This document shows positions 1 through 64,000 of a stretch of DNA of 64,000 nt, in pieces. The notes beneath the pieces were generated by a model. The model had not been told where the DNA came from, did no database searches, and was given only the letters and a program-made list of their open reading frames with translations. A program made the position numbers and the translations under genes. How positions within the stretch are numbered: the stretch's first letter is position 1; the number at the start of each line of letters is the position of its first letter. Location: positions 24,400 through 88,399 of IMG/VR virus record IMGVR_UViG_3300001567_000138, one strand, 5' to 3'. This DNA comes from a virus.

Positions 1-276
1 GTCATCTTTCTTGGGGTGGGCGAGGAAGCCTTTCACGTGGGCTAAGACCCGCTGGAAGATATTCTCCTCCAGGCGCATCTCAACTTGCTCTTTGTCCTGT
101 ACCACGGGCGGCTCAGGTACTTCCGCCTCCACTTCTTCACGGCTTTTGAACTCATCCAGAATACCTTTGACAGCCTCGATGCTGTCCGCCTGCGCAATCG
201 CTTCAAGCGTTGCGTAAAGGTTGGGCGTATCGCCGTGAACGGTGGATACCGCATCATTAGTCAACTCGTCGGTCAT
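1..276 (-). CDS. Partial head gene (probable prohead protease/scaffold), runs off the left edge
   Basis: GGAGG RBS then ATG at 276, open frame MTDELTNDAVST... to position 1; lies downstream of portal/MuF; absent from the ORF track. Confidence 0.6.
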   Translation of the reverse strand, partial: MTDELTNDAVSTVHGDTPNLYATLEAIAQADSIEAVKGILDEFKSREEVEAEVPEPPVVQDKEQVEMRLEENIFQRVLAHVKGFLAHPKKDD

Positions 277-405
277 AAGAAGAATCCTCCTAACGAAAAA
301 AGGGGCAGAATAGGAAACGGTTCGCTTCCTGTCCTGCCCCGTGAGGGCAATATGTGTCTATTATGGTTATCTTTATCGACAACCTATCAAATTATACCAC
401 GTTTG

Positions 406-675
406 TTACACCTTCGGCGCGTCCGCCATCGACTTCAGCCAGGAAAGGAACTGCGCCTTGCTCGCTTTCGGCTCGAAGAGCGACATTTCGGGGGCGAGCC
501 ACTGCACGGGTGCGCCGGTTTCGTCAACGATCACGGTAACGCGCATGATCGCCAAGCCCTGCTGCGTTTTCGCCACCTGCTGCATTCGCCGCGCAATGTT
601 CAACCAGCCCGGCTTCAAGTCCTGAATGAAGGCCAGCGTGCCTCCCTTGTCGGGGGTGTTCGGTTTATCGGTCAT
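406..675 (-). CDS. Hypothetical phage protein
   Basis: 89-aa ORF with GGAG RBS, overlaps upstream stop. Confidence 0.7.
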   Translation of the reverse strand: MTDKPNTPDKGGTLAFIQDLKPGWLNIARRMQQVAKTQQGLAIMRVTVIVDETGAPVQWLAPEMSLFEPKASKAQFLSWLKSMADAPKV

Positions 676-1160
676 TTCAAACTCTCCTGTATTGCACGAT
701 AGATTAGTCTCTGAAAGTTGTCTCGTTCCATGTTGGCGATGATTGTAGACCAGTTTCTCGCCTCGATCCCTTTGTGCCGCCTTGCGTTGTGTCCACGCCT
801 AAGCACCTGCCCCGCTCCCATCCCTGCATGAACAACACCGGGGGAAGTCTTACTCTGCCAGTCGGGGGACAGGTCGGCGTAGCGAACGCTCGTCCCCTGG
901 TTCAGCCACATCCACTTCTTCGACTGAATAGAACCATCGTCAGGCGGGCCTGCGGTAACGGTTGGGTTGCCCGTTCTGTACGCCGTCGCCCCAACCATCT
1001 TGGGCGGGTCGTCCCAGGTAGAGATGGTCATGTTGAGTAGTTGAATTAACCTGCGCTTCTCCTGCAAGAGAGCCTGGGCGATCCTGCCGCGGAAAGCCTT
1101 CTCGTCAAAGAGAGCTTTCGGTACGACGGGCTTCATCAAGAAAACGGGGTTGACGGGCAT
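672..1160 (-). CDS. HK97 gp10-like tail-completion protein (putative)
   Basis: 162 aa; WLNQGT...HKGIEARNW resembles gp10-family motifs. Confidence 0.5.
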   Translation of the reverse strand: MPVNPVFLMKPVVPKALFDEKAFRGRIAQALLQEKRRLIQLLNMTISTWDDPPKMVGATAYRTGNPTVTAGPPDDGSIQSKKWMWLNQGTSVRYADLSPDWQSKTSPGVVHAGMGAGQVLRRGHNARRHKGIEARNWSTIIANMERDNFQRLIYRAIQESLK

Positions 1161-1162
1161 AG

Positions 1163-1372
1163 CTAATCCTCTACCTGAAAAACACTTATCGACATAGAGA
1201 AATACAATTTACAGCCGCACTCTGGGCACGTATTCGCGCTATCTGGGTATACGTATAGTATGACATCCCAATAGTCAAACTTTGCGCCACAAACGCACTT
1301 GGTTAGGGTTGCATATTCTCCGTCAACACTCCCTACTTGCGTCTTGTCTGTCACGTCAGTTATGCGGCTCAT
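1163..1372 (-). CDS. Small Zn-ribbon protein
   Basis: CVCG...CPECG. Confidence 0.65.
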   Translation of the reverse strand: MSRITDVTDKTQVGSVDGEYATLTKCVCGAKFDYWDVILYVYPDSANTCPECGCKLYFSMSISVFQVED

Positions 1373-1380
1373 CGGTTCTC

Positions 1381-1995
1381 CTACGGCAGGTTGGGCAGCG
1401 GCCCCTTGCTGGCCGGTTCGTTTGTCGGCACGAGGCTACACTTACAGCCTCCGCGACAATGAAGTTTATCCCACGACTTCGGGTAGACGCCTTTAGCGCG
1501 CCAGTAGCTCGCCCTTTTCACGCGGTTTGCCAAACGCACGCAGGATGAGCAGGACTCCTTTGGGGCGTCGATTTTCCACTTCAGCTTGGGGTCGCTTCTC
1601 GCATAGGTGACAGCAATGTTTACGATCCTGTTATACCCCGCCACCCATCTCTCTGCCCTACCGAACAGGGGCGTCAAATGCCCGCCGTTCTCTTTGTTCC
1701 CTGCGATGATAGCGCGGGCGAAGCGGTCGATGAAGCGGTACTCGCTGAACATCTCTTCGTTCAGGCGGGCGCGTTCTTCCGGGGACATCTCATCGGGAAG
1801 GATGCCTACTGAGCGCGCCCCTTCCTGCCAGGCCATCGGGTACTGGCTGTCGATGGCGCGTATCATCGAGTACACGAACTGGTCGTAGGACATATTGCCT
1901 GCCCACAAACCGCGCACCGCAGAACGGACAGCGGAGCGGTAGTTGGAGAGTGACTTTAGGACTTCCGCGATGTCAAGCCCTTCGACTTCTTCCAA
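1381..1995 (-). CDS. Head morphogenesis protein (MuF/SPP1 gp7-like)
   Basis: Directly after portal; C-terminal W...CSSC...HCRGGCKCSL motif; only a TTG start with no good RBS. Confidence 0.75.
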   Translation of the reverse strand: MEEVEGLDIAEVLKSLSNYRSAVRSAVRGLWAGNMSYDQFVYSMIRAIDSQYPMAWQEGARSVGILPDEMSPEERARLNEEMFSEYRFIDRFARAIIAGNKENGGHLTPLFGRAERWVAGYNRIVNIAVTYARSDPKLKWKIDAPKESCSSCVRLANRVKRASYWRAKGVYPKSWDKLHCRGGCKCSLVPTNEPASKGPLPNLP

Positions 1996-4820
1996 AAAGG
2001 GACTTGCGGAGCGGCCCCCTTGACGCGCTCTTCATCGTTGTCGGGTTCTAGTTCGTCCACGTCAAACTCCTCGCGTTGAATAGTCGTTGGGTTTACCCTG
2101 CGGATACGGGGGTCGCGTTCCGGCCCCGTGTCGCTTTCTTCGCCCCCATCTCCGGGGGGAACTTCATCTTCCGCAGGCTCGAAGTTGAGTTTCTCGTACT
2201 CTTTCATCAAGGCGTTGAGAGCGGCGATGGCGTAGTTCGTCATTATCTTGTTGCGCCCCTTCGCGTCAATCGCCTCCCCCTGCACCACCATGAGTTGTTT
2301 CGTGATGGCAGTAATCGCAATTTGCGGATCAGCCTCCAGGGAGAGCGGGTCAGGCAGGCCGGGGATTTCGAGGTACTTGCGTACCGCCTGGTCGCCACCC
2401 TCGAACATACCGAGAACGGATGTGCCATCGGGTAGGCGTCCATCCTGCAACTCCAAGTAATCGAACTGACCGCGGGAAAGGTCGCCCACTTCCACCATCT
2501 GTTGACGGGCGGTGCGAATGTCGATCTCACCCGAACCCAGAGAAGCCCCCCGCCCCTGCGCCCTGATCTGCTTCACTTCGGCGGACTGGCGGTCTTGCTC
2601 GTCATCCTGGTAGTCGAATACGAGTTGCAGGTAGGGAGGCAGGTACTTCTGGTTGAACATGAGTTCGATCATTTGAATAATCTGCCCCGGCCCCTTGCCC
2701 CTCTGCTTCAAGTGCTGAATGAGGGCGTCGGCTCTCGTGGCCCCACTTGCGAGGGCGGGGAATAATTCGCGGGCATCCATACCGAAAGCCATTGCAATCG
2801 TGGCGATGCCCAACTCGACCGAAGTCCGCTCATCGAAGTTGTCGGGCAGACCAGCGATATCAGTAAGGTTCAGGCTGGCATCCGGGATGCTCGAACTACC
2901 TACAACGGCGATCTTTGAGTAGCGGGATAACCCTTGACTATCCATCTCCTGCGCGGCAATCGAGAAGGCTTCACGTATGTCGGTCGGGTCAAGCCCACCT
3001 CCCGTTACCATTACTCCCCGATACGGTCGCGAGCCGAGTCGTTCCTGCTTGTATATAAGAATATCGACAAGGTTCTGCGCCACGTTCATTGCTCTGGAAA
3101 TGGCGCAGTTGTGAACAACAATCCCTGATGTAACAAAGTTGTGCGCTTCCTCAACGTCGATGCAATACACATTTTTCTTTCCGCACCTATATACTTTCGC
3201 GTCCGCCTTTCTCTCAACAATAACAGTGTCCACCATTGGAACCGCGCCACCAAGTTCCCAGGATTTTGGGTCATACTCGCCATAAATTTTCCCGCCACCA
3301 GGAAGTTTATGGCGCATGGATGGGGGAACAAACGGAGCAATGTCTTTGAAAAACTTCTCGGAAGAATCGACGGTAAACCTGATAACGTATTGTCCACCAC
3401 CGTTAGAGCTTGGCCTTGCATCATATCCCATTTTCTCACGAATTACGCCGCACACCTCTTTTGTCTGCTCAAGACTAAATGCCAGGGTTGCTATTGTTGC
3501 CGTTGGACTTGTATTCTTTCTTGCGGGTGTGGCGAGTTTTAGACAACCGTCGTCAAGATACCATGCCGCCAAAAGTCGGTGAGACATACTTTCTTCGACA
3601 ACCGGCATTGGAATTTCCTTTTTCCCGCTTCCGTAGAATAATTTGTGCAGGCCCATGAACGCAGGTTGACCACGGGTTGCTCCACGGACTGTCTTATATC
3701 CCTGTTTGGTTGTGTAGTCCTTCTGGTAAAACCCAAAGTCCTTGCGGAGTATTTTTGCCTTGATTTCAAACCACTCTCTCTGTTTTTCAGAGTGTCCCAT
3801 AGCAAAGACCGGATTTCCGCCAGCGTTTGACTTCATCAGGGAACCGTCGCCAAGCAAAGTTCCAACGATAAACTGCATTTGATTTTCATTCGGATACGGA
3901 AACGCAGTAACAATCTCGTCCCCGGTTTCTAGATCACCGGCACTTGTCCATCCAGACGGAGTGAGAACGGGATGATCTTCCGTTACCCACGACTTGCGCT
4001 CTCTCCGTCCACGAATTGTCTTTGATAACTTTCCCATTATACAAATCATTGCACGGCCACCACGCGGGTTTTTGTACCAGTTAGTCACGCGACGAGGAAC
4101 AAGATTCCCGTTTTCGTCCATACTAAGAACTGGATCGGCTGACTTTTCGTTAACGATGTCCATTATTCGTCTCGTTGTGCCATCGGCCATTGTTACGTTC
4201 GCCCATGCGTCTAAGCAGAATCCTACGCCGTACATCTCCGCAATCGGGGATGTCATCTGGGAACGGTATATCACACGGGTATAGTGTAACTTATACATCT
4301 TCCCGTCGGTGTGCCGATAGATGACGGGATATTCGGGGTTGCCCGTGCGCTGACTCCTTGAAGAATCGAGTTGTCGCACCGAGATCGGCCTACCAATGAT
4401 CGGCCCGTCCGGGCTTCCTGCGCCGATAATTTCCGAGAAACCGCCGTTATCCTGGGTAATCAAGTCCTCAACAAACTTCTCCGCCCACGCCTGCCAGCCT
4501 TCCCCCAACTCCGCCGAACTCAAGAGGCGTTCCGTTTCCGCCTCCGCTTCTGCAACCTGGCGGGGATCGGTGTTATCCTTCGCCTGGACGTGAACAGGGA
4601 TAGCGGATATCTTGGAACACATCGTATAGACGGCCCCCGAAAGGTGGTCACTCTGCTTCCAGAAGTTGCGCAGGAACATATCGCGGGAGGGCGACCACCA
4701 CGCATAGTCGGAAATGCCGGTGCGCGCAAGCCACTGGATCAGGTTGAGGGCGTTACCGCCATCGGGCTTGGCTACGGTGTTGTCGATTACGGATTGGAAA
4801 ACTTCATCTTTCAGGGTCAT
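1956..4820 (-). CDS. Portal protein with intein
   Basis: Follows terL; portal-like exteins (LITQDNGGFSEI; IATIAMAFGMD) flank a 370-aa intein. Confidence 0.88.
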   Translation of the reverse strand: MTLKDEVFQSVIDNTVAKPDGGNALNLIQWLARTGISDYAWWSPSRDMFLRNFWKQSDHLSGAVYTMCSKISAIPVHVQAKDNTDPRQVAEAEAETERLLSSAELGEGWQAWAEKFVEDLITQDNGGFSEIIGAGSPDGPIIGRPISVRQLDSSRSQRTGNPEYPVIYRHTDGKMYKLHYTRVIYRSQMTSPIAEMYGVGFCLDAWANVTMADGTTRRIMDIVNEKSADPVLSMDENGNLVPRRVTNWYKNPRGGRAMICIMGKLSKTIRGRRERKSWVTEDHPVLTPSGWTSAGDLETGDEIVTAFPYPNENQMQFIVGTLLGDGSLMKSNAGGNPVFAMGHSEKQREWFEIKAKILRKDFGFYQKDYTTKQGYKTVRGATRGQPAFMGLHKLFYGSGKKEIPMPVVEESMSHRLLAAWYLDDGCLKLATPARKNTSPTATIATLAFSLEQTKEVCGVIREKMGYDARPSSNGGGQYVIRFTVDSSEKFFKDIAPFVPPSMRHKLPGGGKIYGEYDPKSWELGGAVPMVDTVIVERKADAKVYRCGKKNVYCIDVEEAHNFVTSGIVVHNCAISRAMNVAQNLVDILIYKQERLGSRPYRGVMVTGGGLDPTDIREAFSIAAQEMDSQGLSRYSKIAVVGSSSIPDASLNLTDIAGLPDNFDERTSVELGIATIAMAFGMDARELFPALASGATRADALIQHLKQRGKGPGQIIQMIELMFNQKYLPPYLQLVFDYQDDEQDRQSAEVKQIRAQGRGASLGSGEIDIRTARQQMVEVGDLSRGQFDYLELQDGRLPDGTSVLGMFEGGDQAVRKYLEIPGLPDPLSLEADPQIAITAITKQLMVVQGEAIDAKGRNKIMTNYAIAALNALMKEYEKLNFEPAEDEVPPGDGGEESDTGPERDPRIRRVNPTTIQREEFDVDELEPDNDEERVKGAAPQVPFWKKSKGLTSRKS
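3108..4217 (-). mobile_element. Intein with LAGLIDADG homing endonuclease
   Basis: Starts CLDAWANVTMADG, block B VTEDHP, LAGLIDADG motifs GTLLGDG and AWYLDDG, ends VVHN with +1 Cys; more AT-rich than its flanks. Confidence 0.95.
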
Positions 4821-4828
4821 CGTTCCTC

Positions 4829-6490
4829 CTAGTCCGACAGGCGGACTACTTTGGCTTTCTCGGCAGGCATAAAGGTCAATACAAGTGCATCGGCATAGTT
4901 AGGCGAGCGGCCTAGCTTCTGGCGCATCGTCTCTTTGTCCATCACGTAAATCTTCCCGTTGCGTACCTCGTAGGTGGGCAGCAGCATTTCTTCTAGCAGC
5001 ATGGGTTCGGGGGGGATCATCGCATTCGGGTCGGTGCGCAGCCACTCACGCAAGGCCCACCACAACTGGTCGCGCAACTGGAAGAACTCGCCCATGTGGG
5101 TCTTGATGAAGGGTAGCGGCTTGGCGCTAAACTTTGCGCTGACCGTCCTCAAGCCCTTCTGTTGGCGGGTCATGTAGGGAGCCACGGCTGACCCAACTCC
5201 CGTACCGTCAATGATAGCGAACGTGATCCCCTTGCGCCTGCAAATAGCAACGGCGTTATCGGCGGTCATAATCACATCCACCCCCTGCCAGATACGCTCC
5301 ACTCGCTCCACGTAACTACCGTAGCGGATCATGGGCACGTTGAAGTCGGGGCCGTACTCTGCCACGTCCAGGCCGAGCTTGGGGTCAACAGAAGGCGGCT
5401 TGTCCCCGTGTTCCAACACCCAGGCGTCGTACCGCTTGCGGGCGTTGTTGATGTCCTCAAGGGCAATCAGTTGGTTCACCCCCTGCTTTGGGTAACGACC
5501 CAACACCATATACGAGAAGGCGTTGTCTGTAATGACGCGCTTGCCGCTTTTCATGGGCGGGTACATCAGCCCTTGCAGGCTCTTGACTTCGCAACCTACG
5601 AGACAGTCGGGGACATCGAAACTTTCTTCGTCAGACGGGGTTTCGCCTTCGACGGCGGGCCGTGTCCAGTCATTGATACGGCGAACCACGGTTTCACGCG
5701 TGACTGCACCGGGGATAATGTCTTTTCCCGTTATCACGTTTGGGTGATTGAAGGATGACAACTGCACAACACGAGCGCGGTTGGCATTCTCCATATTGAA
5801 CACGGGGCCGCGCTGCGCTCTTGGGTTGAACAAAACGAGCAGTCGGGCAAAGCCGCCCGACATACAGGAATCTATACCCTCATAAATTTCATCGGGGACG
5901 CCATCGCCTTCGTCTACGATAAAGAGAATATGGCTGGCGTGCTTTCCGCTGAACCGACTCTTGCGTTCTTCCGACGTTCCCGTCTGCGGGATGGTCACGC
6001 CGGTAATAAAGGACTGAGCGGCGTCCTCTTCTTGCATTTCGTTCATATCGTTTCCGGGGGGCTTACGGTATATTTTTAGGGTCTTGATCCTGCTGTTCTC
6101 AAACAGTTTCCGCCTGCGGTTCACGATAGTCGTTATCTCGCCCCATAAAAGGTTTTGCAGGTTCTCAAGGGGCGGGGCCGATGTCAAGAATGTTTTCGAC
6201 GTTGGAAACACAGTGTAGAACCATACAGCGATAGCCGCGGCAGAAAACGTTTTGCCCACACCATTACTGGACTTCGCCACCGTGACCGGGTTCTCCACAA
6301 CCGACCGCATCAAATCTTCCACGTCGCTTGTGTATTTGTGGCCCAGTACCTTGTTCCCGAATCCAATCGGGTCGGTGCGGTATTGGGAATATTGGAGCCG
6401 CTGCGCGTCAAAGCGTCTCTGCGCCTCTTCGATTGCTTCGGTCAGAATTGTGTTGACTAGAGTTGAGGATACACCGCTGAGATCGCCCAC
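4829..6490 (-). CDS. terL: Terminase large subunit
   Basis: Walker A SSNGVGKT, Walker B FIVDEG, NP motif, nuclease GLDVA...D and SPNYADAL. Confidence 0.93.
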   Translation of the reverse strand: MGDLSGVSSTLVNTILTEAIEEAQRRFDAQRLQYSQYRTDPIGFGNKVLGHKYTSDVEDLMRSVVENPVTVAKSSNGVGKTFSAAAIAVWFYTVFPTSKTFLTSAPPLENLQNLLWGEITTIVNRRRKLFENSRIKTLKIYRKPPGNDMNEMQEEDAAQSFITGVTIPQTGTSEERKSRFSGKHASHILFIVDEGDGVPDEIYEGIDSCMSGGFARLLVLFNPRAQRGPVFNMENANRARVVQLSSFNHPNVITGKDIIPGAVTRETVVRRINDWTRPAVEGETPSDEESFDVPDCLVGCEVKSLQGLMYPPMKSGKRVITDNAFSYMVLGRYPKQGVNQLIALEDINNARKRYDAWVLEHGDKPPSVDPKLGLDVAEYGPDFNVPMIRYGSYVERVERIWQGVDVIMTADNAVAICRRKGITFAIIDGTGVGSAVAPYMTRQQKGLRTVSAKFSAKPLPFIKTHMGEFFQLRDQLWWALREWLRTDPNAMIPPEPMLLEEMLLPTYEVRNGKIYVMDKETMRQKLGRSPNYADALVLTFMPAEKAKVVRLSD

Positions 6491-6577
6491 TCACCTACTC
6501 CAATAGGATACAACAAAAATTGCGTAGACACGCCGTCTACGCAATTATAACATGATTGGTATAGGTTCTAAGTGGTT

Positions 6578-7467
6578 CTAGTGGGCGTCGAGAATGAACT
6601 CCGCGTCGATGAACTTCTTGACCCTACTGCGCTTCGCCTCGCCATCGTAGAAGAGACGCATCCAGATACAGCCGAGCGGCTTGGGAGCGCCCCACCGTTC
6701 CACGTCCCACCCCTCTGTACCATCCCCATAAGAGTCCTTGTAGCCAGGGATGCGCAGATGGTTGACAACATCCCGTCCAACTGCCCCGCTTGCCGTAAGG
6801 CGTTCTCTTGCAATCGGCACGATAAACGCATCATGGGTGTGACCGTTTACAACGATATCGGCATCGGGAAGGTACACTTGCTGGCGGTTGGTCTGGATTG
6901 TGCCACGTGTGACTGGCCCGCCCCCACCTGCACCGTGGAAGTATTTCATACTGATCGACTGCTTAACTGTTTTCTGGATGGTGAACATAAAGCGTACCCA
7001 CCCACCAAATCCACCAACGATAGTTTTTCCTCCATGCTGTGAGTTCATTGCGAAAGATGTTTGCGAGGTTAAGTCCGTGTTACACTTGTCAAGAACTGCT
7101 GTTTCGTGGTTTCCTTTCGCAAACAGAGTCCATAGAGGAGCATAGGGAGCGTAGAACCCAACCGCATGACGTACAATGCGGTCGTAGTAATCGGCCCCAA
7201 CATCTTCCGGGCGCACGTCATTGAAGCTGCGCCGGGGATCAAACTTGCCCTGCATGGCATCGTGACAGTCCCCAACGATCAACGATCAGCGCCTCGCGCT
7301 CCATGGCCTTGTCAAGATGCGACTTCTCCATCTCCCCGATCACAGCGCGGGCTATCGTGATGAGCGTCTGATCGCAGGAGAACCCACTGCTGCCATCCAC
7401 TTGCAATATTGTCGAAACGAATCGTTGTTACAGCGCGCGAGGTCTGCTCTACCTTGTAGTCATTCAT
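6578..7467 (-). pseudogene. Calcineurin-like metallophosphoesterase with two apparent single-base insertions
   Basis: N-terminus MNDYK...SDAHHD (DxH) from ATG 7467, then REMEKSHLDK and VGD, GNHE, YFHG, GHTH motifs in two further frames; shifts near 7335 and 7280. Confidence 0.75.
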
Positions 7468-7471
7468 CGCT

Positions 7472-8158
7472 TTATCCTTCCTCTCTTTCTTCCGGTATGG
7501 TTACAAATTGGCCTTCTACGATATCCCCCGTCTCGGCTTGCACGGCTGGCCCGCTCTGCCGCGTGATGGCCTGCATCAGAATGTTTACGGTAGTCTCCTT
7601 TATCGCATCCATGTTGCTTGACGATATGCCAACCCTGTTCGCTGCGCTGCGCCAATCGAGAGCGAACTTCTCCGGCTCGAACAGGCCCAGTATCTTGCAG
7701 CGGTTGATGACACAACGCTCCACGCCTTGAAGGAACAGGAAGTTACCTTCACGGGTGCGCTTCTCTTTGCTTTTGTGCTTGCTTTTGGTGGGGACAACCT
7801 CACCCGTGCGGGTGGCGATTTCTTCTTCATCTTCGCTTTCAATGTCGATCTCGTTGGGCAGGCGGCTTTCTTCCCATGCGACCCAATAGGCGGTTTCGAG
7901 AGCGTTCAGTTTAGCAATCTCAACCCCCCTCGCCTCGTTGAAGTCGATCAGGGCGCTCTCTGTCCACGCCTTGCGGATAGACTCGATGTCTTTAGACACC
8001 ATCCGAATAGTAACCGCGCCTCGGTCGGGGTACAGGTTGTCTCTAACGAAGTCCGCAATCTGGTGCATGTTCCAGCCGCGGGCATACAGGTTAGCGATCA
8101 CGGGGAGGTCGCGTTCTTTCTCTTCTTCTGTGCGTACTACTGCAAGTTCTTTGCCCAT
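7472..8158 (-). CDS. terS: Terminase small subunit (putative)
   Basis: N-terminal HTH-like segment (WNMHQIAD...VSKDI), RCKILGL motif, upstream of terL. Confidence 0.7.
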   Translation of the reverse strand: MGKELAVVRTEEEKERDLPVIANLYARGWNMHQIADFVRDNLYPDRGAVTIRMVSKDIESIRKAWTESALIDFNEARGVEIAKLNALETAYWVAWEESRLPNEIDIESEDEEEIATRTGEVVPTKSKHKSKEKRTREGNFLFLQGVERCVINRCKILGLFEPEKFALDWRSAANRVGISSSNMDAIKETTVNILMQAITRQSGPAVQAETGDIVEGQFVTIPEEREEG

Positions 8159-8306
8159 TCTGTGAATTATACCCCATAAGTGTAAATAAGGATTTCCATA
8201 TTGACAGTTAGGCACGTAAATGTAAACAAGGATGCGCAATTACACATGGTTATATGATAGCGGGAATGTAACAAACTTGATAACAAGTCGCAACCGTTGT
8301 AACCGA

Positions 8307-8690
8307 TCATCTCGCCCTTCTCCTCTTCTGCCTGCTCACGCTGTACGGGCTTGCGTCGATCACGCGGTACTCGTGGTTGGGGTACTGGTATAGGAACATT
8401 TTGTGTTTCATCTTCCACGTTTCCGTTTCCACCCCCTTGACATCTTCAACAACGATATGACCGGGAGCTTCCTCGTACTCGAAGTCGCCTTCGTGCTTGA
8501 TGGCCCGGACACGCGCACCGTCTCTCTTGAAGGATGGCTGGAGTTCGTACACGGGATGCACGACAAGGTTTGCGATCTGTCCCGCTGCAAGAACGACAAG
8601 CAATTCCTTGTACCTATCGCACTCTGCCAGGCTGTCGAAAACGTAACCATCGTATGAAACCTTGACGTTGTTGAATTTCGAGTATCCCAT
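8307..8690 (-). CDS. DUF1064-family PD-(D/E)xK endonuclease
   Basis: SKFNN...FDSLAE...DFEY...VEDVKG. Confidence 0.85.
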   Translation of the reverse strand: MGYSKFNNVKVSYDGYVFDSLAECDRYKELLVVLAAGQIANLVVHPVYELQPSFKRDGARVRAIKHEGDFEYEEAPGHIVVEDVKGVETETWKMKHKMFLYQYPNHEYRVIDASPYSVSRQKRRRAR

Positions 8691-8707
8691 GCTGAATAGT
8701 ATACACC

Positions 8708-9028
8708 CTAATCGTAGATAAAGGGACGCGGCGCGCCACACTTCCCGCACTCCCGCTCCGCTCGCAGGTTGACCGCCTGGCAGTGTTGGCACTTCCATTC
8801 CTTAGCGGACTTGACCTTCTTCACGTCCACGGCATTGCCATCGTCGGCAAACATATCTACGCTGGAAGGAATAAGTAACTCCAGGCTACACGTCATACAT
8901 TCGTCCATAAGCCCACTGCTGACAGACACGCTCTTGACATATGCGCTCATGTCTATCGTTGTGTCGCCAGTCTGGATAAAGACGTTCATCTTCTCGCTAT
9001 TCGTCAACGTTCTAAATAAGTCTGCCAT
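8708..9028 (-). CDS. Zn-finger protein
   Basis: WKCQHCQAVN...CGKCGAPRP. Confidence 0.7.
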   Translation of the reverse strand: MADLFRTLTNSEKMNVFIQTGDTTIDMSAYVKSVSVSSGLMDECMTCSLELLIPSSVDMFADDGNAVDVKKVKSAKEWKCQHCQAVNLRAERECGKCGAPRPFIYD

Positions 9029-9206
9029 ATCCGATAATCTACCTTTCTTGTATATTATCCTTTACGGAACGACATCTCTAGCGGGCCGAACTGGAACCAG
9101 AAACCATCCAGCGTATCGAGGAAGGCTCGCCACACGAACCAATGCCACCAGATGTAGATGGAACATCCGAAAACGTGAAACACCTTGCCCGGCTTCTCTT
9201 CACCTA

Positions 9207-10028
9207 TCATGCCAACACTCCCCACACCACGACCGCCACCGTCACCGCAACACTCGCGGCGGCGGCGATTCTTCCGTGTTTCGGCAGCAGGCCGAGCAGT
9301 ACCACGGGTAACGCGCTGTAACTGATGTACGGCGACATCAACGGGACAGCGAACAGCGCCAGGGCGCGTGACTTCCGCCAGAGTGACACCACCATCAGGA
9401 TCGCGCCAAAGGGCAGCGAATAAGGGAATAGGCTTGCGTTCAGGTCACTGCCCATCGGGTTGCCCCAGGCGAGAAAGTACGGCCCATACAGCAGGACAGT
9501 CAAGGCGAACGCGCCGCACACCGCCAGGGCGCGCCGCTTGTTTCCGAGCGCATCCACGAGGAACACGCCCATGCCAAGTTGTGGCTTGGTGACAAGCAAC
9601 AGCGCGGCGGGCAACGACGCAGGGAGAGCGTAGCCGAGCGCCACCATCCAGTCAATGTTCGGGTTCATCAAGTTGAAAATTAGCCATGCTGGATTGCCTA
9701 CCATCATTCCCGCCACGATGATGGACGCGCCAAGTTTTCGGGCGGAGAAATAGTACACGCCGACTGCTAAACCAGACATCGCCGCCAGGCCGACGCGCGT
9801 GGGCAGGAGCGCAAGCGGCAACAGTGGCAGAAGGCTCCACGCAGGCGCGTAATGTCCGGCAACGTCGTGCGGATTATGCCCCGTCAGCATGGCGAGGGCG
9901 GCGGGTCGCCAGTATAACTCCCAATCTGATATTCCGGGTCGTGTAATGCAGAATGACGCGCAGAAGATGAGTAGGCCCAGGATAGCGGCCTCGGAGAGTG
10001 GCGTCAGGTGCGCGGCTTCACGTTTCAC
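9207..10028 (-). CDS. Polytopic membrane glycosyltransferase, GT87/GT-C-like
   Basis: Many TM segments; D-W..YW..A, YAP, N-I-D and KPQ motifs. Confidence 0.65.
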   Translation of the reverse strand: MKREAAHLTPLSEAAILGLLIFCASFCITRPGISDWELYWRPAALAMLTGHNPHDVAGHYAPAWSLLPLLPLALLPTRVGLAAMSGLAVGVYYFSARKLGASIIVAGMMVGNPAWLIFNLMNPNIDWMVALGYALPASLPAALLLVTKPQLGMGVFLVDALGNKRRALAVCGAFALTVLLYGPYFLAWGNPMGSDLNASLFPYSLPFGAILMVVSLWRKSRALALFAVPLMSPYISYSALPVVLLGLLPKHGRIAAAASVAVTVAVVVWGVLA

Positions 10029-10498
10029 GCCGTCACCGCCAGCACCAACACGAACACAATCAGCGCCGCGCCCGCGAACACATCACCTTGCAGGATGAGC
10101 CGAATGCCGCCTGCAATCATCAGCAGGCAGATCAGCGCGGCGGGGACGATAAGCACGAGGGGGCGCTTAGGTTTCATTCTTGTACCTCGACCTTCATCAG
10201 CGCATTGCAATATCCGCACCTGTGCATACCCGGCTTAACGTGAATGGGTCGCTTGCAGTTCGGGCAGGTTATCTTGACTAGCTTCTCCTCTTTCGGCTGA
10301 AACAGGGCTACTTTGATTTTGCTCATTCCTGCACCTCCGTCAACCCCCGCTCTTTTGCGATAGCGGTAAGGGCGGCGATGAGGGGCAAGAGTTCAGAGTC
10401 GCATTCGACAACGACGCTTCCGGTCATATCGCTGACAATAGCGAGGGAAAAGACTTGCTCGCGTATTCTTAGGTCTTCTGATATTTTCGTTTCTGCCA

Positions 10499-10741
10499 TC
10501 ACTCCACCTTATCCTTTCCGTTGCGGCTCTTTTCCAGTTTTCTAAGCATTCGGCCCGCAATCTTTTTGAGCCGGGTCAGGTCTTCCTGATCTATTGCAGA
10601 CGAGTCCATAAATGGACTATCAACAATGGTTACATAGTCATCAATGGCAGCCATAACAGAGGCGAAATCTTCCCGGCTTAGTGTCAGGGTTATCTTTTGG
10701 GGTCTGCGATTAATTGTGGGTCGAGGCAGCCATGCCATCAC
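10499..10741 (-). CDS. Hypothetical protein
   Basis: 80-aa ORF in tightly coupled operon. Confidence 0.65.
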   Translation of the reverse strand: MMAWLPRPTINRRPQKITLTLSREDFASVMAAIDDYVTIVDSPFMDSSAIDQEDLTRLKKIAGRMLRKLEKSRNGKDKVE

Positions 10742-11116
10742 TCACTCTCCCTTTCCGTTGCGGGTGATTGCGTCCGCAACATTGCAGTATTCGAACTCGA
10801 TCCTATTCACGAGCGTATGCGGGCCGCACCCCATCTTGTTACAAAACATCTCTACGAACTCAGCCGTGGTCATGTCGGGGAAACCCTCGCGGGCAACCTC
10901 GGGCGGCGTAACACGATCTAGGGCAATCCAGCCCGTGTTGAGAATACGAATAGGAGAAATGTGTACGATGCTTTCGCCTTTCTTTAGTCCCTGGCACTTC
11001 TCGCAGGCCATAACGATGTCACCAGGTTTCAGAAATCCCCACCCCAGGCGGCGGGTTACGGTTTTCGTCTTGTTATAAATCTGCTGTTTCGTCAGCATAA
11101 AACTCATGTTTCTCAT
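10742..11116 (-). CDS. ASCH-domain protein
   Basis: MSF...KTVTRR...LKPGD...EVAREGF...RIEF. Confidence 0.85.
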   Translation of the reverse strand: MRNMSFMLTKQQIYNKTKTVTRRLGWGFLKPGDIVMACEKCQGLKKGESIVHISPIRILNTGWIALDRVTPPEVAREGFPDMTTAEFVEMFCNKMGCGPHTLVNRIEFEYCNVADAITRNGKGE

Positions 11117-11838
11117 TGCGCCACCGTCACCTTTCCGTTTCGGCTGATAACCTTCTCGGCTTCCAACTCCTTGACAATCTGCGCAACCCTCTGACGGCTT
11201 ACGCTTGCATCTCTTGCGCAGGCCGTAAATGTGCCGTGCGGGTCGTTACGGTAAAACGCCAGTACCTTGCCACGCGTGTCAAGTTCTGGCGCAAGGGGTT
11301 GCGTTTCGATCTCTGCCACCGTTGTGGGCTTAGTGGCAACCTGCGCTTTTCGCGAGAAGTTACCGTACTTGTTCATAAGTGCGGTAATTACTCGCGATTC
11401 TCCCTTGCGTTTCGGCAACCTGTCCACGTAGCCTTGCAGCATACCGAGCAGGCCCGCGGCAAGCGTCGGGAAGATGCCGTACACAATCGCAAAGGGCATG
11501 TACGCCGCATCTACCAAACTTCGCAGACTGTCCGCCAAGTTGAATGCACCATCACAGGCGATGAAGGCGATCAGGGCAATGCGGGCGAATTGACGCGCGT
11601 TCATGCGCACCTTGCGCCGCTTCGTCTTGCGCGCTTTCCGCATAACGCCGCTTGCCCGGCTGAAGTATGCCGCGGTATAGATGGCAACCGCCATGCCTGC
11701 GCTGAACAGCACGGCATTGGGCCAACCTGCGCCCATCACGGAATGAGTGAACGAGGCGACACGTCCAAGCGTCAGGGCGAGGAAGAGCGCGGCGGTGATG
11801 GTGGGAAGGCGGCGGATCATGACCTTATACCCATCCAC
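11113..11838 (-). CDS. Membrane protein with C-terminal winged HTH
   Basis: About four TM segments then FTACARDASVSRQRVAQIVKEL. Confidence 0.7.
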   Translation of the reverse strand: MDGYKVMIRRLPTITAALFLALTLGRVASFTHSVMGAGWPNAVLFSAGMAVAIYTAAYFSRASGVMRKARKTKRRKVRMNARQFARIALIAFIACDGAFNLADSLRSLVDAAYMPFAIVYGIFPTLAAGLLGMLQGYVDRLPKRKGESRVITALMNKYGNFSRKAQVATKPTTVAEIETQPLAPELDTRGKVLAFYRNDPHGTFTACARDASVSRQRVAQIVKELEAEKVISRNGKVTVAQ

Positions 11839-11990
11839 AAATGATTGGGTAAGACGCTGCGCGTGGTGCGGATTTCGACGTTCAGTCCAGCGGGCAGGAC
11901 GCCGTTAACCATCTTGGGATTGACGAAGCACAGGTTTGGGGAATTGGCCGTTGTTGCGAGCCGAATAGCGGCAACTGTTTTACTGTCCAT
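11817..11990 (-). CDS. Small protein, paralog of 24835-25062
   Basis: PNLCFVNP...EIRTTRSVLPNHLWMG. Confidence 0.6.
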   Translation of the reverse strand: MDSKTVAAIRLATTANSPNLCFVNPKMVNGVLPAGLNVEIRTTRSVLPNHLWMGIRS

Positions 11991-12444
11991 TCCCGCCGCC
12001 TTCCGTTTTCTTGCCGACCTGCGCCAATGCCGCCAGCACCTTCCACAGCAGGAACAGGCCCAGGCACGCACCGCCGACAAGTAAGAGCGTGTTGATGTTG
12101 ACAGCATTGAAGCCCAGGGCGGCAATGGCGACGTTGGCAGTGTAACCTGTCTGTCCAAGTTCGAGCATATCGGCGCTGGCGTCGTTCAATGCAGCCGCCT
12201 GGATTTCGAGTGCCTTCGTTTGCGCGTCAGTCAAGGTCTGCACGGTGGATGCTTCGCTTACTGTTCGGTCGGTGATCTCGACCGAGCCGTTAGCCGCCGC
12301 CTCTGCGATAAGCACATTCGCGGCAACGATCTGCTGCGTAGGTTCTGGCGCTACGATTACGGGTGCGGTTGCGCGCCCGATAGCACCGAACAACATTGCG
12401 ACAACGACCATCAGGATCAATCCAATTCCAATTACTTTACCCAT
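11980..12444 (-). CDS. Two-TM membrane protein
   Basis: N- and C-terminal hydrophobic segments; GGAG RBS. Confidence 0.7.
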   Translation of the reverse strand: MGKVIGIGLILMVVVAMLFGAIGRATAPVIVAPEPTQQIVAANVLIAEAAANGSVEITDRTVSEASTVQTLTDAQTKALEIQAAALNDASADMLELGQTGYTANVAIAALGFNAVNINTLLLVGGACLGLFLLWKVLAALAQVGKKTEGGGNGQ

Positions 12445-12709
12445 GTTTGCGATCTCCCTTCTTGATTACGTTATAGAACCAGTAGCCCACGGCACAAACC
12501 AAAGCCGTTGGGATTGCGAACAAGATGATTGCCGCAGTACCATCGCCTAACGATGGGTGTATTGCGGACGCGCCCTGCACCACGTCGCGGGCGGCGTTCG
12601 CGCCAGGCTCCATCCAACTTAGTGACGGGTCAAGAGCGAGAGCGACCATGCCGAGGCAGCAGATGGCGAACACAAGAACTACGATAGTTGCAAACAATCC
12701 GTTACTCAT
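12437..12709 (-). CDS. Two-TM membrane protein
   Basis: ATG at 12709 after GGAG; first gene after the boxed promoter. Confidence 0.7.
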   Translation of the reverse strand: MSNGLFATIVVLVFAICCLGMVALALDPSLSWMEPGANAARDVVQGASAIHPSLGDGTAAIILFAIPTALVCAVGYWFYNVIKKGDRKHG

Positions 12710-12727
12710 TGATTTTCTCCATGCCCT

Positions 12728-12792
12728 ATTGTAATCCCTGTTCCCAAAACAGGCAAGTGACAAATGTCATATAGGAATATTACAGATGTCAC
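12728..12792 (-). promoter_or_regulatory. Promoter TTGCCT-17-TACAAT with tandem GTGAC-N4-GTCAC-type boxes
   Basis: Boxes at 12757-12770 and 12779-12792; the first abuts -35. Confidence 0.75.
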
Positions 12793-13436
12793 ATTGCCTC
12801 CTGCCGCTTGCCAAGCAAGCCAAGTTCGCCCACCCGGTTCCAGTCGATGTTCACCGGCTGGTTGTAGAGCGGCCTTTCGATCACGTCCTGCGATTGCAGG
12901 TACTCTAGCACCCGCTGGAGCCTGCGCCGCTTCTCGCCCGACACCGTATCCTGCGGGCGCATCTGGCCGTGATGCTTGGCGGCTTCGCGGAGGTAGACCT
13001 TCGCCTCGTCCTCAACCGTCATGTCGATCTTGGTAGCATCGAGGCCGTACTTGCGGGAGAGTTCCTTCGCCAGGTCAGCCGCCATCGCATCGCCATCCTC
13101 GTACAGGGGCAGAACGACCACCATCAGGGCCTCTACCTGCCGCTCGTTCATCCCCGCTATCCTTTCTGCCATGTAGACCGCGGGGTAATCCCGCATCAAG
13201 GCGGCGGAGGCTTCTTCTTTGATTGCCTTCGCCCTGTGATAGCGCAGGTTCGTCTCGCGCACCCGCCACCAGTCCCACAAGGCGACAACGGCAAGCGCGA
13301 AGAAGATGCACGTCCAGACCACGCTCGAAGTGGACAGCCACACGCTTTCTTCGCCCCACCACGCGATCATAGACCCGCCCAGGAGGGCGTAGACCGTGAT
13401 CGTGATAAGTTTGGGGTTCTGGTCGTCGTCAAACAT
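12789..13436 (-). CDS. Membrane-anchored hypothetical protein
   Basis: Two N-terminal TM helices, 215 aa. Confidence 0.7.
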   Translation of the reverse strand: MFDDDQNPKLITITVYALLGGSMIAWWGEESVWLSTSSVVWTCIFFALAVVALWDWWRVRETNLRYHRAKAIKEEASAALMRDYPAVYMAERIAGMNERQVEALMVVVLPLYEDGDAMAADLAKELSRKYGLDATKIDMTVEDEAKVYLREAAKHHGQMRPQDTVSGEKRRRLQRVLEYLQSQDVIERPLYNQPVNIDWNRVGELGLLGKRQEAM

Positions 13437-13526
13437 GGCTAGACCCTTCTAGGATGATACAAAAACTGCATGATTCCCGGATGATTGCAAGACTTCTTGC
13501 ATAGGGGTGCAGTGGGGGAGGGGGGG

Positions 13527-14326
13527 CTACTTGTCGGGCAGGACTACGCCCACGATAGCGGCGGCAAGAGCGACGCCGATCTGCGCCCCCGTCTGGATCG
13601 CCCTACCGTAGGCCCGCACCACTTCGCGGGCCTGTTCAGGTAGGTTCTCGCAGGTGGCGAGGATTTGTTCGCCCGGTGCTTCTTTCTTCTTTTTGTTATC
13701 CACCGATGTCCAGTCCTTTCTTGTTGTCGAGCTTGAGGGCCAGGAGGTTGATAGCGATAACGCCAATCCCGATGAGGGCAAGCCCGCCCGCTGTGGCGAA
13801 GAACGTTCCAATCGCGCCGGGGATGTGGCAGAGGATTGCACCCACGAAAAAGCAGAAGGCGAAGATAGTGATAACTTTTTTCATCGCTCATCATCTTTCT
13901 CGCGAATGTGGGTTACGATAACGAGCGTACCGCAGTCACGGCAAACGAAACCGTTACGAACCTCGTCCATCGTACCCCCGCAGGGGCAGATACGTTTACC
14001 CTTACCGGCGTTCTGTTTCTTTCCCACCTTCTTCACTTTCGCTTTTGCAGCCATAGTTGACCACCTTACTTTCGGGGAGTGTTCCCGCCTTCGGCATCCT
14101 TGCGGATACGGTAAGACGGGTTGCTTGCGGACGACAGGCAGGCCAGCACCAGGGGGGCGATGGGGGACATCCACGGGACGCTCCCAAAGATTGCGAGAAC
14201 GAACACGATCACGAACGTTGACCACAACAGTTCTGTGACAAATCCCCACACAGATATGCTTCTCGCCTCTGCTATAACGCGCATCATTTCTTTTTCGTCG
14301 CTCAGGTCAATCTCTGGTCTATTCAT
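13527..14326 (-). CDS. Cluster of four small ORFs (13527-13703, 13696-13884, Zn-ribbon 13881-14054, 14066-14326)
   Basis: Overlapping start/stop codons; hydrophobic or CxC/CxxC content. Confidence 0.55.
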
Positions 14327-15038
14327 CGTCTACGCTTTCTTCCTGCGATATCCAGGAATAGAACTGGCTTTTCGGGATGGGGTTCGTCATCCAACTGTTA
14401 TCGGCTTCTGGCAGTTGCAGGCATTCCCGCACCGTCATCGGGCGCATGGGAACACGCATCGGCCTTCCGCTCTTGCTTGTCCACTCCATGCAGTTCGCCT
14501 GCATGACAGCCAGGGCCACGTCAAGGGTCGTAATCACGTCCTGGCCCACGTACTCCAAGACCTTCAACCGCTTCTCATTGCTCTCCTTCCACATCACGGG
14601 GGCCAAGTCCCCGTGCATCCCCTCGGTCTTGCCGGGTAAGCCCATCCCCTTTGCTGCGGTATCCAAACTGAGCGGAAAACCTTTCAGGCAGAAGAGATGG
14701 TACATCATGTCCCAACTATCGAGAGCGAGGGCGGCACAGCGTTCGACTTCCCCGCTCTCGATAGCGAGGTTCTCGAAGTCGAATGTGCCGTTCCACGTCA
14801 GGATCGTGGCCCCATCATTGCGCACGCCTTCCAGGTACTCCAGGACGGCGATGTTATCAGCCTTCGCCATCGCAGCACCGGAAGCGAAGTCAACCTCGTT
14901 GTAGAACAGCATCGGCTCAGGACGGCCAAACGTCTGCACAGCGGCGCAGGAGATACCCAGGGGGGTGTACTTGCGCCAGTCCTCACCCTGGGGGAACTCT
15001 TTCCAGCTTTCGATATCGAAGGCGGCGTAGTATTTCAT
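14319..15038 (-). CDS. RNase H-fold DEDD 3'-5' exonuclease
   Basis: FDIES, TWNGTFD, SLD, EYVGQDV. Confidence 0.85.
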   Translation of the reverse strand: MKYYAAFDIESWKEFPQGEDWRKYTPLGISCAAVQTFGRPEPMLFYNEVDFASGAAMAKADNIAVLEYLEGVRNDGATILTWNGTFDFENLAIESGEVERCAALALDSWDMMYHLFCLKGFPLSLDTAAKGMGLPGKTEGMHGDLAPVMWKESNEKRLKVLEYVGQDVITTLDVALAVMQANCMEWTSKSGRPMRVPMRPMTVRECLQLPEADNSWMTNPIPKSQFYSWISQEESVDDE

Positions 15039-15490
15039 TCTGCCGCCTTCTTGCCGCGGTTCTCCCAGGAGATCATGGCGCTGGCCTGCCCGTTACCGAC
15101 GGTCACGGAGTACCCGCTGATTGGACTTCCGTAGAGGTCGCCAGCCTGTTGAGTCAGGCTTCCGAGGAAGTCGGACAGGGTACTCATCGACCCTTCCAGG
15201 GCGAACAGAGCGGTTTTGGCGCGCTTCCTTGCCAACTCGCGCCCCTTCGCCTTGTTGAAGATGTCGGAGAAAGAGCAAACCGCGATCCCAAATCCCACCA
15301 GTTGACCGCGGCGGGCTTCGCAGATAGATAGACCACCGCGCCCATAGAAGGACTGTTCGGGGTCGTTGCGGATAACGGATGCCGGTTGCAATTGATCGTC
15401 ATTGGGCTTGCCCCTGGTGGGCCATCCCGACCAGAGAGCGGTCTTTACGCTGATACGGCGATACTCGTAGACGTACTTGATCTCGTCCAT
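15035..15490 (-). CDS. Hypothetical phage protein
   Basis: AVCS.SD.FNKAKGRELA motif. Confidence 0.75.
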   Translation of the reverse strand: MDEIKYVYEYRRISVKTALWSGWPTRGKPNDDQLQPASVIRNDPEQSFYGRGGLSICEARRGQLVGFGIAVCSFSDIFNKAKGRELARKRAKTALFALEGSMSTLSDFLGSLTQQAGDLYGSPISGYSVTVGNGQASAMISWENRGKKAAE

Positions 15491-15496
15491 CGCTGA

Positions 15497-16144
15497 CTAG
15501 CCTTTCTTTTCCAGGCGCACGATCTTCTGCGGCTTCTGCGTTTCGGGGTTGTTCTTGACGTAAGCGTGCCATCCCGCCATGCCGTACTTCTTGCCGCCTT
15601 CCAGTTGGGCGATCTTGATGCCGGTCGTTTCCAGGACTTCTTCCCACACGGTCACGCCGAACTTCTTCCACATGCCGCCGGTGATCTTGTAGAACTTCTT
15701 GCTGTTCTTCTCTTCCACCAGGAGTTCGGCGCACTCGAAGGACGAGTCCTCGCCTTCCAGCAGGCCAGCTTCCCGCGGTGCAGCGGGTGCAGGTGCGGAA
15801 GCGGTCGGGGCCTGTCCAGTGGGCAGGGCGTCTCCAAAGGGAGCGGGGGCGGACGGGGCGGGAGCGGCCTGCGAACTCACGTTGTCGCCAAAGCGCGTGA
15901 TCCCGCCGCGGCTCATCGCCACGATGCAGGCGTCGATCACGGCGGTAATGTGAGCGGTGACGTGGGCCGGGTTGGGGATACCGCGCACCGTCATCTGGAT
16001 ATCGAAGTTCTGGACTGCGCCTTCGACCTTGATGGGAACGATGTACTTGAAGTTGGAACTCAGGACGGCTTCACTGCCAGCAAGCCCCTCCACCAGTTCC
16101 TCTCCTGCGGGGAAAATCTCTTCTTGCTTTTCGTTTTCGGTCAT
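15497..16144 (-). CDS. Two-domain hypothetical protein, possibly ssDNA-binding
   Basis: AAAGGA RBS; Pro/Ala linker; first gene of the leftward operon next to primase. Confidence 0.7.
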   Translation of the reverse strand: MTENEKQEEIFPAGEELVEGLAGSEAVLSSNFKYIVPIKVEGAVQNFDIQMTVRGIPNPAHVTAHITAVIDACIVAMSRGGITRFGDNVSSQAAPAPSAPAPFGDALPTGQAPTASAPAPAAPREAGLLEGEDSSFECAELLVEEKNSKKFYKITGGMWKKFGVTVWEEVLETTGIKIAQLEGGKKYGMAGWHAYVKNNPETQKPQKIVRLEKKG

Positions 16145-16189
16145 TGCTTATCCTTTCTCTAGTTTGGTTGGAACTTTCTGTATATGCCA

Positions 16190-16282
16190 AGTATAGCACC
16201 GATATTCTGGCGTGTCAAGTGGATTTTCTAATCAATTTCATCCCTATTTCTATTTGCTTTTTTTCCGACTTCGTGCTACAAT
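16190..16282. promoter_or_regulatory. Divergent sigma70-type promoters
   Basis: Minus: TTGACA(16218-16213)-17-TATACT; plus: TTGCTT(16254)-17-TACAAT(16277). Confidence 0.75.
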
Positions 16283-16342
16283 ATTCCTTAGAGAGAGGGC
16301 TTCGCCCCCCAACCAAAACAGAAAGCGGAAAACGAGGTTAGT

Positions 16343-17344
16343 ATGAGAGACGTTCCTTTGCCATCGGAATTTAGTGATCTCGCCGGTAAAGTCCAGTATG
16401 TGCAGCAGAAGAGTAGATTGGAGTATTCTTCTACCTGCCCGAAGTGCGGCGGCTCTGTTCACCCCGACGGGGAACTTCCTAATCGCTTCGTTATGCTGAT
16501 CCGCAGCAACACAACGGGCGGGTCTCTCGCTCTCTGCCGTAAGTGCGGATACAAGTGGTGGCCGGGGCAGACGGATGGGCGCGACCTTGACCCCGCCGTG
16601 ATGCGCTTACTCGAACAGCAAGCCCAGGTGTACCGCCAACAGACCGAAGAGCAAAGGGCGGCTAAGTTAGCCCGCTTCACGACAAGAGAACTGTGGCTTG
16701 AGTTGAACAGGCGCATGGAAGAAGCACAAAGGGCGTGGTGGCGAACACAGGGGATTGATGACGATTGGCAAAACTACTTGAAGTTGGGCTACACCCCCGA
16801 CAAGCCCTACCTTTCAGGGGGCGAGCTACTTCACTCCCCCGCATACACCATCCCCTACTTTCACCAGGGGTGGGACTTTAGAACCATCCAATACCGCCTG
16901 ACCGACCCCGCTAACCCGAAAGACCGCTACCGCTTCGAGGCCGACCTGTCATCGACCTACTACATGGTCACGCCTTCTGAACCCGTGGGCGACGTTGCTA
17001 TCGTCTGCGAGGGGGCAAAGAAGGCGATTGTAGCGAAGATACTAGGCGACTATCCCGCTACCTATCTTGCCATCCCGTCATCAGGCGACTGGCAGAGATG
17101 CGGTATCCTGGAAGCGGTCAAGGGCTGCGGGCGGGTCTACATCCTACTCGACCCCGACACCTGGGTAAAGCCGAAAGAAGCGGGAGCCAACTGGCGTCCC
17201 CATCCTGAACGCTTTGCGGAAGCGGTGGGCAAGAGCGCCCGTACCGTTGAGATTGCAACGAAAGTGGATGACGGATTTCTACATTACGGCCTGGATGCCG
17301 ACGGCTTCCAGGCTGCACTACGATGTGCGAGGAGATTGAATTGA
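16343..17344 (+). CDS. DNA primase-like protein (Zn finger + TOPRIM)
   Basis: CPKCGG...CRKC; IVCEGAKKA; ILLDPD; KVDD. Confidence 0.8.
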   Translation: MRDVPLPSEFSDLAGKVQYVQQKSRLEYSSTCPKCGGSVHPDGELPNRFVMLIRSNTTGGSLALCRKCGYKWWPGQTDGRDLDPAVMRLLEQQAQVYRQQTEEQRAAKLARFTTRELWLELNRRMEEAQRAWWRTQGIDDDWQNYLKLGYTPDKPYLSGGELLHSPAYTIPYFHQGWDFRTIQYRLTDPANPKDRYRFEADLSSTYYMVTPSEPVGDVAIVCEGAKKAIVAKILGDYPATYLAIPSSGDWQRCGILEAVKGCGRVYILLDPDTWVKPKEAGANWRPHPERFAEAVGKSARTVEIATKVDDGFLHYGLDADGFQAALRCARRLN

Positions 17345-18439
17345 GACAAATACGAGACTTGCACCCTACCGGGAAACAGCAGGGGACGGAGTTCCAGAAG
17401 ATCACGGAAGGGAAAGCCCCTAAGTCCCCCTGCGGTTACTGCGGTGTCTGCGGTGTGCTTGTCGAACCCGAACTAAGCGAACACGGATTCTTGTGCGAGG
17501 ATCACTGCGCCCCCATTCAGAACGCAAGCTGCGACGACTGCCCGCAAGAACTCGCCTGCATGGTCAGGGTGCAACTTGGCTTGTGGGTCGTCTGTGAACT
17601 GCCAAGCCGCCGCGATATCGAATACGCCCTGAAGTGCGGCGTAAAGATCGACAACGTAGACCGCCCCCTGATGGCGGACGTACACACGGAGCATGTGCCA
17701 TTATATGAATACCGAAAAGACCATTGTGAAGATTGAACGTTGGGCCTGGTGCGGCGGTTGCGGATACCAGACTACGCAAGTAAAGATACAATTCGGCGCG
17801 TGGGTTTGCTCCTGCGGCGCGCACCTGCAAGCAAACGGGGAGAGGATCGCGGAACACAGGCCCCAGGAAGCGGAAAAGGCGATGGCGGTAACTTGTCCAG
17901 CCTGATAACTTCCTGCGATCAACTGTCCTTCGATGACTACATCGAACTCGATACTCAGTATTCCAATCTCCCCGACATCTCTTGCGGCTATTCTGCAAGT
18001 GGGGAACACTATACTCTAGTCGCCATCCTGAATAGACTAGGGTTCCACCCGGCTGGCCGGGAAGAAGCCATTCGACTTACAGAGAGGTTACTTACTAATG
18101 GATACCACAAATAACCCCCGGCCCGCATGGGCACAAAAAGGCACGATAGTCAACGTCCACGGGCATCACTGGTCAGGAAAGATCATAGACGTTGCCGTGT
18201 CTGACAACGGTCTTGTCCTGCTCTTGATCGACAGCCCGAAAGCCGACTTCTTCGGCCACGCTCCCGAATGGCTGGTCTATGATCCCCAACAGATCGCACC
18301 GGGATCAGAAGATGATCTCTACGTCTGCCTGGGACGATATCTTGACATGAGCAAAAACCGGACGGATAAAATGTGCGGCTGGTACGAAACTGAGGTTGCG
18401 CCGGAAGCGAAGTTCGAGTGGCCGGATGAGAAGGTGTAG
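17323..18439 (+). CDS. Cluster of four small ORFs, two Cys-rich (17323-17736, 17705-17905, ~17882-18114, 18098-18439)
   Basis: Overlapping ORFs with CxxC pairs. Confidence 0.55.
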
Positions 18440-18440
18440 C

Positions 18441-19109
18441 GTGGATAAAATCGAAACCGAGAACTACACGCTGTATTGCGGCGACTGTCTGGACATCCTG
18501 CCGATTAGCGCCGACGCGGTGATTAGTGACGTCCCTTATGGCATGGATTGGGACACAGACAGCACCCGCTACTCAGGGGCGAAAAACCATCCGAGCGCGT
18601 GGACAGGGCGCGAGGATTGGCCGCAAATCGAAGGCGACAAAGAGCCATTTGACCCATCGCCATTCCTTGACTTTCCTGCAGTGATTCTGTGGGGCGCTAA
18701 TCACTACGCCAATAAACTGCCGACTGGCACGACGCTTGTTTGGGTGAAGCGCGCCCCGATTTTATACGGCACGTTCCTTTCAGATGCGGAAATCGGATGG
18801 ATGAAAGGCGGGTACGGCGTCTACTGTTTTGAGAAGCAATTCCCGCCCCCGTCGCGCATCAAGGAAGGAAACGGGAAAGTTTTACACCCGAATCAAAAGC
18901 CGGTCGAGTTGATGACGTGGTGCGTCCAAAAAGCGAAAGTTCCTGCAGGCGGCTTAGTATTTGACCCGTACATGGGGAGCGGAACCACTGCGGTCGCCTG
19001 CGCTCAAATGGGGCTGCGCTTTGTCGGGGCAGAAAAAGTGCCTGAGTATTTCGAGATTGCACGAAAGCGAATCGAGTTGGCCTACATGCAGAAAGTGATG
19101 CCGTTCTAA
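18441..19109 (+). CDS. N4/N6 DNA methyltransferase (beta class)
   Basis: LYCGDCL, SDVPYG (DPPY-like), HPNQKP, FDPYMGSGTT. Confidence 0.92.
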   Translation: MDKIETENYTLYCGDCLDILPISADAVISDVPYGMDWDTDSTRYSGAKNHPSAWTGREDWPQIEGDKEPFDPSPFLDFPAVILWGANHYANKLPTGTTLVWVKRAPILYGTFLSDAEIGWMKGGYGVYCFEKQFPPPSRIKEGNGKVLHPNQKPVELMTWCVQKAKVPAGGLVFDPYMGSGTTAVACAQMGLRFVGAEKVPEYFEIARKRIELAYMQKVMPF

Positions 19110-19283
19110 AATGTGGTATAATACTTTTGCAATAGAGCGGAGACTGACAAGGTGTGGTGGATAAAATAAGGGAAAAATGCGCCTTTTTGTTTGGGCCTCG
19201 ATTTAATTCCCTTATTCCACACACTTGCAAAAGTGTGTCAGTCTCAAGAGAAATCGGGTTCAAACGAAAGGGCGTTTTTGTTT

Positions 19284-19601
19284 ATGACAAAACAAAACTA
19301 TAAGCGAAAAAAGAAGTCATCCTGGACGGGCAAGAAGAAGGTGGTGGTCGAGAAACGTATACCGACCCCACCCCCTGTTGCGTTGCCAGGAACCAAGAAG
19401 ATTCGCCGCCGCGCCCTCAATGTCCTGAAAGCAGAAAAACTAAACAAGAATAGTTGGAGAGTTTGGGGAGGAAAAGCCGACCATATCGTTACCTATGGGA
19501 ACGGTAGTATTACGTGCGACTGTTGGGTAAACAAAGATGGTGGTGTTTGTTCACATATCATAAAGGTGCTATATGAAACTAAAGTGATGCCGAAAGGCTA
19601 A
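19284..19601 (+). CDS. SWIM Zn-finger protein
   Basis: CDC...CSHI; basic N-terminus. Confidence 0.75.
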   Translation: MTKQNYKRKKKSSWTGKKKVVVEKRIPTPPPVALPGTKKIRRRALNVLKAEKLNKNSWRVWGGKADHIVTYGNGSITCDCWVNKDGGVCSHIIKVLYETKVMPKG

Positions 19602-20074
19602 CCCAAAGGAACTGCTCACAATCCGTCCGCCAGATCAACAGCGTCCTAACTGGATGACTGGCTGCATATCAGAACGTAAAGCGTCTAAACTCCGGGTGCG
19701 CTCCGTGCGTGTAAGAAACAGGACAAATGTTCAGCAGTTCCGGCAAACATATGAAACCCTTCCGTCCTGTTATCCCCTGAGTGATGCGGAGACCGGCAGG
19801 CTTTCTGGGTTGTTTTCAACGCAGGAAGCACTATGAGATAACGGGAGGATACTAGTCAAACGAGGGAGACGAGCCACCCGACGACGACAAGTATTTCCCC
19901 TATCCCCGCGGATAGGGGAAAACTGTCTGCACTCAGTCAACTTCGCTCCCTCTGACGGGTCAACAAAGATCAAAGACCTCGGAACCTCCCAAAGCAAGCA
20001 AGTAAACGAGAAAACAGGCTGGCCCAACAGAAAGCCCGCGAGCGAGAGGATAGCAGGAGAAGGCGAGCAGTTGC

Positions 20075-20103
20075 TTGACAAGATCGCGAAGAGGTGCTAG
20101 AAT
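20075..20103 (+). promoter_or_regulatory. Promoter TTGACA-17-TAGAAT
   Basis: Near-consensus hexamers, TGn extension, upstream of ATG 20131. Confidence 0.8.
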
Positions 20104-20130
20104 GGAGGCAAGAAAGAGAGGATAAAGATT

Positions 20131-20978
20131 ATGATGACAAAAACATACGTTGTACAGATCGGAAACAGCGACGATAAGTTGGGCCAGAACGAGTGGGCCG
20201 TGTTCTGCGACCAAGCACAACTCCTTATTCAACAGTGGGGCGGAGAAATACATTTCTCTGGTGCATCGTATCCTACTGCGGAGTGGCAGAATGCAGCCTG
20301 GGTTTTCAATATGAGAACAAGTTTTCTGGACGCTCTTGTAGACGGTCTGCGCGGTCTGTGTGCGCAGTTCCGGCAAGACTCGATTGCTCTAACAGAAGGA
20401 ACAACGTCTTTTATTCAGAAGGGAGTATAAGCATGAGGCCGTTTGACGAAAAACGAAAAGATCGGTTCGCTATCGACATCTTCTCCATCGCCGTCGTTGT
20501 CGTTCTCGGCTTCTGGCTGACAATTGATAACAACGATCCCTCCTGGGTCTTGCTTGCCATCGCTTCCGGGTTCGCTTACGCATGTGTTCGTGTTGCATTC
20601 GGGAGATAGTCCATGAAACCCAAAACAAAGTTTATCGACTATCTTGGAAGCAAGGCAAACGAGAGCGGGGATCACTTCGCTGACATCCTGAGCAAGCTGT
20701 CCTACCAGGCTTGCGACAGCGGCCTTCCCGTTGTGGTTGTGGCCCAATCGCCGCACAAGGGGGATGATACCGTCTGGTTTGTGAATGCAAAGACGGGCGC
20801 AGTCCACGAAGAAGCCCGCGCCAACGGTCGCCCCTGGGGGCACGAGATCATTGGCCCGTTTGAGGATGCGAAAGAGGCGCAAACGTGGTTTGCGGAGCTT
20901 ACTTTGCGCATGGAAACCCTGCGGGCGTACCGCGAGAACCGCCCCCCGATGTTACCGCTTGAAGAGGATAAGCCATGA
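20131..20978 (+). CDS. Three small ORFs (20131-20430, 20433-20609, 20613-20978)
   Basis: Each has an RBS; operon-coupled. Confidence 0.65.
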
Positions 20979-21358
20979 GCGAACTAAAGACCTGCCCGTT
21001 CTGCGGAAGCGACAAACTACACGTAGAGATGGCGTCGTCCTACTACGGCAAAAGACTGCACGCGCATTTCGCCGTGTGCGAGAATGACAATTGCGGCGCA
21101 GAAGGGCCGCACGACCTGAGCGAAAGCGGCGCTGTCGAAAAGTGGAACGCTGCGCCCCGTGTACAGTGTGATGCTCTTCTCAAAGAGAAGAACCGCTTGT
21201 TCCTGGCCTTGCGGTCAATTCATGTTCAATGTGTGTTTCTCATTGACCTTGCCAAAAAGAAACGCCGAACCGCCCTGCCGATTATCCACGAGTTTCACGA
21301 GATTGCGGAAGAAGCCATTGCGGGAATTGTGTGGGAAGATGAAGAGGGTAAGCCATGA
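20975..21358 (+). CDS. Lar-like restriction alleviation protein
   Basis: ELKTCPFCGS...CGAEGP...AVEKWN. Confidence 0.75.
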   Translation: MSELKTCPFCGSDKLHVEMASSYYGKRLHAHFAVCENDNCGAEGPHDLSESGAVEKWNAAPRVQCDALLKEKNRLFLALRSIHVQCVFLIDLAKKKRRTALPIIHEFHEIAEEAIAGIVWEDEEGKP

Positions 21359-21627
21359 GAAAACAAGATATAGAACACTTGAAAGAACGTTTTGCAGTCC
21401 TTCTAGCAACGGGCGTAACGGAGGAGCTTTTCGCCGTCGCGGACATCGGCGTTCTCCTTGCCGAGATCGACAGCCTGCGGGCTGACCTGCGTGTGCTTGC
21501 GAAGAAAGACAACTACACCACTTCGAGCGATGGATTTGAGGACATCTGGCTTATGATTGACGGGGAACCTGATCCAGCCGACTTCGCTGCCGAAGCTCTC
21601 AAGCGGAGCGATGGGGAAGTCGAATAA
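21355..21627 (+). CDS. Hypothetical protein
   Basis: 90-aa coupled ORF. Confidence 0.65.
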   Translation: MRKQDIEHLKERFAVLLATGVTEELFAVADIGVLLAEIDSLRADLRVLAKKDNYTTSSDGFEDIWLMIDGEPDPADFAAEALKRSDGEVE

Positions 21628-21699
21628 CCGCCCCGCAAAAAAACGCTATTTTCGCCTTACCCTTTAACAACGTGAAGAATAAGAGAAAAGAGATAAACA

Positions 21700-22206
21700 A
21701 TGGCAGAAAACACCATCGCTCTACAAGCAGTCCTGCGGGAAAAGACCCGCGACATCTGCACCAAGTACGGCTTCGATAACGAAGCCTTCGTGATCGAGTT
21801 GACCGGCGTCCTGACCCGCGCCCTCTTCGCCCCTACGGGAGAGCGACGCCAGTACACAACGGAAGATTTGCTTGCCATGACGGGGGAAGCCATCGCACAC
21901 GGAACGGCAAATGATCTCTCCCTGCGGGAAGAGTGGGAACGCCTGTTCCACACCTCCCCCGATTGGGAAGGAAACAAGGCCAACCGTGCCTTCCTGCTCT
22001 GGCTGAAAGAGCGCCCCGCTATCGAAAGCCTGGGCGTGTTCGCTTCCTGGTGGTGGGCTAACGACTGGCGCGGAAGCAACGGGCAAGCCCCCACCACGGC
22101 GCAGGTGCGCGAGAACTGGCCCCAGGCGTTCCGGGGCGAAAACCGCCCTGTGGTGAAGAAGCAGGCGACCAGCGAGCGGACTTCCCCGCTGCCGGGAGGG
22201 TTCTAG
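21700..22206 (+). CDS. Putative replication initiator/helicase-loader-like protein
   Basis: Immediately upstream of DnaB; WW..DWRG..GQAPT..QV.E.W. Confidence 0.5.
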   Translation: MAENTIALQAVLREKTRDICTKYGFDNEAFVIELTGVLTRALFAPTGERRQYTTEDLLAMTGEAIAHGTANDLSLREEWERLFHTSPDWEGNKANRAFLLWLKERPAIESLGVFASWWWANDWRGSNGQAPTTAQVRENWPQAFRGENRPVVKKQATSERTSPLPGGF

Positions 22207-22210
22207 CCCC

Positions 22211-23206
22211 ATGCAGAAAACTGATCCCCGCGATGTCGTGTTCTCCCCGCCCCATGTTGGCAGGCTGACACAAACCTACCTGCAAGACAGGTGCGACCAT
22301 AAAGACGACGTGGGTATCCCCTTCGGCTTATCCACGATTGACGAGATTATGAACCCGATGCTGCCCGGCCAACTCGGTATCTGGCTAGGACGCCCCGGCC
22401 ACGGGAAAACGGCTAACATGATGCGGTGGGCAAGGCATCGAGCGCGCTGGCTCCAGATGAACGGAATGACGAATAAGGTGGTGGTGTACGCCACCTACGA
22501 GCAGACGGTCGAAGAACTCTCCGCCTTCCACGTGGCGGGCGAGATCGGCTTGAGCATTACCGATATGGCGCGTGGTAACATCTCCCCCGAAAACATGGAG
22601 GTCATCAAGGTCAACACCACGCACCGGGGAAGCCTGCCTTTGTGGTTCATCGGTCACAGCATCGAGAGGCGCAAGACCCGCCCCCGCCTGGACGTGGAAA
22701 TCCTTGACCGCGCCTTGAAGTCTATCGAAGAGTGGGAAGCGGAAGGCGAGAGGGGCATCGAGATTGATATGGTGTTCGTGGACTATCTCCAACGGATACC
22801 CTACATCGGCAAGCCGGAGAGCAAGGTTGTGGGGACGGGAGAAATCCTCAACGCCCTGAAAGATATGACCCTCAACTTCGCCTGCCCGTTTATGACGGGC
22901 GTGCAAGCGAAGCGGGAAGTAGACCTGTATACCGTGCCCATCCCGACGATGGCTGACGGCCAGTGGACTAGCGAGATCGAGCAGGCTGGCGACCTCGTAA
23001 TGACCAGTGTGCGCCCTGTCAAGTATTGCAACGAGGGCGATCCGTTCGGCTCCATCAAGGTCAAGGGGCGCAACCAAATGTGGATTGCCGTACTCAAGCA
23101 GAAGATGGGCGATAGCAACGTGGGCAAGTGGGTAGACTTCGACCCCGCCTACAACAGGCTGAACGCGATGGAAGAGACGAGCTACGACCTGAACGAGATG
23201 GAGTGA
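22211..23206 (+). CDS. dnaB: DnaB-like replicative helicase
   Basis: GRPGHGKT, VFVDYLQ, SEIEQAGD, KQK. Confidence 0.92.
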   Translation: MQKTDPRDVVFSPPHVGRLTQTYLQDRCDHKDDVGIPFGLSTIDEIMNPMLPGQLGIWLGRPGHGKTANMMRWARHRARWLQMNGMTNKVVVYATYEQTVEELSAFHVAGEIGLSITDMARGNISPENMEVIKVNTTHRGSLPLWFIGHSIERRKTRPRLDVEILDRALKSIEEWEAEGERGIEIDMVFVDYLQRIPYIGKPESKVVGTGEILNALKDMTLNFACPFMTGVQAKREVDLYTVPIPTMADGQWTSEIEQAGDLVMTSVRPVKYCNEGDPFGSIKVKGRNQMWIAVLKQKMGDSNVGKWVDFDPAYNRLNAMEETSYDLNEME

Positions 23207-23267
23207 CATTTGTCACAATCGAACATGACAGAAATCACTTGCAGATGTCAAAAACTGCTGTTATAAT
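23203..23267 (+). promoter_or_regulatory. Promoter TTGCAG-17-TATAAT with tandem boxes
   Basis: GTGACATTTGTCAC at 23203-23216 and ATGACAGAAATCAC at 23225-23238 abutting -35. Confidence 0.8.
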
Positions 23268-23274
23268 TGAGGTA

Positions 23275-23935
23275 ATCTGCAAAGGCAGAGGATGGAGGCG
23301 GTTATCGTCCGCTACAAAGAGGAGAATGTCCCTTAGAGGATCGAAGTCCCCTCCCCAAAATCTGAGCAAGGTCGATGGGTACTGCTGGCCGAAAACATGG
23401 AGGCTGACCCGATGGCAAACCGTAGGCATACGGAGTTGCGCGCCGGAGCGAAAGCGATGAAGGAGCGACGCACAGGGAAATCCACAAAGAAGCCCGACCA
23501 GCAGTCAGTTGATCTAAACACTTCATGGGAAGGTGTGACACACGTGAAACGTAACCGGATACCGAAGTGCGCTCAGATTACAAACAATGGTGGTCTTTCG
23601 ATAAGAACCGGAGGGCAACTGGCTTTGGGCAATAGAGTTAACCGGGGAACTGCCACGGCCAGCCACCAGAAAGTAGCATCGGTTGCGAAGCTGGAGCAAC
23701 GAGAGACTCCATAATCGGTAGTACAGTGTGCGGAGGTCTGACCAGGAATTAACCTGGATGGACGACTAACTACTCCGAAAGGGTTGATCCAGCAAGTGAG
23801 CCGAAGTAAAGAGACCCCACTTAGACAGGGGACAACTCACAGGAAAAGGTGGCCGATGCAGGCAATAGCGCGTGTCCTCTAAAACTATCGGTGGCTCACG
23901 TGGGCATCCGGGCGAAACCAACCGAGCGCGCAAAT
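23275..23935 (+). ncRNA. Candidate large structured ncRNA(s)
   Basis: No credible CDS; nested helices 23359-67/23571-79, 23381-88/23498-505, 23796-802/23893-99; GNRA-capped hairpins. Confidence 0.7.
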
Positions 23936-23939
23936 CATA

Positions 23940-24010
23940 GCCGACATGGTGTAATGGCAGCACAGCAAGTTCGTATCTTGCTAGTACTGGTTCAAGTCCA
24001 GTTGTCTGCT
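23940..24010 (+). tRNA. tRNA-Thr(CGT)
   Basis: Cloverleaf, anticodon arm GCAAG-TTCGTAT-CTTGC, GGTTCAAGTCC T arm; C3:U70 mismatch; CCA not encoded. Confidence 0.88.
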
Positions 24011-24020
24011 CAGTAAACAT

Positions 24021-24098
24021 AGCGAGATCGCCTAGTCTGGTCTAAGGCAACGGACTCATAATCCGTGATCGCAAGTCCAAATCTTGCTCTCGCTACCA
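24021..24098 (+). tRNA. tRNA with CAT anticodon (Met, or Ile2)
   Basis: AGCGAGA/TCTCGCT acceptor stem + ACCA; ACGGA-CTCATAA-TCCGT anticodon arm; T loop TCCAAAT. Confidence 0.9.
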
Positions 24099-24099
24099 T

Positions 24100-24340
24100 G
24101 ACCCGGCAACAGACCTGCGGAAACGCTTGCTTACTGTTGCGTAACACAGAGATAAACGGGGCCTCTGGCGGAGGAAAGCCGATAACTCAACCTCTTCGTC
24201 GGGTGGACAGGTGAAATCCGGCAAACACGTGTGAGACGTTGCCGACAACCAGGTAACTCGGATGGTTCTTGGGACGATGACGACGCCCAAGTGCAATAGG
24301 TGCTGGCGGTTGTTGGGGCCAATCCGGGCAACGTCTCTAT
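24100..24340 (+). ncRNA. Candidate structured RNA downstream of the tRNAs
   Basis: GCAACAG/CTGTTGC stem; 11-bp GAGACGTTGCC/GGCAACGTCTC closing a multi-stem domain. Confidence 0.55.
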
Positions 24341-24363
24341 GTTTCCTAGAAAGGAGAACAAAG

Positions 24364-24516
24364 ATGGCATTAATTCCATTGGACATCGAGTTCGACCAAA
24401 CGCCCGCCCGCCGGGAAGATGAGGACGACACCTGCCCCTACTGCGGGGGAACGGGGTACTCTGATGACGGTTCCTGCCCGTACTGCTACGAGGAAGAAGG
24501 CGAAGATGGAGATTGA
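24364..24516 (+). CDS. Small acidic Zn-finger protein
   Basis: AAAGGAG RBS; CPYCGGTG...CPYC. Confidence 0.7.
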   Translation: MALIPLDIEFDQTPARREDEDDTCPYCGGTGYSDDGSCPYCYEEEGEDGD

Positions 24517-24838
24517 AAAGTTGCGAGAGATTCGCCGCCGGTGTGATGCCGCGACGATTGGCCCGTGGGTGGTTGAGCAGGGCGACTACAGCGGTTCTAA
24601 CTGGCTTGTCGGTTCTCTTTTGGTTGGCTTCGATGACAAGACTCAAAAGGACTACGTTGTTCACATTACCACAGATAGTATTCACGCAAGCGAATATGAA
24701 AGCGATGGTGCGCTGGCTGATGCGGAGTTTATCGCCCATGCCCGCACCGACATCCCGGAACTGGTGAGCGAAGTTGTCCGGCTGATGCTGGTCATCGAGA
24801 AACTTACGGAAGTGCGTAAAGAAGGGAGCCAGTCGTGA
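24506..24838 (+). CDS. Ead/Ea22-like phage protein
   Basis: AATIGPW...DAEFIAHARTDIPEL. Confidence 0.7.
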   Translation: MEIEKLREIRRRCDAATIGPWVVEQGDYSGSNWLVGSLLVGFDDKTQKDYVVHITTDSIHASEYESDGALADAEFIAHARTDIPELVSEVVRLMLVIEKLTEVRKEGSQS

Positions 24839-25062
24839 ACGATGGCATGCTTTGGTTTGATAAAAATGGAACTATCGAAGAAAGAGTTATTCGTGCTGTC
24901 AATTACTACAAGGGCCGGTATGCACAGACGCCGAATATCTGTTTTGTCCACCCAAACACGAAGGGGATCAGCAATCTAAAGAAAGTTGCCGGGTGCGAAA
25001 TGCGCACTACGCGCTCCGTACTCCCGAATCACTTTTGGATTGGGAAACATGAAAACAACTAG
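24835..25062 (+). CDS. Conserved small hypothetical protein
   Basis: GMLWFD...PNICFVHP...RSVLPNHFWIG. Confidence 0.75.
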   Translation: MNDGMLWFDKNGTIEERVIRAVNYYKGRYAQTPNICFVHPNTKGISNLKKVAGCEMRTTRSVLPNHFWIGKHENN

Positions 25063-26978
25063 CGAAATCAAAGACTTCCTGCAAGTCAAGGCCGCTTTCT
25101 GCGAGCCTACCTACACCATCGAACCAGGGTTCCAGGGGGCGATCATCGGCGTGATCGGGAAGGCGATCAAGTCCGCCTTCAACGGAGCGGTCAGCAAGAA
25201 AGAGGACGTGGACGCCTACCGCCATCGCCTGATTGCTTTCCTATTTTCCGAAAATCCAACTAAGTCGATGTCAACCAAAGCCCTTACCATCAACGACTGG
25301 TACGCTCTTTCCGTGTGGGTCGATGCCCACAAAGACGATGTGAGCGGCGAGTGGCTGGCCGGAAATTCGGAGCTTGTGCAGGATGTGCTTACGATCCTGA
25401 ACGAAGCCGCCCGCCTGGATGGGCAGGCGGAATTGGCGTTTGCCGCCGAACTAAAAAACATGGGCTACGATGGGCCTGCAATATAAACGGAGGTAGAGAT
25501 GGACGTGAAACGCTATAAAATCATTGTGGCCGCTCAGGTGTCGGTCTTGGAAGATGGGGTCAATCGGGCGATGGAAGAAGGATATATGCCTTGTGGCGGG
25601 ATATGCGAAGCCGTGAACGGCAGGCTGTTCCTGCAACCGATGATCCTATACCCGGTGTACTCTGCCCGTCGCCACGAGGGAAGTGTTGTTACCTGGGCTG
25701 CGCTCACGGATGCTATGCTGCGTACCAATGACGTAGGGGCCGACAATGGAAACGACTAGCTTAGATTTACTTCTCCGCTCCCGCCGCTCCCACAAGCCGC
25801 CTGCACAGCGGAAGTGTCGCTTCTGGTGGTGTCCGAAGTTCGCCTACGGTGCGGGCGACCTGTGTGTGGGCCACCTGCGCAACAAGCAGCGGAATGGACA
25901 CCCCCTGGCGGGGAAGGATGCGCCCGCTCTCTACACCCACGTTGTCGATGAACTGTACCCGCTCTTGCGTTCCCTGATTGCGAACTGCATGTATGTCGAT
26001 GACCGGGGGGCGGTGATGTGTGTGCATTGCAAGGAGTATGCAGGCAAGGATACGATGGGCGATTCCCTTCTTGCTCACCTTCCATCTTGCCCCGTTGAAA
26101 AAGCGCGTGAAATCTTGCTGCGAGAATAGATGCCCCGTTCCCCGCTAACCGTCCCCGAACCGAGGCGCTCCCTTCCTTCTCCCCCCGATAACCGCAGGGG
26201 GAGAAAGGGCTTTACGCCTTCCGTTGTGCCCCCCTTCACCCCCACCCCCGAAATGCCAATCAACCCCGGCGAGATCATCTCCGAGGAAGATCAGAACCGC
26301 TTGATGCAGGCGGATCACATCTTTACGATGACCTTCTTCGACATTGGGGATACGGCCTTGCGGTATGTGGAACAAGCCCCGTGTGTGCGCAAAGACAAAA
26401 GGGTTGTCACTATCGCCCACGTGTACAAGAGCGTGGGCTACTTCTGCCGCCGCCAGGAGCGGACGGTGCGCCTGTATGCGGAAACGGCGCAGTTCTTCTC
26501 CCCTGCTGTGCGCGCAGAGTACGATTGTGTGCCGTTCTCTACCTTCGTGATGGCAAAAACGTTCGGGGGCGATTGGGAACAAATCTTGCAGTTCGCTCAG
26601 GATAAACCCTCTGCCAGCGTGGACGAAATCCGCTACCACTTCCGCCAACTGAAGGAACAGCAGCGGGAAGAAGGCGCAGAACGCTTCCACACGGCCCCAC
26701 AGGGCGAAGATGTGCGGGAATGTGATGTTGACGCCCCGGAGCCTTCCTGTGGGCTTGCAGAGGCTTCTAGCGAGCCTGTGGGCGAGGTTGTAGACGTGGA
26801 GCGTGGAAAACGCCTGGTATCCTTCGCTCTCTCGCAGCTTTCGAGTGTCGTGGATGCGCTTTCATCTATCGCCCGCAGTGATGCGATCACGGAGCGGGCT
26901 TACCTCGCTGTACGCAAGGCTTTGGAGGCGGTAGCGGAGGCGATCAAGGTGGTGCGGGAAGAGATGGGCAAGGTGTGA
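25049..26978 (+). CDS. Four hypothetical ORFs (25049-25486, DUF1737-like 25499-25759, 25746-26129, 26130-26978)
   Basis: Coupled ORFs ending at a terminator. Confidence 0.65.
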
Positions 26979-26997
26979 CCGGCAGCAGGTTAAACGC

Positions 26998-27030
26998 AAA
27001 AAGCCCCCGGATGTTTTCGGGGGCTTTTCT
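26998..27030. terminator. Bidirectional intrinsic terminator
   Basis: AAAAGCCCCCG-8nt-CGGGGGCTTTT between convergent operons. Confidence 0.9.
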
Positions 27031-27045
27031 TTCGTGTGTTTCTCG

Positions 27046-27321
27046 TTATGCTTCTTTCAACGTTGCGATTACATTGGCGGCAGCACCTTGACCGTTGTCG
27101 CGGTCGTATCCCCACGGGTCAAGCGTATCGCCCGTCAAGTCCACCTTCATCACGCGGCCTTTCAGGTAGTCGAAATACGTCTGGTCTTTTAGGAGTTCGG
27201 TAGCCTCATCCTCTTTCATATCGACCGGCTCAAAGTGCATAAACCCAAGCCCAAGCGGGCGAGAGTTGTTGTACAGCGCGGCCAAAACCTGCGCTTTATT
27301 GAGTTTGCTAATGTCGATCAT
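27046..27321 (-). CDS. Conserved phage hypothetical protein
   Basis: AAAAGGAG RBS; MIDISKLNKAQVLAALYN...YFDYLKGRVMKVD. Confidence 0.8.
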   Translation of the reverse strand: MIDISKLNKAQVLAALYNNSRPLGLGFMHFEPVDMKEDEATELLKDQTYFDYLKGRVMKVDLTGDTLDPWGYDRDNGQGAAANVIATLKEA

Positions 27322-27427
27322 CTGATTGTTCTCCTTTTCTGTGATACGTGGGTATGTGTGGGTTACTTCGGCAGTGTGATAGATGATGTTTTCGGGGGCT
27401 TTTCGTTTGTGAATGTGTGCGTGTGTA

Positions 27428-27676
27428 CTACCTCCCGCCAACGCAGGCGGTCAATACCTTGATGCAGGCTTCGGTGGGTAACTCGCCCATGTCGTCAACC
27501 AGCAGATGATACATGTTCTGCGCGGCGGCGTCCTGTGGGATGTAGTCGGAATAGTCCGCTGGCGCATCTTGCAGCCAATCCGTCTCGCCCGTGCGGTAGT
27601 TGTGCCAGCCCATTGTCGGGCTGGAATCTCCTGGCATCTCGTTCACCATCATTCCAAAATGGATTTTTTCGCTCAT
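27428..27676 (-). CDS. Hypothetical protein
   Basis: AAAAGGAG RBS; 82 aa. Confidence 0.75.
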   Translation of the reverse strand: MSEKIHFGMMVNEMPGDSSPTMGWHNYRTGETDWLQDAPADYSDYIPQDAAAQNMYHLLVDDMGELPTEACIKVLTACVGGR

Positions 27677-27717
27677 CTCTCGCTCCTTTTCTGTGTGTAT
27701 ATGTGGGTATGTGTGGG

Positions 27718-28242
27718 TTACTTCGGCAGTGTGATGGAGGCAGAAGGGAACTCCTTAATCGTCATCCATTCGGGCTTTTCGACAATCTTGTTGTCGATTG
27801 CGGCCTTCACGGAATCGGCGTTGATCGAGTAATTGACTGCGGTGGGAAGGTTCTTGTTCACCCAGGCCATGTATTCGGCGTCGGGGATGCTCACCTTGAT
27901 ATCCCGCTTGCGTACCTGGATGCTCACGCCCTTCACGGGGCTTTTCTCTTTGGTGGCGTTGTAGTGTGCAACGGCAGCGGCGCGCAGTTCGCCGTCAATG
28001 GCTTCCGCTTCGTGCATCTTCGCAAGAACGGACAGGGACGCGGTGGCGATCGCTTCCGACTCTTTCGTTGCGCTCAGGGCGCGGTCGAGATTCGCCAGGG
28101 TTTCGTTTGCGGCAGCAAAGGCGGCGTGTTCGGGCGTCTGTGTGAGTGCAAGCATAGCCTCGCCGCGCTCTTTCTCCGCTTTGGCGACTTCTGCTTTTGC
28201 CTGCACCAGCTTGTCATAGAGTTCTTGCAGGGTGGCGGTCAT
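27718..28242 (-). CDS. Coiled-coil protein, possibly Gam/Gp157-like
   Basis: Long Ala/Glu helix plus short beta C-terminal domain. Confidence 0.55.
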   Translation of the reverse strand: MTATLQELYDKLVQAKAEVAKAEKERGEAMLALTQTPEHAAFAAANETLANLDRALSATKESEAIATASLSVLAKMHEAEAIDGELRAAAVAHYNATKEKSPVKGVSIQVRKRDIKVSIPDAEYMAWVNKNLPTAVNYSINADSVKAAIDNKIVEKPEWMTIKEFPSASITLPK

Positions 28243-28412
28243 TTGCGCCCCCGGTTGATGCGGCGGGAGCGGGCGGCGATCTTGCGGGCCTTCCGCGCCT
28301 TCTTGGGGTTGTGGGGGCTTTTGGTGATGCCGCGGGCGGGCTTGCGCTCATCCTCTACCTGCTTGGGGCCGGGGATGGTATTCTTGGGTGCTTCGGGTAC
28401 TTGCGTTTCCAT
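28239..28412 (-). CDS. Small basic protein
   Basis: METQVP...KKARKARKIAARSRRINRGRK; RBS; absent from the ORF track. Confidence 0.6.
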   Translation of the reverse strand: METQVPEAPKNTIPGPKQVEDERKPARGITKSPHNPKKARKARKIAARSRRINRGRK

Positions 28413-28418
28413 GTGTGC

Positions 28419-29321
28419 TTATTCTCCTTTCGTTTCAAATGCGGATTTGGCGAGTTCGTCCTTGTACCACTCTGGCAGGCCACGGGTCAGCCCACGCTTG
28501 ATCTTGGGCCAGAAGTGTGCCCACAGAGCGGCCTTGATTTCTTCCTCGCACTCGGACTCGACATCCTTCACCACGCCCAGGATGAGCTTACCGATGTCGG
28601 TTGGGTCGTCCGCGAGCAGGCCATCTTCGCGCAGGTGGTTGACCGACTTCTGCCAGCGGGCCGGGCTGGTGTACTTGTCGGTGAGCGTGTCTACAACGTC
28701 AGACGGGGCCGGGTTGTTCTTGCGCCACTCCCCGCCGTGGACTTCCTTGAAGGCTTCGCTAACATACTTCCCGATGCAGGGCTTGGCGTCGCGGGAGAAC
28801 TGGTTGTGGTTCTTGACCACGATCCCCTCGATCTTCGAGCCACCCAGGATGGATGTGCGCTCTAAAAAGCCTTTCAGAACTTCCACGCTCTCGATGTTTC
28901 CGCGGGCAAGCAGGGGAACGCACTCCAGGCCGATGCGTTCAAACTCCGCCTGCTTTTCCCTGTACCCCATGTACGTCTCTGGCCCCACCATAATGTCGAA
29001 GCCGATCAGGTACTTGTTGGGTGCGCGGTCGTAGGCCAGGGTGTTGTGTTTTTGGGAGCGCAGGTATTCGCAGCGGTACACGAATCCTTCTACCAGGTGG
29101 GGAGCGAGTTCGAGGGCGGTTTCGATGGCCTTGCTGAACATGCTCTCGTGTGCGTCAAGGATGATCTGCGCGTTATGGGAGCGGCATTGCAGTTCCCCGT
29201 CAACCAGGCCGAATGAAAACTGGCTTCCGTCCACCTTCTCCTCAACGATCACTTCGCCCTCAAACAGGTTGGGGATAGATGGGTGGCCGATGGCATAAAC
29301 CTTTGGGTAAGAATTAATCAT
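28419..29321 (-). CDS. ATP-dependent RNA ligase (Rnl2-like)
   Basis: YPK, EEKVDGSQ (KxDG), CEY, GFDI, EGIVVK, GKYVSEAF. Confidence 0.88.
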   Translation of the reverse strand: MINSYPKVYAIGHPSIPNLFEGEVIVEEKVDGSQFSFGLVDGELQCRSHNAQIILDAHESMFSKAIETALELAPHLVEGFVYRCEYLRSQKHNTLAYDRAPNKYLIGFDIMVGPETYMGYREKQAEFERIGLECVPLLARGNIESVEVLKGFLERTSILGGSKIEGIVVKNHNQFSRDAKPCIGKYVSEAFKEVHGGEWRKNNPAPSDVVDTLTDKYTSPARWQKSVNHLREDGLLADDPTDIGKLILGVVKDVESECEEEIKAALWAHFWPKIKRGLTRGLPEWYKDELAKSAFETKGE

Positions 29322-29351
29322 GCTTACTCTCCTTTCGTGTGTGTGTACGGG

Positions 29352-32300
29352 TTACTTCTTGCCAGTTAGGATGGAGATGTCATCGGGCGACATTCCGCCT
29401 GCCAGCATCGCTGCGAGCATTTCTTTGCTTGCCTTTTCTGCGTGGCCCTCTGGCGACATCTGGTGCTGGAGGAGTATGCCTGCGGCGACATCATCGCGGG
29501 ACGTGTACGAGCGGGGGCTTGCGCCCATCATGCGGGACATTGCGCCAAACAGTCCGGCCATTGCCGCGCTGTCGGGATCGTCCACCCGCTGCCCCGTCTC
29601 GCGCTCCAGGCGCTCAATAAGTTCTGCTGCACTTTCGTTCTTAGTATTCTTATCCATGTGCCTTACTCTCCTTTCTTGAATAGTTTGATCTCGAAGTCTG
29701 CCCACCACCTGCGTTTGCGGTCAAAGAATGTGCGCCCGCTTTCGCAGTAAGGGCAGCCCCCATGACAGCGGCAGGATGTGTCAAAGCGCCGACTCTGCCT
29801 GTACGGTTGTTTCCACGTCTTGTTCTTCTTCCAGGTTGGCTTTCTGAACTTCAATGTGGGCCTCCTCGATGTTGGAGTGTACAGGCCCCGCTATCCAGCA
29901 GGGGTTCGGGTTCTCGGTGGTGGACAGGTCGATTAATTGTACCACTTCGGGAGAAGCTCCTTGAGAAGCGATGAAGGCGGCGCGTACCGCTTCCTCGGTG
30001 TCGCTGTGGTGGTACTGCTTGAAGTTCCCTTGTGGGCGGCGGGGGAGGCCGATGTGGGCGGGGTTGATGGGCTTGATGTCTGGTTTCATCAGCGAACTCC
30101 GGTTGAGTAGGCGCAGAGTGCCCAAATCAAGATGATGGCGATGGTCAGGATACCCATGATAATCATGTGTGTGTGTCCCTATCCCATCGCAAAGATGACC
30201 GCGTGTGATGTTTCGTTCCATTTGGCGAAGTTGCCTTGCCCAAACAGGCCGATTCCGTGTTCAATCATCAGGTCATCGAACAGGTAGATTGCTTTGCGGA
30301 CTGCTTCGCCGTTGCCGATGAACGGGCGCAGAAGGTAGCGCCCTTGCAGGATCGGGCGGTTTGTTCCGTCAGACACGGTGTACTCAAGCACAACAACATC
30401 ATTGTACTGGTCGTATCCGGTCAGGTGAACGTTGATGTGTGGCCCCTCCATGTACTCAATATTCGAGTCGTCGCAGCGGATTTCGTCGCTAAACAGGTGC
30501 GCGGTTTCGTGGTACATCGTTTTCGGTTTCATGCGTTTTCTCCCGTGTGTGCGCAGCAGGCGCAGGCGGAGCGGTTGGCCCCGTTGCAGGCGCACTCAAA
30601 TGTGCTTTGATACTGGTCGCAGACAGCGAGGTACTGCGCCTCTGCCGTTTCTAGTGCCTTGCGGAGTTCGGCTTCCTTCTCGTCGTCCTGTTTGTAGATG
30701 TGTACAGATACGCTGTACACGTAGTTGCCCAGGGCGAACGTGGCGTTCTGCCAGGCGTCATGGGCGTCGTGGATGTGGGCGGGCAGGCTTTCGTACTTTT
30801 CGTGTGCGGCCTTCCTGATCTGTAGCCAGGTGAAGCGTTCCGCGTTCCCGCCTTCCTGCTCGAAGGTCGCCGCCCACCACTCTTTATACAGCCGGTCGCC
30901 CAGGATGGTGTGCAGGCGGGCGAGGGATGCTTGTGCGCGGACTTCGTTGATCTCGTTGCTGTGTTCTTGCTTGCTGCGCTCGTAGTTGTTCGGGGCTTTT
31001 CCCATGATCTCATCTCCTCAAGTGTGCCTAAATTATAGCCGATGTTTCTGTGAGTGTACAGTGACAAATGTCACGGTTCACGGGTGACAAATTTCACTAT
31101 GCGCCTTTGATGTAGGCCAGCAGAGCGTCAAGGGCGGGCGTGGCTTTCGCGTCCCCTTGTGCCTCTTCCAGGGCCAGCCGGAGGGCTGCGGCCTGGATCA
31201 CGGTCAGGCGGCTCCAGGTGGGCTGCCAGCCCAGGCGGGCGGCGATAGCGGGGGCGAGCTTGCGGTCATGCACGCTGGCTCCCTGAAACTTTTCTTTGAG
31301 TTGCGTGAAGTCCTTCATTGTGTTTACTCCTCTCAGTTCTCGATGTCTGCCAGGGCGTCAAGCAGGGTTTTGTAGGTGCGCCCGCTGTGGGCGTAGTGGC
31401 CGAAGGCGGCAAGGCGCACTAGAATAAAGCGTTCTTTGCCGGGTGCGGTGTGGTCGTACTCGTAGACGGCGACCCGTCCCTGCTCTGCGGCCAGGGTCAG
31501 GGTGGCGCAGTCGGACACGTCCACGGTCTCAAAAGTGGGCAGCGTGCGCAGGTTGCCGACGGTCTCCGCGAGGGTGGCGAAGTCCATCAGGTAATTTTCT
31601 CCGCCCCATGTTTCGGGGGTTTCGTAGATGGTTTGTGCAAAGTTGCTCATGGTGTTACTCCTCTCCTAAGAATTGGATGCGCCCGACGAGTACGCCGAGG
31701 TGCATGATAGCGGCGAAAACTTTGATCTTGCCCGCTTCTTTTGCGGCCTTCAAGAGGTCGCGGGTCGCCTGATCGGTTGCCCACCTTGCGCCGTTCACGG
31801 TGAACGTGCCTTCAGGGGGCCAGGGGGTTGCGGGGGCGGTGTCGGTCATGGCGTGGCTGGCCTTGTTCGTGCGATGATAACCGCCGCATCATAAAAGCCC
31901 GCGCCAAACGATGACTTGGCGGTATGGCTTGTTTTGTCTAGCACTTGTTTTGCAATAGACAAAACCATTTGCTTTGACATTTTCTCCCGGCTTTTGGATG
32001 AGAAAAAATCCATCGCCTTGTTAAACCCCTGGGTTTCTTCTGATATGCAGTAGTTTGTGGTCATTGCTTGATCTCCTATGCTTCTATTATCGCACTTCTC
32101 ACGCTTGCGTACAAGTGACAAATGTCACGTGTCATGGGTGACAAACGTCACCCCTTGATGACCTCGTAAAATGCCCATAGTGGTATTCCCACCACAGCGG
32201 CCAGCAGCAGGCCGAAGCCCCACAGGGGGGCGGTGACGATGGCGAGGGCCAGGATCGCGAGTTGGAGCAGGCAGGATTTGCTTTTCATCGCGGTTCGCTC

Positions 32301-32518
32301 CCGAAGATGTATACCAAGCCGCCCTTGAAAATCATCGCCTGGCCGGTTGCGGAGTCATGGTGCGATATGATATCACTCCCGGTTCCGTCGTATTCCGCTT
32401 GGTGGCTTGCCAGCAAGAGGGCGGCGTACTCAGGGCCGCGCCCGGTGTAGCGGTCGGGTTTGTAGAACTTGTCGAGAAACTCAGCAATATCTTTACATGG
32501 TTGCGGGTATTGGTTCAT
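29352..32518 (-). CDS. Array of about ten small accessory ORFs (29352-29657, 29663-29854, 30179-30532, 30529-31005, 31097-31318, 31333-31650, 31655-31849, 31846-32064, 32285-32518)
   Basis: Same strand, strong GGAG RBS and CA-rich leaders. Confidence 0.65.
31032..31097 (-). promoter_or_regulatory. Promoter TGTACA-17-TATAAT with tandem boxes
   Basis: Boxes at 31061-31074 and 31084-31097. Confidence 0.8.
32086..32151 (-). promoter_or_regulatory. Promoter TTGTAC-17-GATAAT with tandem boxes
   Basis: Boxes at 32115-32128 and 32138-32151. Confidence 0.78.
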
Positions 32519-32576
32519 GGGTGTAACCTCCTGGCCGGGGTTGCCCCCGGCCTTCTGTGTGTGGTGTGCTTTTTTG

Positions 32577-33332
32577 CTATGCTTCCAGGCGTACAAGGCG
32601 GGCAGATACGCCGGTTCCGCTTTCCTTGAATGACCCCGGCGGGAGTTGTTCGGAATACCCGCTGTGTTCGTCCAGCCAGGCGCGGAAGTCTACCGCCTTT
32701 TTGTCGCTGCGGAAGAAGGGCGGCTCGCTCATCACGGCGACCAGTACGCCGCCCTCGGTTAGCAGGTCGAAGGCGTGCCGAACGTGGTCAACGTCTTGCA
32801 GGTTCTCAAAGGGCGGGTTCATAAACACGCGGTCGAAGATGCCGGGCAGTTCTCCCCAACAATCCATAAAATCTTCTTGGACGGTGCGGAATCCCTTGCT
32901 GCTCAGGGCGGCGGCGCGCTCCGGGTTGATCTCGACACAGGTAATATTCTCTTTGTCGATGAGTTGCGCCAGGCGTTCCGCGATTGCGCCCATACCGGCG
33001 GAGGGTTCCAGGACTTCCCCGACCGGGGAGGCGAGTGCCAACATGCGGTCAATCACGGCGAGGGGCGTCTCAAAAAAGCCGTCCCTGTCAACTTTGAGTG
33101 TGCCGCTCTCTAGCAAGCCTTCCACCTGGGGGCGGGGGTCGCTGGCGAAGATGTGCGCGCCCGCCTTGCGGTTCCACGCGCCGCCCATTGCTTCAAGGGC
33201 TTTGTTTACCTTGGCGTATAAGGCGCGGTCAAGTTGTCCGTTGATCTTTCCCTGTGTGCCGTCTGCGCTCCAGTCCATCGCGCGTAAGGTTGCCAGGGTG
33301 TCTGGGTCAAAGCGTAAGGTTTTTGTAAGCAT
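32577..33332 (-). CDS. SAM-dependent (likely N6-adenine DNA) methyltransferase
   Basis: FFETP, VLEPSAGMG, VEIN, MNPPF. Confidence 0.9.
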   Translation of the reverse strand: MLTKTLRFDPDTLATLRAMDWSADGTQGKINGQLDRALYAKVNKALEAMGGAWNRKAGAHIFASDPRPQVEGLLESGTLKVDRDGFFETPLAVIDRMLALASPVGEVLEPSAGMGAIAERLAQLIDKENITCVEINPERAAALSSKGFRTVQEDFMDCWGELPGIFDRVFMNPPFENLQDVDHVRHAFDLLTEGGVLVAVMSEPPFFRSDKKAVDFRAWLDEHSGYSEQLPPGSFKESGTGVSARLVRLEA

Positions 33333-33410
33333 GTGATAATTCTCCTTTTGTGTTGTGGTTGTGGTTTGCCGGGGGAGATGGTTCGTTCCTCCCCCGGCTT
33401 GGTGGGTGTG

Positions 33411-33818
33411 CTAGAATCCCCAGGGGGCGTCCTCGTAGCCTGGCAGGTCGGTGATGAGCGAATCTTTCAGGTATTGGATCATTGCAAACGCTTTGCTTTT
33501 CTCCCAGTCGGGAGTCTCACACGACTGGTAGCAATAGCAAGAGATGATCTTAAAGGCAGTGACGATATTGGGGCTATAATTCCGCTCCAGGATAAAATCT
33601 GTGGGGAGGTCGCCATCAGAGTAGCGATAGTTTACGCTGCGGGTGTTCTCTTCCCACAGCATAAAGCCGGTGATGTTGGCATTATCGGGGGTGACGGCGT
33701 ACCACGACCCGTTGTAGAAATAACGGAAGTCGCCGTGGTTTTTGGGGAGTGCGCCGTGATAGAGCGCGGCGCTGATGATGTAATCAATATCTTTCTTGTT
33801 TACTACGAAGGCGGACAT
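33411..33818 (-). CDS. Conserved hypothetical protein
   Basis: MSAFVV...ENTRSVNYRY...CYCYQSCE...YEDAPW. Confidence 0.75.
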   Translation of the reverse strand: MSAFVVNKKDIDYIISAALYHGALPKNHGDFRYFYNGSWYAVTPDNANITGFMLWEENTRSVNYRYSDGDLPTDFILERNYSPNIVTAFKIISCYCYQSCETPDWEKSKAFAMIQYLKDSLITDLPGYEDAPWGF

Positions 33819-33867
33819 TTTATTTTCCTCTCTTGCTTGCTTGTGTTGTTTGTTGGTTGATACTCTA

Positions 33868-33933
33868 ATAATAACAGCAGTTCTTGCCAGGTTCAAGTGA
33901 CATTTATCACGGTTGCGGTGTGACATTTGTCAC
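33868..33933 (-). promoter_or_regulatory. Promoter TTGAAC-17-TATTAT with tandem boxes
   Basis: Boxes at 33897-33910 and 33920-33933. Confidence 0.78.
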
Positions 33934-34268
33934 CTTTTAGCGCGCTCTTTCTCTTTCGCTTGTAGGTCGTAGTTTAGTAATTGCTGGTGCGCGGTGTGGG
34001 CGTTCGCCCTGATCCGCTCGATGTTGTTTTTCTCGTCTCGGTTGTGGTTGTCCAGGTAGCAACCAAGCACACCCCACAGGTGGAGCAGGCTGGATTCCTT
34101 CTGGTGTTCCGGGAGCGGATACAAAGAGACGGCGGCGGAGTAAAGCTCGCTCTGGATACAAAGGAACTTATTTTTTTGCCAGTCGTTGCATTTTCCGGCG
34201 TAGAATGCCTTATCCATCCCGGACAATTGCTTTTCTGTGTATCGGTCGTGTACTTCTCTGGCCGTCAT
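33930..34268 (-). CDS. Hypothetical protein
   Basis: AAAGGA RBS, ATG 34268. Confidence 0.65.
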   Translation of the reverse strand: MTAREVHDRYTEKQLSGMDKAFYAGKCNDWQKNKFLCIQSELYSAAVSLYPLPEHQKESSLLHLWGVLGCYLDNHNRDEKNNIERIRANAHTAHQQLLNYDLQAKEKERAKR

Positions 34269-34332
34269 GGGGTGGTATCCTTTCGGTGTAGGGTGGGCGG
34301 GGGATATCGCTACCCCCCGCCCGGTTGATCTG

Positions 34333-35484
34333 TTAGCTGCCGATGTGCATCGGCATAAGAACGGCCAGGAATGCCCCGGCCTTGACGGTAAACGGGCAGG
34401 TTTCAATACAGGGGGTGTTAAGGCTTACCTTCTCGCCCGTTGCGCCTGCCTGCTCCAGGGTATCCGCCAGGAAGTTCACGTTTACCCCGAAGTTAAGCGG
34501 TTTTTCATACTTGAAAACGTCGGGGGTAAGCTCCAGGGCCAATTCTACGCGGTTCTCATCTCCGATGGCGAAGGTTAAGCCGGTGCTGGTTGCGCTCACG
34601 CGTAGAAGGGCGGTTTCTTTATTCGACTTCAGAGGCTTGATAGCTTCCATCCAGTCTGCCAGGCTTGCGGTATAGGTTCCGCAAGGGGGAGCGGTGGGGA
34701 TGACTTGTTCAAGGTCGGGGTAATTTTTGAAGTGCGCGCTCATCTCCGGGGCGAGTTCGATGTCACCCGCCCGAATATACAAGGCGGGGCCGGTGGGTGT
34801 ACTGGGTTCCCCGCCGCGGGGGATGTAGTACACGTCCCCGCCGTCGTTCGCGCCCATCAGGAAGGGGGCCGCGGTTGCGGGGATCATGTAATCAACTTCG
34901 GGATAATTGAAGGCGGGGGCGGGGATGTTTACCCGATAAAGCCGGAATCCGTCCGCCGTCTCTACCATCATCTCCCCTTTGCCGCGGTTTACGACGTGGA
35001 CGGCGCAGAGGATGGGCCGCGCCTCATCGGTTGACGCTGCGGGCAGTGTGCGCTTGAGTGCATCTCCGAAGCCAGGGGGGAGCGGGGTGGGCTGTACATC
35101 GGGAAGGCGGGGGAAGGGGGGAAATTCCTCCGCGCTCATGGCGGGAATGCTCAGGGAGATTTTACCCGCTCGTACCGTTGCGCCCTTGTCGCTGTACTCG
35201 ATATCAACCGTGGCCGCGGTGACACTCTTGAGGGCGTCCACAAGGCGGCGGTAGTGGAGCAGGATCGGTTCAGGGTTCGCGGTGTGCCCGATGAAGGAGG
35301 CGGGGGTGCGCAGGTGGTTAAAGGTGTGATTACATACGGTGTGCAAGGTTCCGGCGGCGGGGTCGATGTGAATATACTCGAGGGCGAGCAGGGTTGACTT
35401 GCTGGCGACGTTGTTTTTGTGGGCTTGCAAGGCGGCTAAGAATGCTTTGCGGTTGACGGTCAGGGTGTAAGTGGGGGCGGGCAT
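34333..35484 (-). CDS. dnaN: DNA polymerase III beta sliding-clamp homologue
   Basis: 383 aa; EEFP, AASTDEARPIL, TADGFRL, YPD..QVIP, GVNVNFLAD, VLMPM. Confidence 0.9.
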   Translation of the reverse strand: MPAPTYTLTVNRKAFLAALQAHKNNVASKSTLLALEYIHIDPAAGTLHTVCNHTFNHLRTPASFIGHTANPEPILLHYRRLVDALKSVTAATVDIEYSDKGATVRAGKISLSIPAMSAEEFPPFPRLPDVQPTPLPPGFGDALKRTLPAASTDEARPILCAVHVVNRGKGEMMVETADGFRLYRVNIPAPAFNYPEVDYMIPATAAPFLMGANDGGDVYYIPRGGEPSTPTGPALYIRAGDIELAPEMSAHFKNYPDLEQVIPTAPPCGTYTASLADWMEAIKPLKSNKETALLRVSATSTGLTFAIGDENRVELALELTPDVFKYEKPLNFGVNVNFLADTLEQAGATGEKVSLNTPCIETCPFTVKAGAFLAVLMPMHIGS

Positions 35485-35532
35485 GGTATTTTATCCTCTC
35501 TTTTCTGTTTGGGGTGGGTTGTCAATGATTTG

Positions 35533-35598
35533 ATTATACATGAGTTCAGAAGGGGCGGGGAGTGACAAAAGTCACCCCCCGCCGGTGTATTGTGTCAC
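35533..35598 (-). promoter_or_regulatory. Promoter with TATAAT, poor -35 and tandem boxes
   Basis: Boxes at 35562-35575 and 35585-35598. Confidence 0.72.
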
Positions 35599-35599
35599 T

Positions 35600-35785
35600 T
35601 TACGGGGTGATTTTACCGTCATTCCAAGCCTCTTCTGCTGCGCCGTCATTATGGCAAGCCTTGCCAACTGCGCCGCATTTCAGGCATTCTGCCCACTTCC
35701 AACCGTTATTATTTTTGATGCGAATTAGAACGCTATTGCAAGCGGGGCATGTTTTCAGGGCCGCGCTGGCGGGTGCTGTTTTCAT
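35600..35785 (-). CDS. Lar-like Zn-ribbon protein
   Basis: LKTCPAC...CLKCGA...AEEAWN. Confidence 0.65.
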   Translation of the reverse strand: MKTAPASAALKTCPACNSVLIRIKNNNGWKWAECLKCGAVGKACHNDGAAEEAWNDGKITP

Positions 35786-35966
35786 GGCTTGGTTCCTTTC
35801 TGCCAATGCAGGATCATACAAGTGAAGGTGAAAAGGGGGGTAATCCAGTATACCCCGATGTAACCGACATACAAGCGGCCAGTAATCAAGCAGGGCCGGT
35901 TATTGTGTTTGTTGCGGTCGAAGCGGAGTACAATCTTAGGTGCTACGTGGGGGGCGTTGTAATCTC

Positions 35967-36356
35967 TCATGGGTGTGTATCCTCTCGGAGTGTGTTAACC
36001 TGGGTGTATGTCGGGAGCGTTGGGCCGCGTAATATCCACGGTTCGCCGGTGTGCGCCTCTGCGCCGCGCAGGATATACACTTTCTCGCCATACTGACCGG
36101 GGAAGCCAGGCGCGGGGCGGTACGCGAAGATCGTTTCCGGCATAGGGCGGGCGTAGTGTGTCGCGCCCTCGCTCTTCGCATGATCGAGAGCGGCAGCGAG
36201 GGCGGCGGGGTGGGCGGTGTGTACTTGCGCCTCAGGTGCGTTCACTTCGCGCCCGCTCTCCAAAGCGATTCTATAAATGCCGCTTGCGTGTGCCGCGGTG
36301 ACGGTTCCGGGTTCGCGGAATTGCCCATAAAATACCTTTTGACCGATGGTTAACAT
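35967..36356 (-). CDS. Hypothetical protein
   Basis: 129 aa with GAGGAG RBS. Confidence 0.7.
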   Translation of the reverse strand: MLTIGQKVFYGQFREPGTVTAAHASGIYRIALESGREVNAPEAQVHTAHPAALAAALDHAKSEGATHYARPMPETIFAYRPAPGFPGQYGEKVYILRGAEAHTGEPWILRGPTLPTYTQVNTLREDTHP

Positions 36357-36538
36357 TTTCGCTCCTCTTGCGCCGGGGGGTGCGGAATTGGAATCCAGTG
36401 TATAGGATTAATGGACGGCGTCCACGATTTACTTTCTGTGTGCCAAAAAATAACAACCGTGTTTAATCCGTTTGTTGCTAGAATCTGTGTGCCATCTTTC
36501 GGGGCCGTTGTAATGGGTTGCCATTCTGCCGAGTCCAT
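36350..36538 (-). CDS. DUF551-like protein
   Basis: WQPITTAPKDGT...PIHWIPIPHPP. Confidence 0.75.
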   Translation of the reverse strand: MDSAEWQPITTAPKDGTQILATNGLNTVVIFWHTESKSWTPSINPIHWIPIPHPPAQEERKC

Positions 36539-36700
36539 GTGTTTTACTCCTCTTTTGTGTGTGTGCTTTGATTATCTCTTGACCGCCGGTGAGGAGTCTA
36601 ACCTCACGTTACCCGGCCATGGGCCTTACGGGGCAGCGGTCAACAAATAACCAAAGGGGCCGCCCGGCTTGCGAGACCGGGCGGTTCCTGCCTTGCGTGT

Positions 36701-37357
36701 CTAGCGCGGCATGGCGGCGTACACTTCCTTTACTCTGCTGCCGTAGTTCTTGGGATCAAAGGCGGCGGGGGTGATATTCTTGACAATCGCACCAAAGGCG
36801 GCGTACAGTGAAGCCAGACCGTCAACGCTGGTATAAGAGATGCTGCCCCAGGGAGAAGGATCAAATTGATCTGGCTTTCCGCATGGCATGGGGCCGCAAA
36901 TTGCAATAGTCGTTATGCCGTAATCAATGACAGTAGAGTCGATGTAGGGAATTCCTAAGCGGTCAATTTCGCTCATCATCTCAGGTTCGATAACATAACC
37001 CTCGATTCGCGATGTGGTATCCTTCTTCTCGTCAACGTAGATAGTATACCCGCCGCGGCCAACTGTCACCAAGAAGGCGTAGCGCAGATAATCAACGCTG
37101 GTATCGTGCCGCCGTGCCGCGGCGTAATCGATGTTTGCGCTCAAATCTTGCTTTGCTTGTTTGCGCAGGGTCGCCAGGCTTGCCTTAATCTCATCGGTCA
37201 ATTCCTGGTATTTTTTCGATGTAAAGGTGTGATCTCCGCTGCGGTCGCAGAGATTAAAGCGGTCAGTATGCGAGGTCAATCCGGTGATATCCTTCGCTAC
37301 TGATACACTGTGCCCGCCGTCGCCGTGAGCATAACCGGTGAAAATATCGCTAGACAT
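36701..37357 (-). CDS. Hypothetical protein
   Basis: 218 aa with AGGAG RBS. Confidence 0.75.
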   Translation of the reverse strand: MSSDIFTGYAHGDGGHSVSVAKDITGLTSHTDRFNLCDRSGDHTFTSKKYQELTDEIKASLATLRKQAKQDLSANIDYAAARRHDTSVDYLRYAFLVTVGRGGYTIYVDEKKDTTSRIEGYVIEPEMMSEIDRLGIPYIDSTVIDYGITTIAICGPMPCGKPDQFDPSPWGSISYTSVDGLASLYAAFGAIVKNITPAAFDPKNYGSRVKEVYAAMPR

Positions 37358-37478
37358 TGTATTCGCTCCTATCGTGTGTTGTGCTGGATTATTGTAGGGT
37401 AGATTATAGGATACTATCGGATATGCGATAATACCCTATAATCTACCGCTCATCTAATCAAGATGAGCGGTAAACTAT

Positions 37479-37688
37479 TTACCTGCCGTCAAGCGTGCCG
37501 TCATTGATTGCATCATTGATACAAGCTAATTTGTTGGGCGCGCCTACGAGAGCGGTATAAACATCATAGCCAGCAGCATAACACTGCGCGTCGTCGGGCA
37601 TGTTTACAACACTGTAATCAGCATTGCAAGCCGACAAAAGCAAGGCAACCAGGATCAGCACAAAAGCAATTTTTACGTTCGTTTTCAT
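37479..37688 (-). CDS. Small lipoprotein
   Basis: Signal peptide with LSAC lipobox. Confidence 0.75.
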   Translation of the reverse strand: MKTNVKIAFVLILVALLLSACNADYSVVNMPDDAQCYAAGYDVYTALVGAPNKLACINDAINDGTLDGR

Positions 37689-38220
37689 TTTTACCTGCCT
37701 CTCTAAACAGGTATTAGACTTATGATCGTAAGTCTACCACTAGCCAGCATACAAGATGCTGGATACTGGTAGACTTGCAAGCGACAGGATAGCAAAAAGC
37801 GAGTCGCTTGCAAGATAATTAGATGAATCTACTTTATTACTCGCGCTTTTTTCGATAGGTTTTCAATAGTCGTTTACTGCTATCCTCGCCCCAGTTCAGT
37901 CTACCGATCTATTCTCGCATAGTTCTGCGAAGCGGTATTCTATGGCGTGGGCAGCGTCAAGTGTTTTCTGTGCTATCGTTTTTAGCGTTTCTTGGTAAGG
38001 TGCTGAAGTAGCTATATCTTATCAAATAGCGTACTGGTACGCAAGGAAGTTTATCCTAGTTTACCCATTACAAGCGTAATAAAATTTATGACAATTTGAC
38101 CCGATTGTCATAGTCGTTTTATGACATTTTATTACAATCGTCTACGCTTGCAAGCGCATTCTCTTCATATAATATCACGCGTGGCAATGGGCAAGCGGGC
38201 AAAGCGTAAAGGATAGCATA

Positions 38221-38530
38221 GGATACCAGGCAGGCTCCAGGCTCTAGGATACCTGGAGACGATCAGCATACCAGGCAGGCAGGCAGGCTATAGGAAGGCT
38301 ATAGGAAGGCTCCAGGCTCTAGAATAGGTAGATAGCATAGCCTGCTATAGGAAGGCTCCAGGCTATTGCATGATAGCAGGCTCCAGGAAGGCTCTAGGAT
38401 AGGATAGATAGACTATACTCACAGGCAGGCTAGGTTATACTCAGGCTCCAGGCTCTAGCGCGAGCAGGCTCTAGCATAGATGAGATAGCAGAGCCAACCG
38501 CGGCAAGCCAGAGCCAGAGCCAACCGCGAA
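38221..38530. repeat. Degenerate tandem repeat tract (AGGCTCCAGGCT, GCTATAGGAA)
   Basis: Exact AGGCTCCAGGCT at 38232, 38307, 38353, 38443. Confidence 0.85.
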
Positions 38531-38680
38531 CGGGGGTAAAATCCCTACCATCTTCCCCCCGCTCTCTTCCCGCTCTCGCAGCCACCCGCTCTCGCTGGCT
38601 AGCCAGCCACCCTGCAAGCGAACCCGCATTTTCGGCCTGGCGCGCAAGAAAGGTTGCAGAATACTTAGAACGTTTGCACC

Positions 38681-38744
38681 ATGACATTCGGCGTGAAAAC
38701 GGTGACAAAACACACTGTATTGTCATAATGGCCTATGGTATCCT
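38681..38744 (+). promoter_or_regulatory. Promoter TGTATT-17-TATCCT with degenerate boxes
   Basis: GTGACAAAACACAC at 38702-38715 abuts -35. Confidence 0.6.
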
Positions 38745-38764
38745 TAGGTTAAGGAGATTCTGAC

Positions 38765-39184
38765 ATGACTACATCTTACGATCCAGCCACCGATATCAAG
38801 AAAGACGCCAGCTTTTTTTGCCTTCCCTATCGTAATCCTGGCGGTTGCTATTCGCTCTCAACTCAACTCCCCCACCATGTTTACGCTGCCCTGGATGGCA
38901 CGAAGTACACAGGCAAGGAAGGCAGGTACTATTTCAAGGCATGGCGCAAGGATACCGGCAGCGAGATTATCGACCGAGTCTACATCACGCTCTGGGTCAA
39001 GGGTAATTCATTCAAGATCGGTTATCTTGAATGCTTGGGTGGGTTGTCTGTCGGTTGGCAGGCTGACCCAGATGGTTGCCGAGCAGGCTGTTTTGCAAGG
39101 GTTGAGAATACAAGCCGGGAAATCTGCCAGGATATTGCCGATCACATCGCCAGCATCGACAAAAGCGTATGCTGGAAAAATTGA
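38765..39184 (+). CDS. Hypothetical protein
   Basis: AAGGAG RBS; isolated within the non-coding hub. Confidence 0.7.
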   Translation: MTTSYDPATDIKKDASFFCLPYRNPGGCYSLSTQLPHHVYAALDGTKYTGKEGRYYFKAWRKDTGSEIIDRVYITLWVKGNSFKIGYLECLGGLSVGWQADPDGCRAGCFARVENTSREICQDIADHIASIDKSVCWKN

Positions 39185-39835
39185 CGACTGGATAGCAGCC
39201 CGCAAAAAAGATTGCAGCAAGAAAGCTTGCAAGGCAGCAGACGCCCGGCAGGCTTTCGTGCGGGCGCGACCGGCATAGTGCCGGCCTTCCGCACGCGAAT
39301 CCTGTTTTCGGCTGTCGGGAAAAACCAAAAACCCGTTTTTGCTTTGCTCGGTTGACTTGCCCACAAGCCTGCTGCCCGGCCTGCTCACAAGCCCGCTGCC
39401 CGCAAGCCCACTGCCTACTTTGCCTTTGTCACCTTGCTTGCTAGTTAGCCTGCCCGCTGTTGGCTAGTCTGCTTCCCGCTAACTACGCCTTGCTTGCCTT
39501 ATGGTTATCGGATCACGTGTGCGATAACTGTGGGAAAGGCGTGGGTAATGCACGCATAACGCAACTACCGCGTCCATCCAGTGCGGCGCGGTAGTTGTTT
39601 GCTGGTGCTGTAACACTAGCGGCTTTCTTTGCAGAAAATCAGGCTCCCCAAAAAAGGTGACTATATTTTACCACATCGCTTTACATATTTACCGCAGTTT
39701 TGTACAATGTGCAGTAGATATGTAAAGGCGAACTAGTCAGATAGCTAGTCAGACTAGTCAGATGGAAGTGTATAGTTGTATTGGTTATAGTATACAGTTG
39801 CAATCATATTCGAGTTATAGAATATAATTTGGTAC

Positions 39836-39864
39836 TTGACAAGTGGGCGAAGCGGTGATATATT
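39836..39864 (+). promoter_or_regulatory. Promoter TTGACA-17-TATATT
   Basis: TGn extension; heads the rightward accessory operon. Confidence 0.75.
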
Positions 39865-39909
39865 ATTTATATAGCAAGTTCAAACATATTGAGAGGAGAA
39901 GAAAAAGAA

Positions 39910-40212
39910 ATGACAAGCAAACTTGATGACCTACTGTACAGCGGCGAGCCGATGACGCTCGACCTGACCGGCCTCCCCGCCCACCGTGCCCGCCTGCTGG
40001 TCACGTTCAGCAACGGCTTACCGTCGATCCTGGGTAAGTGGGTGGAAGTGAACGAATTGGAGTTGGAAGCCTTGCGGATCACCCTGGAGATGGTAGCGGG
40101 CGGGAAGGCGGAGTACCTGATGGTCGAGACGGGCAAGGATGCGGTCTACGTTCCGAAGGCGATGTTAGCGGGAGCGGTGACGCGGTTGGAAGTGCGGGGG
40201 ATCAACGAATGA
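39910..40212 (+). CDS. Hypothetical protein
   Basis: GAGGAG RBS. Confidence 0.7.
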   Translation: MTSKLDDLLYSGEPMTLDLTGLPAHRARLLVTFSNGLPSILGKWVEVNELELEALRITLEMVAGGKAEYLMVETGKDAVYVPKAMLAGAVTRLEVRGINE

Positions 40213-40655
40213 GCGACAAACTACTCCCCTGCCCCTTCTGCCAGGGAACTGACCTGCGCATCGAAGAGGATGATATTAGTCCCGTCCTCGACAAGAGGAC
40301 TATTGTCCACCTTGTCGTTTGCGACAACGTCAACTGCAATGTAGAAGGCCCGACCGACCTGGGAAAAAGCGGCGCTATTGAGAAGTGGAACGCTGCCCCG
40401 CGGAACGGTTGGCAACCCATCGAGACGGCCCCGAAGGACGGGACGGCGATCCTGGTTTGGCCCGACGACTACATCGGGGAAGATGGCTGTATCTCGCTAG
40501 TCGAGTGGAAAGACCAGATGGCGTACTATCCTGGTTGTAGATGGCAGAAGGCGTGGTGCATCGTTGGAAGCGGTGACGATCAGAATAGTTCGCTCACAGC
40601 AGACCACCCGACCCACTGGCTCCCGCTCCCCCCGCCGCCGGAGGCTTCCAAATGA
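40209..40655 (+). CDS. Lar-like + DUF551 fusion protein
   Basis: LLPCPFC...AIEKWN then WQPIETAPKDG...PTHWLPLPPPP. Confidence 0.8.
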   Translation: MSDKLLPCPFCQGTDLRIEEDDISPVLDKRTIVHLVVCDNVNCNVEGPTDLGKSGAIEKWNAAPRNGWQPIETAPKDGTAILVWPDDYIGEDGCISLVEWKDQMAYYPGCRWQKAWCIVGSGDDQNSSLTADHPTHWLPLPPPPEASK

Positions 40656-43600
40656 CCCTCTCCCCCGTCAACATCGTCACCGTCACCTGCGACTGCGGCA
40701 AGGTCATCACGGGGGCCAACCGCCTCCGCCGCTGCCCGGCTTGCGCAAAGAAGGCGCAGTTAGCGCAGATGCGGGAAGCGAGCAGGCTGCGGCGCGCTGG
40801 CGGGAAGAAGGATGATGAGGGCGAGAAGTGGCGTATGGTGAAAGTGCCCGACCCCGCCTCCTGGGGGCGAAGGCCGGAGTTCAGCCGGGTTGAGATCGAC
40901 GCTATGCTGGAGCAGGGCGTCCTGGAAGATGGAACCCTGTTTGCGAAGGGCGATAACCTGTGGGTCGTCAGGGGGAACAGGCTGCGGGTTTATATCCCGG
41001 CGAGAGGAGAACGGTTATGACAACACCAGTTTTCCCGACGGACGAAGAGATGGCACAGATTGGTTATTGTCCAAGTTGGCAATGGAACTGGCCCCCGCTT
41101 GACAACCGGCGTGTTATCAGGGCCGCGGTAGTTGCTGCAATCAATCGCCAGAAAGCGATTGGCGAACTCAAGCGGCGCGGTCTATTTGTTGGCTTCAAGG
41201 GCGACAAGGTGGTGATTGACGAAGTGAAGTTGTTGGAAGAGAAGGGTCTGATATAATGTCTAAAGTAAACTGGAAGTCGGTCAACAAGCGGATCAAGCAA
41301 CTGTCGGATGATGAACGCGCGAAAGAATTTGCGGAGTTCCGCAAAGGCATGATTCTGCTAAAAGGCGTATCTGAAAAAGACTTTCACGACGCTGGCGTAG
41401 ACCGCCTCGTAGACAGGTGCGCAACAACTTATTCGCGAATGCACGTTCTGGTACACAAAGACGATGGCGACTACCTTGAGGCTCCCGCCCACTGGCGCTG
41501 CGGCTACTGCCATAGCTTCAACCACCAACCGGAAACAAAGTGCCAGTCCTGCGGGGCCGACCGATCAATGGAGAAGAGATGAGCGTCAAGTTCACCTGCC
41601 CTGCTTGTGGTCAATCGTGGGAAGTCACCGTTTACGATATGTCAAAACGCGGCATGAGTTACGAGGAATATATCAAGAAACCAAAACCCGTAACCGTTTT
41701 CGAGTGCATTTGCGGGCAAGTTGTTGATACGAAGAAATCAGAGAAAGGAGGCGAATAATGACCGGAACCGACATCTGCCCCATTTGCGGGCAAGCAATGT
41801 GCTACCACACGCCAACAGCGGGCGGGCAAATGTGCCCGATGGGTGGGCGAGTAACGTATAGGGGCGGGGTGCAATGGAGCGAAACTAACTCTGATCCGTT
41901 CGCTGCCTTGCGCTATGACATCGCACGCGTCACCATCGAGCGTGACGCCGCCATCACCGAGTTGGCGCAGGTGACGAAGGAGCGGGATGAATTGAGGCGC
42001 GACCTGGAGCGCGCCACAAACAGCGCAAACCTGCATTATGCTGGACGCGTTGATGCTGGCGTGGAATTGCGTGACGCTTATGCCGAGTTGGAGCAGGTGA
42101 CGAAGGAGCGGAATGAACTGCGGGAAATTATTGGCGAAACAGAAGGGCTTGACCGTGTTGGGAACAAAGACTCTGTTCACGCACGCATGGCGTTGACATA
42201 CCTTCTGCACTACTTGTTTGTTGTGGTTCGGTGGGGCAGTCCACTTCCGTACTTCCCGTGGATACAAAACTATCTGTTAACGTATTGGCCGAAAGAGCCA
42301 TCGGAGTTTGAGTATAATAAAAAACCGTTGTACTATTTGTATCGAGCATTGGGTAGTGTCCAAGATGAAATTGACGCGACACAAGAAGGGGCGAACAAAT
42401 GACCTGGATCAAGCAAGACTACAAGGAACACGAGTTCAAGACGTGCCGGTTTTTCTACACGACCTTTGCTTTTACATGGCGGCGGTATTGGGGAGTTGCC
42501 GTAGGATACGATTTGTTCCGGCAGCACTTCTCTGTCCGCTTAGGCCCGTTTGCTGTGCTGCTGGATTTCTGGCTCCCGAAACACGAGAGAAAGTTCAGGA
42601 AACCGAATGACCAATAAACCGTGGTTTCTCGCTGGCAACCAGTGGTTTATGGCTGGTGACAATGCTCCCGCTCGCGAACCAAACCGGGAGTGGACGTTTT
42701 CCACAAACGAGGACGCGTGCGCGAGTTGCGCCATCGGTGCGGTCTACTTCTGGGATCGTTGGTTGTCTGACGAAGAAATCCTGCACATATACGAAAACAT
42801 CGGCAACAACTGCACCTGTCCGCTCTGCGAAGAGGGGCGAAGGAAAGGAGTATGCAATGGCTAAGAAAATGGCTTTACTAACGCACCAGTGGGTCGCGGA
42901 CGAGGTTGAAGTGACCGACATCACCATTTACCCCGCATCCCCGCACATGGCAAACCTGATCTGTAACGCCTGCCACAAAGCGGTCGGTAGGCAGGGGTAC
43001 GCCGTCATCCAGAAGGCGGATAAACGCAACGCATACGTCTGCGGCGATTGTGTCATGGTGCAGGACATCAAGGAGTATCATGGGTAAATACGAGAATAAG
43101 GCAACCGCAATCCTGGTCATCCTGCAAGGAGCGACTTTGTTCATTGGCTCAGTAGCGGGGGTTGATTTTGACAAGGTGATTATCGCCTTCCTCTGCCTGA
43201 CCGTCGTTCGCCACGAGATCAAGTTGCATTTGTTGGCAGAACACAATGAGTAAAACGAATGCTCAAGTCAAGCACGCCCGCTTTACCGCCATCGCCATCG
43301 ACTGCATGGGGAAGGTGGCGCAGAAGTACGCCTTCTCCGCCAACATTGTCGCTTCCGGGGCAGGCTCAGAGAGCATGGTGGCGGAGGCGCAGAAGTACGC
43401 CGAGATCATGGAAGCGATCAAGTATTTCGAGGCCAACAAGAATGCGCCCACGCAAGGGATGTTTATAGAGTAAAGGAGGAATGATGACGGACAAAACGAA
43501 TTGTACAGAGTGCGGACATCCTATCTCGGAACACTGCGACGAGAGCGGCTGTACCCACCGAATCGAAAGCGAGTGCAAAGATTGCACCTGCGAAAGAACG

Positions 43601-44413
43601 ATTTCTAGCTTTGTCAATGTCCTCGCGTGCGAGGTTTCTGCTATTGCCGCGGAGCGAGACGCCGCAAACAAACGTTATGACGAGATAGCTGACTGGTTGC
43701 GGGAAAAGACAGAACAATGCGACAATGTTATCAATGAGCGCGACGCCGCTTTTACAGATAACGAGAGACTACGGGACGAAAACAAGACTTTGCTCGTTCG
43801 GGCCGCATCTGAACGCAAAATGCACAAAGAGGCGGCTGATGCTAGAGACGTTCTCCAGCAGCGCCTTGTCAACATTGCCGACAAAGACCCTGGTTTTACC
43901 GTTGGGACGACCGGCTTGGGCAATCAGTACTATTATGTTGATGCTGGCGGCATGACGAATATTGCGCTAACCAATGCACTTCTGGCTGCACAGGCAAAGA
44001 TTGTCATACTAGAATCGGCTAGTAAGGAGTTGACGAGCTTGCTGGATAGCAAAGAGGGCGAATTGCAAACTGCGCTCGCTGAGTTAGGCAGGATCAAGCA
44101 GGGAACCGTCATCTACGCTATCGCTTCCGATAAGCAGGCGTTCGATGTCGCCAAGTTTCTCGCTAACAGCAATTGCGAGTTTGAACTTCACGCCGTAACG
44201 CCCTGCAAGGAAGTAAAGGAGGAATGAATGAAGAAGGAAACGTCACACGTAATTAGTACGGCAGCGTGCTTCTGCATTGCCACATTTTTAACCGTGATTA
44301 TGCGGGAAACGTTTGAGTATTGGGTTAGCATCGTTCTCGTGGCACTCGTTGCCAATACCTATGTTGGCATAGGTGTACTGAGAGACGAAGTTGCCAAGAA
44401 TAAGGAGGAATAA
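40652..44413 (+). CDS. Array of about twelve small ORFs, many Cys-rich or coiled-coil (e.g. 40652-41020, 41256-41582, 41758-42402, 42399-42617, 43246-43473, 43481-44227, 44228-44413)
   Basis: Overlapping ATGA/TAATG junctions and RBSs. Confidence 0.65.
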
Positions 44414-44589
44414 TGGAAGAATATAAGAGTATCCTAGTGCGCTTACCCAAGCCCCTGCTGGACGAACTGACCCGCCTGGCCGTGCGCCGTAACCGCTCCC
44501 GCAACGGGGAGATCGTCACCCTCTTGCAGGAAGGGGTGGAGGACGCCAAAAGGGTCTACCGCCCTAACGACGAAAGCGAGGCAAAGTGA
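44413..44589 (+). CDS. Arc-family ribbon-helix-helix DNA-binding protein
   Basis: MEEYKSILVRLPKPLLDELTRLAVRRNRSRNGEIVTLL; AGGAGG RBS; absent from the ORF track. Confidence 0.85.
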   Translation: MEEYKSILVRLPKPLLDELTRLAVRRNRSRNGEIVTLLQEGVEDAKRVYRPNDESEAK

Positions 44590-45230
44590 AAGATACCGCC
44601 GTATTTATTCTCGCCGCGGGGCAGGCAAGCCGTTTCTTCAACGTCCCCAAGCAACTGCTAAGGGTACACGGGGGTAAGACCGTCCTGAAGCGTATCGAAG
44701 ATCAAGTGAGCAACTGGACGGGCCGCTGGCCGGTCGTGGTGACGAAGAACAGGGACATCATAGACTCGAAGGACGCCTACCTGATCTACCAACCCCGCAA
44801 CAACGCCACGACCTGCAATACGTTCCTGTCTACGGCTCTCTTGTGGCAGGAGCGCAACATCATCCTCCTGGGCGACGTTTGGTACACGGATGCCACGATG
44901 AGGCGCATCATCGAGTACCACGGGCCTTGTGGGGTGTTCGGGAATACGTGGGAGATATTCGCCTGGTCTTTCGACGTTAGCGTGAAGGAGAAGGTCATAG
45001 CGGCCCTCCTGAAAGGTTCTCTCTACTGCCCGCACCTGGACACGCCCGCGGGTGGCGGAAAGCTGCGCCACGCCTACCGTGCCTACGTGGGCCTGCCGAT
45101 GGATGACAAAGAGAAGGAAGGCGAAGCACCCGACCCCATCGTTTTCCAGTACGTTACCGATGGCACGATGGATTTCGACATTCCCGAAGAATACCAAGAC
45201 TTTGCCAAGCGAGAAGGGAAAAACCTGTGA
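44586..45230 (+). CDS. Nucleotidyltransferase (NTP_transf/GT-A fold)
   Basis: ILAAGQASRF..PKQLL, LLGDV, DFDIPEEY. Confidence 0.85.
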   Translation: MKDTAVFILAAGQASRFFNVPKQLLRVHGGKTVLKRIEDQVSNWTGRWPVVVTKNRDIIDSKDAYLIYQPRNNATTCNTFLSTALLWQERNIILLGDVWYTDATMRRIIEYHGPCGVFGNTWEIFAWSFDVSVKEKVIAALLKGSLYCPHLDTPAGGGKLRHAYRAYVGLPMDDKEKEGEAPDPIVFQYVTDGTMDFDIPEEYQDFAKREGKNL

Positions 45231-45532
45231 ACATGACTTTGAAGGATGCAAAAGAACACGTTGGGAAAGGGTGGCACAAACTATTGGAAGAATACTACGG
45301 TCGCCGCCCAAAAGGGGTTATCACCCTGGACGTGAAAGAAAAGTTCGGCGGCTTGCGTATTGCAGATGGCGGGAGGTGTACGACCGACTGGTTGTCCTAC
45401 GTCTCGTCCCTGGAAGCGCAAAGCCTGCGTACCTGTGAGTTCTGCGGCGACCCCGGTGTTCCGCGTAACTTGAACGGGTGGATCAAGACCACCTGCCAAA
45501 CCTGTTATAATCAAAAGTCGAAAGGAGAATGA
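45227..45532 (+). CDS. Conserved phage hypothetical protein
   Basis: GW..L...VKEKFGGLR...S..TCE.CG.PG...GWIKT.C. Confidence 0.75.
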   Translation: MNMTLKDAKEHVGKGWHKLLEEYYGRRPKGVITLDVKEKFGGLRIADGGRCTTDWLSYVSSLEAQSLRTCEFCGDPGVPRNLNGWIKTTCQTCYNQKSKGE

Positions 45533-45691
45533 ACGTGTACGAGAGACACAATATCCCGCCGCGCCGCTACATCATGCGCGAACCCGTCGAGAATAAGCAC
45601 CTTCCCATCGGGGTTATCCTGCCGGTCGCATCGTTTTGCTCGGTGCTGATCTTGGCCGCCCTTATCTACCTGTCTTACCAGTAGGAGGAAT

Positions 45692-46048
45692 ATGAGCGAC
45701 AGAATTGGAATTGATACTCACGGTCTGGATCAACCACCTGATGACGAGTGGGACGACGACGACGACGTTGACGAAGAAGAAGAACGAGAAGGGGAGATTG
45801 TAGGCGAGATCGAAGAACTCGTGGAAGAATATACCGAGTTAGCCGGTCACTCTCCCCGCATCGCAGGATACACAACGGTACGCTTGCTGCGCCCGACCAC
45901 GGGCTTGCGCACCTGCCCTTACTGCAAGGGGAGTTCGCAAGACACAGAGCAAACCGAAGTCGGTATCCGCGTGCGCTGCTCCTGTGGGTCTTGTGGCCCA
46001 CTTAGGCAGAACTCCATGCTTGCAAGGCTGGCGTGGAACGCGGACTAG
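45692..46048 (+). CDS. Acidic N-terminus + Lar-like domain
   Basis: DDEWDDDDDVDEEEE then LRTCPYC...CSCGSCGP...AWN. Confidence 0.65.
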   Translation: MSDRIGIDTHGLDQPPDDEWDDDDDVDEEEEREGEIVGEIEELVEEYTELAGHSPRIAGYTTVRLLRPTTGLRTCPYCKGSSQDTEQTEVGIRVRCSCGSCGPLRQNSMLARLAWNAD

Positions 46049-46055
46049 CGCACAG

Positions 46056-46090
46056 GCCCGCTGCCGGGAAAGGTGGCGGGCTATGTTTTT
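46056..46090. terminator. Terminator hairpin between convergent arms
   Basis: GCCCGCTGCC-GGGAAA-GGTGGCGGGC followed by a T tract. Confidence 0.65.
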
Positions 46091-46416
46091 CTCGACCTCT
46101 GTAGGGCGGTAATCTCTTTCTGTTGTTTAGAGATTTTATCTTCCATCTCATCAATACGATGGTCGCGGTCTGTTACCGCCGTTTGTAGTTCCGCGATGCG
46201 AGCGTCCTTCTGGAGGAGCAGGGCTTCCATATCCAGAACCTTCTTCCCAAGACGCTCGACTTCCGATTGAAGGGGCTTGACGAGGGCGATGGCGGCTTCT
46301 TGCACCGCCTTAGCCATCTCATTGTCATCCTTTTTCCTCTGGGCGAGAAAAGCGAGAGTACCCGGAATAGCGGCGACGACAGCGATCAGTATGGGGGCAA
46401 GTTGTTCAATTTCCAT
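46081..46416 (-). CDS. TM + coiled-coil protein (lysis-cassette-like)
   Basis: One N-terminal TM; paralog of 46707-47138. Confidence 0.7.
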   Translation of the reverse strand: MEIEQLAPILIAVVAAIPGTLAFLAQRKKDDNEMAKAVQEAAIALVKPLQSEVERLGKKVLDMEALLLQKDARIAELQTAVTDRDHRIDEMEDKISKQQKEITALQRSRKT

Positions 46417-46697
46417 TTTCGACTTTTCTCCAAAGCGAGGTACACTCCTAGTGTGGTGAAGAACAACACCGCGTGCAGGCGTACCCCATTTGACCAGATC
46501 GTTATGGTGCGGTTGTCCAGGCCAGCCAGGACACCGATATAGAACGCGATAACGTGCAAAAGAATACTAAGCGGCGCAAAAGAGTAGCGCCACCGAAATT
46601 TGTTTCTGAACGACCACACCACCCACATAATCACGCCAACCATGCTGATCGCGATGTTGATATAAGCCCACGTATTGTACATTTCGTCCTCCTGCAA
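46386..46697 (-). CDS. Three-TM protein (holin candidate)
   Basis: 103 aa, three hydrophobic segments, basic C-terminus. Confidence 0.55.
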   Translation of the reverse strand: MQEDEMYNTWAYINIAISMVGVIMWVVWSFRNKFRWRYSFAPLSILLHVIAFYIGVLAGLDNRTITIWSNGVRLHAVLFFTTLGVYLALEKSRKWKLNNLPPY

Positions 46698-46706
46698 GAC
46701 ACCACG

Positions 46707-47138
46707 TTACCCAGGCTTCTTGCTTTCTTCGAGCGCATCCAATCGAACACTTACGGCTTTTATGTCTGTTTTCAGTTCAACAATGCGGTGATCGCGGTCG
46801 TCAAGCAATAATTGCAGTTCCGTGATCCTGGTTATCTTCTGGAGAATAATAGCCTTCAAGTCCGTGATCTCGGCAGACTGTGCCAGTATCCGCACTTCAA
46901 GGGCGGCAATCTGCTTGTTGCGTTCTTCTGCCCACGAACTCAGTTCAATGATCTTCCCGGTCGCCTTCTCTAGTTCACTCCGTAGCGGGTTGACTAGGGC
47001 AAGGGCGGCGGCGTTTACCGACGTTGCGAGATCGTTGTTATTCTTCCTGCGCTGTGCGATAAACAATAGCGTTCCAGGAATGGCGGCAACGACAGCAACA
47101 ATAATCGGGATAAGGATACCGAGTAGGGCAGTCTCCAT
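46707..47138 (-). CDS. TM + coiled-coil protein (lysis-cassette-like)
   Basis: AVVAAIPGTL.F.AQR shared with 46081-46416. Confidence 0.7.
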   Translation of the reverse strand: METALLGILIPIIVAVVAAIPGTLLFIAQRRKNNNDLATSVNAAALALVNPLRSELEKATGKIIELSSWAEERNKQIAALEVRILAQSAEITDLKAIILQKITRITELQLLLDDRDHRIVELKTDIKAVSVRLDALEESKKPG

Positions 47139-47158
47139 TTCTTCCTCCTATGAACCTT

Positions 47159-47662
47159 CTACACCCCAAACGCGTTCTTCGTTGCATGATAAACACTTTT
47201 GATTGTCGGTACGGTCAAGGCTCCCGCGCACAGGAAGCAGAGCGAAAGGCGTCCTGTCATGGAGTAGGCCGAGAAAACACCTTCTGCACCTATCGTGAAC
47301 ACGCTTGCGCCAACGTAGATGCTTGCGGGAATGCCGACCGCATTAGTCACGGGAATATCGTACACAAAGATACTCAGGCTCGTGCTTGGGACGTAGCGGA
47401 GAGCGAGATAAGTCCACGTTGCTGCCGCCGGTGTAGCTGTCGATGTTGCGGTAACGCTCGCTGTACCGTCAACCGATACCGCCGCCGTGATCGTGCCAGC
47501 AACGTCGCGCCGGATGACGTAGGAGCGGTTTCCGGCCGCATCGCTCCACTTCCCCATGACGTACTCAAGCGCGCCCGCCGCGTTGCCGAAGCGCACCCAA
47601 CAGCCCATCGTTAAGCCGGGCGCACCAATATAGCTTTCTGTTCCCGTAATGTTAGTAGGCAT
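47159..47662 (-). CDS. LamG/concanavalin-A-like domain protein (N-truncated)
   Basis: LTMGCWV...WTYLALRY...FTIGA...MTGRLS...ALT. Confidence 0.75.
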   Translation of the reverse strand: MPTNITGTESYIGAPGLTMGCWVRFGNAAGALEYVMGKWSDAAGNRSYVIRRDVAGTITAAVSVDGTASVTATSTATPAAATWTYLALRYVPSTSLSIFVYDIPVTNAVGIPASIYVGASVFTIGAEGVFSAYSMTGRLSLCFLCAGALTVPTIKSVYHATKNAFGV

Positions 47663-47673
47663 CTACACTCCGT

Positions 47674-48145
47674 TCACTTGTGGTAGTTCGTGTCATCTTC
47701 GTCTGACTCTTCCTTCTTCGGTGGCTCCAGGATCGCCTTCAGTTCACCAATCGCGGCCTGATGAGCGGCAATCTGGCGGTTTGCTTCCTCAACAATTTTC
47801 GGCAACTGCTCTTCTAGTTCCGCAATTCGTGCCTTGATTTTCTCAGTAAGTTCGTCCATGATGTTTTTCTCCTTTTTTCTCTCGTTATACCATACTCAGC
47901 GCATCGGCCAGAGCGATCTGCGCCAGCCGCGCTTCCTCTGCCGCCTGCATTGCCCATCCCGCCTTCACACTCTCGCGGACGTAGGCGATGACTTTCATTT
48001 TGGCAAACAAACCTTTAGTTTGTGGGTTGGGTGTGCCATCGGGTAACGTTGCCCGGTAGCCGTGGTAGGCAGCGAATCCGTCGATCACCTTGTCTCGCGT
48101 TGTGGCGTCTGGTACTGTGATGGTCAAATTGATAGTGACACTCAT
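47674..48145 (-). CDS. Two small fibre-associated ORFs (47674-47859, 47885-48145)
   Basis: Directly after the tail fibre; RBSs present. Confidence 0.65.
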
Positions 48146-48149
48146 AATG

Positions 48150-50735
48150 TTAGACTCCTATCATGATTACGTTGTTTGGCAGCGAAGCGTGAGAGGCGGT
48201 TTTCCAAAGTTCGTTAGCTGCCGCCCCCGCTGCAACCTGTGTTGCGCCGCTTTTTATGTTTGCGATTGTTAGCGGGTTATTGAATCGGTGAAGTGTGGTT
48301 GCACCATAATCCATGTAGCCATCAGCAAGTGAGTCGATGAACTCGTTACCGTCTGTTTGGGTGAAAACTACTTTGTCGCCAAAGAGAACCAGACCCGCGT
48401 TGGTATGGATAGCGTAGTTTGCAGACCCCCCTCGAGTCTGCGCCTCAATATACAAGCCTATTGCGCTTGTAATAGTTCCGGCCCCTCTTGGAGACTCAAT
48501 ATATAGCCCGTATCCAGCGGCCAGTGTCGCCGTAGCCGAATAGTTTTGTAGATAAAATACACCGCCCTGCGCTTTTGTTAGTGAAATAACAGCGGCACAA
48601 GCTCCATTAATTCCCGCGCCACCCAACGACCCAATTAGCGTTCCGGTTATGTTTGCGGTCGCATTATCCACGCTGGCTAAAAACTGCATACCATAATAGG
48701 ATGCAGCAGTTGGGTTTGCGGTCGAAACTCGTTGTTCAGCATATAGTATTTGTTGATGGGTTTCGGTGGTGGTGTCATCAAATAGATACACGGCATAGGC
48801 CGCATTAGTCGCTGCCGTTCCTGTAAGGTTTTGCGCCAGCCTGCCTCCGGCCCCAACAACAAGTTTAGGCGTCGCCGCGCTATTCCTCCACTCCGTCAGG
48901 TTAGCAGTCTGCCCCGCGGCCCCCTGCACGATCTGCTGGATCACATCCACTGTTCCTGCGATGTGGAGTTTAGCAAGCGGTGCGGCAATGCCAATCCCCA
49001 CCCTGTTATTGCCCGCATCGGTATAAATCAGGTTTTCGTCGGTATCGCCCTCGATGCGGCAATCCACGTCTGCGCCCGCATCGTTGACAATCAGTTGTCC
49101 ATCTAGGTACGAAACCCCGCTCACGTGCAGCGGGTACAATGGCGCAATGCCCGCGCCGATGCGGGGGAACTGTGCGTAGAAGTTCGCGTCCACGCTTGCC
49201 GAAACTGCCCCGCCCGACGTGCGCCACTCGGTATGGTTCCCCGCCTGCGCCGCTGCCCCGGTCACTTGCAGCACCGGAGCCGCCGCCGTTGTGCCGATCA
49301 CGTTCACTGAGGCGTCACCTGCGCCACCTGCGTTGAACGGCATCGCAACACCCTGGCGATTTCCAGACAGTTCAAGCCCCCAATATGAGTATACTGCCTG
49401 ACGCGTCCCCCATCCATTCTGGAGGCCCGCATTCGCGTCTCCCCAACGGATTGCCTCGCCCGCGCTCATGTTTACGTGACCATACAGGCGCGGGTCGGCA
49501 GTCGTTGATCCATCGCAACTCAAGATAATGTTTCCGCCCAGGTTTATTCCGCCGCTCGCATTGGTCTTTAGCAGACTTACCGCCGCGCCAGGATCATCAC
49601 TAGCCGTGATAGCGTGGGTGTGGTTTCCGGTTGCCGAGTTTGTCGAGTTGTGCGCAAGCGTACCGGGGGTAGTCAGGTTGACCTTGATAATAGTTCCTGC
49701 GCCGCTGTCTACTACCGTAGTCCCATCGCCGCTCGTAAGAACGCGCCCGCTCAGAATGGATGGATCGGCAACGGCAAGGACAAACGGGCCTGACGACGGA
49801 GATGCGGTTTTAATCATCGCCGCATACAGCGCCGCGACTTCGGCAGAACTCAAGACACAATGGCCTATCCAGACTCGCTTTATGTTACCTGTGAAGTACC
49901 ATCCCTTGCCTGGGTTCAGTCCGATCTTGATGTCGTAGCCGGTGGCAGTGTCGTCAATTCCGAGGCTTGGAATTGTCCCTTCCCACCCGCCGTTGTGGTA
50001 ACACTCAAACCCTGCAATGCCAGCCCAAAGAGCGGGCGACTTGGGACTGGTTGGCCCATTAGACATATCGCCCATCCCGTACCATCGCCCACCCAGGCCA
50101 GCCGCAGAGTTTGACCACACATCAAAGTGACGCCCGGCGTCGTAGTCGCCCGCACTCAATAAGGGGTGTTCGTTTGGCCCGACGCCGCCATTATCGTACA
50201 GCACAAACATGCTCCACGTACCGTCAAATAAGGGGGGGATAATTCCGGTACTGAGAGACTGGGACAAGGCGGTAACAAACGACCAGCCAGTTCCAGCCGC
50301 CCACGTTGGCGGGGCCACACCGTCGGTGGCGTCGTAAGTACCAGGGTCGATCATGTTTATCTTGCTGCCCTCGAAAGATGTTGCCATCAGTGGGTCGTAG
50401 GCAGCAATACCGCAAGAGACTGCGTTCCACCAGTCGTCCAGGTCGCCCGCATAACGAAGGCTAGACTTGCCGTCCAGTTCGACGTAGTGATTCAAGGGGG
50501 TTCCCGCCGAAAAAACGGGCGTACCAACTGTGGATAGGTGCGTTTCCTGCCCGCTGGCGTCAACGGCTCTCGAAACACTGTTGTCGTTCACGCTCGCCAT
50601 CGGCCACGCCCCACGCAGGCCGGGAAGGGCAAGAAGCGTGCTTACGGCGTGGCTCCAGGCGAAGTTGGGTTCGTCTCTCTGAACAAAGTGGGTGCGGTTT
50701 CCGTCTACAGCACCGGCGTTATTGGATGATGTCAC
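48150..50735 (-). CDS. Tail fibre / receptor-binding protein
   Basis: 861 aa, Gly/Ala/Thr-rich; HTH motif; RVGIG...P.AKLHI repeats. Confidence 0.82.
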   Translation of the reverse strand: MTSSNNAGAVDGNRTHFVQRDEPNFAWSHAVSTLLALPGLRGAWPMASVNDNSVSRAVDASGQETHLSTVGTPVFSAGTPLNHYVELDGKSSLRYAGDLDDWWNAVSCGIAAYDPLMATSFEGSKINMIDPGTYDATDGVAPPTWAAGTGWSFVTALSQSLSTGIIPPLFDGTWSMFVLYDNGGVGPNEHPLLSAGDYDAGRHFDVWSNSAAGLGGRWYGMGDMSNGPTSPKSPALWAGIAGFECYHNGGWEGTIPSLGIDDTATGYDIKIGLNPGKGWYFTGNIKRVWIGHCVLSSAEVAALYAAMIKTASPSSGPFVLAVADPSILSGRVLTSGDGTTVVDSGAGTIIKVNLTTPGTLAHNSTNSATGNHTHAITASDDPGAAVSLLKTNASGGINLGGNIILSCDGSTTADPRLYGHVNMSAGEAIRWGDANAGLQNGWGTRQAVYSYWGLELSGNRQGVAMPFNAGGAGDASVNVIGTTAAAPVLQVTGAAAQAGNHTEWRTSGGAVSASVDANFYAQFPRIGAGIAPLYPLHVSGVSYLDGQLIVNDAGADVDCRIEGDTDENLIYTDAGNNRVGIGIAAPLAKLHIAGTVDVIQQIVQGAAGQTANLTEWRNSAATPKLVVGAGGRLAQNLTGTAATNAAYAVYLFDDTTTETHQQILYAEQRVSTANPTAASYYGMQFLASVDNATANITGTLIGSLGGAGINGACAAVISLTKAQGGVFYLQNYSATATLAAGYGLYIESPRGAGTITSAIGLYIEAQTRGGSANYAIHTNAGLVLFGDKVVFTQTDGNEFIDSLADGYMDYGATTLHRFNNPLTIANIKSGATQVAAGAAANELWKTASHASLPNNVIMIGV

Positions 50736-51919
50736 GAGATGCCTCCGTATCCAAGCCTTGTCAACACCTGGGAGATCGTGGTAACGTTCTCGCCGTCCAG
50801 GGTGACGCTGTAGGGTGCAGTAAAGGTTACGCTTTCGATGAACACGGCGCGGCTGTCCTCTCTCAGGTCAACGTAGCCGTCCAGTTTACCGGCCAGGAAG
50901 TCGGAGATGAACACCCACTTACCGGGAACCACGGCCCACGGGTGAACCACGATCCCGCTTGGTGTTCGGATAACGTTGTGTTCCCCATAAATGGAGTACA
51001 TGTAACTTGCCATCGTCGGGATGGCCCAATAATAGGGGCGCATATCGCCGTAAATACCGAACAGCCAGCGGGTATCGTTCCCGTCACCAAGCGTCATAAT
51101 TTCTTTGATAATGTCCATCGCCGTTCTGTTGCTGTACTCAAGCCCATGTGTGAGGGCGAGGTTGTCGTCTATCATGCTGTAATCGCTTGAGAAGAGCGAG
51201 TTCGGGTCAGCGGTAAGGACGTTCTCGATTTTCGTTGTACACTGGATTGAGTAGTTGTAGGTTCCGTCGTTATAGACGTACTTATCCAGGAAGTGAAAAT
51301 ACCCCTTGCAATCAAGCGAGATACTCGTATCGCCCGACGAACCAACTGCGATACTGTGGGTAGTTTTCGGGTTCTTATTCTCGGAAAGGTACACGTCCCG
51401 AATATATTCGGCGTCGTTTGTCGTGCCGTCATCGACCATGTTCCCACCCGACATCACCGTTTCCAAGATGCCATACAACGCCTGGCTATCTTCATCTTCA
51501 GCGATGGTCGTTTCCGTTGTGGTTCCGAGAACCTGCGGGTTCGATGCAGGGTCTAGAATGGGGGTATACATTACGGAAACTCGGTTGCCGATGTCGAGCA
51601 TCGGGCCTCTACTCATCGACATCCCGGCCACATTGATATTGACCGTATCCACGAAGCCCTCCCACACCAGGGCGTTGTCTTGAGAGTAGACCTGGATATG
51701 ACGGCCAACGCCGTTGCTGATCCAGTCCTCAATGGCGTTTATGTTTCCCACAATACCGATGGTTGCGGTGTCAAAGCCACCAAAGGCTGATATCTTATGC
51801 GTGTAGGATGACACCATATCGGTTGTGATATTACCGAGTGGATGCTTTCCGCGTGCAATTGCATCGTAGAACACGATGCTGACGCCCAATGGCATGTAAT
51901 GAGAAGGGGTTATACTCAT
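50732..51919 (-). CDS. Minor tail (hub/Tal-like) protein
   Basis: Second gene after the tape measure; VWEGFV motif. Confidence 0.7.
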   Translation of the reverse strand: MSITPSHYMPLGVSIVFYDAIARGKHPLGNITTDMVSSYTHKISAFGGFDTATIGIVGNINAIEDWISNGVGRHIQVYSQDNALVWEGFVDTVNINVAGMSMSRGPMLDIGNRVSVMYTPILDPASNPQVLGTTTETTIAEDEDSQALYGILETVMSGGNMVDDGTTNDAEYIRDVYLSENKNPKTTHSIAVGSSGDTSISLDCKGYFHFLDKYVYNDGTYNYSIQCTTKIENVLTADPNSLFSSDYSMIDDNLALTHGLEYSNRTAMDIIKEIMTLGDGNDTRWLFGIYGDMRPYYWAIPTMASYMYSIYGEHNVIRTPSGIVVHPWAVVPGKWVFISDFLAGKLDGYVDLREDSRAVFIESVTFTAPYSVTLDGENVTTISQVLTRLGYGGIS

Positions 51920-54501
51920 CCTGACCCTCTCATGCTGTAATAGCGATACTGCGCTGTCACGTTGACGGAAAGCGTAGTTCCCGTCAAACTCATAGCGTAG
52001 TTCTGCCCGGCCTTGCATTGGTCAGACAAGAACCAGATACGCTGTTTTGTGTTCGCCTGCAAGATCGGCGGGCCATTCTGAATAATTGACCACCGAGAGA
52101 ATACCTGGAAGTTTGCGTTCCCGTCACGCAGAAGGCAGCGGGTGGACATCTTCGGGTGTACGATACCGCCGTCGATGTCAAGAACGTATCCCTCGCTCAA
52201 GCCATCGCCTTGTCCGTCGATGGACGTGTAGACACCGAACCATTCGTCAGACGGCATCAAGATAAGCTCGTAAACAACGAGGTCGCCCGCCGCAGTTGCC
52301 GTGGCCTGGAGATCGAAAACAATGTCGCCAACGGCGTCGGCATCCGACGTGCCGCTAAGGAGCGTGATCGTTCCGAGAGAACCCACGCGCTTTGACTTGA
52401 AGTAGGTTCCGTCGATGTTCAGAGCAACCGGATTTGTCAGGCTTTGGATACCGCCCGAAGAATCGCCCGACGTGTAGGCCAAGCGCACGGTGTACTTGCG
52501 GTTTGTGCTATCCCCTTGTGCGTAACGCATGTAGACGTTATATGTTCCCCTGTATTGGGCCGCATAACTGGCGTCAATCGTCCATCGTACTGTGTTTGTG
52601 AACGTCGTCACCGCTCCCGCCGACGTGTAGACGTAGAACTTCTTCGTGGGGGCTGCGCCAAACGATGCCGAGTCGTATGTGTCGTCCTGGAATGCACCCG
52701 CTGTGGCCGAGCAGACGACGCCCGGCTGGTGCTGTTCATCGGAGCCGTTCATCCAGGGAGAAAATTCCTCGCCCCTGGAGAGGCTGCGCAGGCCAGCATG
52801 GATACGGGAACACCACATCATCGAGGCATCGACCGCGGTGTCGTCCGCGCCGCGACTCTTGATTTGTATTCTCGCGATGGCGGGAATGTCCCCGCTCACC
52901 TGGTCGCTCTCTACATCTATATAGGAGTTTGTGACGGTGTACACGTCCCTCGTTACCTGTTCTGGATAGACGGGGGTTGCGCCAACGTCAACGGTGGCCC
53001 GAACCCAAAATGCGACCACCCCATTCTCGTTGCTCGCTCCCCACGTGTTTTCCTGTTTCCAGTTGACAAGGCTAACGCCCGTTTTTTGGAATGGCTGCGT
53101 AACGCTTGTTTCATCGCGCGGGTCAAACGTCGTCCATCCGAGGGCGGAGTCGTAATACTCCCACGTGATCGTCAGGTCACTCTGCCCCGTTCCCAGGTTG
53201 AATACGAGGGAGTTGAACGGGCCAATCGTAGACCCAAAGAGGGTGTACCCCGTATTCCCGGCGGCAACCACGTCGAAGAAACTGTACGGGTACGTTGGGG
53301 GGTCTGTCAAGAGATTGGCGCTATATGATGTCGAGAACGCATCATAGTTGAAGATGTGTGTAATGGGGGCCTGGTTTTCCTTGTTGGCGATAAAGACTTC
53401 GCTCTCGCAGGTTTCCTCCTGTCCGTAGGGGGGAAAGGCAACGGAATACCCGATATGAAGTTCGGGGTAGTCAACGAGAGAATCAATGGACGCCAGGGAT
53501 ACTGTACCGAGCGGGGTCTTTGTTGGAAAGCGCGGAATGAAGTGGAAGGCCATACTCTGATTGGACGCCCACCCCGCTCTGTCCACAATACCCTGCACAA
53601 GCGCAGTAAGGTCAGTTGTGTCCTGCGAATATCCAATCCCGGTCGGCGTGAAAGTTCCGATGTCGGTAGACAGGGTTCTCCCCACGAAGTCCGCATACGT
53701 GGAATACGTAGCCGGGTCGTCCGCCTCTTCCACGCTCACATCAGCAACAATGTATTCTGCGGCCGATGTCGGTTTTACACGAATAAACGCATAATCTATT
53801 TGTGCATACTGAGGCACGGTAACGCCCGTAAATCGGACAGCGCAATCAATTTGTCTTGTTGACCCACCGTAACTGATTGCGATAAGTCCAGTCTCGATTA
53901 CAGACAGGCTTCGATTGACGGACGCATCGTCGGAGCTTGCACTTGGATAACTAATTTCCGTTGCCGTTCCATTGGTTGCAGACTTGATCGCGGAAGTCTC
54001 AACACAGCGCCCAGCCCCCGGTGCGTCCGACAACCAGTCACCGCGCTCCAGGATCAAGGACAGGTTTATCATCGCCGGTTTCTTCCCTGAGAACGGAGAA
54101 GAATACGGGTTATCGTCGGTCTGTAGTCGCCAGTCCTTGATGATGGCGTAGCGGGCTTCTGTTTCACAAGAGCCGCGCGCCACGATGTAGACTGGCTCGT
54201 TCTGCCAGTCCGTCGTCCAGTATTCGTGTGCCTTTGTCAAGAGCGTTCTGATTGAGCGCATATGCCCAATAACCATATCCTGACTTGCGGAACGCAGGGC
54301 GATGTCGAAGGTTTCCATCGCGTTCTCGGTATTACGCATCACGAGCCGCCTACCGGAAGATAGTGGGCTGTCCACGAAAATGCCGCCGCTTTTGGGGTCA
54401 GAAATAACGGGTGTCCAGTCTTTTATGAGAAAACCGTCAGCCTTGTTGATAAGGTCAATGATGGTTGTACCATCGGTGATGTATAGTAATGGGTCAGACA
54501 T
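51916..54501 (-). CDS. Distal tail protein with inserted carbohydrate-binding-like domains
   Basis: Directly after the tape measure; VRFTGVTVPQ.A.I..A...RAGWAS insert. Confidence 0.7.
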   Translation of the reverse strand: MSDPLLYITDGTTIIDLINKADGFLIKDWTPVISDPKSGGIFVDSPLSSGRRLVMRNTENAMETFDIALRSASQDMVIGHMRSIRTLLTKAHEYWTTDWQNEPVYIVARGSCETEARYAIIKDWRLQTDDNPYSSPFSGKKPAMINLSLILERGDWLSDAPGAGRCVETSAIKSATNGTATEISYPSASSDDASVNRSLSVIETGLIAISYGGSTRQIDCAVRFTGVTVPQYAQIDYAFIRVKPTSAAEYIVADVSVEEADDPATYSTYADFVGRTLSTDIGTFTPTGIGYSQDTTDLTALVQGIVDRAGWASNQSMAFHFIPRFPTKTPLGTVSLASIDSLVDYPELHIGYSVAFPPYGQEETCESEVFIANKENQAPITHIFNYDAFSTSYSANLLTDPPTYPYSFFDVVAAGNTGYTLFGSTIGPFNSLVFNLGTGQSDLTITWEYYDSALGWTTFDPRDETSVTQPFQKTGVSLVNWKQENTWGASNENGVVAFWVRATVDVGATPVYPEQVTRDVYTVTNSYIDVESDQVSGDIPAIARIQIKSRGADDTAVDASMMWCSRIHAGLRSLSRGEEFSPWMNGSDEQHQPGVVCSATAGAFQDDTYDSASFGAAPTKKFYVYTSAGAVTTFTNTVRWTIDASYAAQYRGTYNVYMRYAQGDSTNRKYTVRLAYTSGDSSGGIQSLTNPVALNIDGTYFKSKRVGSLGTITLLSGTSDADAVGDIVFDLQATATAAGDLVVYELILMPSDEWFGVYTSIDGQGDGLSEGYVLDIDGGIVHPKMSTRCLLRDGNANFQVFSRWSIIQNGPPILQANTKQRIWFLSDQCKAGQNYAMSLTGTTLSVNVTAQYRYYSMRGSG

Positions 54502-57500
54502 TATAGGTTCTCCCGAATAACGCGGATAACGCTCGACTTGAAGGCGGCGGCGTCCATGTTGCTACCAATGATGGTGTCGCCAAACGAGATGGTGACGCCG
54601 GAACCGGCGACGGCAGGGGCAACCATTGGCCTTGCAATCATCCCCGGCTGAGGTGCGCTGCCAATAGGTGTCGGTGGCTTACTTATGCCAGGGAGAGTTC
54701 CGCCGCCGGTGGCGGGCGGCTGTCCTATTCCGCCTATTGCATCGTAAATGTCGCCCGCCATCGACAAAAGACCATTGATAATTGCAGCCGCCATATCTGC
54801 GCCCAATTGGAACATTCCTCTGATTAGTTTTGACGCCGTGCTTTCGTCGCCTTCGCCAAAAAGAGTTTCTATGAAGGTGTCCCAAAATGTGTTCCACTTC
54901 AATCCCAAATCTTCAAGCCCGCTCACAATGATGTCGCCAATCTGGTACATAAGTAAGTCCATCTTGTTTATGATGGCATCAACAATGAGTCCGAAATTGT
55001 CTTTGACAAAATTCAGCAATTTCAGTATTTCGGCAACGGAGATATTCATGTCCTCAACGCCCAGGATTCTCGCCCAATAATTGATCTGGTTGTTGAGTAG
55101 ATATTCAATAAACCCGCCAACAGTTCCTTTAGCATCTTCCCACGCCTTACTCCAGTCACCAGCAACCATATCGAGTAAGACGGTTCCGATACCGCCAATC
55201 GCTGCCAGTATGTTGTCCAGGTGGTACAAGATTTCTGGTGTTTTCTCGGCCCAAAAATCGCCTTCTTTTTCGATTGCGGTTCCGATATTTTCAACCGCCT
55301 GAGCAATCGTGGGGCCGTTCTCGTCGGCCCACAAAGCCATCTTTAGCAGTTGTTCTACGATGAACTGAACAGCAAGCCCGGCGACCGTGCCGAGGTTTTC
55401 CGCAAGTGCCATTCCGACATCGACAATACCGGCTACAATATCCTGGAACCAGTCGCTCGTAGCGATCTTTTCGATGGTCACGCCGAGTTGACTAAGTTTA
55501 TCGCCAATGTCGGCCCACTTCTTCCTCGCATCTTCCGACGGTGTTATCTTCGCTACAAACTCGTCCCACGCCGTTCCGATGGAGCCAAAACCCTTCTTGA
55601 AAGGCGATGAGATGATCTCCCACATGTCAGCGAGCTTATCTTTCATTTCTCGCTTGATCCTGTCAAGCCATCCAGAAAGGTTGCCGCTAACCTTATCCTG
55701 ATCGAAGTCAAATTCTGGCAAATCAATGCCGGACGTATCTTCTCCATCGCCCGCTCCGCCCCTCGCCGCGGCGCGCTTGCGGGCATCTTCGAGGTCGGCT
55801 TGCGCCCTCATCAACTCGATCAACTGCTGAATGAGTTTCTCTTGCAGCTTGACCGCTTCTTCGAGAGGCTTGATGGCCTTCTCCCACATATCGACGCTTT
55901 CTTTCGCCGCCTGCTGCTGGTCTACGGCGATGTCAAGTTGTTCCTCTTCGGCATTGACGATCTTCAACTGCGTATTGAGATCGGCCTTACTCGCCCCGTC
56001 CCGCAGCATCTTGTTATACTGGCGGATAGACGAGTTCACCTTGATCTGCGCAAGGCGGGTCGCTTCCACAGCAGCGTTGTAGGCTTCTTGTGCCGCCGCC
56101 AACTGTTCCGTGGCGTGGGCGAGGTCTACCTGCTTTCCGAGCAAGTCAGCAAGTTCCTGGCCCAAGCCACCGCCAATCGTGCGCAGCTTCTCGAATATCT
56201 CTTGCCCGATGTTGCCTGTCTTATTCAGTTGATCCATTGCCTCGATGAGGCTTTCCGAGATACCAATGAACATCTCTTTACCGGCAATTTCACCGAGCGA
56301 CCCCAGGTCTACGAGGGCGTCGAGGGCGTTCTTCATCAAGCCCTGAATGCTGTCGAGCATAGAGAAGTCGGCCAGGGTAAAACCGCGCAGGTATTCCGCC
56401 ATCGCCGCTGCACCCCATTCGGGAAGATCGGGGAGGATATCGGGGGGCGAGTGTGCTTCAAGGAAACCAGATATCATGTTACCAATAAAGTTCATTACCG
56501 CCGAGATGACGGTAACGGCAGTGTCAATAATACCCTGAGCGAAGTTGACTATAATGTTCGCTCCCCACTCAAATGCTTCGCCCGCAATATCTTTGAACTC
56601 GCCGCCCATCTTTGTCTTTACACCATCAATAAACGGGATGAGTGTATTGTTGACAAAGCCCGATATCGCGTTGCCGATATGCTCGACAATAAGACCCAGG
56701 GCGACAAACGCCTTGATGATATCGCGCACGGTCGGGAGAGAGATACCGAGTGCCTTGAACAACTGCTTGATAGCATCGTTAACTTTGTCGATGGCGTCAA
56801 ACATCTTTTCAAAAACAAATACGAGGCCGAGTCCAATACGCCGAAATTCTTCCAGCGCCTCGTTAGACGTTAGTTCTTTCAGTAGTTTCGATAAACGGTC
56901 TGACACGAGATTGATTGCAGGGGAGAGCATCTTCCAGCCAATCGCTGTCTTGAAGAAGTCCTGGAAGTTGTCTCTAACCGCCTTTAGTGTGGCGTTCAGG
57001 TTTCTGGCTGCGCCCGGAAAGTCTCTTTCCGCATAGGTCAAGAAGGCGTCGAAGAACTGCTCGACCCCAATTTGCCCATCTGCTGCGGCCTGGCGGAACT
57101 CGATCAGCCCGTTAGCAGCAATACCGAGTTTCTCGGCAGCGATGTCGAGGATTTCAGTCAGCGGGAAGTAAGCGCCACGGGCAAGGTCGCGCATTTCGGT
57201 TGCCGTAACCTTCCCTGCCGCCTTCATCTGTGCAAAGTTGAAGATGATGCGATCCATCGTTTCGCTTGTCAGGCCCATCGCCGCGGAGTAGTCCAAGATG
57301 GCGGTAGTCAAGTCTTTGGCCCCTTGTACCGTCCACCCCATCGCCGTAGCAAATGCGAACGTGTCCGCGATCTTGTCGGAACTGAATGGGGTTGCCATAG
57401 CCAGTTCCGCAATCCACTCCAACGCCTCTCTAGCAGCACTACCGGCGTAAGTAATGGATTGTGCCATATCATCCGTAACGCCCGCCGCGCGTATCTGGCG

Positions 57501-58100
57501 GGCGATCATGTTCTCTATACGGATTGTTACATCTTGCAGGTTCCCCGCTGCTGTTACCGCTGTCACGATCCACGCTTTCATGTCGCTCGTCACTTTGCGA
57601 ATACCGCCCGACACCATATCCCACAAAGCGTTACCGAAGAACGCCCCCTTGACAAGGTTGCCTAAACTGATCCCCGCCCCGCCAACGGCGGTCTTTGTCC
57701 CGATCAGGGCGGTTACAACGTGGGCGAGAGCGTTGACCATGTGCATCGACGCCTGCTTGGTGCGCTCTTGTTCCTGGCGGTAGACGACCCACGCGTTCCG
57801 GGTACGCTCGACCGCCTGCTTGGTGCGCTCGTAGGATTGGGCGGTACGCTGTACAGCCTGTGTGGTGCGCTCCATTGCTTGCTTGGTGCGTTCTTGTTCC
57901 TGCGCTACATTCGTTTTCGCCAACTTGACCATTGTTGCATTCATGTTGGCGACACCGGCATTAAATTTATCAATAGCCGCAAGACGATTTGCAGTCATGC
58001 GGCCGAAACTGGCAACCGATTCCGTCGCTCCCGCCATTTGGGAAACGAAAGAAGCGTAGCCTTTGGTGACAAATTCAACGCCGGTGGGTTGTAGCGTCAT
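54501..58100 (-). CDS. Tape measure protein
   Basis: 1199 aa helical; A..TPF...QMKAAGKV...E tape-measure motif. Confidence 0.92.
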   Translation of the reverse strand: MTLQPTGVEFVTKGYASFVSQMAGATESVASFGRMTANRLAAIDKFNAGVANMNATMVKLAKTNVAQEQERTKQAMERTTQAVQRTAQSYERTKQAVERTRNAWVVYRQEQERTKQASMHMVNALAHVVTALIGTKTAVGGAGISLGNLVKGAFFGNALWDMVSGGIRKVTSDMKAWIVTAVTAAGNLQDVTIRIENMIARQIRAAGVTDDMAQSITYAGSAAREALEWIAELAMATPFSSDKIADTFAFATAMGWTVQGAKDLTTAILDYSAAMGLTSETMDRIIFNFAQMKAAGKVTATEMRDLARGAYFPLTEILDIAAEKLGIAANGLIEFRQAAADGQIGVEQFFDAFLTYAERDFPGAARNLNATLKAVRDNFQDFFKTAIGWKMLSPAINLVSDRLSKLLKELTSNEALEEFRRIGLGLVFVFEKMFDAIDKVNDAIKQLFKALGISLPTVRDIIKAFVALGLIVEHIGNAISGFVNNTLIPFIDGVKTKMGGEFKDIAGEAFEWGANIIVNFAQGIIDTAVTVISAVMNFIGNMISGFLEAHSPPDILPDLPEWGAAAMAEYLRGFTLADFSMLDSIQGLMKNALDALVDLGSLGEIAGKEMFIGISESLIEAMDQLNKTGNIGQEIFEKLRTIGGGLGQELADLLGKQVDLAHATEQLAAAQEAYNAAVEATRLAQIKVNSSIRQYNKMLRDGASKADLNTQLKIVNAEEEQLDIAVDQQQAAKESVDMWEKAIKPLEEAVKLQEKLIQQLIELMRAQADLEDARKRAAARGGAGDGEDTSGIDLPEFDFDQDKVSGNLSGWLDRIKREMKDKLADMWEIISSPFKKGFGSIGTAWDEFVAKITPSEDARKKWADIGDKLSQLGVTIEKIATSDWFQDIVAGIVDVGMALAENLGTVAGLAVQFIVEQLLKMALWADENGPTIAQAVENIGTAIEKEGDFWAEKTPEILYHLDNILAAIGGIGTVLLDMVAGDWSKAWEDAKGTVGGFIEYLLNNQINYWARILGVEDMNISVAEILKLLNFVKDNFGLIVDAIINKMDLLMYQIGDIIVSGLEDLGLKWNTFWDTFIETLFGEGDESTASKLIRGMFQLGADMAAAIINGLLSMAGDIYDAIGGIGQPPATGGGTLPGISKPPTPIGSAPQPGMIARPMVAPAVAGSGVTISFGDTIIGSNMDAAAFKSSVIRVIRENL

Positions 58101-58103
58101 TGT

Positions 58104-58337
58104 TTACTTTTTTCTCCCTCTGGCCGCAGCCTCCGATGAGGCCGCTTCTTCGTGCATCTTGACCAGGCGATGAAGTTGATACCATGCAATCATGCGCGCT
58201 CGAAACCAGATAGGATACTTCCCCTGGCTCAGGTCGTACAGTTCTTGCACAGTGGCGTTTGCGGCGTTCGCCGCTTCCCACTCCAGGAACGTCATTGAGT
58301 AAGAGATGTGGGGGTCAACAGAACCCTTGACCCCCAC
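58104..58337 (-). CDS. Tail assembly chaperone C-terminal (gpT-like) ORF
   Basis: Between chaperone and tape measure; frame open upstream into the chaperone 3' end. Confidence 0.7.
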   Translation of the reverse strand: MGVKGSVDPHISYSMTFLEWEAANAANATVQELYDLSQGKYPIWFRARMIAWYQLHRLVKMHEEAASSEAAARGRKK

Positions 58338-58350
58338 ATCCTCGATTTTC

Positions 58351-58884
58351 TCACCCTTCCTCGTTACCGCGAAAGATGGCCTTCTGAGCGTCGATCTCCT
58401 GTGGGGTCACGGAGGACATCTCCTGGACTTTCATAATCAGCCAGATCGGGGCGACCACGAAGCGCTTGTAAACAAACTCGCGCTCCAGGGGGTCTTTCAG
58501 GTCGTACCCTTTCAGGTTGATCTGCTTGCGTTTCTCTAAGAAGCGCAGCTTCTCCATCCATTTGTCGTCCTCTGGAACACCGTCCAGTAGTTCGATGCCG
58601 AAGATTACGCAGGCGTCGATCATGGCGGTTGCCCGCTGCCGGTCGGCGTCTGCGAGAGCCTTTTGATAGGCCGGGTCGTTCGGGTTCGGTTCGTCCCGTT
58701 CCATGTCGGCGTTATGCCACATGGGGACTTCGGGGGTTTCGATGTTGCGCGTCACGTCGTCAATCAAGGCGGCGGGAACAGCGTGAACCTTGACCCTCAC
58801 GCCGTTATCCAGGGTGATGATGTCACCAGGATTGGGTGCGGCGCGCTTTTCTTTTGCGGTTGCGATTGCAGGATTGTCACTCAT
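58351..58884 (-). CDS. Tail assembly chaperone (gpG-like)
   Basis: Between tail tube and tape measure. Confidence 0.75.
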   Translation of the reverse strand: MSDNPAIATAKEKRAAPNPGDIITLDNGVRVKVHAVPAALIDDVTRNIETPEVPMWHNADMERDEPNPNDPAYQKALADADRQRATAMIDACVIFGIELLDGVPEDDKWMEKLRFLEKRKQINLKGYDLKDPLEREFVYKRFVVAPIWLIMKVQEMSSVTPQEIDAQKAIFRGNEEG

Positions 58885-58920
58885 TTTTTACACTCCCAGT
58901 TCGAGATTAGGTTTATGCGG

Positions 58921-60426
58921 CTAGACGGAGCCAGCCGCGCCGACGATAATGAAGCCGTCAGAGCCATCGTCTGCCAGGCCCACGCCGACCACGAAGTTCG
59001 GGTCAGCCGTGCAGTAGGCCAGGGCGTTGATCTTGTCGTTAGCGGGCATGGAGCCGGACTTCTCCGGTACTTGCTTCCAGGACTGCCCACCGTTGATGGT
59101 GCGATAGATGCGCCCCTTCGTGGTGGAGGTCTGGAGCGCCAGGTAACCAACGCTCTTGGTCGAGAAAACGATGTCGAGAACGGATGCGGAACCGGAGATC
59201 AGGTGTCCAGTCCAGGTGAGGCCTGCGTTCAGGGTGTAGTAGTAGTAGCCATTCGACGCACCCACGAACCAGGTGGTTTCATTGACAACCCACACGGTAT
59301 TGAAGTTCGTGCCAATACCAACGGGCGAGGTTGCATCCAGGCTGGCCCAGGTAGAACCATCGTGAGTAACGGCGATTGCGCCGTGGTTGCCCACAGCAAC
59401 AGCGAAGTTGCTGGACAGGCCGTGAACAGCCAACCAGCCGTCGTTGTTCGCTACGCCAGCATCGAGGACAGTCACGCCCGCAGTCGGGTCGCTCGTGCCG
59501 TAGATATAACCAGCATCGCCAACGATGAAGGCGTATGTGCCATCCGACCAGATGTCGGTAGGCTCGCCGCCGGTGACAAAGCCGGTCGTGATCTCTGTCC
59601 AGGCGGGGTCGGTCACGCCGTCCAGTTCCGACTTCAGGGCGTAGCTCAGGGAGTTGGCCGAATTTGACACCACAACCACGTACCCGCCCATGCACTCAAC
59701 AGCGTTGGGGTCTTGGGCATCGGTCAGGGTGTCGATATCGTGCGCAAACCAATTTGACCCGCCGTCAATCGTGTAAACGATGTCGGGGGGAGTGCCGGGG
59801 GAGCCGCCAGCGGCTTTGGTGATGGTTACGACCTTGTTGCAGCCGTCGCTCTCGCCTTCGCACTCGCCGCAGGAGATGTTGTCACACAGGACGGTATCCA
59901 CCACTTCGTTCGTGATGATCGTCCCGGCGCGGGATGCAACGGCGAGGGGCACGACTTCGTAGGCGACTTCGGCGGAGATGTCGGCGCTTTCGTTCACGAC
60001 CGCATTGTCACCGCTTGCCAGAGCGCCCAAGTCCTCCGTGGAGTAGTTGGTGGGGTAAGCACCTTCCAGGATCAGGGCTTTGTCGTAGTCATCGAACACA
60101 CTTGGGTTCTGGCAGGAACCAAAGTGCAGTTGGACGTCGAAAGAGCAGCCCTTGCGGGCCAGGGCCAGCAGGGTAGAGAGCAACTCTTGCGACAAGCGAC
60201 CTTCGATTGATGTAGTCGGGCGTTCCGAAGCGCCGCGGATGCTGGCGACCTCGATGAACTTCCCGTAGTTAGAGGGGTCAGGGCACTCGATACGTTCAAT
60301 GTCACCGAACCCTTGAGACAACGCCATCATCCGAAGGCAGCTTTGATAGACGGGGGTATGGTCAGGGCGTGCCCCACCGTCCGTCAAGAAAACACGACTA
60401 TTCGCAGTCTGTGCGATATTAGCCAT
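58921..60426 (-). CDS. Major tail protein with C-terminal BNR/beta-propeller
   Basis: Position; repeats T.DGG..W, THDGSTW, TLNAGLTW, TINGGQSW. Confidence 0.7.
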   Translation of the reverse strand: MANIAQTANSRVFLTDGGARPDHTPVYQSCLRMMALSQGFGDIERIECPDPSNYGKFIEVASIRGASERPTTSIEGRLSQELLSTLLALARKGCSFDVQLHFGSCQNPSVFDDYDKALILEGAYPTNYSTEDLGALASGDNAVVNESADISAEVAYEVVPLAVASRAGTIITNEVVDTVLCDNISCGECEGESDGCNKVVTITKAAGGSPGTPPDIVYTIDGGSNWFAHDIDTLTDAQDPNAVECMGGYVVVVSNSANSLSYALKSELDGVTDPAWTEITTGFVTGGEPTDIWSDGTYAFIVGDAGYIYGTSDPTAGVTVLDAGVANNDGWLAVHGLSSNFAVAVGNHGAIAVTHDGSTWASLDATSPVGIGTNFNTVWVVNETTWFVGASNGYYYYTLNAGLTWTGHLISGSASVLDIVFSTKSVGYLALQTSTTKGRIYRTINGGQSWKQVPEKSGSMPANDKINALAYCTADPNFVVGVGLADDGSDGFIIVGAAGSV

Positions 60427-60718
60427 TTTTAGCCTCCTTAGTTTCAATTTCAACTTGCTTGTAAAGGTTGATTAGCCTTCGTTTGAAGGCGGTCAGCGCG
60501 GCATCCAGTCCGGTCTTGTCGCGCTGTACATCATTCCAGGTCAGCAGCCCGTATTGATTTAATATATCGGCCACCTCGTTTTGAAGTGCAGGCCAGTCCA
60601 GTCGGTCTATCGGGGCTTCGACTGGTATGCCGCTTTTCGCCATGTGGTCGCCGTCTATATCCCTTATCATAGAGCGCCTTTTGCGCCCGTTTTCGTCCAC
60701 CCAAGTCACAACTTTCAT
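60419..60718 (-). CDS. Hypothetical structural-module protein
   Basis: 99-aa coupled ORF. Confidence 0.65.
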   Translation of the reverse strand: MKVVTWVDENGRKRRSMIRDIDGDHMAKSGIPVEAPIDRLDWPALQNEVADILNQYGLLTWNDVQRDKTGLDAALTAFKRRLINLYKQVEIETKEAKNG

Positions 60719-61998
60719 ATTAGAGCCGTCCTCGGTCGTTTCTTGACCAGATGTTTCACTCTGCGCCAGGCCATCACTTCCCCACGGTGGACACCGAAGG
60801 GGTTGTCGAGAACGTCTTGAGCGATAGAGAAACTACCGCCACCGTTGGGCGATGCACTCAAGTCCTCGCGCAGGTGGTCGAAAAAGTTAGCGTGCCTGGA
60901 GCAGGAACAAGGGGGACGTTCCAGTCTTGCCGCTGCAATCCATGCGATCATCCATGCCCAATTATCGGAAAGCGGGTCGTAAGAACGTCCATTCAGGAAG
61001 TCCTGCGCCCGTTCCCCGGCGTAGTAGTACATGTCAACCTGGTCGGGGGCACGGCAGACAGAGAACTCGGTCAAGGCCCACGAACTATCGACGTAGGAGC
61101 CAGGGTGCGGAACAACCATGCCGTTCTCGCTATCCCGTATCTGTAAACAACCATCCTGGGTTGTGTCTACGCAAACTGTACAGCCCGTTCCACCGCAAGT
61201 AGAACAGGTGCAGGAACCCTCTGCGCTCTCCCAACGAAATACCGCCGTTGCTAGTGAAGCGTCGTTGTATTCGTAATACACTTCCACGCTGGTTACAAAA
61301 TTAGCGGTTGTGGAAACGTCAAGTGCAGCGAACCCTACGTCAGTAGGGAATGCCTCGTATAGGTCAGGATCAATGAGCAACCAACTATCGAGAACGATTG
61401 TCAAGGTTCCGGCTACAATTGACTTAGAGCGCAGAGGGCGTACTTCCCACTCGATGTCCCCGCTATGCCCCGCATGATATACCTTTATCCCTTCAACGCT
61501 CGTAAGCGTTGTTGCGAGCGTGATCGTAGCGGTTTCAAAGAAACCGTCCCCGTCAGCATCAGAATAAACGAGAGTTGCTGGGGCAGGAACGGTATTTGCA
61601 GTTCCAATCAGGGTTACGCCGCGCCGCCCACCGCCGATAATCCTGCCAACATCGGTCAAGATACCCCGATTGAAGCCGCGTACATCGTGGGTCTGCATCA
61701 TGGCGGTGCGGTAGAAGTCTCGCGGGTACAATTCCGTTTCGATGCACCACATCGGCGCAGGCCAGAAGCCTACCGCGTTCTTGATGTCCTCTTCGGCGTC
61801 TCGGATAGCATAGGCGAGGGCTTCACGGGAAACCTGATCGTAGTTCTGCCAATCATGCTGAGGCCAGATGTTGCCACACTGCCCACCGGCGGGGAAAACG
61901 GCGGGAGATAGAGATGGCGCAGCCGCGCCCCAAAAGTGCAGGGGGGCGATGCCGAACAGTTTTGCAAAACGAGCGACTGATAACAGCGTGTACAGCAT
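60715..61998 (-). CDS. Head-tail adaptor-like virion protein
   Basis: 427 aa; first gene of the tail operon; AIRDAEEDI...YYAG...NPFG. Confidence 0.55.
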   Translation of the reverse strand: MLYTLLSVARFAKLFGIAPLHFWGAAAPSLSPAVFPAGGQCGNIWPQHDWQNYDQVSREALAYAIRDAEEDIKNAVGFWPAPMWCIETELYPRDFYRTAMMQTHDVRGFNRGILTDVGRIIGGGRRGVTLIGTANTVPAPATLVYSDADGDGFFETATITLATTLTSVEGIKVYHAGHSGDIEWEVRPLRSKSIVAGTLTIVLDSWLLIDPDLYEAFPTDVGFAALDVSTTANFVTSVEVYYEYNDASLATAVFRWESAEGSCTCSTCGGTGCTVCVDTTQDGCLQIRDSENGMVVPHPGSYVDSSWALTEFSVCRAPDQVDMYYYAGERAQDFLNGRSYDPLSDNWAWMIAWIAAARLERPPCSCSRHANFFDHLREDLSASPNGGGSFSIAQDVLDNPFGVHRGEVMAWRRVKHLVKKRPRTALI

Positions 61999-62118
61999 CC
62001 ACTATCTCCTTTTAGACATAACGAAAACGAGGGCGCATCACAGGTATTTCGCCCGTTGATGCGCCCTCAGTTCGGGGGCAATCAGATACAATTACCCCTA
62101 TTATACACTATTATCTAT

Positions 62119-63543
62119 CTAGATATTGTGCCTGTTGTTACGAATAAACGGCGCGGGGTCAAAGTAGTGCGCGGCGATAAATGCGGGATTGTAGCCGGGC
62201 CAGTTGAGAGGATCGTTCTGTAGGGTGTTGTCTGCGAAATCAAGATGCAGATGGTAGTTGTGCGGGTCGCCAAAATACTGACCGATATTTGCCACCTGCT
62301 GGCCTCGGTATACTTCGTCGCCAACGTTTACCAAAATATTCTCTACGTGCCCATAGCGTACCCAAAACACGAGGTCGCCAATCTGGTAACGGATAACGAT
62401 TACGCCGCCCCACGTGCCGGGGGCGATTGCGGCATAGACAACCACGCCGTTATCCGCGACGCTGTATACTGGTGCGTGTGCATCGGCATCCCAGGGCACA
62501 TTGTTGTTGAGGTCAACACCGGTATGTTTTCCGTCTGCCAAATAGCCATATGCGCTAAACCAGTTTCCGGGCCAAATCTGCCCGCTTGCCCGCTCTTCGG
62601 GTGTGCCAACGGGAGAGTCAATCTCGAACGGTTCCGGTTCCTCAACCCATTCGAGGAATTGTGTACCCTTGTTTTGCACACAAACGTACTGATCGGGGCC
62701 AATCTTTGCCCACGTATCAATCTGTTGGATTTCGTACACGTCCACAATGGCGTCTTTCGGCAGGGAGCCAATGATCGTGCCCCAGGGGGTCTTGCGAATG
62801 CGCAGGCCGCTACCGAGTACCCGCGCCTGCCCGATCACGCCAGGCTGCTCAACGCCCGCCCACTGGTAAAGACCAGACAGTGACCCATTGAAGTAATCAA
62901 GGTCAACGTTCCCGGAGATACCCGGCGTGCGTCCTGTTGCTGTATACTGCCACATCCTCCAGTTCCGATACGTCCAGGGAAGGGGAACAACCGGCGTGTT
63001 ACCGTCGTAGTCTGCTACGAACAAGTCGTAATCGAGCATCCAAGGGGCAATACCGACGTAGGGACGCCAGAACCAATCGGCGGTATAAATGATCGGCTTG
63101 CGTCCGTACAAGGCCTCGATCTTCTGAAGCATATCCAGCAGGTCGGCCTGTATCTGTGCTTTCGGGGTATCTCTGTAGTACGCCCTATCCAACTCGTAGC
63201 CGGGGGCCTGGCTCAGTTCTACGTCCAGGCAAGGGGGAAGTTGGGTGTCGGGGGCCGCATCGTACAGGTTTTGCGCCTGCTGTTGTCTGTCCATGTGCGG
63301 GCGGTAGTAGTGATACGGGCCGCGCAAGATAGATGTCGCCTTTACCCCCGCCCAGTTTGCCGCGCCGCGTTGATCACGCCACGTGGTTCCCTCGGTCATC
63401 TTGATATAGGCGAACTTGACATCGCTCATGCCCACCTGCGGCCAGTTGATAACTCCGTTGTGGTGGGACACGTCAATACCAGGAATGTAGTTGGCCTTCG
63501 GTTCCGCTAAGATGCGCTTCAAAATCTGTGATAGGAAGTTCAT
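62119..63543 (-). CDS. Endolysin: GH25 muramidase + SH3b + M23 peptidase
   Basis: GIDVSHHNG, KMTEG, LDVE, WQYT...VDLD; LRIRKTP; HTGVD and HLH. Confidence 0.92.
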   Translation of the reverse strand: MNFLSQILKRILAEPKANYIPGIDVSHHNGVINWPQVGMSDVKFAYIKMTEGTTWRDQRGAANWAGVKATSILRGPYHYYRPHMDRQQQAQNLYDAAPDTQLPPCLDVELSQAPGYELDRAYYRDTPKAQIQADLLDMLQKIEALYGRKPIIYTADWFWRPYVGIAPWMLDYDLFVADYDGNTPVVPLPWTYRNWRMWQYTATGRTPGISGNVDLDYFNGSLSGLYQWAGVEQPGVIGQARVLGSGLRIRKTPWGTIIGSLPKDAIVDVYEIQQIDTWAKIGPDQYVCVQNKGTQFLEWVEEPEPFEIDSPVGTPEERASGQIWPGNWFSAYGYLADGKHTGVDLNNNVPWDADAHAPVYSVADNGVVVYAAIAPGTWGGVIVIRYQIGDLVFWVRYGHVENILVNVGDEVYRGQQVANIGQYFGDPHNYHLHLDFADNTLQNDPLNWPGYNPAFIAAHYFDPAPFIRNNRHNI

Positions 63544-63628
63544 AGGCTTCTCCCATAAAAAGAAAACGGGCAGGGTTGAGCTAACCCTGCCCAGTTCGAG
63601 CAATCACGAGTTTACAGAGTAATTATAC

Positions 63629-64000
63629 CCCGGATTCTACGTCGTCTAATTTATCAAAGAAAGAAAAATTGATAATACTCCCATTTTCGGTATAAAAAAG
63701 GCTCGTTTCTGCCGATTGTGCATCTGTATTACCTAAAAATCGCCACATTTCACCCACTTGTGATGAATTTGGGGATCTCTCGTCAGGTTCATATTTTCAC
63801 CCATTGGGTGAAACGAAAAACTTCTGATTGGGATACCATGTTAAAATTTTGAGGGAAAGAAAATAACCCATGAGGATGCTGCTGTGATCAATAAAATCGA
63901 ATTCTCTGCCAAAAATCTCACCTCCAATGCCGGTTTATTACTATTATTGGAGCATGCCAACAATAATGGGATTTTTGACCTGATTGATCACGATCTGGTT
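63629..64000 (+). mobile_element. IS1380-family element, ISEcp1-like (left end, truncated by the window)
   Basis: CCCGGATTCTACGT resembles ISEcp1 IRL CCTAGATTCTACGT; abrupt drop in GC. Confidence 0.88.
63884..64000 (+). CDS. tnpA: IS1380 transposase, N-terminus (partial)
   Basis: (M)INKIEFSAKNLTSNAGLLLLLEHANNNGIFDLIDHDLV closely resembles the ISEcp1 TnpA N-terminus as recalled. Confidence 0.88.
   Translation, partial: MINKIEFSAKNLTSNAGLLLLLEHANNNGIFDLIDHDLV

Follow-up and report, generated by a model that had tools for sequence, protein, structure and literature searches.

The 64,000-nucleotide stretch of viral DNA analysed here, referred to as the window (IMG/VR record IMGVR_UViG_3300001567_000138, positions 24,400 to 88,399), carries on its minus strand the gene order large terminase (phrog_2), portal and a MuF-like open reading frame (ORF). 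The end of the portal gene overlaps the beginning of the MuF-like ORF, and the features of the region are the following.

3108..4196, minus strand: intein with LAGLIDADG homing endonuclease (residues 209-571 of the portal product)
1956..4820, minus strand: probable portal gene, 954 aa including the intein, directly downstream of the large terminase; zero-frame end ...QVPFWKKSKGLTSRKS*
2032..2034, minus strand: TGA closing the -1 frame upstream (from translation; the frame is open from 2031)
2015..2021, minus strand: Shine-Dalgarno (SD)-like AAGGGGG, upstream of the heptamer by 13 nt and of the TTG by 19 nt
1995..2001, minus strand: candidate slippery heptamer C_CCT_TTT, in the phase of the portal; CCT and TTT are read in the zero frame as Pro941-Phe942
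1956..1994, minus strand: portal zero-frame tail, WKKSKGLTSRKS plus TAA, overlapping MuF-like codons 1-14
1993..1995, minus strand: TTG, the one canonical codon from which the MuF-like ORF might start, and first -1-frame codon after the putative slip
1975..1988, minus strand: 5-bp hairpin AAGUC GAAG GGCUU, weak and not significant, 6 nt past the heptamer
1381..1995, minus strand: MuF-like head protein ORF, 204 aa, with a helical N-terminal part and a C-terminal Cys cluster

The portal exteins match homologs of 570-600 aa and the N-terminal ~560 aa of fused proteins. Among 14 portal homologs, Pfam Phage_portal gives weak matches to two (best E 0.012) and phrog_2662 (portal) matches one; in the ESM Atlas, all 30 named matches of the homolog P0066 belong to PF04860 Phage_portal sets, with scores of 0.95-0.96 for the three shown. 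For the C-extein, AlphaFold2 gave a model too poor for a fold search (pLDDT 54). The intein that an earlier note on this DNA had placed in the portal gene is real: it starts with Cys, ends in His-Asn followed by Cys, and matches the splicing domain Intein_splicing PF14890 (E 4.7e-9), the endonuclease domain LAGLIDADG_2 PF03161 (E 6.9e-22) and phrog_11023. Its insertion point is aligned in P0066 (589 aa), an intein-less homolog, and in the fused homologs, all of which lack the intein there.

The downstream ORF had been called MuF. Its position after the portal gene, its fusion to the portal in some relatives and weak fold matches agree with this name, but Pfam does not: PF04233 (MuF / SPP1 gp7 family) matches 0 of 53 family members at E <= 0.01, with a sub-threshold VG15 match only. 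The AlphaFold2 model has a pLDDT of 94.3, with residues 1-8 disordered. Against the PDB, the profile search returned nothing and the model found no structure match (best E 0.15); its matches in BFVD are weak (E 6e-5 to 2e-2, TM <= 0.5) and repeatedly carry the names minor capsid or head morphogenesis protein. The MuF label is a weak assignment, drawn from gene position and weak fold matches only. Homologs of the ORF comprise 56 proteins of 114-239 aa and nine longer ones of 390-778 aa, and five of the longer homologs, P0057, P0059, P0060, P0061 and P0065, show similarity to the portal exteins as well.

Near its end, the portal frame reads ...CAA GTC CCT TTT TGG AAG..., which places an X_XXY_YYZ heptamer, C_CCT_TTT, in the phase expected of a -1 frameshift site. 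The earlier note had proposed such a shift, and the elements it described are present: the phased heptamer at 2001-1995, the AAGGGGG at 2021-2015, and a -1 frame that opens at 2031, 10 codons before CCC and 12 before TTG, and runs without interruption into the MuF-like ORF through 1381. The junction peptide it predicted, QVPF-LEEVEGLDIAEVLK, is likewise correct from translation.

Signals of this kind are scarce in the window. Phased X_XXY_YYZ heptamers occupy 46 of the 18,476 codon positions of window ORFs (0.25%), 24 of them being of the A/T type, and some 0.03-0.06 would be expected in the overlap of about 24 codons. Pro-Phe is written C_CCT_TTT in one of the 42 such dipeptides of the window's long ORFs, that at the portal end; CCT makes up 15% of Pro codons in the window and TTT 36% of Phe codons. 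The duplex between AAGGGGG and the 16S rRNA tail (-10.5 kcal/mol) is as strong as those of the phage's real ribosome-binding sites, and equal strength at that distance is found at 0.3% of 3,914 in-frame background positions. Its 13 nt from the heptamer fall within the 10-14 nt spacing reportedly described by Larsen et al. 1994. No significant downstream stimulatory structure was detected in folds of 70-146 nt around or after the site (z +0.2 to +1.2 against shuffles), so the efficiency of a shift may be low. In E. coli, C_CC.U_UU.U is among the efficient motifs (H_HH.U_UU.Y) and shifts at more than 0.1% without stimulators (PMC4066793).

On these grounds, the portal 3' end probably carries a -1 programmed frameshift cassette of the bacterial SD-plus-heptamer type. 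With CCU in the P site and UUU in the A site, the ribosome's 16S rRNA tail would pair with AAGGGGG 13 nt upstream, and in a minority of ribosomes both tRNAs would re-pair one base back, on CCC and UUU. Such ribosomes would go on with UUG GAA GAA... and read the entire MuF-like ORF, yielding a portal-PF-LEEVEG...MuF-like product of ~783 aa once the intein is spliced out. The majority would stay in frame, stop 12 codons later and release free portal. Of the twelve portal subunits, a few would thus have the minor head protein covalently attached, the state of every subunit in relatives with a single ORF; a little free protein from the TTG may also be made. Under this proposal, the portal gene would need protein splicing of the intein in addition to recoding.

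A different route into the MuF-like frame has to be weighed at the TTG itself. Upstream of the conserved N-terminal helix, TTG-1995 is the only ATG, GTG or TTG; it sits inside the portal gene, which, stop codon included, ends 40 nt further on. The earlier claim that it lacks a well-spaced ribosome-binding site is confirmed, the anti-SD duplex within 3-20 nt upstream being merely -0.2 kcal/mol. The locus could nevertheless consist of two ordinary overlapping genes, with free MuF-like protein made by weak initiation at this codon and the heptamer a by-product of Pro-Phe followed by TTG. Pro-Phe is conserved as protein, and given TTT for Phe, which a TTG start requires, C_CCT has a chance of about 5%; minor head proteins like SPP1 gp7 are needed in few copies, a point for weak initiation. 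The strong but distant AAGGGGG might assist, or ribosomes might reinitiate after the portal stop. However, 19 nt separate the SD-like sequence from the TTG, the usual SD-to-start spacing being 5-13 nt, and the portal stop is 37 nt past the TTG, a long distance for ribosomes to reinitiate over. Moreover, the four other genes whose starts were inspected (the portal and three after the MuF-like ORF) all begin with ATG, 5-10 nt past an AGGAG-type SD. The peptide predicted from TTG initiation is (f)MEEVEGLDIAEVLK, and that predicted across the portal/MuF-like junction is QVPFLEEVEGLDIAEVLK.

Comparison with relatives bears on both readings. Genetically fused portal-MuF proteins, invoked earlier as a precedent, do exist: the junction is fused or open in frame in 18 of the 73 distinct junctions of the family, in addition to the proteins P0057-P0065. 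One of these, P0057, parallels the predicted trans-frame product residue by residue, which favours a frameshift. Fusion or separation changed at least seven times on the family tree (FastTree), five of these changes being forced by well-supported branches. One fused relative, L008, is 40% identical to the window in the MuF-like part and ~43% in the portal part, and its Pro-Phe joint, homologous to that of the window, carries the identical in-phase C_CCT_TTT. An AAGGGGG lies 15 nt before it, in a codon phase that differs from the window's; its duplex (-11.7 kcal/mol) is matched at 0.12% of 1,725 positions. The next -1-frame codon after the heptamer is a TGA stop, and the chance of the heptamer given Pro-Phe is 3.7%. 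Since this joint needs no start codon, initiation cannot explain its heptamer and SD-like signals, and the overlapping-gene reading leaves the heptamer, the AAGGGGG at similar spacing and the immediate -1 stop of L008 without explanation. The DNA-level comparative support comes from one lineage, that of L008 and its near-identical copies. Taken together, the 18 fused junctions contain 5 in-phase heptamers in 1,260 codons where ~3 are expected, which is no clear enrichment, and only the one in L008 falls on the Pro-Phe joint.

The nearest relatives with DNA, L043 (51%) and L001 (49%), are arranged differently: both start the MuF-like gene with ATG in another frame, and neither has Pro-Phe, the heptamer or the -1 relation. 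The ATG of L043 lies 29 nt inside the portal gene behind a weak SD (-3.3 kcal/mol), which makes weak internal initiation an established habit in the clade; the SD of L001 is likewise weak. The window TTG, the ATG of L043 and the called start of P0002, a protein 69% identical to the window's MuF-like ORF, occupy the same position, 18 codons before a conserved Tyr, and one or more of the codons ATG, GTG and TTG are suitably placed in 53 of the 55 separate relatives. L075 and L098 have a MuF-like frame with no canonical start; these single low-coverage contigs with different layouts were set aside. Because the window TTG stands where L043 has its ATG, independent weak initiation stays a live rival, although on the whole we judge it unlikely. 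As for the conservation of CCCTTTT in related phages, a check that the earlier note suggested, the heptamer and AAGGGGG are kept in L008 and absent from L043 and L001. The proposed -1 fusion of portal to MuF as a whole is partly supported, by the heptamer, its phase, the SD-like sequence, the poor TTG and the recurrence in L008; it is weakened by the missing significant downstream structure and by L043 and L001.

At the protein level, Pro-Phe is invariant in all 14 aligned portal homologs and forms the C-terminal end in 34 of the 120 portal homologs listed. In five of these 34, the residue before Pro-Phe (Q, Q, E, W, K) has no codon ending in C, and therefore the canonical heptamer cannot be family-wide. 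The zero-frame tail beyond Pro-Phe is unconserved: in P0066 it reads WERLTDLISGK, and other homologs end at Pro-Phe or 1-8 residues further on. P0066 is the closest portal homolog (74% identical), and back-translation of its tail in the -1 frame recovers the MuF-like N-terminus of the window at 9 of 12 residues, a score equalled by 1 of 3,000 shuffles. From this we infer that the overlapping -1 layout has been kept in P0066. Searches for the DNA of the closest relatives and of the Pro-Phe-ending portals did not yield it. A single-protein scan of viral_contigs produced no match, a portal-alignment scan of viral_contigs gave 26 loci with none ending in Pro-Phe, and a scan of genome_contigs gave two distant loci. 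No sequence relation to cultured phages emerged, a tblastn search of 50,697 GenBank phage records giving no match for the portal or the MuF-like protein, and a degenerate junction pattern search returned 0 matches.

Taken further, and more tentatively than the frameshift in the window itself, one conserved cassette of an AAGGGGG-type sequence, C_CCU_UUU and invariant Pro-Phe may extend across the phage clade. In genomes of the window's type, a -1 slip would add the MuF-like protein to a minority of portals; in those of the L008 type, the slip would stop at once and free a MuF-less portal ending in Pro-Phe. All members would make both forms, with a MuF:portal ratio set by slippage, and 17 stand-alone portals that stop right after Pro-Phe would show this very site at the protein level. 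This is possible, at somewhat less than even chance in our estimation.

The existence of fused relatives also raises the idea that the window once held a fused portal-MuF-like gene that lost one base of its T run, through an assembly or sequencing error or through a recent, possibly defective, mutation. One added T would join the two frames, homopolymers are indel-prone, and fused relatives exist, among them the colinear P0057. An indel error in the T run, which the earlier note had itself raised as an objection, is nonetheless unlikely: the five-T run is the same, with 0 gaps, in the contigs of four separately assembled runs, a comparison that concerns contigs (rare variants being dropped) from one sample and not reads. 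Across 1400-2115 these contigs are gap-free and contain no variant letters. The overlapping layout that appears to be kept in P0066 would be old and viable, which argues against a one-base loss, and the MuF-like N-terminus is as conserved against P0002 as the remainder, residues 2-8 included, which speaks against a broken gene. We hold such a loss to be highly improbable. Transcriptional slippage at the site was also considered and rejected, a run of five T being too short.

Equally improbable is entry into the MuF-like frame at a codon that is not a canonical start, such as the ATC of codon 9, which follows GAAGGG, or by slippage of the P-site tRNA-Phe alone with a rare Trp codon in the A site. 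The GAAGGG lies 6 nt before the ATC, and the disorder of residues 1-8 in the model would suit a start there, but ATC starts are very rare, and the conservation of residues 2-8 with P0002 indicates that they are translated and argues against a start at codon 9. U_UU.U tetramers do shift in E. coli if stimulated (PMC4066793); a single-tRNA slip is, however, a variant of the -1 frameshift and no true rival to it.

The frameshift cassette that we favour resembles known bacterial systems. Signals of the E. coli dnaX tau/gamma and IS911/IS3 types also combine an in-phase X_XXY_YYZ heptamer with an internal SD-like sequence ~10-15 nt upstream (PMC4066793). They differ in that dnaX and IS911 use A_AAA_AAG and the window C_CCU_UUU, in that no significant downstream hairpin emerged from the secondary-structure folds of the window, and in that the window pair is a portal and a minor head protein. 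The layout of L008 is dnaX-like, its zero frame encoding the long product and its -1 frame stopping at once. In phage lambda, the gpG/gpGT tail chaperones include a frameshift-extended structural protein. Further frameshift-extended capsid and tail proteins are described for T3/T7 (10A/10B), A2, A118 and PSA in a 2016 recoding review (PMC5009743); in the 300,000 characters of it that were searched, the word 'portal' occurs 0 times. Systems of this kind make mostly a short protein, together with a smaller amount, in fixed ratio, of a form extended at its C-terminus; in none of them is the protein a portal, and the window's extension is a whole conserved protein that is separate in most relatives.

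Single-ORF portal-MuF fusions are reported for Microbacterium phages of subclusters EA3, EA5 and EA8 and cluster EB (PMC7302621). [quoted passage not shown] The identical heptamer CCCUUUU serves at the NS1' frameshift site of West Nile and Japanese encephalitis viruses (PMC11797035). That site operates on a eukaryotic ribosome, depends on a pseudoknot and is biologically unrelated; it shows merely that the heptamer is slippery. A full-text literature search found no paper on a portal-MuF frameshift.

Phage heads contain few copies of the portal-associated minor protein, and the usual explanation is binding alone. If the frameshift proposed here is real, covalent attachment of the minor protein to a defined share of the portal subunits would represent a novel means of setting its stoichiometry, and the portal would be added to the few phage structural genes that rely on recoding. 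Annotations would then be wrong wherever a MuF-like ORF behind such a site is called from TTG or an internal start. The frequent fusing and splitting of portal and MuF-like genes in the history of this family would also find an explanation.

The window derives from an 88.4-kb uncultured viral contig, in which the genes under study follow the order terminase, portal ORF, MuF-like ORF and small genes:

4829-6490, minus strand: large terminase (phrog_2)
1956-4820, minus strand: intein-bearing portal ORF of 954 aa (gene position, size, weak profile matches)
3108-4196, minus strand, portal residues 209-571: intein with LAGLIDADG endonuclease (Pfam PF14890, PF03161)
1381-1995, minus strand: MuF-like ORF of 204 aa (position and weak fold likeness)
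after the MuF-like ORF, minus strand: small genes (gene order)

The 954-aa ORF is called portal because it follows the terminase, has the right spliced size, and is linked to portal families by weak Pfam and PHROG portal matches (2 of 14 and 1 of 14 homologs, respectively) and an ESM Atlas search. In the latter, queried with the best homolog (P0066, 74% identical), all 30 named matches fell in sets carrying PF04860 Phage_portal. The exteins align to homologs of 570-600 aa that have no insert (364 homologs at E <= 0.001), and the AlphaFold2 model, with a pLDDT of 54, is too poor for fold comparison. The intein is missing from each of 120 listed homologs (338-666 aa), so, from these sequences, it is apparently an insertion that is rare or arrived recently in the window's lineage. 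A tblastn search (E <= 1e-5) of 50,697 GenBank phage records gave no match to the portal C-extein or the MuF-like protein, which points to a phage group without a sequenced cultured relative in that collection.

The downstream protein, named MuF in the earlier note, is a member of an unnamed, well-conserved family, with 56 homologs between 114 and 239 aa long. Its position and a weak fold likeness agree with that name; none of 53 aligned members matches Pfam PF04233, and a PDB profile search with the family returned nothing. Compared with the PDB, the AlphaFold2 model (pLDDT 94.3) gives nothing significant. In BFVD, minor capsid protein and head morphogenesis protein are recurrent names among its best matches (E 6e-5 to 2e-2, TM <= 0.5), which also include some long "portal" proteins. 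The label MuF-like is therefore reasonable by position and by a weak likeness of the modeled fold, with family membership only putative. The model consists of a helical bundle and a small Cys-rich beta unit, in which C149, C152 and C186 are invariant, and matches no Pfam family.

The signals that had been proposed for a programmed frameshift at the portal 3' end were all recovered from the sequence. The codons read GTC CCT TTT TGG, the heptamer C_CCT_TTT (2001-1995) is in phase with the portal frame, and the SD-like AAGGGGG (2021-2015) lies 13 nt before it. A TGA at 2034-2032 closes the -1 frame, which is then open into the 204-aa ORF, and TTG 1995-1993 is the first codon following the would-be slip. 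Of 18,476 codon positions, 46 carry a phased heptamer; CCT (15%) and TTT (36%) are minor codons in the window, and only one of 42 Pro-Phe dipeptides is spelled C_CCT_TTT. Pairing between this AAGGGGG and the 16S tail reaches -10.5 kcal/mol, equal in strength to the portal's own ribosome-binding site, and an equally strong site at the same distance was found at 0.3% of 3,914 in-frame positions in long ORFs. The optimum for an upstream SD-like stimulator is reportedly 10-14 nt (Larsen et al. 1994). Of the readings of this junction, a -1 frameshift has the best support and is somewhat probable; the trans-frame product, a portal-MuF-like fusion, would contain the junction peptide QVPFLEEVEGLDIAEVLK.

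An indel error in the T run had been named as an alternative. Separate assemblies of four runs from a single metagenome sample of 2013 yielded contigs identical to the window across the T run, without gaps; the runs share one sample and are not independent, and rare variants do not show in contigs. An error in the consensus homopolymer is unlikely, and a sequence error or broken fusion as the origin of the layout is given very little credence.

In E. coli, C_CC.U_UU.U is described as an efficient -1 motif that is depleted in frame, and SD-like stimulators upstream of slip sites are described as well (PMC4066793); the same motif is the West Nile virus site (PMC11797035). Capsid and tail proteins extended by frameshift are reviewed in PMC5009743, in the examined text of which the word "portal" does not occur, and a full-text literature search found no paper on a portal-MuF frameshift. 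Elsewhere in the window, two ORFs occupy the tail-assembly-chaperone position (58104-58887, minus strand), upstream of a tape measure gene (54501-58103) confirmed by phrog_58 and phrog_167. They overlap by 56 nt, the second being shifted by +1 (or -2), not by -1, and a PHROG search gave no match for either. The first ends ...AAC GAG GAA GGG TGA G, with an SD-like GAGG 2 nt before the GGG-stop, a likeness to the prfB-type +1 site.

The comparison of relatives drew on viral and metagenome contigs and covered 73 distinct junctions, with 18 duplicates and loci without a junction left out. In 18 of the 73, three less certain, the MuF-like frame is open far upstream as an in-frame fusion, and four proteins of 762-778 aa (P0059, P0060, P0061, P0065) match the portal exteins plus the MuF-like protein. 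The existence of such fusions, asserted previously, is thus borne out; portal and MuF fusions are also published for Microbacterium phages (PMC7302621). The other 55 junctions have separate genes, usually with an ATG or GTG start that overlaps the portal stop by 1-14 nt. Two separate relatives lack a canonical start: in L098 (2930-2975) the MuF-like frame, which is +1 to that of the portal, is open from 5 codons ahead of the conserved Tyr, and in L075 (241-382) 47 start-less codons lie behind a short unrelated ORF. Either errors or further non-standard entries could account for these frames; for the window itself, entry into the MuF-like frame by some other route is highly improbable.

In a FastTree of 80 MuF-like domains, the fused or separate label changes at least 7 times, with 5 changes forced by well-supported branches. 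The window pairs with the homolog P0002; the other members of their 6-member clade (99% support) are L043, P0003 and L001, all separate, and the fused P0057. The last is colinear with the trans-frame product predicted for the window (...GGKGQPPF-CVIGGHIEVL... vs ...GAAPQVPF-LEEVEGLDIAEVL...).

The MuF-like protein could instead arise from TTG initiation alone, with (f)MEEVEGLDIAEVLK as the initiator peptide. The conserved part of the family starts at Tyr19, and TTG-1995, which precedes the end of the portal stop by 40 nt, is the only ATG/GTG/TTG between the -1 frame opening and that residue. As had been claimed, it lacks a well-spaced ribosome-binding site (-0.2 kcal/mol, no SD within 3-20 nt); the portal and the three genes after the MuF-like ORF start at an ATG that an AGGAG-type SD precedes by 5-10 nt. 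Conservation with P0002 (69% identical overall) is about as high in residues 1-40 as elsewhere in the protein, so these residues are translated. Against recoding, the RNA downstream shows no outstanding structure (fold z-scores +0.2 to +1.2), and L043 and L001, the nearest relatives compared as DNA, lack Pro-Phe and have a +1 frame relation and ATG starts. In L043 the ATG lies 29 nt inside the portal gene behind a weak SD, at the same distance from the conserved Tyr (exactly 18 codons) as the TTG of the window, which makes weak internal initiation a real option in this clade. Initiation alone is nevertheless considered unlikely, as a fused relative (L008) keeps the SD-like sequence where no start codon is needed.

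The Pro-Phe joint itself recurs among portals. Pro941-Phe942 is unchanged in all 14 aligned homologs, and among the 120 listed homologs whose C-termini were examined (P0066-P0185), 34 carry an acidic stretch, then K-E-x-G, then Pro-Phe. Nothing follows Pro-Phe in 17, one residue in 4 and two in 9; single portals have tails of 4, 5, 8 and 11 residues, compared with 12 in the window, and these tails are unrelated. No homolog of the window's MuF-like protein was detected on the contigs of the 34. The residue before Pro is Q, Q, E, W or K in five of them, so a canonical C_CCU heptamer cannot be common to all, and Pro-Phe must at least in part be conserved as a protein motif. The 11 residues that follow Pro-Phe in P0066 can encode, in the -1 frame, 9 of 12 residues at the N-terminus of the window's MuF-like protein (matched by 1 in 3,000 shuffled tails). 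It is therefore very probable that the window and this lineage, whose portal is 26% diverged, have the overlapping -1 layout, with TTT TGG, in common.

Among loci compared as DNA, one other Pro-Phe joint was found, in L008 (near-identical copies L020, L055, L129, L130), an in-frame fusion 40% identical to the window in the MuF-like part and about 43% in the portal part. Its joint reads GAA GAA GGG GGT GAA AAG TCC CTA TCC CCT TTT GAC, with C_CCT_TTT in phase (chance 3.7% given Pro-Phe and the ORF's own codon usage). The heptamer, whose conservation had been proposed as a check, is present in L008 and absent from L043 and L001; all 18 fused junctions contain 5 heptamers in 1,260 codons, no clear enrichment. 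An AAGGGGG lies 15 nt upstream in another codon phase (E-G-G vs K-G-A in the window); its pairing energy of -11.7 kcal/mol is reached at 0.12% of 1,725 positions. The L008 joint needs no start codon, so initiation cannot explain its SD-like sequence. In its -1 frame a TGA directly follows the would-be slip, and slippage there would release a portal ending in Pro-Phe, the end of the 17 stand-alone portals. Frameshift and weak initiation may coexist in the window. We read the window and L008 as sharing a putative cassette that would be used in two configurations: to enter the MuF-like frame in the window and, in the single lineage of L008, to leave it.

Follow-up and report, generated by a model that had tools for sequence, protein, structure and literature searches.

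Results

Six promoters carry paired boxes in the replication arm of a viral element

The window analysed here is a whole stretch of 64,000 nt, in whose coordinates all features are given; whole-record counts refer to the 88,399-bp record. Its replication/nucleic-acid arm holds beta-clamp-like, DNA methyltransferase-like and RNA ligase genes, two tRNAs and several small ORFs, and six promoters with a common layout are predicted to serve them: distal box, 8-9 bp, proximal box, -35 slot, 17 bp and -10 element (Table 1). As the sequence-only reading had described, in 6/6 cases the proximal box runs directly up to the -35 slot, in a promoter whose spacer is 17 bp. The box stops 23 nt short of the -10. 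The paired GTGACAWWTGTCAC boxes are 22-23 bp apart, sit entirely upstream of -35 and never overlap the -10 element or the spacer. Five of these promoters (P1 and P3-P6) read the minus strand, P2 the plus strand. Their -10 elements match the consensus at 5-6/6 positions and their -35 slots match TTGACA at 2-4/6 (3-4/6 in five of the six). The layout is identical at all six sites, and the view that the promoters form one regulon is supported. Box-less promoters with a perfect TTGACA plus a TG-extended -10 were found at +20075, -16218 and +39836 (signs denote strand). An Rfam search of the tRNA region downstream of P2 gave no match.

Table 1. Coordinates in the window of the six paired-box promoters and of the seventh site
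Feature	Positions	Strand	Distal box	Proximal box	-35 slot	-10 element	Predicted target or remark
P1	12728..12792	-	12779-12792 (weak)	12757-12770	TTGCCT 12751-12756	TACAAT 12728-12733	90-aa hydrophobic ORF starting at 12709, then genes to about 9.0 kb
P2	23203..23267	+	23203-23216 (perfect)	23225-23238 (weak, 3 mismatches)	TTGCAG 23239-23244	TATAAT 23262-23267	region without long ORFs; tRNA-Thr 23940-24011, tRNA-Met 24021-24098
P3	31032..31097	-	31084-31097	31061-31074	TGTACA	TATAAT 31032-31037	158-aa ORF starting at 31005, co-directional genes to RNA ligase (28419-29321)
P4	32086..32151	-	32138-32151	32115-32128	TTGTAC	GATAAT 32086-32091	72-aa ORF starting at 32064, plus three small ORFs to 31097
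P5	33868..33933	-	33920-33933	33897-33910	TTGAAC	TATTAT 33868-33873	135-aa ORF starting at 33818; DNA methyltransferase-like gene 32577-33332
P6	35533..35598	-	35585-35598 (weak)	35562-35575 (GTGACAAAAGTCAC)	TCCCCG	TATAAT 35533-35538	beta-clamp-like gene 34333-35484
Seventh site	38702..38729	+					GTGACA-16-TG-CATAAT, 10/12 consensus match; 139-aa ORF at 38765 downstream

The window contains 10 copies of GTGA-N6-TCAC where 0.98 would be expected, a number reached in 0/100 shuffles. Eight of the ten are boxes at the reported promoters, where a conserved inner CA..TG extends the core to GTGACA-WW-TGTCAC; the remaining two, at 42911 and 52598, are without the inner CA/TG. Over the whole record, 9 boxes have at most one mismatch to GTGACANNTGTCAC (mean 0.215 and maximum 2 in 200 first-order Markov simulations of the 88,399-bp record), and 6 pairs are spaced 22/23 bp, compared with 0 in the 200 simulations. 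When the record was scanned with a matrix built from host sites (described below), its top nine matches were all boxes belonging to the six phage promoters. The weak members of the pairs in P1, P2 and P6 score 8.3, 4.6 and 4.0 with this matrix, for which the simulated maximum averages 9.7.

Seven tandem-box promoters had originally been proposed. Six are borne out by these counts and the one at 38681/38702 is not: its 38681 'box' has 5/12 mismatches, its two elements have a spacing of 21 bp, and the 38702 element scores 2.7 with the host matrix, so the site was rejected as a box pair. An ordinary sigma-70-type promoter, with the 38702 element as its -35, is the likelier reading. The description of the regulon as phage-wide was also too strong, because a 23-kb part of the replication/nucleic-acid arm contains all six sites, and box and matrix scans found no pair in the structural and lysogeny parts of the record. 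The first 24 kb of the record, where an HTH_3 gene sits, contain no box with at most one mismatch.

The element looks temperate and resembles an integrated prophage: the left end of the record is host flank, with an MFS gene followed by a tRNA-Ser and then a serine recombinase gene. The MFS gene has a match at E<=1e-50 in 74/251 genomes of the class of genome G006 (best 56% identity) and in 0/251 Pseudomonadota genomes. The five box-rich genomes introduced below hold no close orthologue (34%), and none of the three best MFS loci shows the MFS-tRNA-Ser synteny. Across 401 Chloroflexota genomes, the identity of terminase relatives does not exceed 40% in partial alignments and is 30% in the longest one. 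No close relative emerged when 8 kb were compared by megablast with 50,697 phage records, the clamp protein found 1 weak locus in IMG/VR, and most of the 123 ORFs of the record have no PHROG or Pfam match.

The same tandem boxes precede bacterial genes

A 22-base tandem pattern was found at 106 loci in bacterial genomes, where we estimate a chance expectation of about 0.14; outside one Prevotella repeat family, 42/53 titled loci are labelled Chloroflexota. Five box-rich genomes carry 18, 9, 34, 27 and 15 exact boxes (reversed control, 0-1). A -10 element of at least 5/6 lies exactly 23 nt past the pair at 24/153 pair ends, compared with about 1 at other offsets. The host loci thus keep the phage register and the class II geometry that the sequence-only reading had proposed. 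They have no usable -35: a -10 scoring 4/6 or better stands at the 23-nt offset for 47/153 ends, and among these the -35 slot matches TTGACA at 1-3/6 positions in 46/47.

Regulators make up 25/40 of the genes behind host tandem promoters, including HTH_17/PocR, ArsR, DtxR and Rrf2 proteins; multihaem cytochromes account for 3/40, and a NiFe hydrogenase subunit also occurs. HTH_17(-PocR) genes are the commonest (10/40), and a CRP-family gene was found behind 0/40. Since ordinary chromosomal genes lie behind the tandem-box promoters, we take these to be a host promoter class. MAGs labelled Armatimonadetes (11 boxes), Clostridiales (5) and Abditibacteriaceae (3) contain the box as well. Among 400 Chloroflexota genomes sampled evenly, G006 alone had more than 3 exact boxes. 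The box strings occurred in none of the papers searched.

In IMG/VR an 18-base box pattern was found at 72 loci, of which 49 belong to two groups of near-identical sequences with the match inside a conserved stretch, and about 13 are GTGACA half-site arrays adjoining short tandem repeats. The promoter module is clearly repeated in only one of these phages, G002 (loci L020/L050), which shares only a lysin with the present phage. Loci L009, L028, L052 and L055 are possible further phage cases. Comparison of this phage with G001-G005 found no common regulator, only lysin, helicase, methylase and glycosyltransferase matches.

A CRP-family protein is the leading candidate for the binding factor

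The phage does not appear to encode the factor. The absence of a CRP-like gene, noted before for the window, extends to the whole record: a reported Pfam match to cNMP_binding or HTH_Crp_2 was found for 0/123 ORFs. The phage HTH_3 protein was rejected as the binder, having no homologue in the five box-rich genomes. For the Arc-like protein that had been put forward, we found nothing in support; its Pfam match scores 19.7 bits with a cut-off of 20.4. Rex is a repressor whose site, with consensus TTGTGAA-N4-TTCACAA, lies over the promoter. It does not fit, because its consensus has A where the boxes have C at position 5 (the strong ones are mostly GTGAC, not GTGAA), because it represses, and because the boxes are sited upstream of -35.

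The factor is most likely a cNMP-binding protein of the CRP family ('group A') present in the box-rich genomes, in line with the CRP/FNR-like factor first suggested. Group A proteins combine cNMP_binding and HTH_Crp_2 domains, and the solved structures closest to them are those of GlxR, M. tuberculosis CRP and E. coli CAP. The helix VREMVAR aligns with SRETVNK of GlxR and has the R-E...R pattern of a CRP-type recognition helix. Orthologues show 65-78% identity in 4/4 of the other genomes rich in boxes and no more than 45% in 5/5 box-free ones, an imperfect correlation that is confounded by kinship of the genomes. Genome G421 has 6 exact boxes yet only a 33% relative of group A, and genomes of the class sample with 50-57% orthologues carry 0-1 exact boxes. 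A GTGACWWWWGTCAC box with at most one mismatch lies 55-120 bp upstream of 4/9 group A genes examined; at some group A genes a consensus TTGACA-17 promoter follows the box, at a distance that varies.

It is unlikely, we think, that the host binder belongs outside the CRP family, as an HTH_17-PocR protein or a member of another family. The idea draws on the prominence of HTH_17(-PocR) genes, and the lack of CRP-family genes, behind the tandem promoters, and on the group A correlation, which kinship confounds and G421 breaks. HTH_17-PocR was nevertheless demoted, since its distribution mismatches that of the boxes: no copy was found in G421 or in the box-rich G007, and box-free G444 has one. The HTH_17-PocR promoters moreover carry a second conserved motif in the spacer, TGCA-N6/7-TGCA, which in our own reading would suit MerR-like binding by the PocR protein itself. 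The GTGA-N6-TCAC core, the -10 register, the group A helix and the upstream boxes of group A genes all fit a CRP-family factor.

Discussion

A proposed mechanism and its alternatives

The six phage promoters are probably members of a host promoter class, at which a CRP-type factor of the host would recruit polymerase and so gate phage genes. The virus most likely plugs replication-type genes into a global regulator of its host, because the boxes and their distance from the -10 equal those of dozens of Chloroflexota promoters. Two dimers of the host transcription factor would occupy the two 14-bp palindromes, whose centres would fall near -42.5 and -65 for a start 7 nt after the -10, and the bound factor would recruit RNA polymerase to a promoter of good -10 and poor -35 in a class II/III-like manner. 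Because the phage appears to be without the factor and to be integrated beside a tRNA-Ser, with a serine recombinase, its clamp and methylase genes, the RNA-ligase arm, the tRNA/RNA cluster and a small membrane operon would depend on the activity of the host factor. A prophage whose replication genes an active host factor switches on would need an extra brake, and none was found. We infer factor binding, activation, and the identities of factor and host.

The earlier alternatives of a host factor or an unseen phage regulator can be separated in favour of the former, because the same tandem boxes, in the same 23-nt register, stand on chromosomal genes of many Chloroflexota. A phage regulator of unrecognised fold that mimics host specificity and controls both the phage promoters and the host regulon is very unlikely. 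With most of the 123 ORFs lacking a PHROG or Pfam match, such a protein could be hidden among them; candidates would be small family-less ORFs, the Arc-like 58-aa protein and the HTH_3 protein, and the 22-23-bp tandem spacing does recall cooperative binding by phage repressors. The host sites, however, occur in many genomes showing no sign of this phage, and the module-sharing phage has only a lysin in common with it; the box-free surroundings of the HTH_3 gene and the sub-threshold Arc-like match speak against those two candidates.

The direction of control bears on a further reading, in which the same host factor represses on the phage and, as two dimers in contact with the -35 from its upstream side, keeps the replication-arm promoters shut, for instance in the lysogen, until its ligand is lost. 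The -35 slots of the phage come closer to TTGACA than those of the host (3-4/6 in five of six promoters versus 1-3/6 in 46/47), so the phage promoters may fire without the factor, and an integrated prophage, which the record resembles, needs silent lytic genes. The boxes upstream of TTGACA-17 promoters at group A genes, being at varying distances, are not class II and could serve negative autoregulation. We nonetheless hold repression to be quite improbable: the boxes never cover the -10 or spacer, an exact 23-nt register is a requirement of activators and not of repressors, host promoters of the same register lack any -35, and the same phage has box-less consensus promoters.

More tentatively, and with some doubt, activation by a host factor may be one instance of a previously undescribed regulon of Caldilineae/Anaerolineae, in which GTGACAWWTGTCAC pairs replace the -35, that the phage has copied six times, a host second messenger thereby deciding phage development. 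The regulon is apparently also present in some Armatimonadota, and pairing would be obligate. It would head a cascade of metal/redox regulators, multihaem cytochromes and hydrogenase, and the whole replication arm, lacking its own activator, would be gated by a host cyclic-nucleotide (or other ligand) signal.

Comparison with known systems

GTGA-N6-TCAC is the CRP core, and a class II site lies near -41.5 at a promoter with a poor -35. CRP-family class II/III examples include E. coli CRP, the cyanobacterial NtcA promoters with GTA-N8-TAC, and the Listeria PrfA boxes. As in these, the phage and host promoters have a 14-bp palindromic core ending about 22-23 nt before the -10 and combine a poor or absent -35 with a good -10; as in class III, a second site lies two helical turns upstream. 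They differ in their conserved inner CA..TG, in a pairing at 22-23 bp that is almost universal, and in that their factor is a putative one.

The lambda CI protein binds OR1/OR2 at PRM as two dimers about 23-24 bp apart centre to centre, with the proximal site near -42, from where it activates through contact with sigma region 4. The paired sites and the proximal position near -42 are alike here. CI, however, is phage-encoded, and its operators adjoin its own gene and overlap lytic promoters, whereas the present boxes are not near the HTH_3 gene and the same sites stand on host genes. Lambda-type repressor operators were rejected as an explanation, the boxes being upstream of -35 and away from the HTH_3 gene. 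Actinophages offer another likeness, in that the L5 stoperators and the conserved inverted repeats of phiC31 are genome-wide sites for the phage's own repressor: a short motif repeated at many intergenic places in a temperate phage with a serine-type or other integrase. Those sites are phage-specific and without a fixed -10 register, whereas the present ones keep an exact register and are common to the host.

The nearest precedent is the NtcA sites of cyanophages. Sullivan et al. 2010 (PMC3037559) give 1-16 sites per genome of marine T4-like cyanophages for NtcA, a CRP-family global regulator of the host, and propose that they couple phage expression to the physiological state of the host. Like the cyanophages as described there, the present phage would have no copy of the regulator of its own and has several sites (6 pairs) before diverse phage genes. 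Relative to that description, the host phylum and the motif are different, tandem sites occur and only in the replication/nucleic-acid arm, the element has a temperate look, and both the host regulon and its factor, previously undescribed, are deduced.

Significance

The Anaerolineae and Caldilineae are abundant and hard to culture, and to our knowledge there is hardly any information on how they or their viruses control transcription. What is new relative to the sequence-only reading, and its main extension, is the apparent presence on a phage of a promoter class belonging to a host regulon. If this is true, the motif yields a testable global regulon in Anaerolineae/Caldilineae with a named candidate factor. 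It would also be a sequence-based host marker for uncultured phages, because at least one further phage in IMG/VR carries the module. The wiring of this virus into its host would then be the second independent case of a virus-to-host connection through the CRP family after NtcA in cyanophages, from which the tandem sites and the likely temperate element would set it apart.

Paired boxes define a class of phage promoters

The window held 10 matches to GTGA-N6-TCAC vs 0.98 expected, a number reached in none of 100 shuffles. Eight of the 10 were GTGACA..TGTCAC-like and lay at positions that the sequence-only reading had noted. Across the whole 88,399-bp IMG/VR virus record (the window being bases 24400-88399), searching for GTGACANNTGTCAC with at most one mismatch gave nine boxes (200 Markov simulations averaged 0.215) and six box pairs spaced at 22 or 23 bp (none in the 200 simulations). 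The order of elements is the same in all six promoters, P1-P6: a distal box, 8-9 bp, the proximal box, a six-base -35 slot, 17 bp and the -10. Scoring with a matrix of host sites identified one weak box per pair in P1, P2 and P6. Seven such promoters had been claimed. The observation is real for six, and the seventh site was rejected as a box pair: its upstream element has 5/12 mismatches (manual count), its elements are spaced at 21 bp, and the downstream element is a better fit as the -35 of GTGACA-16-TG-CATAAT.

Since near-consensus TTGACA promoters without boxes are present in the same phage, the boxed promoters form a separate class with weaker -35 elements. Three boxless promoters combine TTGACA with a 17-bp spacer and a TG-extended -10, and a fourth is of near-consensus sigma-70 type; transcription from them may be factor-independent (early or constitutive).

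Features of the virus record (window coordinates unless marked "record")
Feature	Position	Strand	-35 slot	-10	Downstream unit or remark
P1	12757/12779	minus	TTGCCT	TACAAT	small membrane operon
P2	23203/23225	plus	TTGCAG	TATAAT	tRNA/RNA cluster
P3	31061/31084	minus	TGTACA	TATAAT	arm leading to RNA ligase
P4	32115/32138	minus	TTGTAC	GATAAT	four small ORFs
P5	33897/33920	minus	TTGAAC	TATTAT	methylase unit
P6	35562/35585	minus	TCCCCG	TATAAT	clamp
Seventh reported site	38681/38702				rejected as box pair
Boxless promoter +20075	20075-20103	plus	TTGACA
Boxless promoter -16218	16190-16218	minus	TTGACA
Boxless promoter +39836	39836-39864	plus	TTGACA
Fourth boxless promoter	39680-39708	plus
Region faced by P2	23239-24345				no long ORF; tRNA-Thr and tRNA-Met inside
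954-aa protein adjoining terminase	1956-4820	minus			intein splicing domain and LAGLIDADG endonuclease
Second LAGLIDADG/HTH_7 endonuclease gene	record 20732-21877
Left end (L005), left of window	record 1-20000				host flank and lysogeny/defence cargo
tRNA-Ser(GCT)	record 1018-1108
Stretch containing 15 N	record 142-326

The virus record and its host

ORFs called here were scanned against PHROGs and Pfam. Matches to a terminase, a tape measure protein, a GH25+M23 lysin, a DnaB-like helicase, a primase-like protein, a beta-clamp, an RNA ligase and two methyltransferases show that the record is a novel siphovirus-like genome, many ORFs of which have no match in either collection. At its left end lie, in order, a truncated MFS gene, tRNA-Ser(GCT), a serine recombinase, an HTH_3 protein, AbiE, a subtilase and a glycosyltransferase cluster; this arrangement suggests that the record is an integrated, temperate element bordered by a short host flank. 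The AbiE region comprises DUF6577 and AbiEii, the subtilase is paired with an AAA ATPase, and the cluster spans 10 kb of glycosyltransferase, aminotransferase and sulfotransferase genes.

The flanking MFS gene has matches in 74/251 genomes of the class of G006, a box-rich Chloroflexota genome (E<=1e-50, best 56% identity), vs 0/251 Pseudomonadota, and sequences in four of the five box-rich genomes described below match the tRNA-Ser at 81-84% identity. Among these five, the MFS protein matched at E<=1e-20 in G006 only (34% identity), and no tRNA adjoins the MFS gene at the three best MFS loci. Terminase relatives occur in 8/401 Chloroflexota genomes, one of which (G354) is flagged unpublished, with identities not exceeding 40% in partial alignments and 30% in the longest one. 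Comparisons of the MFS gene, tRNA neighbourhood and terminase revealed no close host genome. Phage DNA is present in sequencing runs of one study, labelled hydrocarbon metagenome.

Boxed promoters form a patchy regulon in Chloroflexota

A motif scan of candidate host genomes, which the sequence-only reading had proposed, proved informative. Searching 185,579 species genomes for GTGANNNNTGTCAC-N8/9-GTGACANNTGTCAC gave 106 loci vs ~0.14 by chance (own estimate); the taxonomic count rests on the 80 loci with titles. A single Prevotella MAG accounted for 27 of these, as 22-bp tandem arrays, and was set apart from the regulon as a different object. Of the other 53, 42 were labelled Chloroflexota (Caldilineaceae, Anaerolineae/-ales/-aceae, Promineifilum, Ardenticatenia, Candidatus Aquidulcis, and plain Chloroflexi/-ota/-ia). 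The uncultured Prevotella MAG (L104, L106, L109 and 24 more titled loci) contains dozens of dispersed GTGAC(A/G)NNTGTCAC arrays with variable 8-bp spacers and a 22-bp period equal to the Chloroflexota box spacing; they resemble a dispersed repeat element more than promoters.

Exact boxes numbered 18, 9, 34, 27 and 15 in the five box-rich genomes (G006-G010) vs 0-1 for the reversed control. The regulon has a patchy distribution. Of 400 Chloroflexota genomes sampled evenly, none except G006 had more than three boxes. Among 121 genomes of its class, GTGACAWWTGTCAC was found 17 times in one, 6 times in another, twice in three, once in nineteen and not at all in ninety-seven; the reversed control matched in 1 of 121. 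Other MAGs with boxes were labelled Armatimonadetes (11), Clostridiales (5) and Abditibacteriaceae (3), and the Rhodoferax and Gemmatimonadota matches of the scan had 0 boxes each.

A -10 (at least 5/6, A2 and T6 required) started exactly 23 nt past the pair at 24 of 153 oriented pair ends vs ~1 at other offsets. Accepting at least 4/6 at this offset gave 47 host promoters, with gaps between paired boxes of 9 nt in 27 and 8 nt in 20. Their -35 slot (consensus T-A-T-Y) matched TTGACA at only 1-3 positions in 46/47; the phage slots are better. Promoters at the host sites share the design of P1-P6. On the phage record, the host-site matrix, built from sites preselected by the search pattern, returned nine of the boxes of P1-P6 as its top nine matches (scores 15.9-26.5), simulated maxima averaging 9.7 and reaching 19.6.

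Forty ORFs behind tandem-box promoters (41 minus the Prevotella-type L167) were compared with Pfam. Ten were HTH_17 genes (seven with a PocR domain, three cut by the locus end), six ArsR, six DtxR-type, two Rrf2, one LacI and three multihaem cytochromes; a NiFe-hydrogenase small subunit, a GltD-like oxidoreductase, an enoyl-CoA hydratase and a CitMHS transporter occurred once each, alongside a few others and seven ORFs with no Pfam family. None of the 40 was a CRP-family gene. HTH_17-PocR promoters (L102, L125, L132, L146, L179, L182) have a conserved TGCA-N6/7-TGCA inside the 17-bp spacer, possibly a MerR-style site for the PocR protein itself that overlies the box-dependent promoter.

A host CRP-family protein is the candidate factor

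The statement that the window has no CRP-like gene extends to the whole record: none of its 123 ORFs had a cNMP-binding or Crp-type HTH domain in Pfam/PHROGs scans. CRP-family genes from the five box-rich genomes belong to several groups, of which group A (cNMP_binding and HTH_Crp_2 domains) supplies the candidate factor. Its nearest solved structures are GlxR, M. tuberculosis CRP, Thermus CRP and E. coli CAP. The R-E of its recognition helix, GTVREMV(G/A)R, aligns with that of GlxR SRETVNK; in CAP, these residues read GTGA. A query with the G010 protein found orthologues of 65-78% identity in G006-G009; five large box-free genomes of the class gave best matches of no more than 45%, and G421 (6 boxes) gave one of 33%. 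Within the class sample, orthologues of at least 54% identity occurred in G006 (17 boxes), G468 (2), G504 (1) and G415 (0). A single GTGACWWWWGTCAC box (at most one mismatch) lies 55-120 bp upstream of 4/9 group A genes drawn from four genomes (L218, L222, L248, L249), the chance rate being ~0.007 per gene (own estimate). In three of the four, a consensus TTGACA-17 promoter follows the box, and box centres fall near -51.5, -64.5 and -70.5 (manual count).

Tandem boxes most often precede HTH_17-PocR genes; searches for this protein gave no match in box-rich G007 or in G421 and a match in box-free G444, and it looks like a target. The HTH_3 protein of the phage has no homologue in the five box-rich genomes.

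The promoter module in other viruses

A motif scan had also been suggested for related phages. The module was found in at least one other phage, G002, and no close phage relatives were found by nucleotide search of phage records or by comparing the clamp protein with IMG/VR. The pattern TGTCAC-N8/9-GTGACANNTGTCAC gave 72 IMG/VR loci, 49 of them in two groups of near-identical sequences and ~13 half-site arrays adjoining short tandem repeats (manual counts). G002, an unrelated phage (GC 48%) sharing only the lysin with this one, has four boxes within 500 bp, among them a pair that is spaced at 23 bp and precedes TTTTTT, 17 bp and TAAGAT upstream of a gene. Between two box sets of G002 (L084, 1560-1950) is an AT-rich stretch with four TGCGTATAGT-like iterons, possibly serving as an origin or a second set of operators.

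Half-site arrays (L015, L017, L036, L041, L047, L058, L059, L063, L069, L076, L077) lie near position 2000 of each IMG/VR locus (near 635 in L069). Each has a central GTGACANNTGTCAC, more GTGACA/TGTCAC half-sites 8 and 5 bp off, and adjoining penta-/hexanucleotide tandem repeats; that of L047 adjoins a DnaB-like gene. Such arrays might be an origin or partition-type site.

Comparison with known systems and proposed mechanism

Class II promoters of CRP, NtcA and PrfA have the same geometry as the boxed promoters. Lambda CI at OR2/PRM shows 22-24-bp pairing with the proximal site near -42, and the phage boxes resemble it in both respects. Phage repressor systems, however, differ in their defining features: here the phage HTH_3 gene has no boxes, boxes never lie over core promoter elements, and the sites are common to host genes. 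The nearest precedent is the NtcA sites of T4-like cyanophages, which number 1-16 per genome and for which exploitation of the host nitrogen-stress regulator is proposed (PMC3037559). In the library searched, no paper contained the box strings, and searches on the topic listed nothing relevant.

A host CRP-like factor at the class II position had been proposed from the phage sequence, and this prediction appears right in kind. It is anchored by the host regulon, which is not visible from the phage sequence alone. We propose that a host factor, probably group A, would bind the paired boxes cooperatively as two dimers, on nearly the same helix face with centres near -42.5 and -65, and recruit RNA polymerase to promoters without a -35, the proximal dimer making the class II contact and the distal dimer giving class I-type help. 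The phage copies this host promoter design upstream of six units, so that their expression would follow host-factor activity.

Follow-up and report, generated by a model that had tools for sequence, protein, structure and literature searches.

In phage T4 the tRNA cluster also encodes two stable RNAs, RNAC and RNAD ('species 1 and 2'), which are co-transcribed and processed together with the tRNAs. To our knowledge, phage tRNA islands repeatedly carry non-coding RNAs (T4 RNAC, RNAD, GOLLD, ROOL), none of them with a known function. RNAC and RNAD are described in PMC9697503 as 'RNAs of yet unknown functions' that were validated by Northern blot. For GOLLD, the account in PMC12286853 gives a 5' part that varies, a 3' part that is conserved and a linker that sometimes contains tRNAs. 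Comparative genomics of IMG/VR has yielded a catalogue of 8,495 candidate structured RNAs, including tRNA-like and upstream-of-gene ones (Fremin et al. 2023, PMC10690425).

In the present study we analysed a window of 64,000 nucleotides of uncultured phage DNA, likewise taken from IMG/VR, in which two tRNA genes lie inside a gap of ≈1.15 kb without any called gene (23207-24363). The method described for the catalogue (PMC10690425) needs several copies of an RNA, and our pattern scans detected no second module copy in IMG/VR. Like the T4 stable RNAs, the units in the gap are non-coding and are encoded together with phage tRNA genes. Contrary to RNAC and RNAD, with which the gap shares no sequence similarity (blastn against a phage collection), they are larger (up to ≈225-240 nt) and more numerous, and they follow an operator-controlled promoter by which protein genes are served as well. 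GOLLD (RF01998) and ROOL (RF03087) are large phage or prophage ncRNAs often found near tRNA islands, and the gap likewise lies in phage DNA with adjoining tRNAs, a location that is not specific for this family. In contrast to both, however, the gap holds a chain of separable cassettes rather than one RNA, and neither covariance model matches it.

Gene content of the gap

The gap is directly preceded by the gene of a DnaB-like helicase. Its features are, in order:

23204..23215, no strand assigned: palindrome TGACATTTGTCA, an operator that overlaps the stop codon of the helicase gene
23240..23268, + strand: promoter TTGCAG (23240-45), 17 nt, TATAAT (23263-68), read directly
23290..23358, + strand: M0, a hairpin-like module of ≈69 nt, GGAGG...CCTCC
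23359..23584, + strand: M1, ≈221-226 nt, with a predicted closing helix 23359-67/23571-79, nested helices and a second arm
23585..23682, + strand: M2, ≈81-98 nt, predicted to be closed by TGGTGGT/GCCACCA
23683..23939, + strand: M3, ≈257 nt without a called ORF, with a predicted CCAGG-AATTAA-CCTGG hairpin and a predicted 23793-802/23893-902 helix
23940..24011, + strand: tRNA-Thr (CGT), found by ARAGORN, 56.2 bits with the Rfam tRNA model
24021..24098, + strand: tRNA-Met (CAT) with encoded CCA, found by ARAGORN, 60.5 bits with the Rfam tRNA model
24099..24338, + strand: D, ≈240 nt, directly after tRNA-Met and extending to the ribosome-binding site that precedes the next gene
24350..24366, + strand: ribosome-binding site AAAGGAG and ATG of a 50-aa CxxC ORF, the start of the downstream operon

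The promoter and both tRNA genes are thus present as described in the initial annotation of this DNA, and its statement that the stretch lacks a credible coding sequence was borne out. None of eight ORFs within or overlapping the gap is present in a collection of 15 billion proteins; a ninth protein, that of the 50-aa ORF beginning at 24364 immediately beyond the gap, is present there. The case for one or more small basic proteins encoded in the gap comes down to the sole long ORF led by a Shine-Dalgarno sequence (23412-23714, 100 aa, GGAGG 8 nt upstream of the ATG). This ORF was left uncalled by the gene callers behind the protein collection and is broken in relatives: as read by eye, C>T at 23466 converts CGA to TGA, C>T at 23499 converts CAG to an in-frame TAG stop, and one nucleotide is inserted after 23380 in M1. 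Moreover, the 10 listed substitutions in M1 are spread 4/3/3 over the codon positions of this frame, so that a third-position bias is absent. A conserved protein-coding signature was looked for, and these nonsense changes, the insertion and the even spread were what we found. Because of the insertion and the two stops the stretch is non-coding, and a protein product is extremely improbable.

Conserved units in metagenome contigs

Relatives of the gap were detected in contigs of four sequencing runs from four unrelated groundwater or freshwater metagenome studies. The four runs, X5, X6, X7 and X9, belong to a set of seven small-share runs, X5-X11. These contigs are all short and of low depth, and they are uninformative at 23000-23215, 23683-23937 (most of M3) and 24339-24504, which they do not cover. 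Three pieces are conserved at 90-99% identity, namely 23359-23584 (M1), 23576-23682 (M2) and 24087-24338 (D), and the ends of the units are sharp in 4 of 4 runs, that is in all four studies. M1 is represented by six contig pieces from three studies (90.6-98.0% identity). On the left it begins exactly where its predicted closing helix starts (23359); similarity stops left of this position in X5 (two variants) and X6 and right of 23584 in X5 and X7, and several variants of the units that are 2-10% apart share identical ends. In the relatives 22 different letters stand in place of the 81 nt of 23278-23358, which hold M0, and in X5 and X7 contigs M1 is followed not by M2 but by an M0-like piece. 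An X9 contig spans 23576-23682 (M2) with one difference in 107 positions (99%) and is unlike our sequence beyond. For D the comparison consists of one X5 contig, which matches 24087-24338 at 240 of 252 letters (95.2%); on the same contig, in the only neighbouring gene that could be aligned, the first 59 nt match at 49 positions (83%), and 30 loose letters before 24087, in the preceding tRNA, differ. The tRNA-Thr in an X5 contig shows one difference and one gap in 75 positions.

At the level of sequence comparison, M1, M2 and D are discrete units that recur in phage-like DNA of other habitats with an identity like that of the tRNA (90-99%), and their neighbours differ or are rearranged among the relatives. 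Since M1 occurs with different neighbours, the units are separate cassettes and the locus is not one giant RNA; the single large multi-domain RNA proposed initially is therefore not supported. The suggestion of a new ncRNA was reasonable, given that the stretch is non-coding, preceded by a promoter of a genuine phage type and conserved in units at the nucleotide level. In other environmental samples these non-coding pieces are better conserved than the only neighbouring gene that can be aligned, and we therefore take them to be probable new functional RNAs. With fragmentary metagenome contigs as its basis, the case is at present a lead, not a discovery.

High identity with sharp ends could also result from recent mosaic exchange and not from selection. 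The units might then be functionless filler, either remnants of a larger tRNA array or decayed sequence of another kind that was recently exchanged between related phages, with an identity that reflects a short divergence time. Phage genomes are mosaic and their identity to one another changes abruptly, and X5 relatives have other tRNAs at the corresponding positions, as seen in loose contig ends. At 80% of its usual threshold, ARAGORN furthermore reports weak tRNA-like folds at 23266-23360 and 24238-24333; this relaxed run is noisy, however, and also 'finds' a tRNA antisense to tRNA-Met. Neither ARAGORN at default settings nor the Rfam tRNA model at E<=10 detects a cloverleaf in M0-M3 or D, only the two real tRNAs being scored. 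Filler would also hardly be expected to recur across four studies and different habitats, to keep its ends in variants 2-10% apart or, as D on its contig, to remain 95% identical between two neighbours that are both much more diverged. We consider filler unlikely.

Promoter, probable read-through and a proposed transcript

The gap promoter belongs to a class that is repeated in this phage genome. The pattern TGACANNTGTCA with at most one mismatch occurs at 12 sites in the window compared to 1.55 ± 1.25 in shuffled sequences (0 of 100 shuffles reach 12), and the arrangement of an operator followed by TTG...TATAAT-like elements precedes operons at five further sites. A scan for consensus promoters missed 23240-23268, the -35 of which matches at only 3 of 6 positions. 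Transcription presumably starts near 23275. A groundwater contig (run X5) agrees with the segment 23226-23277 at 47 of 52 letters, and this segment is joined there to M1. On the + strand no terminator-like site was detected between 22500 and 25000, and a ribosome-binding site plus ATG follows within 26 nt after D. As no terminator precedes the downstream genes, the description of the locus as an 'RNA-only' unit was not confirmed.

Accordingly, the upstream block and D may be parts of a long cis-acting 5' leader or spacer RNA rather than genes for trans-acting RNAs, with tRNA processing signals, protection of the mRNA 5' end after tRNA excision or anti-termination/attenuation as proposed jobs. 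Apart from the missing terminator between promoter and genes, the position of D points in this direction: it ends 12 nt ahead of the ribosome-binding site in our sequence, and in the X5 relative it is immediately followed by a ribosome-binding site and ATG. In the relatives 22 nt separate M1 from the conserved promoter segment, and promoter-proximal anti-termination RNAs (HK022 put) sit at a similar position. Such a leader does not, on the other hand, explain why the order of the cassettes varies among relatives, which fits better to independent units; stabilisers and spacers rarely require 95-99% identity over 100-250 nt, no terminator or sequestering hairpin is seen at the ribosome-binding site, and no riboswitch, leader or attenuator family matches in the Rfam searches. 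On balance we regard a purely cis-acting role as fairly unlikely.

The reading that we prefer, and to which we give about an even chance, is a transcript from the operator-controlled promoter that carries separate ncRNA cassettes, two tRNAs and D, followed by small protein genes. The transcript would start at this promoter and run through M0, M1, M2 and perhaps M3, then through the two tRNAs and cassette D, and would be read through into the small protein genes, with the units acting as RNA on the + strand. By analogy with RNAC and RNAD of T4, RNase P would cut the 5' ends of the tRNAs and an endonuclease would cut 3' of them, and through these cuts both the upstream block and D would be released from the precursor. 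M1 and M2 might thereafter function in trans, as stable structured RNAs with a host or phage factor as binding partner; D would remain the 5' end of the downstream mRNA.

A further step, which we propose only tentatively and hold to be well short of an even chance, is that with M1, M2 and D we have the first members of new families of structured phage RNAs that act in trans, travel as cassettes with tRNA genes and are held at 90-99% identity across hydrocarbon, groundwater and freshwater phages whose proteins diverged far more. If so, a conserved host target would be indicated, such as a factor of tRNA processing, of translation or of a tRNA-directed defence. Should the cassettes truly be held tighter than phage proteins, they would be sequence-unrelated additions to the ncRNAs of tRNA islands and would indicate that such RNAs can be shuffled independently of each other downstream of a regulated promoter. 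M1, with ≈220 nt, is a compact candidate that can be easily synthesised for probing, cryo-EM or pull-downs.

Searches for homologues

The comparison with Rfam by Infernal, which had been proposed initially, yielded tRNA matches and no known family for the rest of the gap. With 4227 models at the gathering score, only the two tRNAs were found within the gap when the window was searched; at E<=10 with lax filters, 23150-24450 (1301 nt) gave the tRNAs and noise (Plastid-ycf2 antisense to the tRNAs; ceN40, E 4.4). The assignment of the gap as a divergent member of the GOLLD/ROOL class would be favoured by the adjoining tRNAs and by a layout of 660 nt, two tRNAs and 240 nt that recalls the linker tRNAs described for GOLLD in PMC12286853. 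Neither model matches even under these lax settings, and the pieces behave as separable cassettes. The 3' domain of GOLLD is, in addition, much longer than D, so that a GOLLD or ROOL RNA with tRNAs in its linker is highly improbable and the assignment is unsupported.

Blastn with settings for distant similarity (23200-24370 against 50,697 phage records) gave no match, and no module homologue below ≈90% identity was found in the collections searched (phage, IMG/VR, JGI metagenome, GTDB). For the helicase 279 protein relatives were found, and for the closest, P0002 (77%) and P0003 (66%), Logan is the only source. With 26 helicases aligned, 80 IMG/VR loci were obtained and searched for modules; blastn gave two matches (E 0.78 and 2.1) and nhmmer none. 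One tRNA was present among the 18 closest helicase loci (in 1 of 18), tblastn matched 1 of 14 neighbouring ORFs searched in loci L003-L020 (helicase excluded), and five whole records reached by this route showed no significant DNA match. The downstream 110-aa gene led to 80 loci (28-64% identity), and nhmmer detected no module in 163 loci.

Exact-pattern scans of IMG/VR with an M1 25-mer, a tRNA-Thr 23-mer and the M0 motif gave 0 hits each, hence no second copy, and an M1 20-mer gave 0 hits in JGI metagenomes. The same 20-mer matched one MAG among GTDB genomes, a chance match of 23 nt in coding-looking sequence without wider similarity. A loosened M0 motif retrieved 51 metagenome stretches, mostly of one protein-coding context, and in none of them does the similarity extend; the nhmmer match to one stretch, L179 (E 0.003, 17 bits), necessarily includes the motif with which the stretches were retrieved. 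No module homologue was present in 35 IMG/VR stretches with the operator-pair pattern, three of which (L222, L234, L242) have tRNAs but small genes led by ribosome-binding sites between them, nor in 8 stretches (tRNA arrays) found with a 20-mer of the tRNA-Met D-arm. A covariance model of M2 recovered only itself from 25 sources (301,399 bases). Homology between M0 and M2 was considered as well, and the MAFFT alignment was unconvincing.

Predicted folds and substitutions

The nested helices of the initial annotation exist: 23359-67/23571-79 and TGGTGGT/GCCACCA can be read directly, and 23381-91/23495-505, 23793-802/23893-902 and a perfect 11-bp pair 24233-43/24327-37 are present. Their number, however, is not above that of shuffled sequences or other windows of this phage, and folding energies are only modestly low. 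Perfect inverted repeats of at least 8 nt number 5 compared to 2.61 ± 1.57 in 300 dinucleotide shuffles (36 reach 5), and those of at least 9 nt number 2 compared to 0.63 ± 0.77 (41 of 300 reach 2); among 126 windows of equal size from this phage, 43% (k=8) and 39% (k=9) contain at least as many. The minimum free energy (MFE) corresponds to z = -1.64 for the whole upstream part (2 of 20 shuffles fold equally well) and to -0.09 for the downstream part (91 of 200). The modules reach -2.24 (M0; 5 of 200 shuffles as stable), -1.92 (M1), -1.40 (M2) and -1.33 (M3). Whole D has a z of -0.29 and inner D of -2.67, but the minus strand of inner D gives -3.44, and the fold signal of inner D thus carries no strand information.

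That inner D folds as well on its minus strand would suit an element acting at the DNA level, a replication origin or a cluster of binding sites beside the helicase gene, as would the location directly after this gene and the operator palindrome and inverted repeats in the gap. Yet functional tRNA genes lie inside the gap, it contains no iterons or direct-repeat families apart from tRNA-internal similarity, its GC content is 0.51-0.55 throughout without an AT-rich dip, and helicase relatives in IMG/VR have nothing similar downstream. A DNA element is very unlikely.

The substitutions, few in number, neither confirm nor fit the predicted folds. Relative to the MFE fold of M1, 3 pairs are kept, 4 are broken and 3 changes fall on unpaired bases (relatives of at least 90% identity only); in D, 1 is kept, 5 are broken and 1 is unpaired (one relative). 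Fold statistics near chance and frequently broken pairs are what functionless filler would also give. Returning to functional RNAs, the two substitutions in the most confident helices of M1 (pair probability 1.0) change G-C to G-U and G-U to G-C, and pairing is kept in these cases only as + strand RNA. Candidate double changes were noted by eye at 23534/23554 and 24171/24179 (again among relatives of at least 90% identity only). The 11-bp helix, which had been taken for a closing helix downstream of the tRNAs, has two adjacent C.A mismatches in the single relative of D and is not supported as such. In our own reading the two T>C changes of this relative weaken the 11-bp helix and strengthen the overlapping 24238-44/24304-10 pairing. 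This hints at two mutually exclusive predicted folds of D, a feature that would be in agreement with a cis-acting leader.

Organisation of the locus

The phage record comprises 88.4 kb at an estimated completeness of 90% (IMG/VR), and the window spans its bases 24400-88399. A gap of 1157 nt (23207-24363) separates a helicase gene from a small CxxC ORF and harbours two tRNA genes, on which ARAGORN and Rfam agree, together with the segments designated here as modules M0 to M3 and D. The third and last tRNA of the record, tRNA-Ser(GCT), is located at record positions 1018-1108, outside the window and far from the Thr/Met pair.

Features of the locus
22211-23206, DnaB-like helicase gene (Pfam DnaB_C, 3e-22)
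23290-23358, plus strand, M0
23359-23584, plus strand, M1
23585-23682, plus strand, M2
23683-23939, plus strand, M3
23940-24011, tRNA-Thr(CGT)
24021-24098, tRNA-Met(CAT)
24099-24338, plus strand, D
24364 (start), 50-aa CxxC ORF preceded by an AAAGGAG ribosome-binding site

Conservation in other samples

A word index of public sequencing runs revealed 11 holders of the stretch, four of which belong to the probable source sample; the seven others, from six other studies, share 6-8% of the words each. Four of these seven runs (X5, X6, X7 and X9; four studies; groundwater, freshwater and unspecified metagenomes) were compared at a likeness of at least 80%, in short, low-depth contigs of which several are read-length unitigs. 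They cover the stretch unevenly, as discrete pieces.

Pieces conserved in other samples
23359-23584, M1: six pieces in X5, X6 and X7; differences 3/138, 10/106, 6/75, 9/202, 3/148 and 3/41 (90.6-98.0% identity)
23576-23682, M2: X9; 1/107 differences (99% identity)
23938-24012, tRNA-Thr: X5; 1 difference and 1 gap in 75 (about 97% identity)
24087-24338, D: X5; 12/252 differences (95.2% identity)

Likeness ends while the contig goes on to the left of 23359 (two X5 variants and X6), to the right of 23584 (X5 and X7), to the right of 23682 (X9) and to the left of 24087 (X5). The conserved block of M1 opens with the first base of the closing helix 23359-67/23571-79 and reaches 5 nt beyond the last base of this helix. 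Between promoter and M1 the relatives have 22 other letters in place of the 81 nt that include M0 in this phage, and a piece resembling M0, not M2, comes after M1. On the single 560-nt X5 contig on which D and its comparison with the coding neighbour rest, the tRNA ahead of D differs from that of the window over the 30 loose letters displayed upstream of 24087; the contig has no CxxC ORF, and the next gene matches at only 83% over its first 59 nt.

From these discrete pieces with changing neighbours we infer that M1, M2 and D behave as separate cassettes, held at tRNA-like identity amid changing surroundings, which argues against a single giant RNA. This cassette-like conservation is the main argument for a function of M1, M2 and D; recent mosaic exchange would give the same high identity and the same sharp ends.

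Coding potential

None of the eight ORFs in or overlapping the gap is present in a collection of 15 billion proteins, in which the small ORF just downstream of the gap is found. ORF 23412-23714 has a well-spaced GGAGG and is broken in contigs of other samples, with C>T exchanges at 23466 (to TGA; X5) and 23499 (to TAG; X5, X6 and X7). A 1-base insertion follows 23380 in X5, X6 and X7, and the ten listed M1 substitutions are distributed 4/3/3 over the three codon positions. The gap is indeed without a credible coding sequence, as had been assumed, and by stops, insertion and codon spread no conserved protein-coding signature was seen.

Structure and known RNA families

Every sequence feature listed in the initial annotation is present. 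Perfect inverted repeats of at least 8 nt number 5 versus 2.61+/-1.57 in shuffles (36 of 300 shuffles have as many), those of at least 9 nt 2 versus 0.63+/-0.77 (41 of 300), and about 40% of 126 equal-sized windows of the same phage contain at least as many. Folding energy is mildly low at most (z of -1.64 for the whole upstream block and -0.09 for the downstream block). Per-module z-scores, flattered by module boundaries that were set after the folds were seen, range from -0.29 to -2.67; the best belongs to inner D, whose opposite strand scores better still. The listed helices are weak evidence for structure: they exist, but with number and folding energy near those of shuffles the structural claim is not established.

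Relative to the MFE pairs, three M1 substitutions keep, four break and three miss a pair (D: one, five and one), and the predicted folds of M1 and D are not vindicated by them. The supposed 11-bp closing helix of D fares no better, with two adjacent C.A mismatches in a relative. In favour of the fold, two changes in those M1 helices that are predicted most confidently (pair probability 1.0), G-C to G-U and G-U to G-C, are neutral only for a plus-strand RNA. Outside the MFE fold, 23534/23554 (U-A to C-G) and 24171/24179 (G-C to A-U) could, by eye, be compensatory pairs, and an alternative pairing, 24238-44/24304-10, would gain strength from the two T>C changes of D. Such candidates prove little, being single events in linked lineages.

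Rfam yielded tRNAs alone at gathering score and, apart from these, only noise at E<=10; the suspected membership in GOLLD or ROOL is therefore rejected. According to a passage in PMC12286853, GOLLD can hold tRNAs in a linker, its 5' part being variable and its 3' part conserved.

Promoter and extent of the transcript

The -35 element TTGCAG matches the consensus at only three of six positions, which is why a consensus promoter scan was empty at the gap. The palindrome TGACAWWTGTCA at the promoter site occurs 12 times in the window versus 1.55 expected (reached by none of 100 shuffles), and the same layout (operator, TTG and, about 20-30 nt further along, a TATAAT-like hexamer) precedes operons at five other sites, one of them 73% identical to the gap promoter site across 66 nt. 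Segment 23226-23277 recurs in a groundwater contig with 47 of its 52 letters unchanged, and there it is joined to M1. The gap promoter thus belongs to a real, regulated class.

The 12-bp palindromes (7080, 12758/12780, 23204, 31062/31085, 32116/32123/32139, 33898/33921 and 35563) are often paired, 22-23 nt apart, and followed by TTG...TATAAT-like promoters mostly facing the minus strand; they are probably operators of the phage's own transcription regulator. Three other uncultured phages (L222, L234 and L242) have the paired operator motif in common with the present phage, and L222 and L242 also a 20-nt identical D-arm segment of the 78-nt tRNA-Met(CAT). Between tRNA-Met and tRNA-Glu these phages carry small, ribosome-binding-site-led membrane-protein-like genes, not non-coding RNA.

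No terminator-like site was found on the plus strand from the promoter up to 25000, and the transcript therefore most probably runs on into protein genes; the designation as an 'RNA-only' unit is to be abandoned.

Interpretation and distribution

Our best reading, which may equally prove right or wrong, is that independent non-coding RNA cassettes form a promoter-driven array and are co-transcribed with the two tRNAs. Cuts of tRNA processing would free the cassettes from the transcript; M1 and M2, at least, would act as stable RNAs, and D would either do likewise or give the downstream mRNA a structured 5' end. By mode of organisation, not by sequence or model membership, the closest analogues are RNAC and RNAD of the T4 tRNA cluster, which a passage of PMC9697503 still describes as 'of yet unknown functions', and the likewise tRNA-island-associated GOLLD and ROOL. 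The class of phenomenon is already known; what the locus adds is a credible new set of conserved non-coding phage units whose pattern of conservation is unusual. A 2023 catalogue gives 8,495 candidate RNAs from IMG/VR (PMC10690425), which might include part of the present locus.

Distant homologues of the modules were found neither in the phage collection nor in 80 helicase-anchored or 80 downstream-gene-anchored IMG/VR loci, nor by scanning IMG/VR, JGI metagenomes and GTDB genomes with exact and degenerate patterns, in operator-anchored and tRNA-anchored loci or with an M2 covariance model. The closest helicase relatives (77% and 66% identity) were found only in Logan assemblies. Those in IMG/VR are 37-53% identical, have nothing like the modules beside the helicase and, but for a single one 3 kb from the helicase in one of the 18 scanned loci, carry no tRNAs; the array was therefore acquired by the present narrow lineage.

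Dozens of soil metagenome contigs from JGI (L166-L216; translated context ...GGFARYKD.DGDG..YRTLPG) match the degenerate M0 motif within a conserved coding segment, a reminder that 20-nt degenerate scans can pick up protein motifs.

On the related X5 contig that lacks the CxxC...CxxC ORF (24364-24516), ribosome-binding site and ATG-GCA start are the same and lead after a few codons into a homologue of the next gene (24506-24838), as if a small gene had been inserted or deleted with the translation start left intact. The 110-aa protein encoded by this next gene is a widespread small phage protein: at least 118 IMG/VR stretches contain distant relatives, whose best segments are 28-64% identical. 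Judged from tests of overlapping ORFs, it has no Pfam match.
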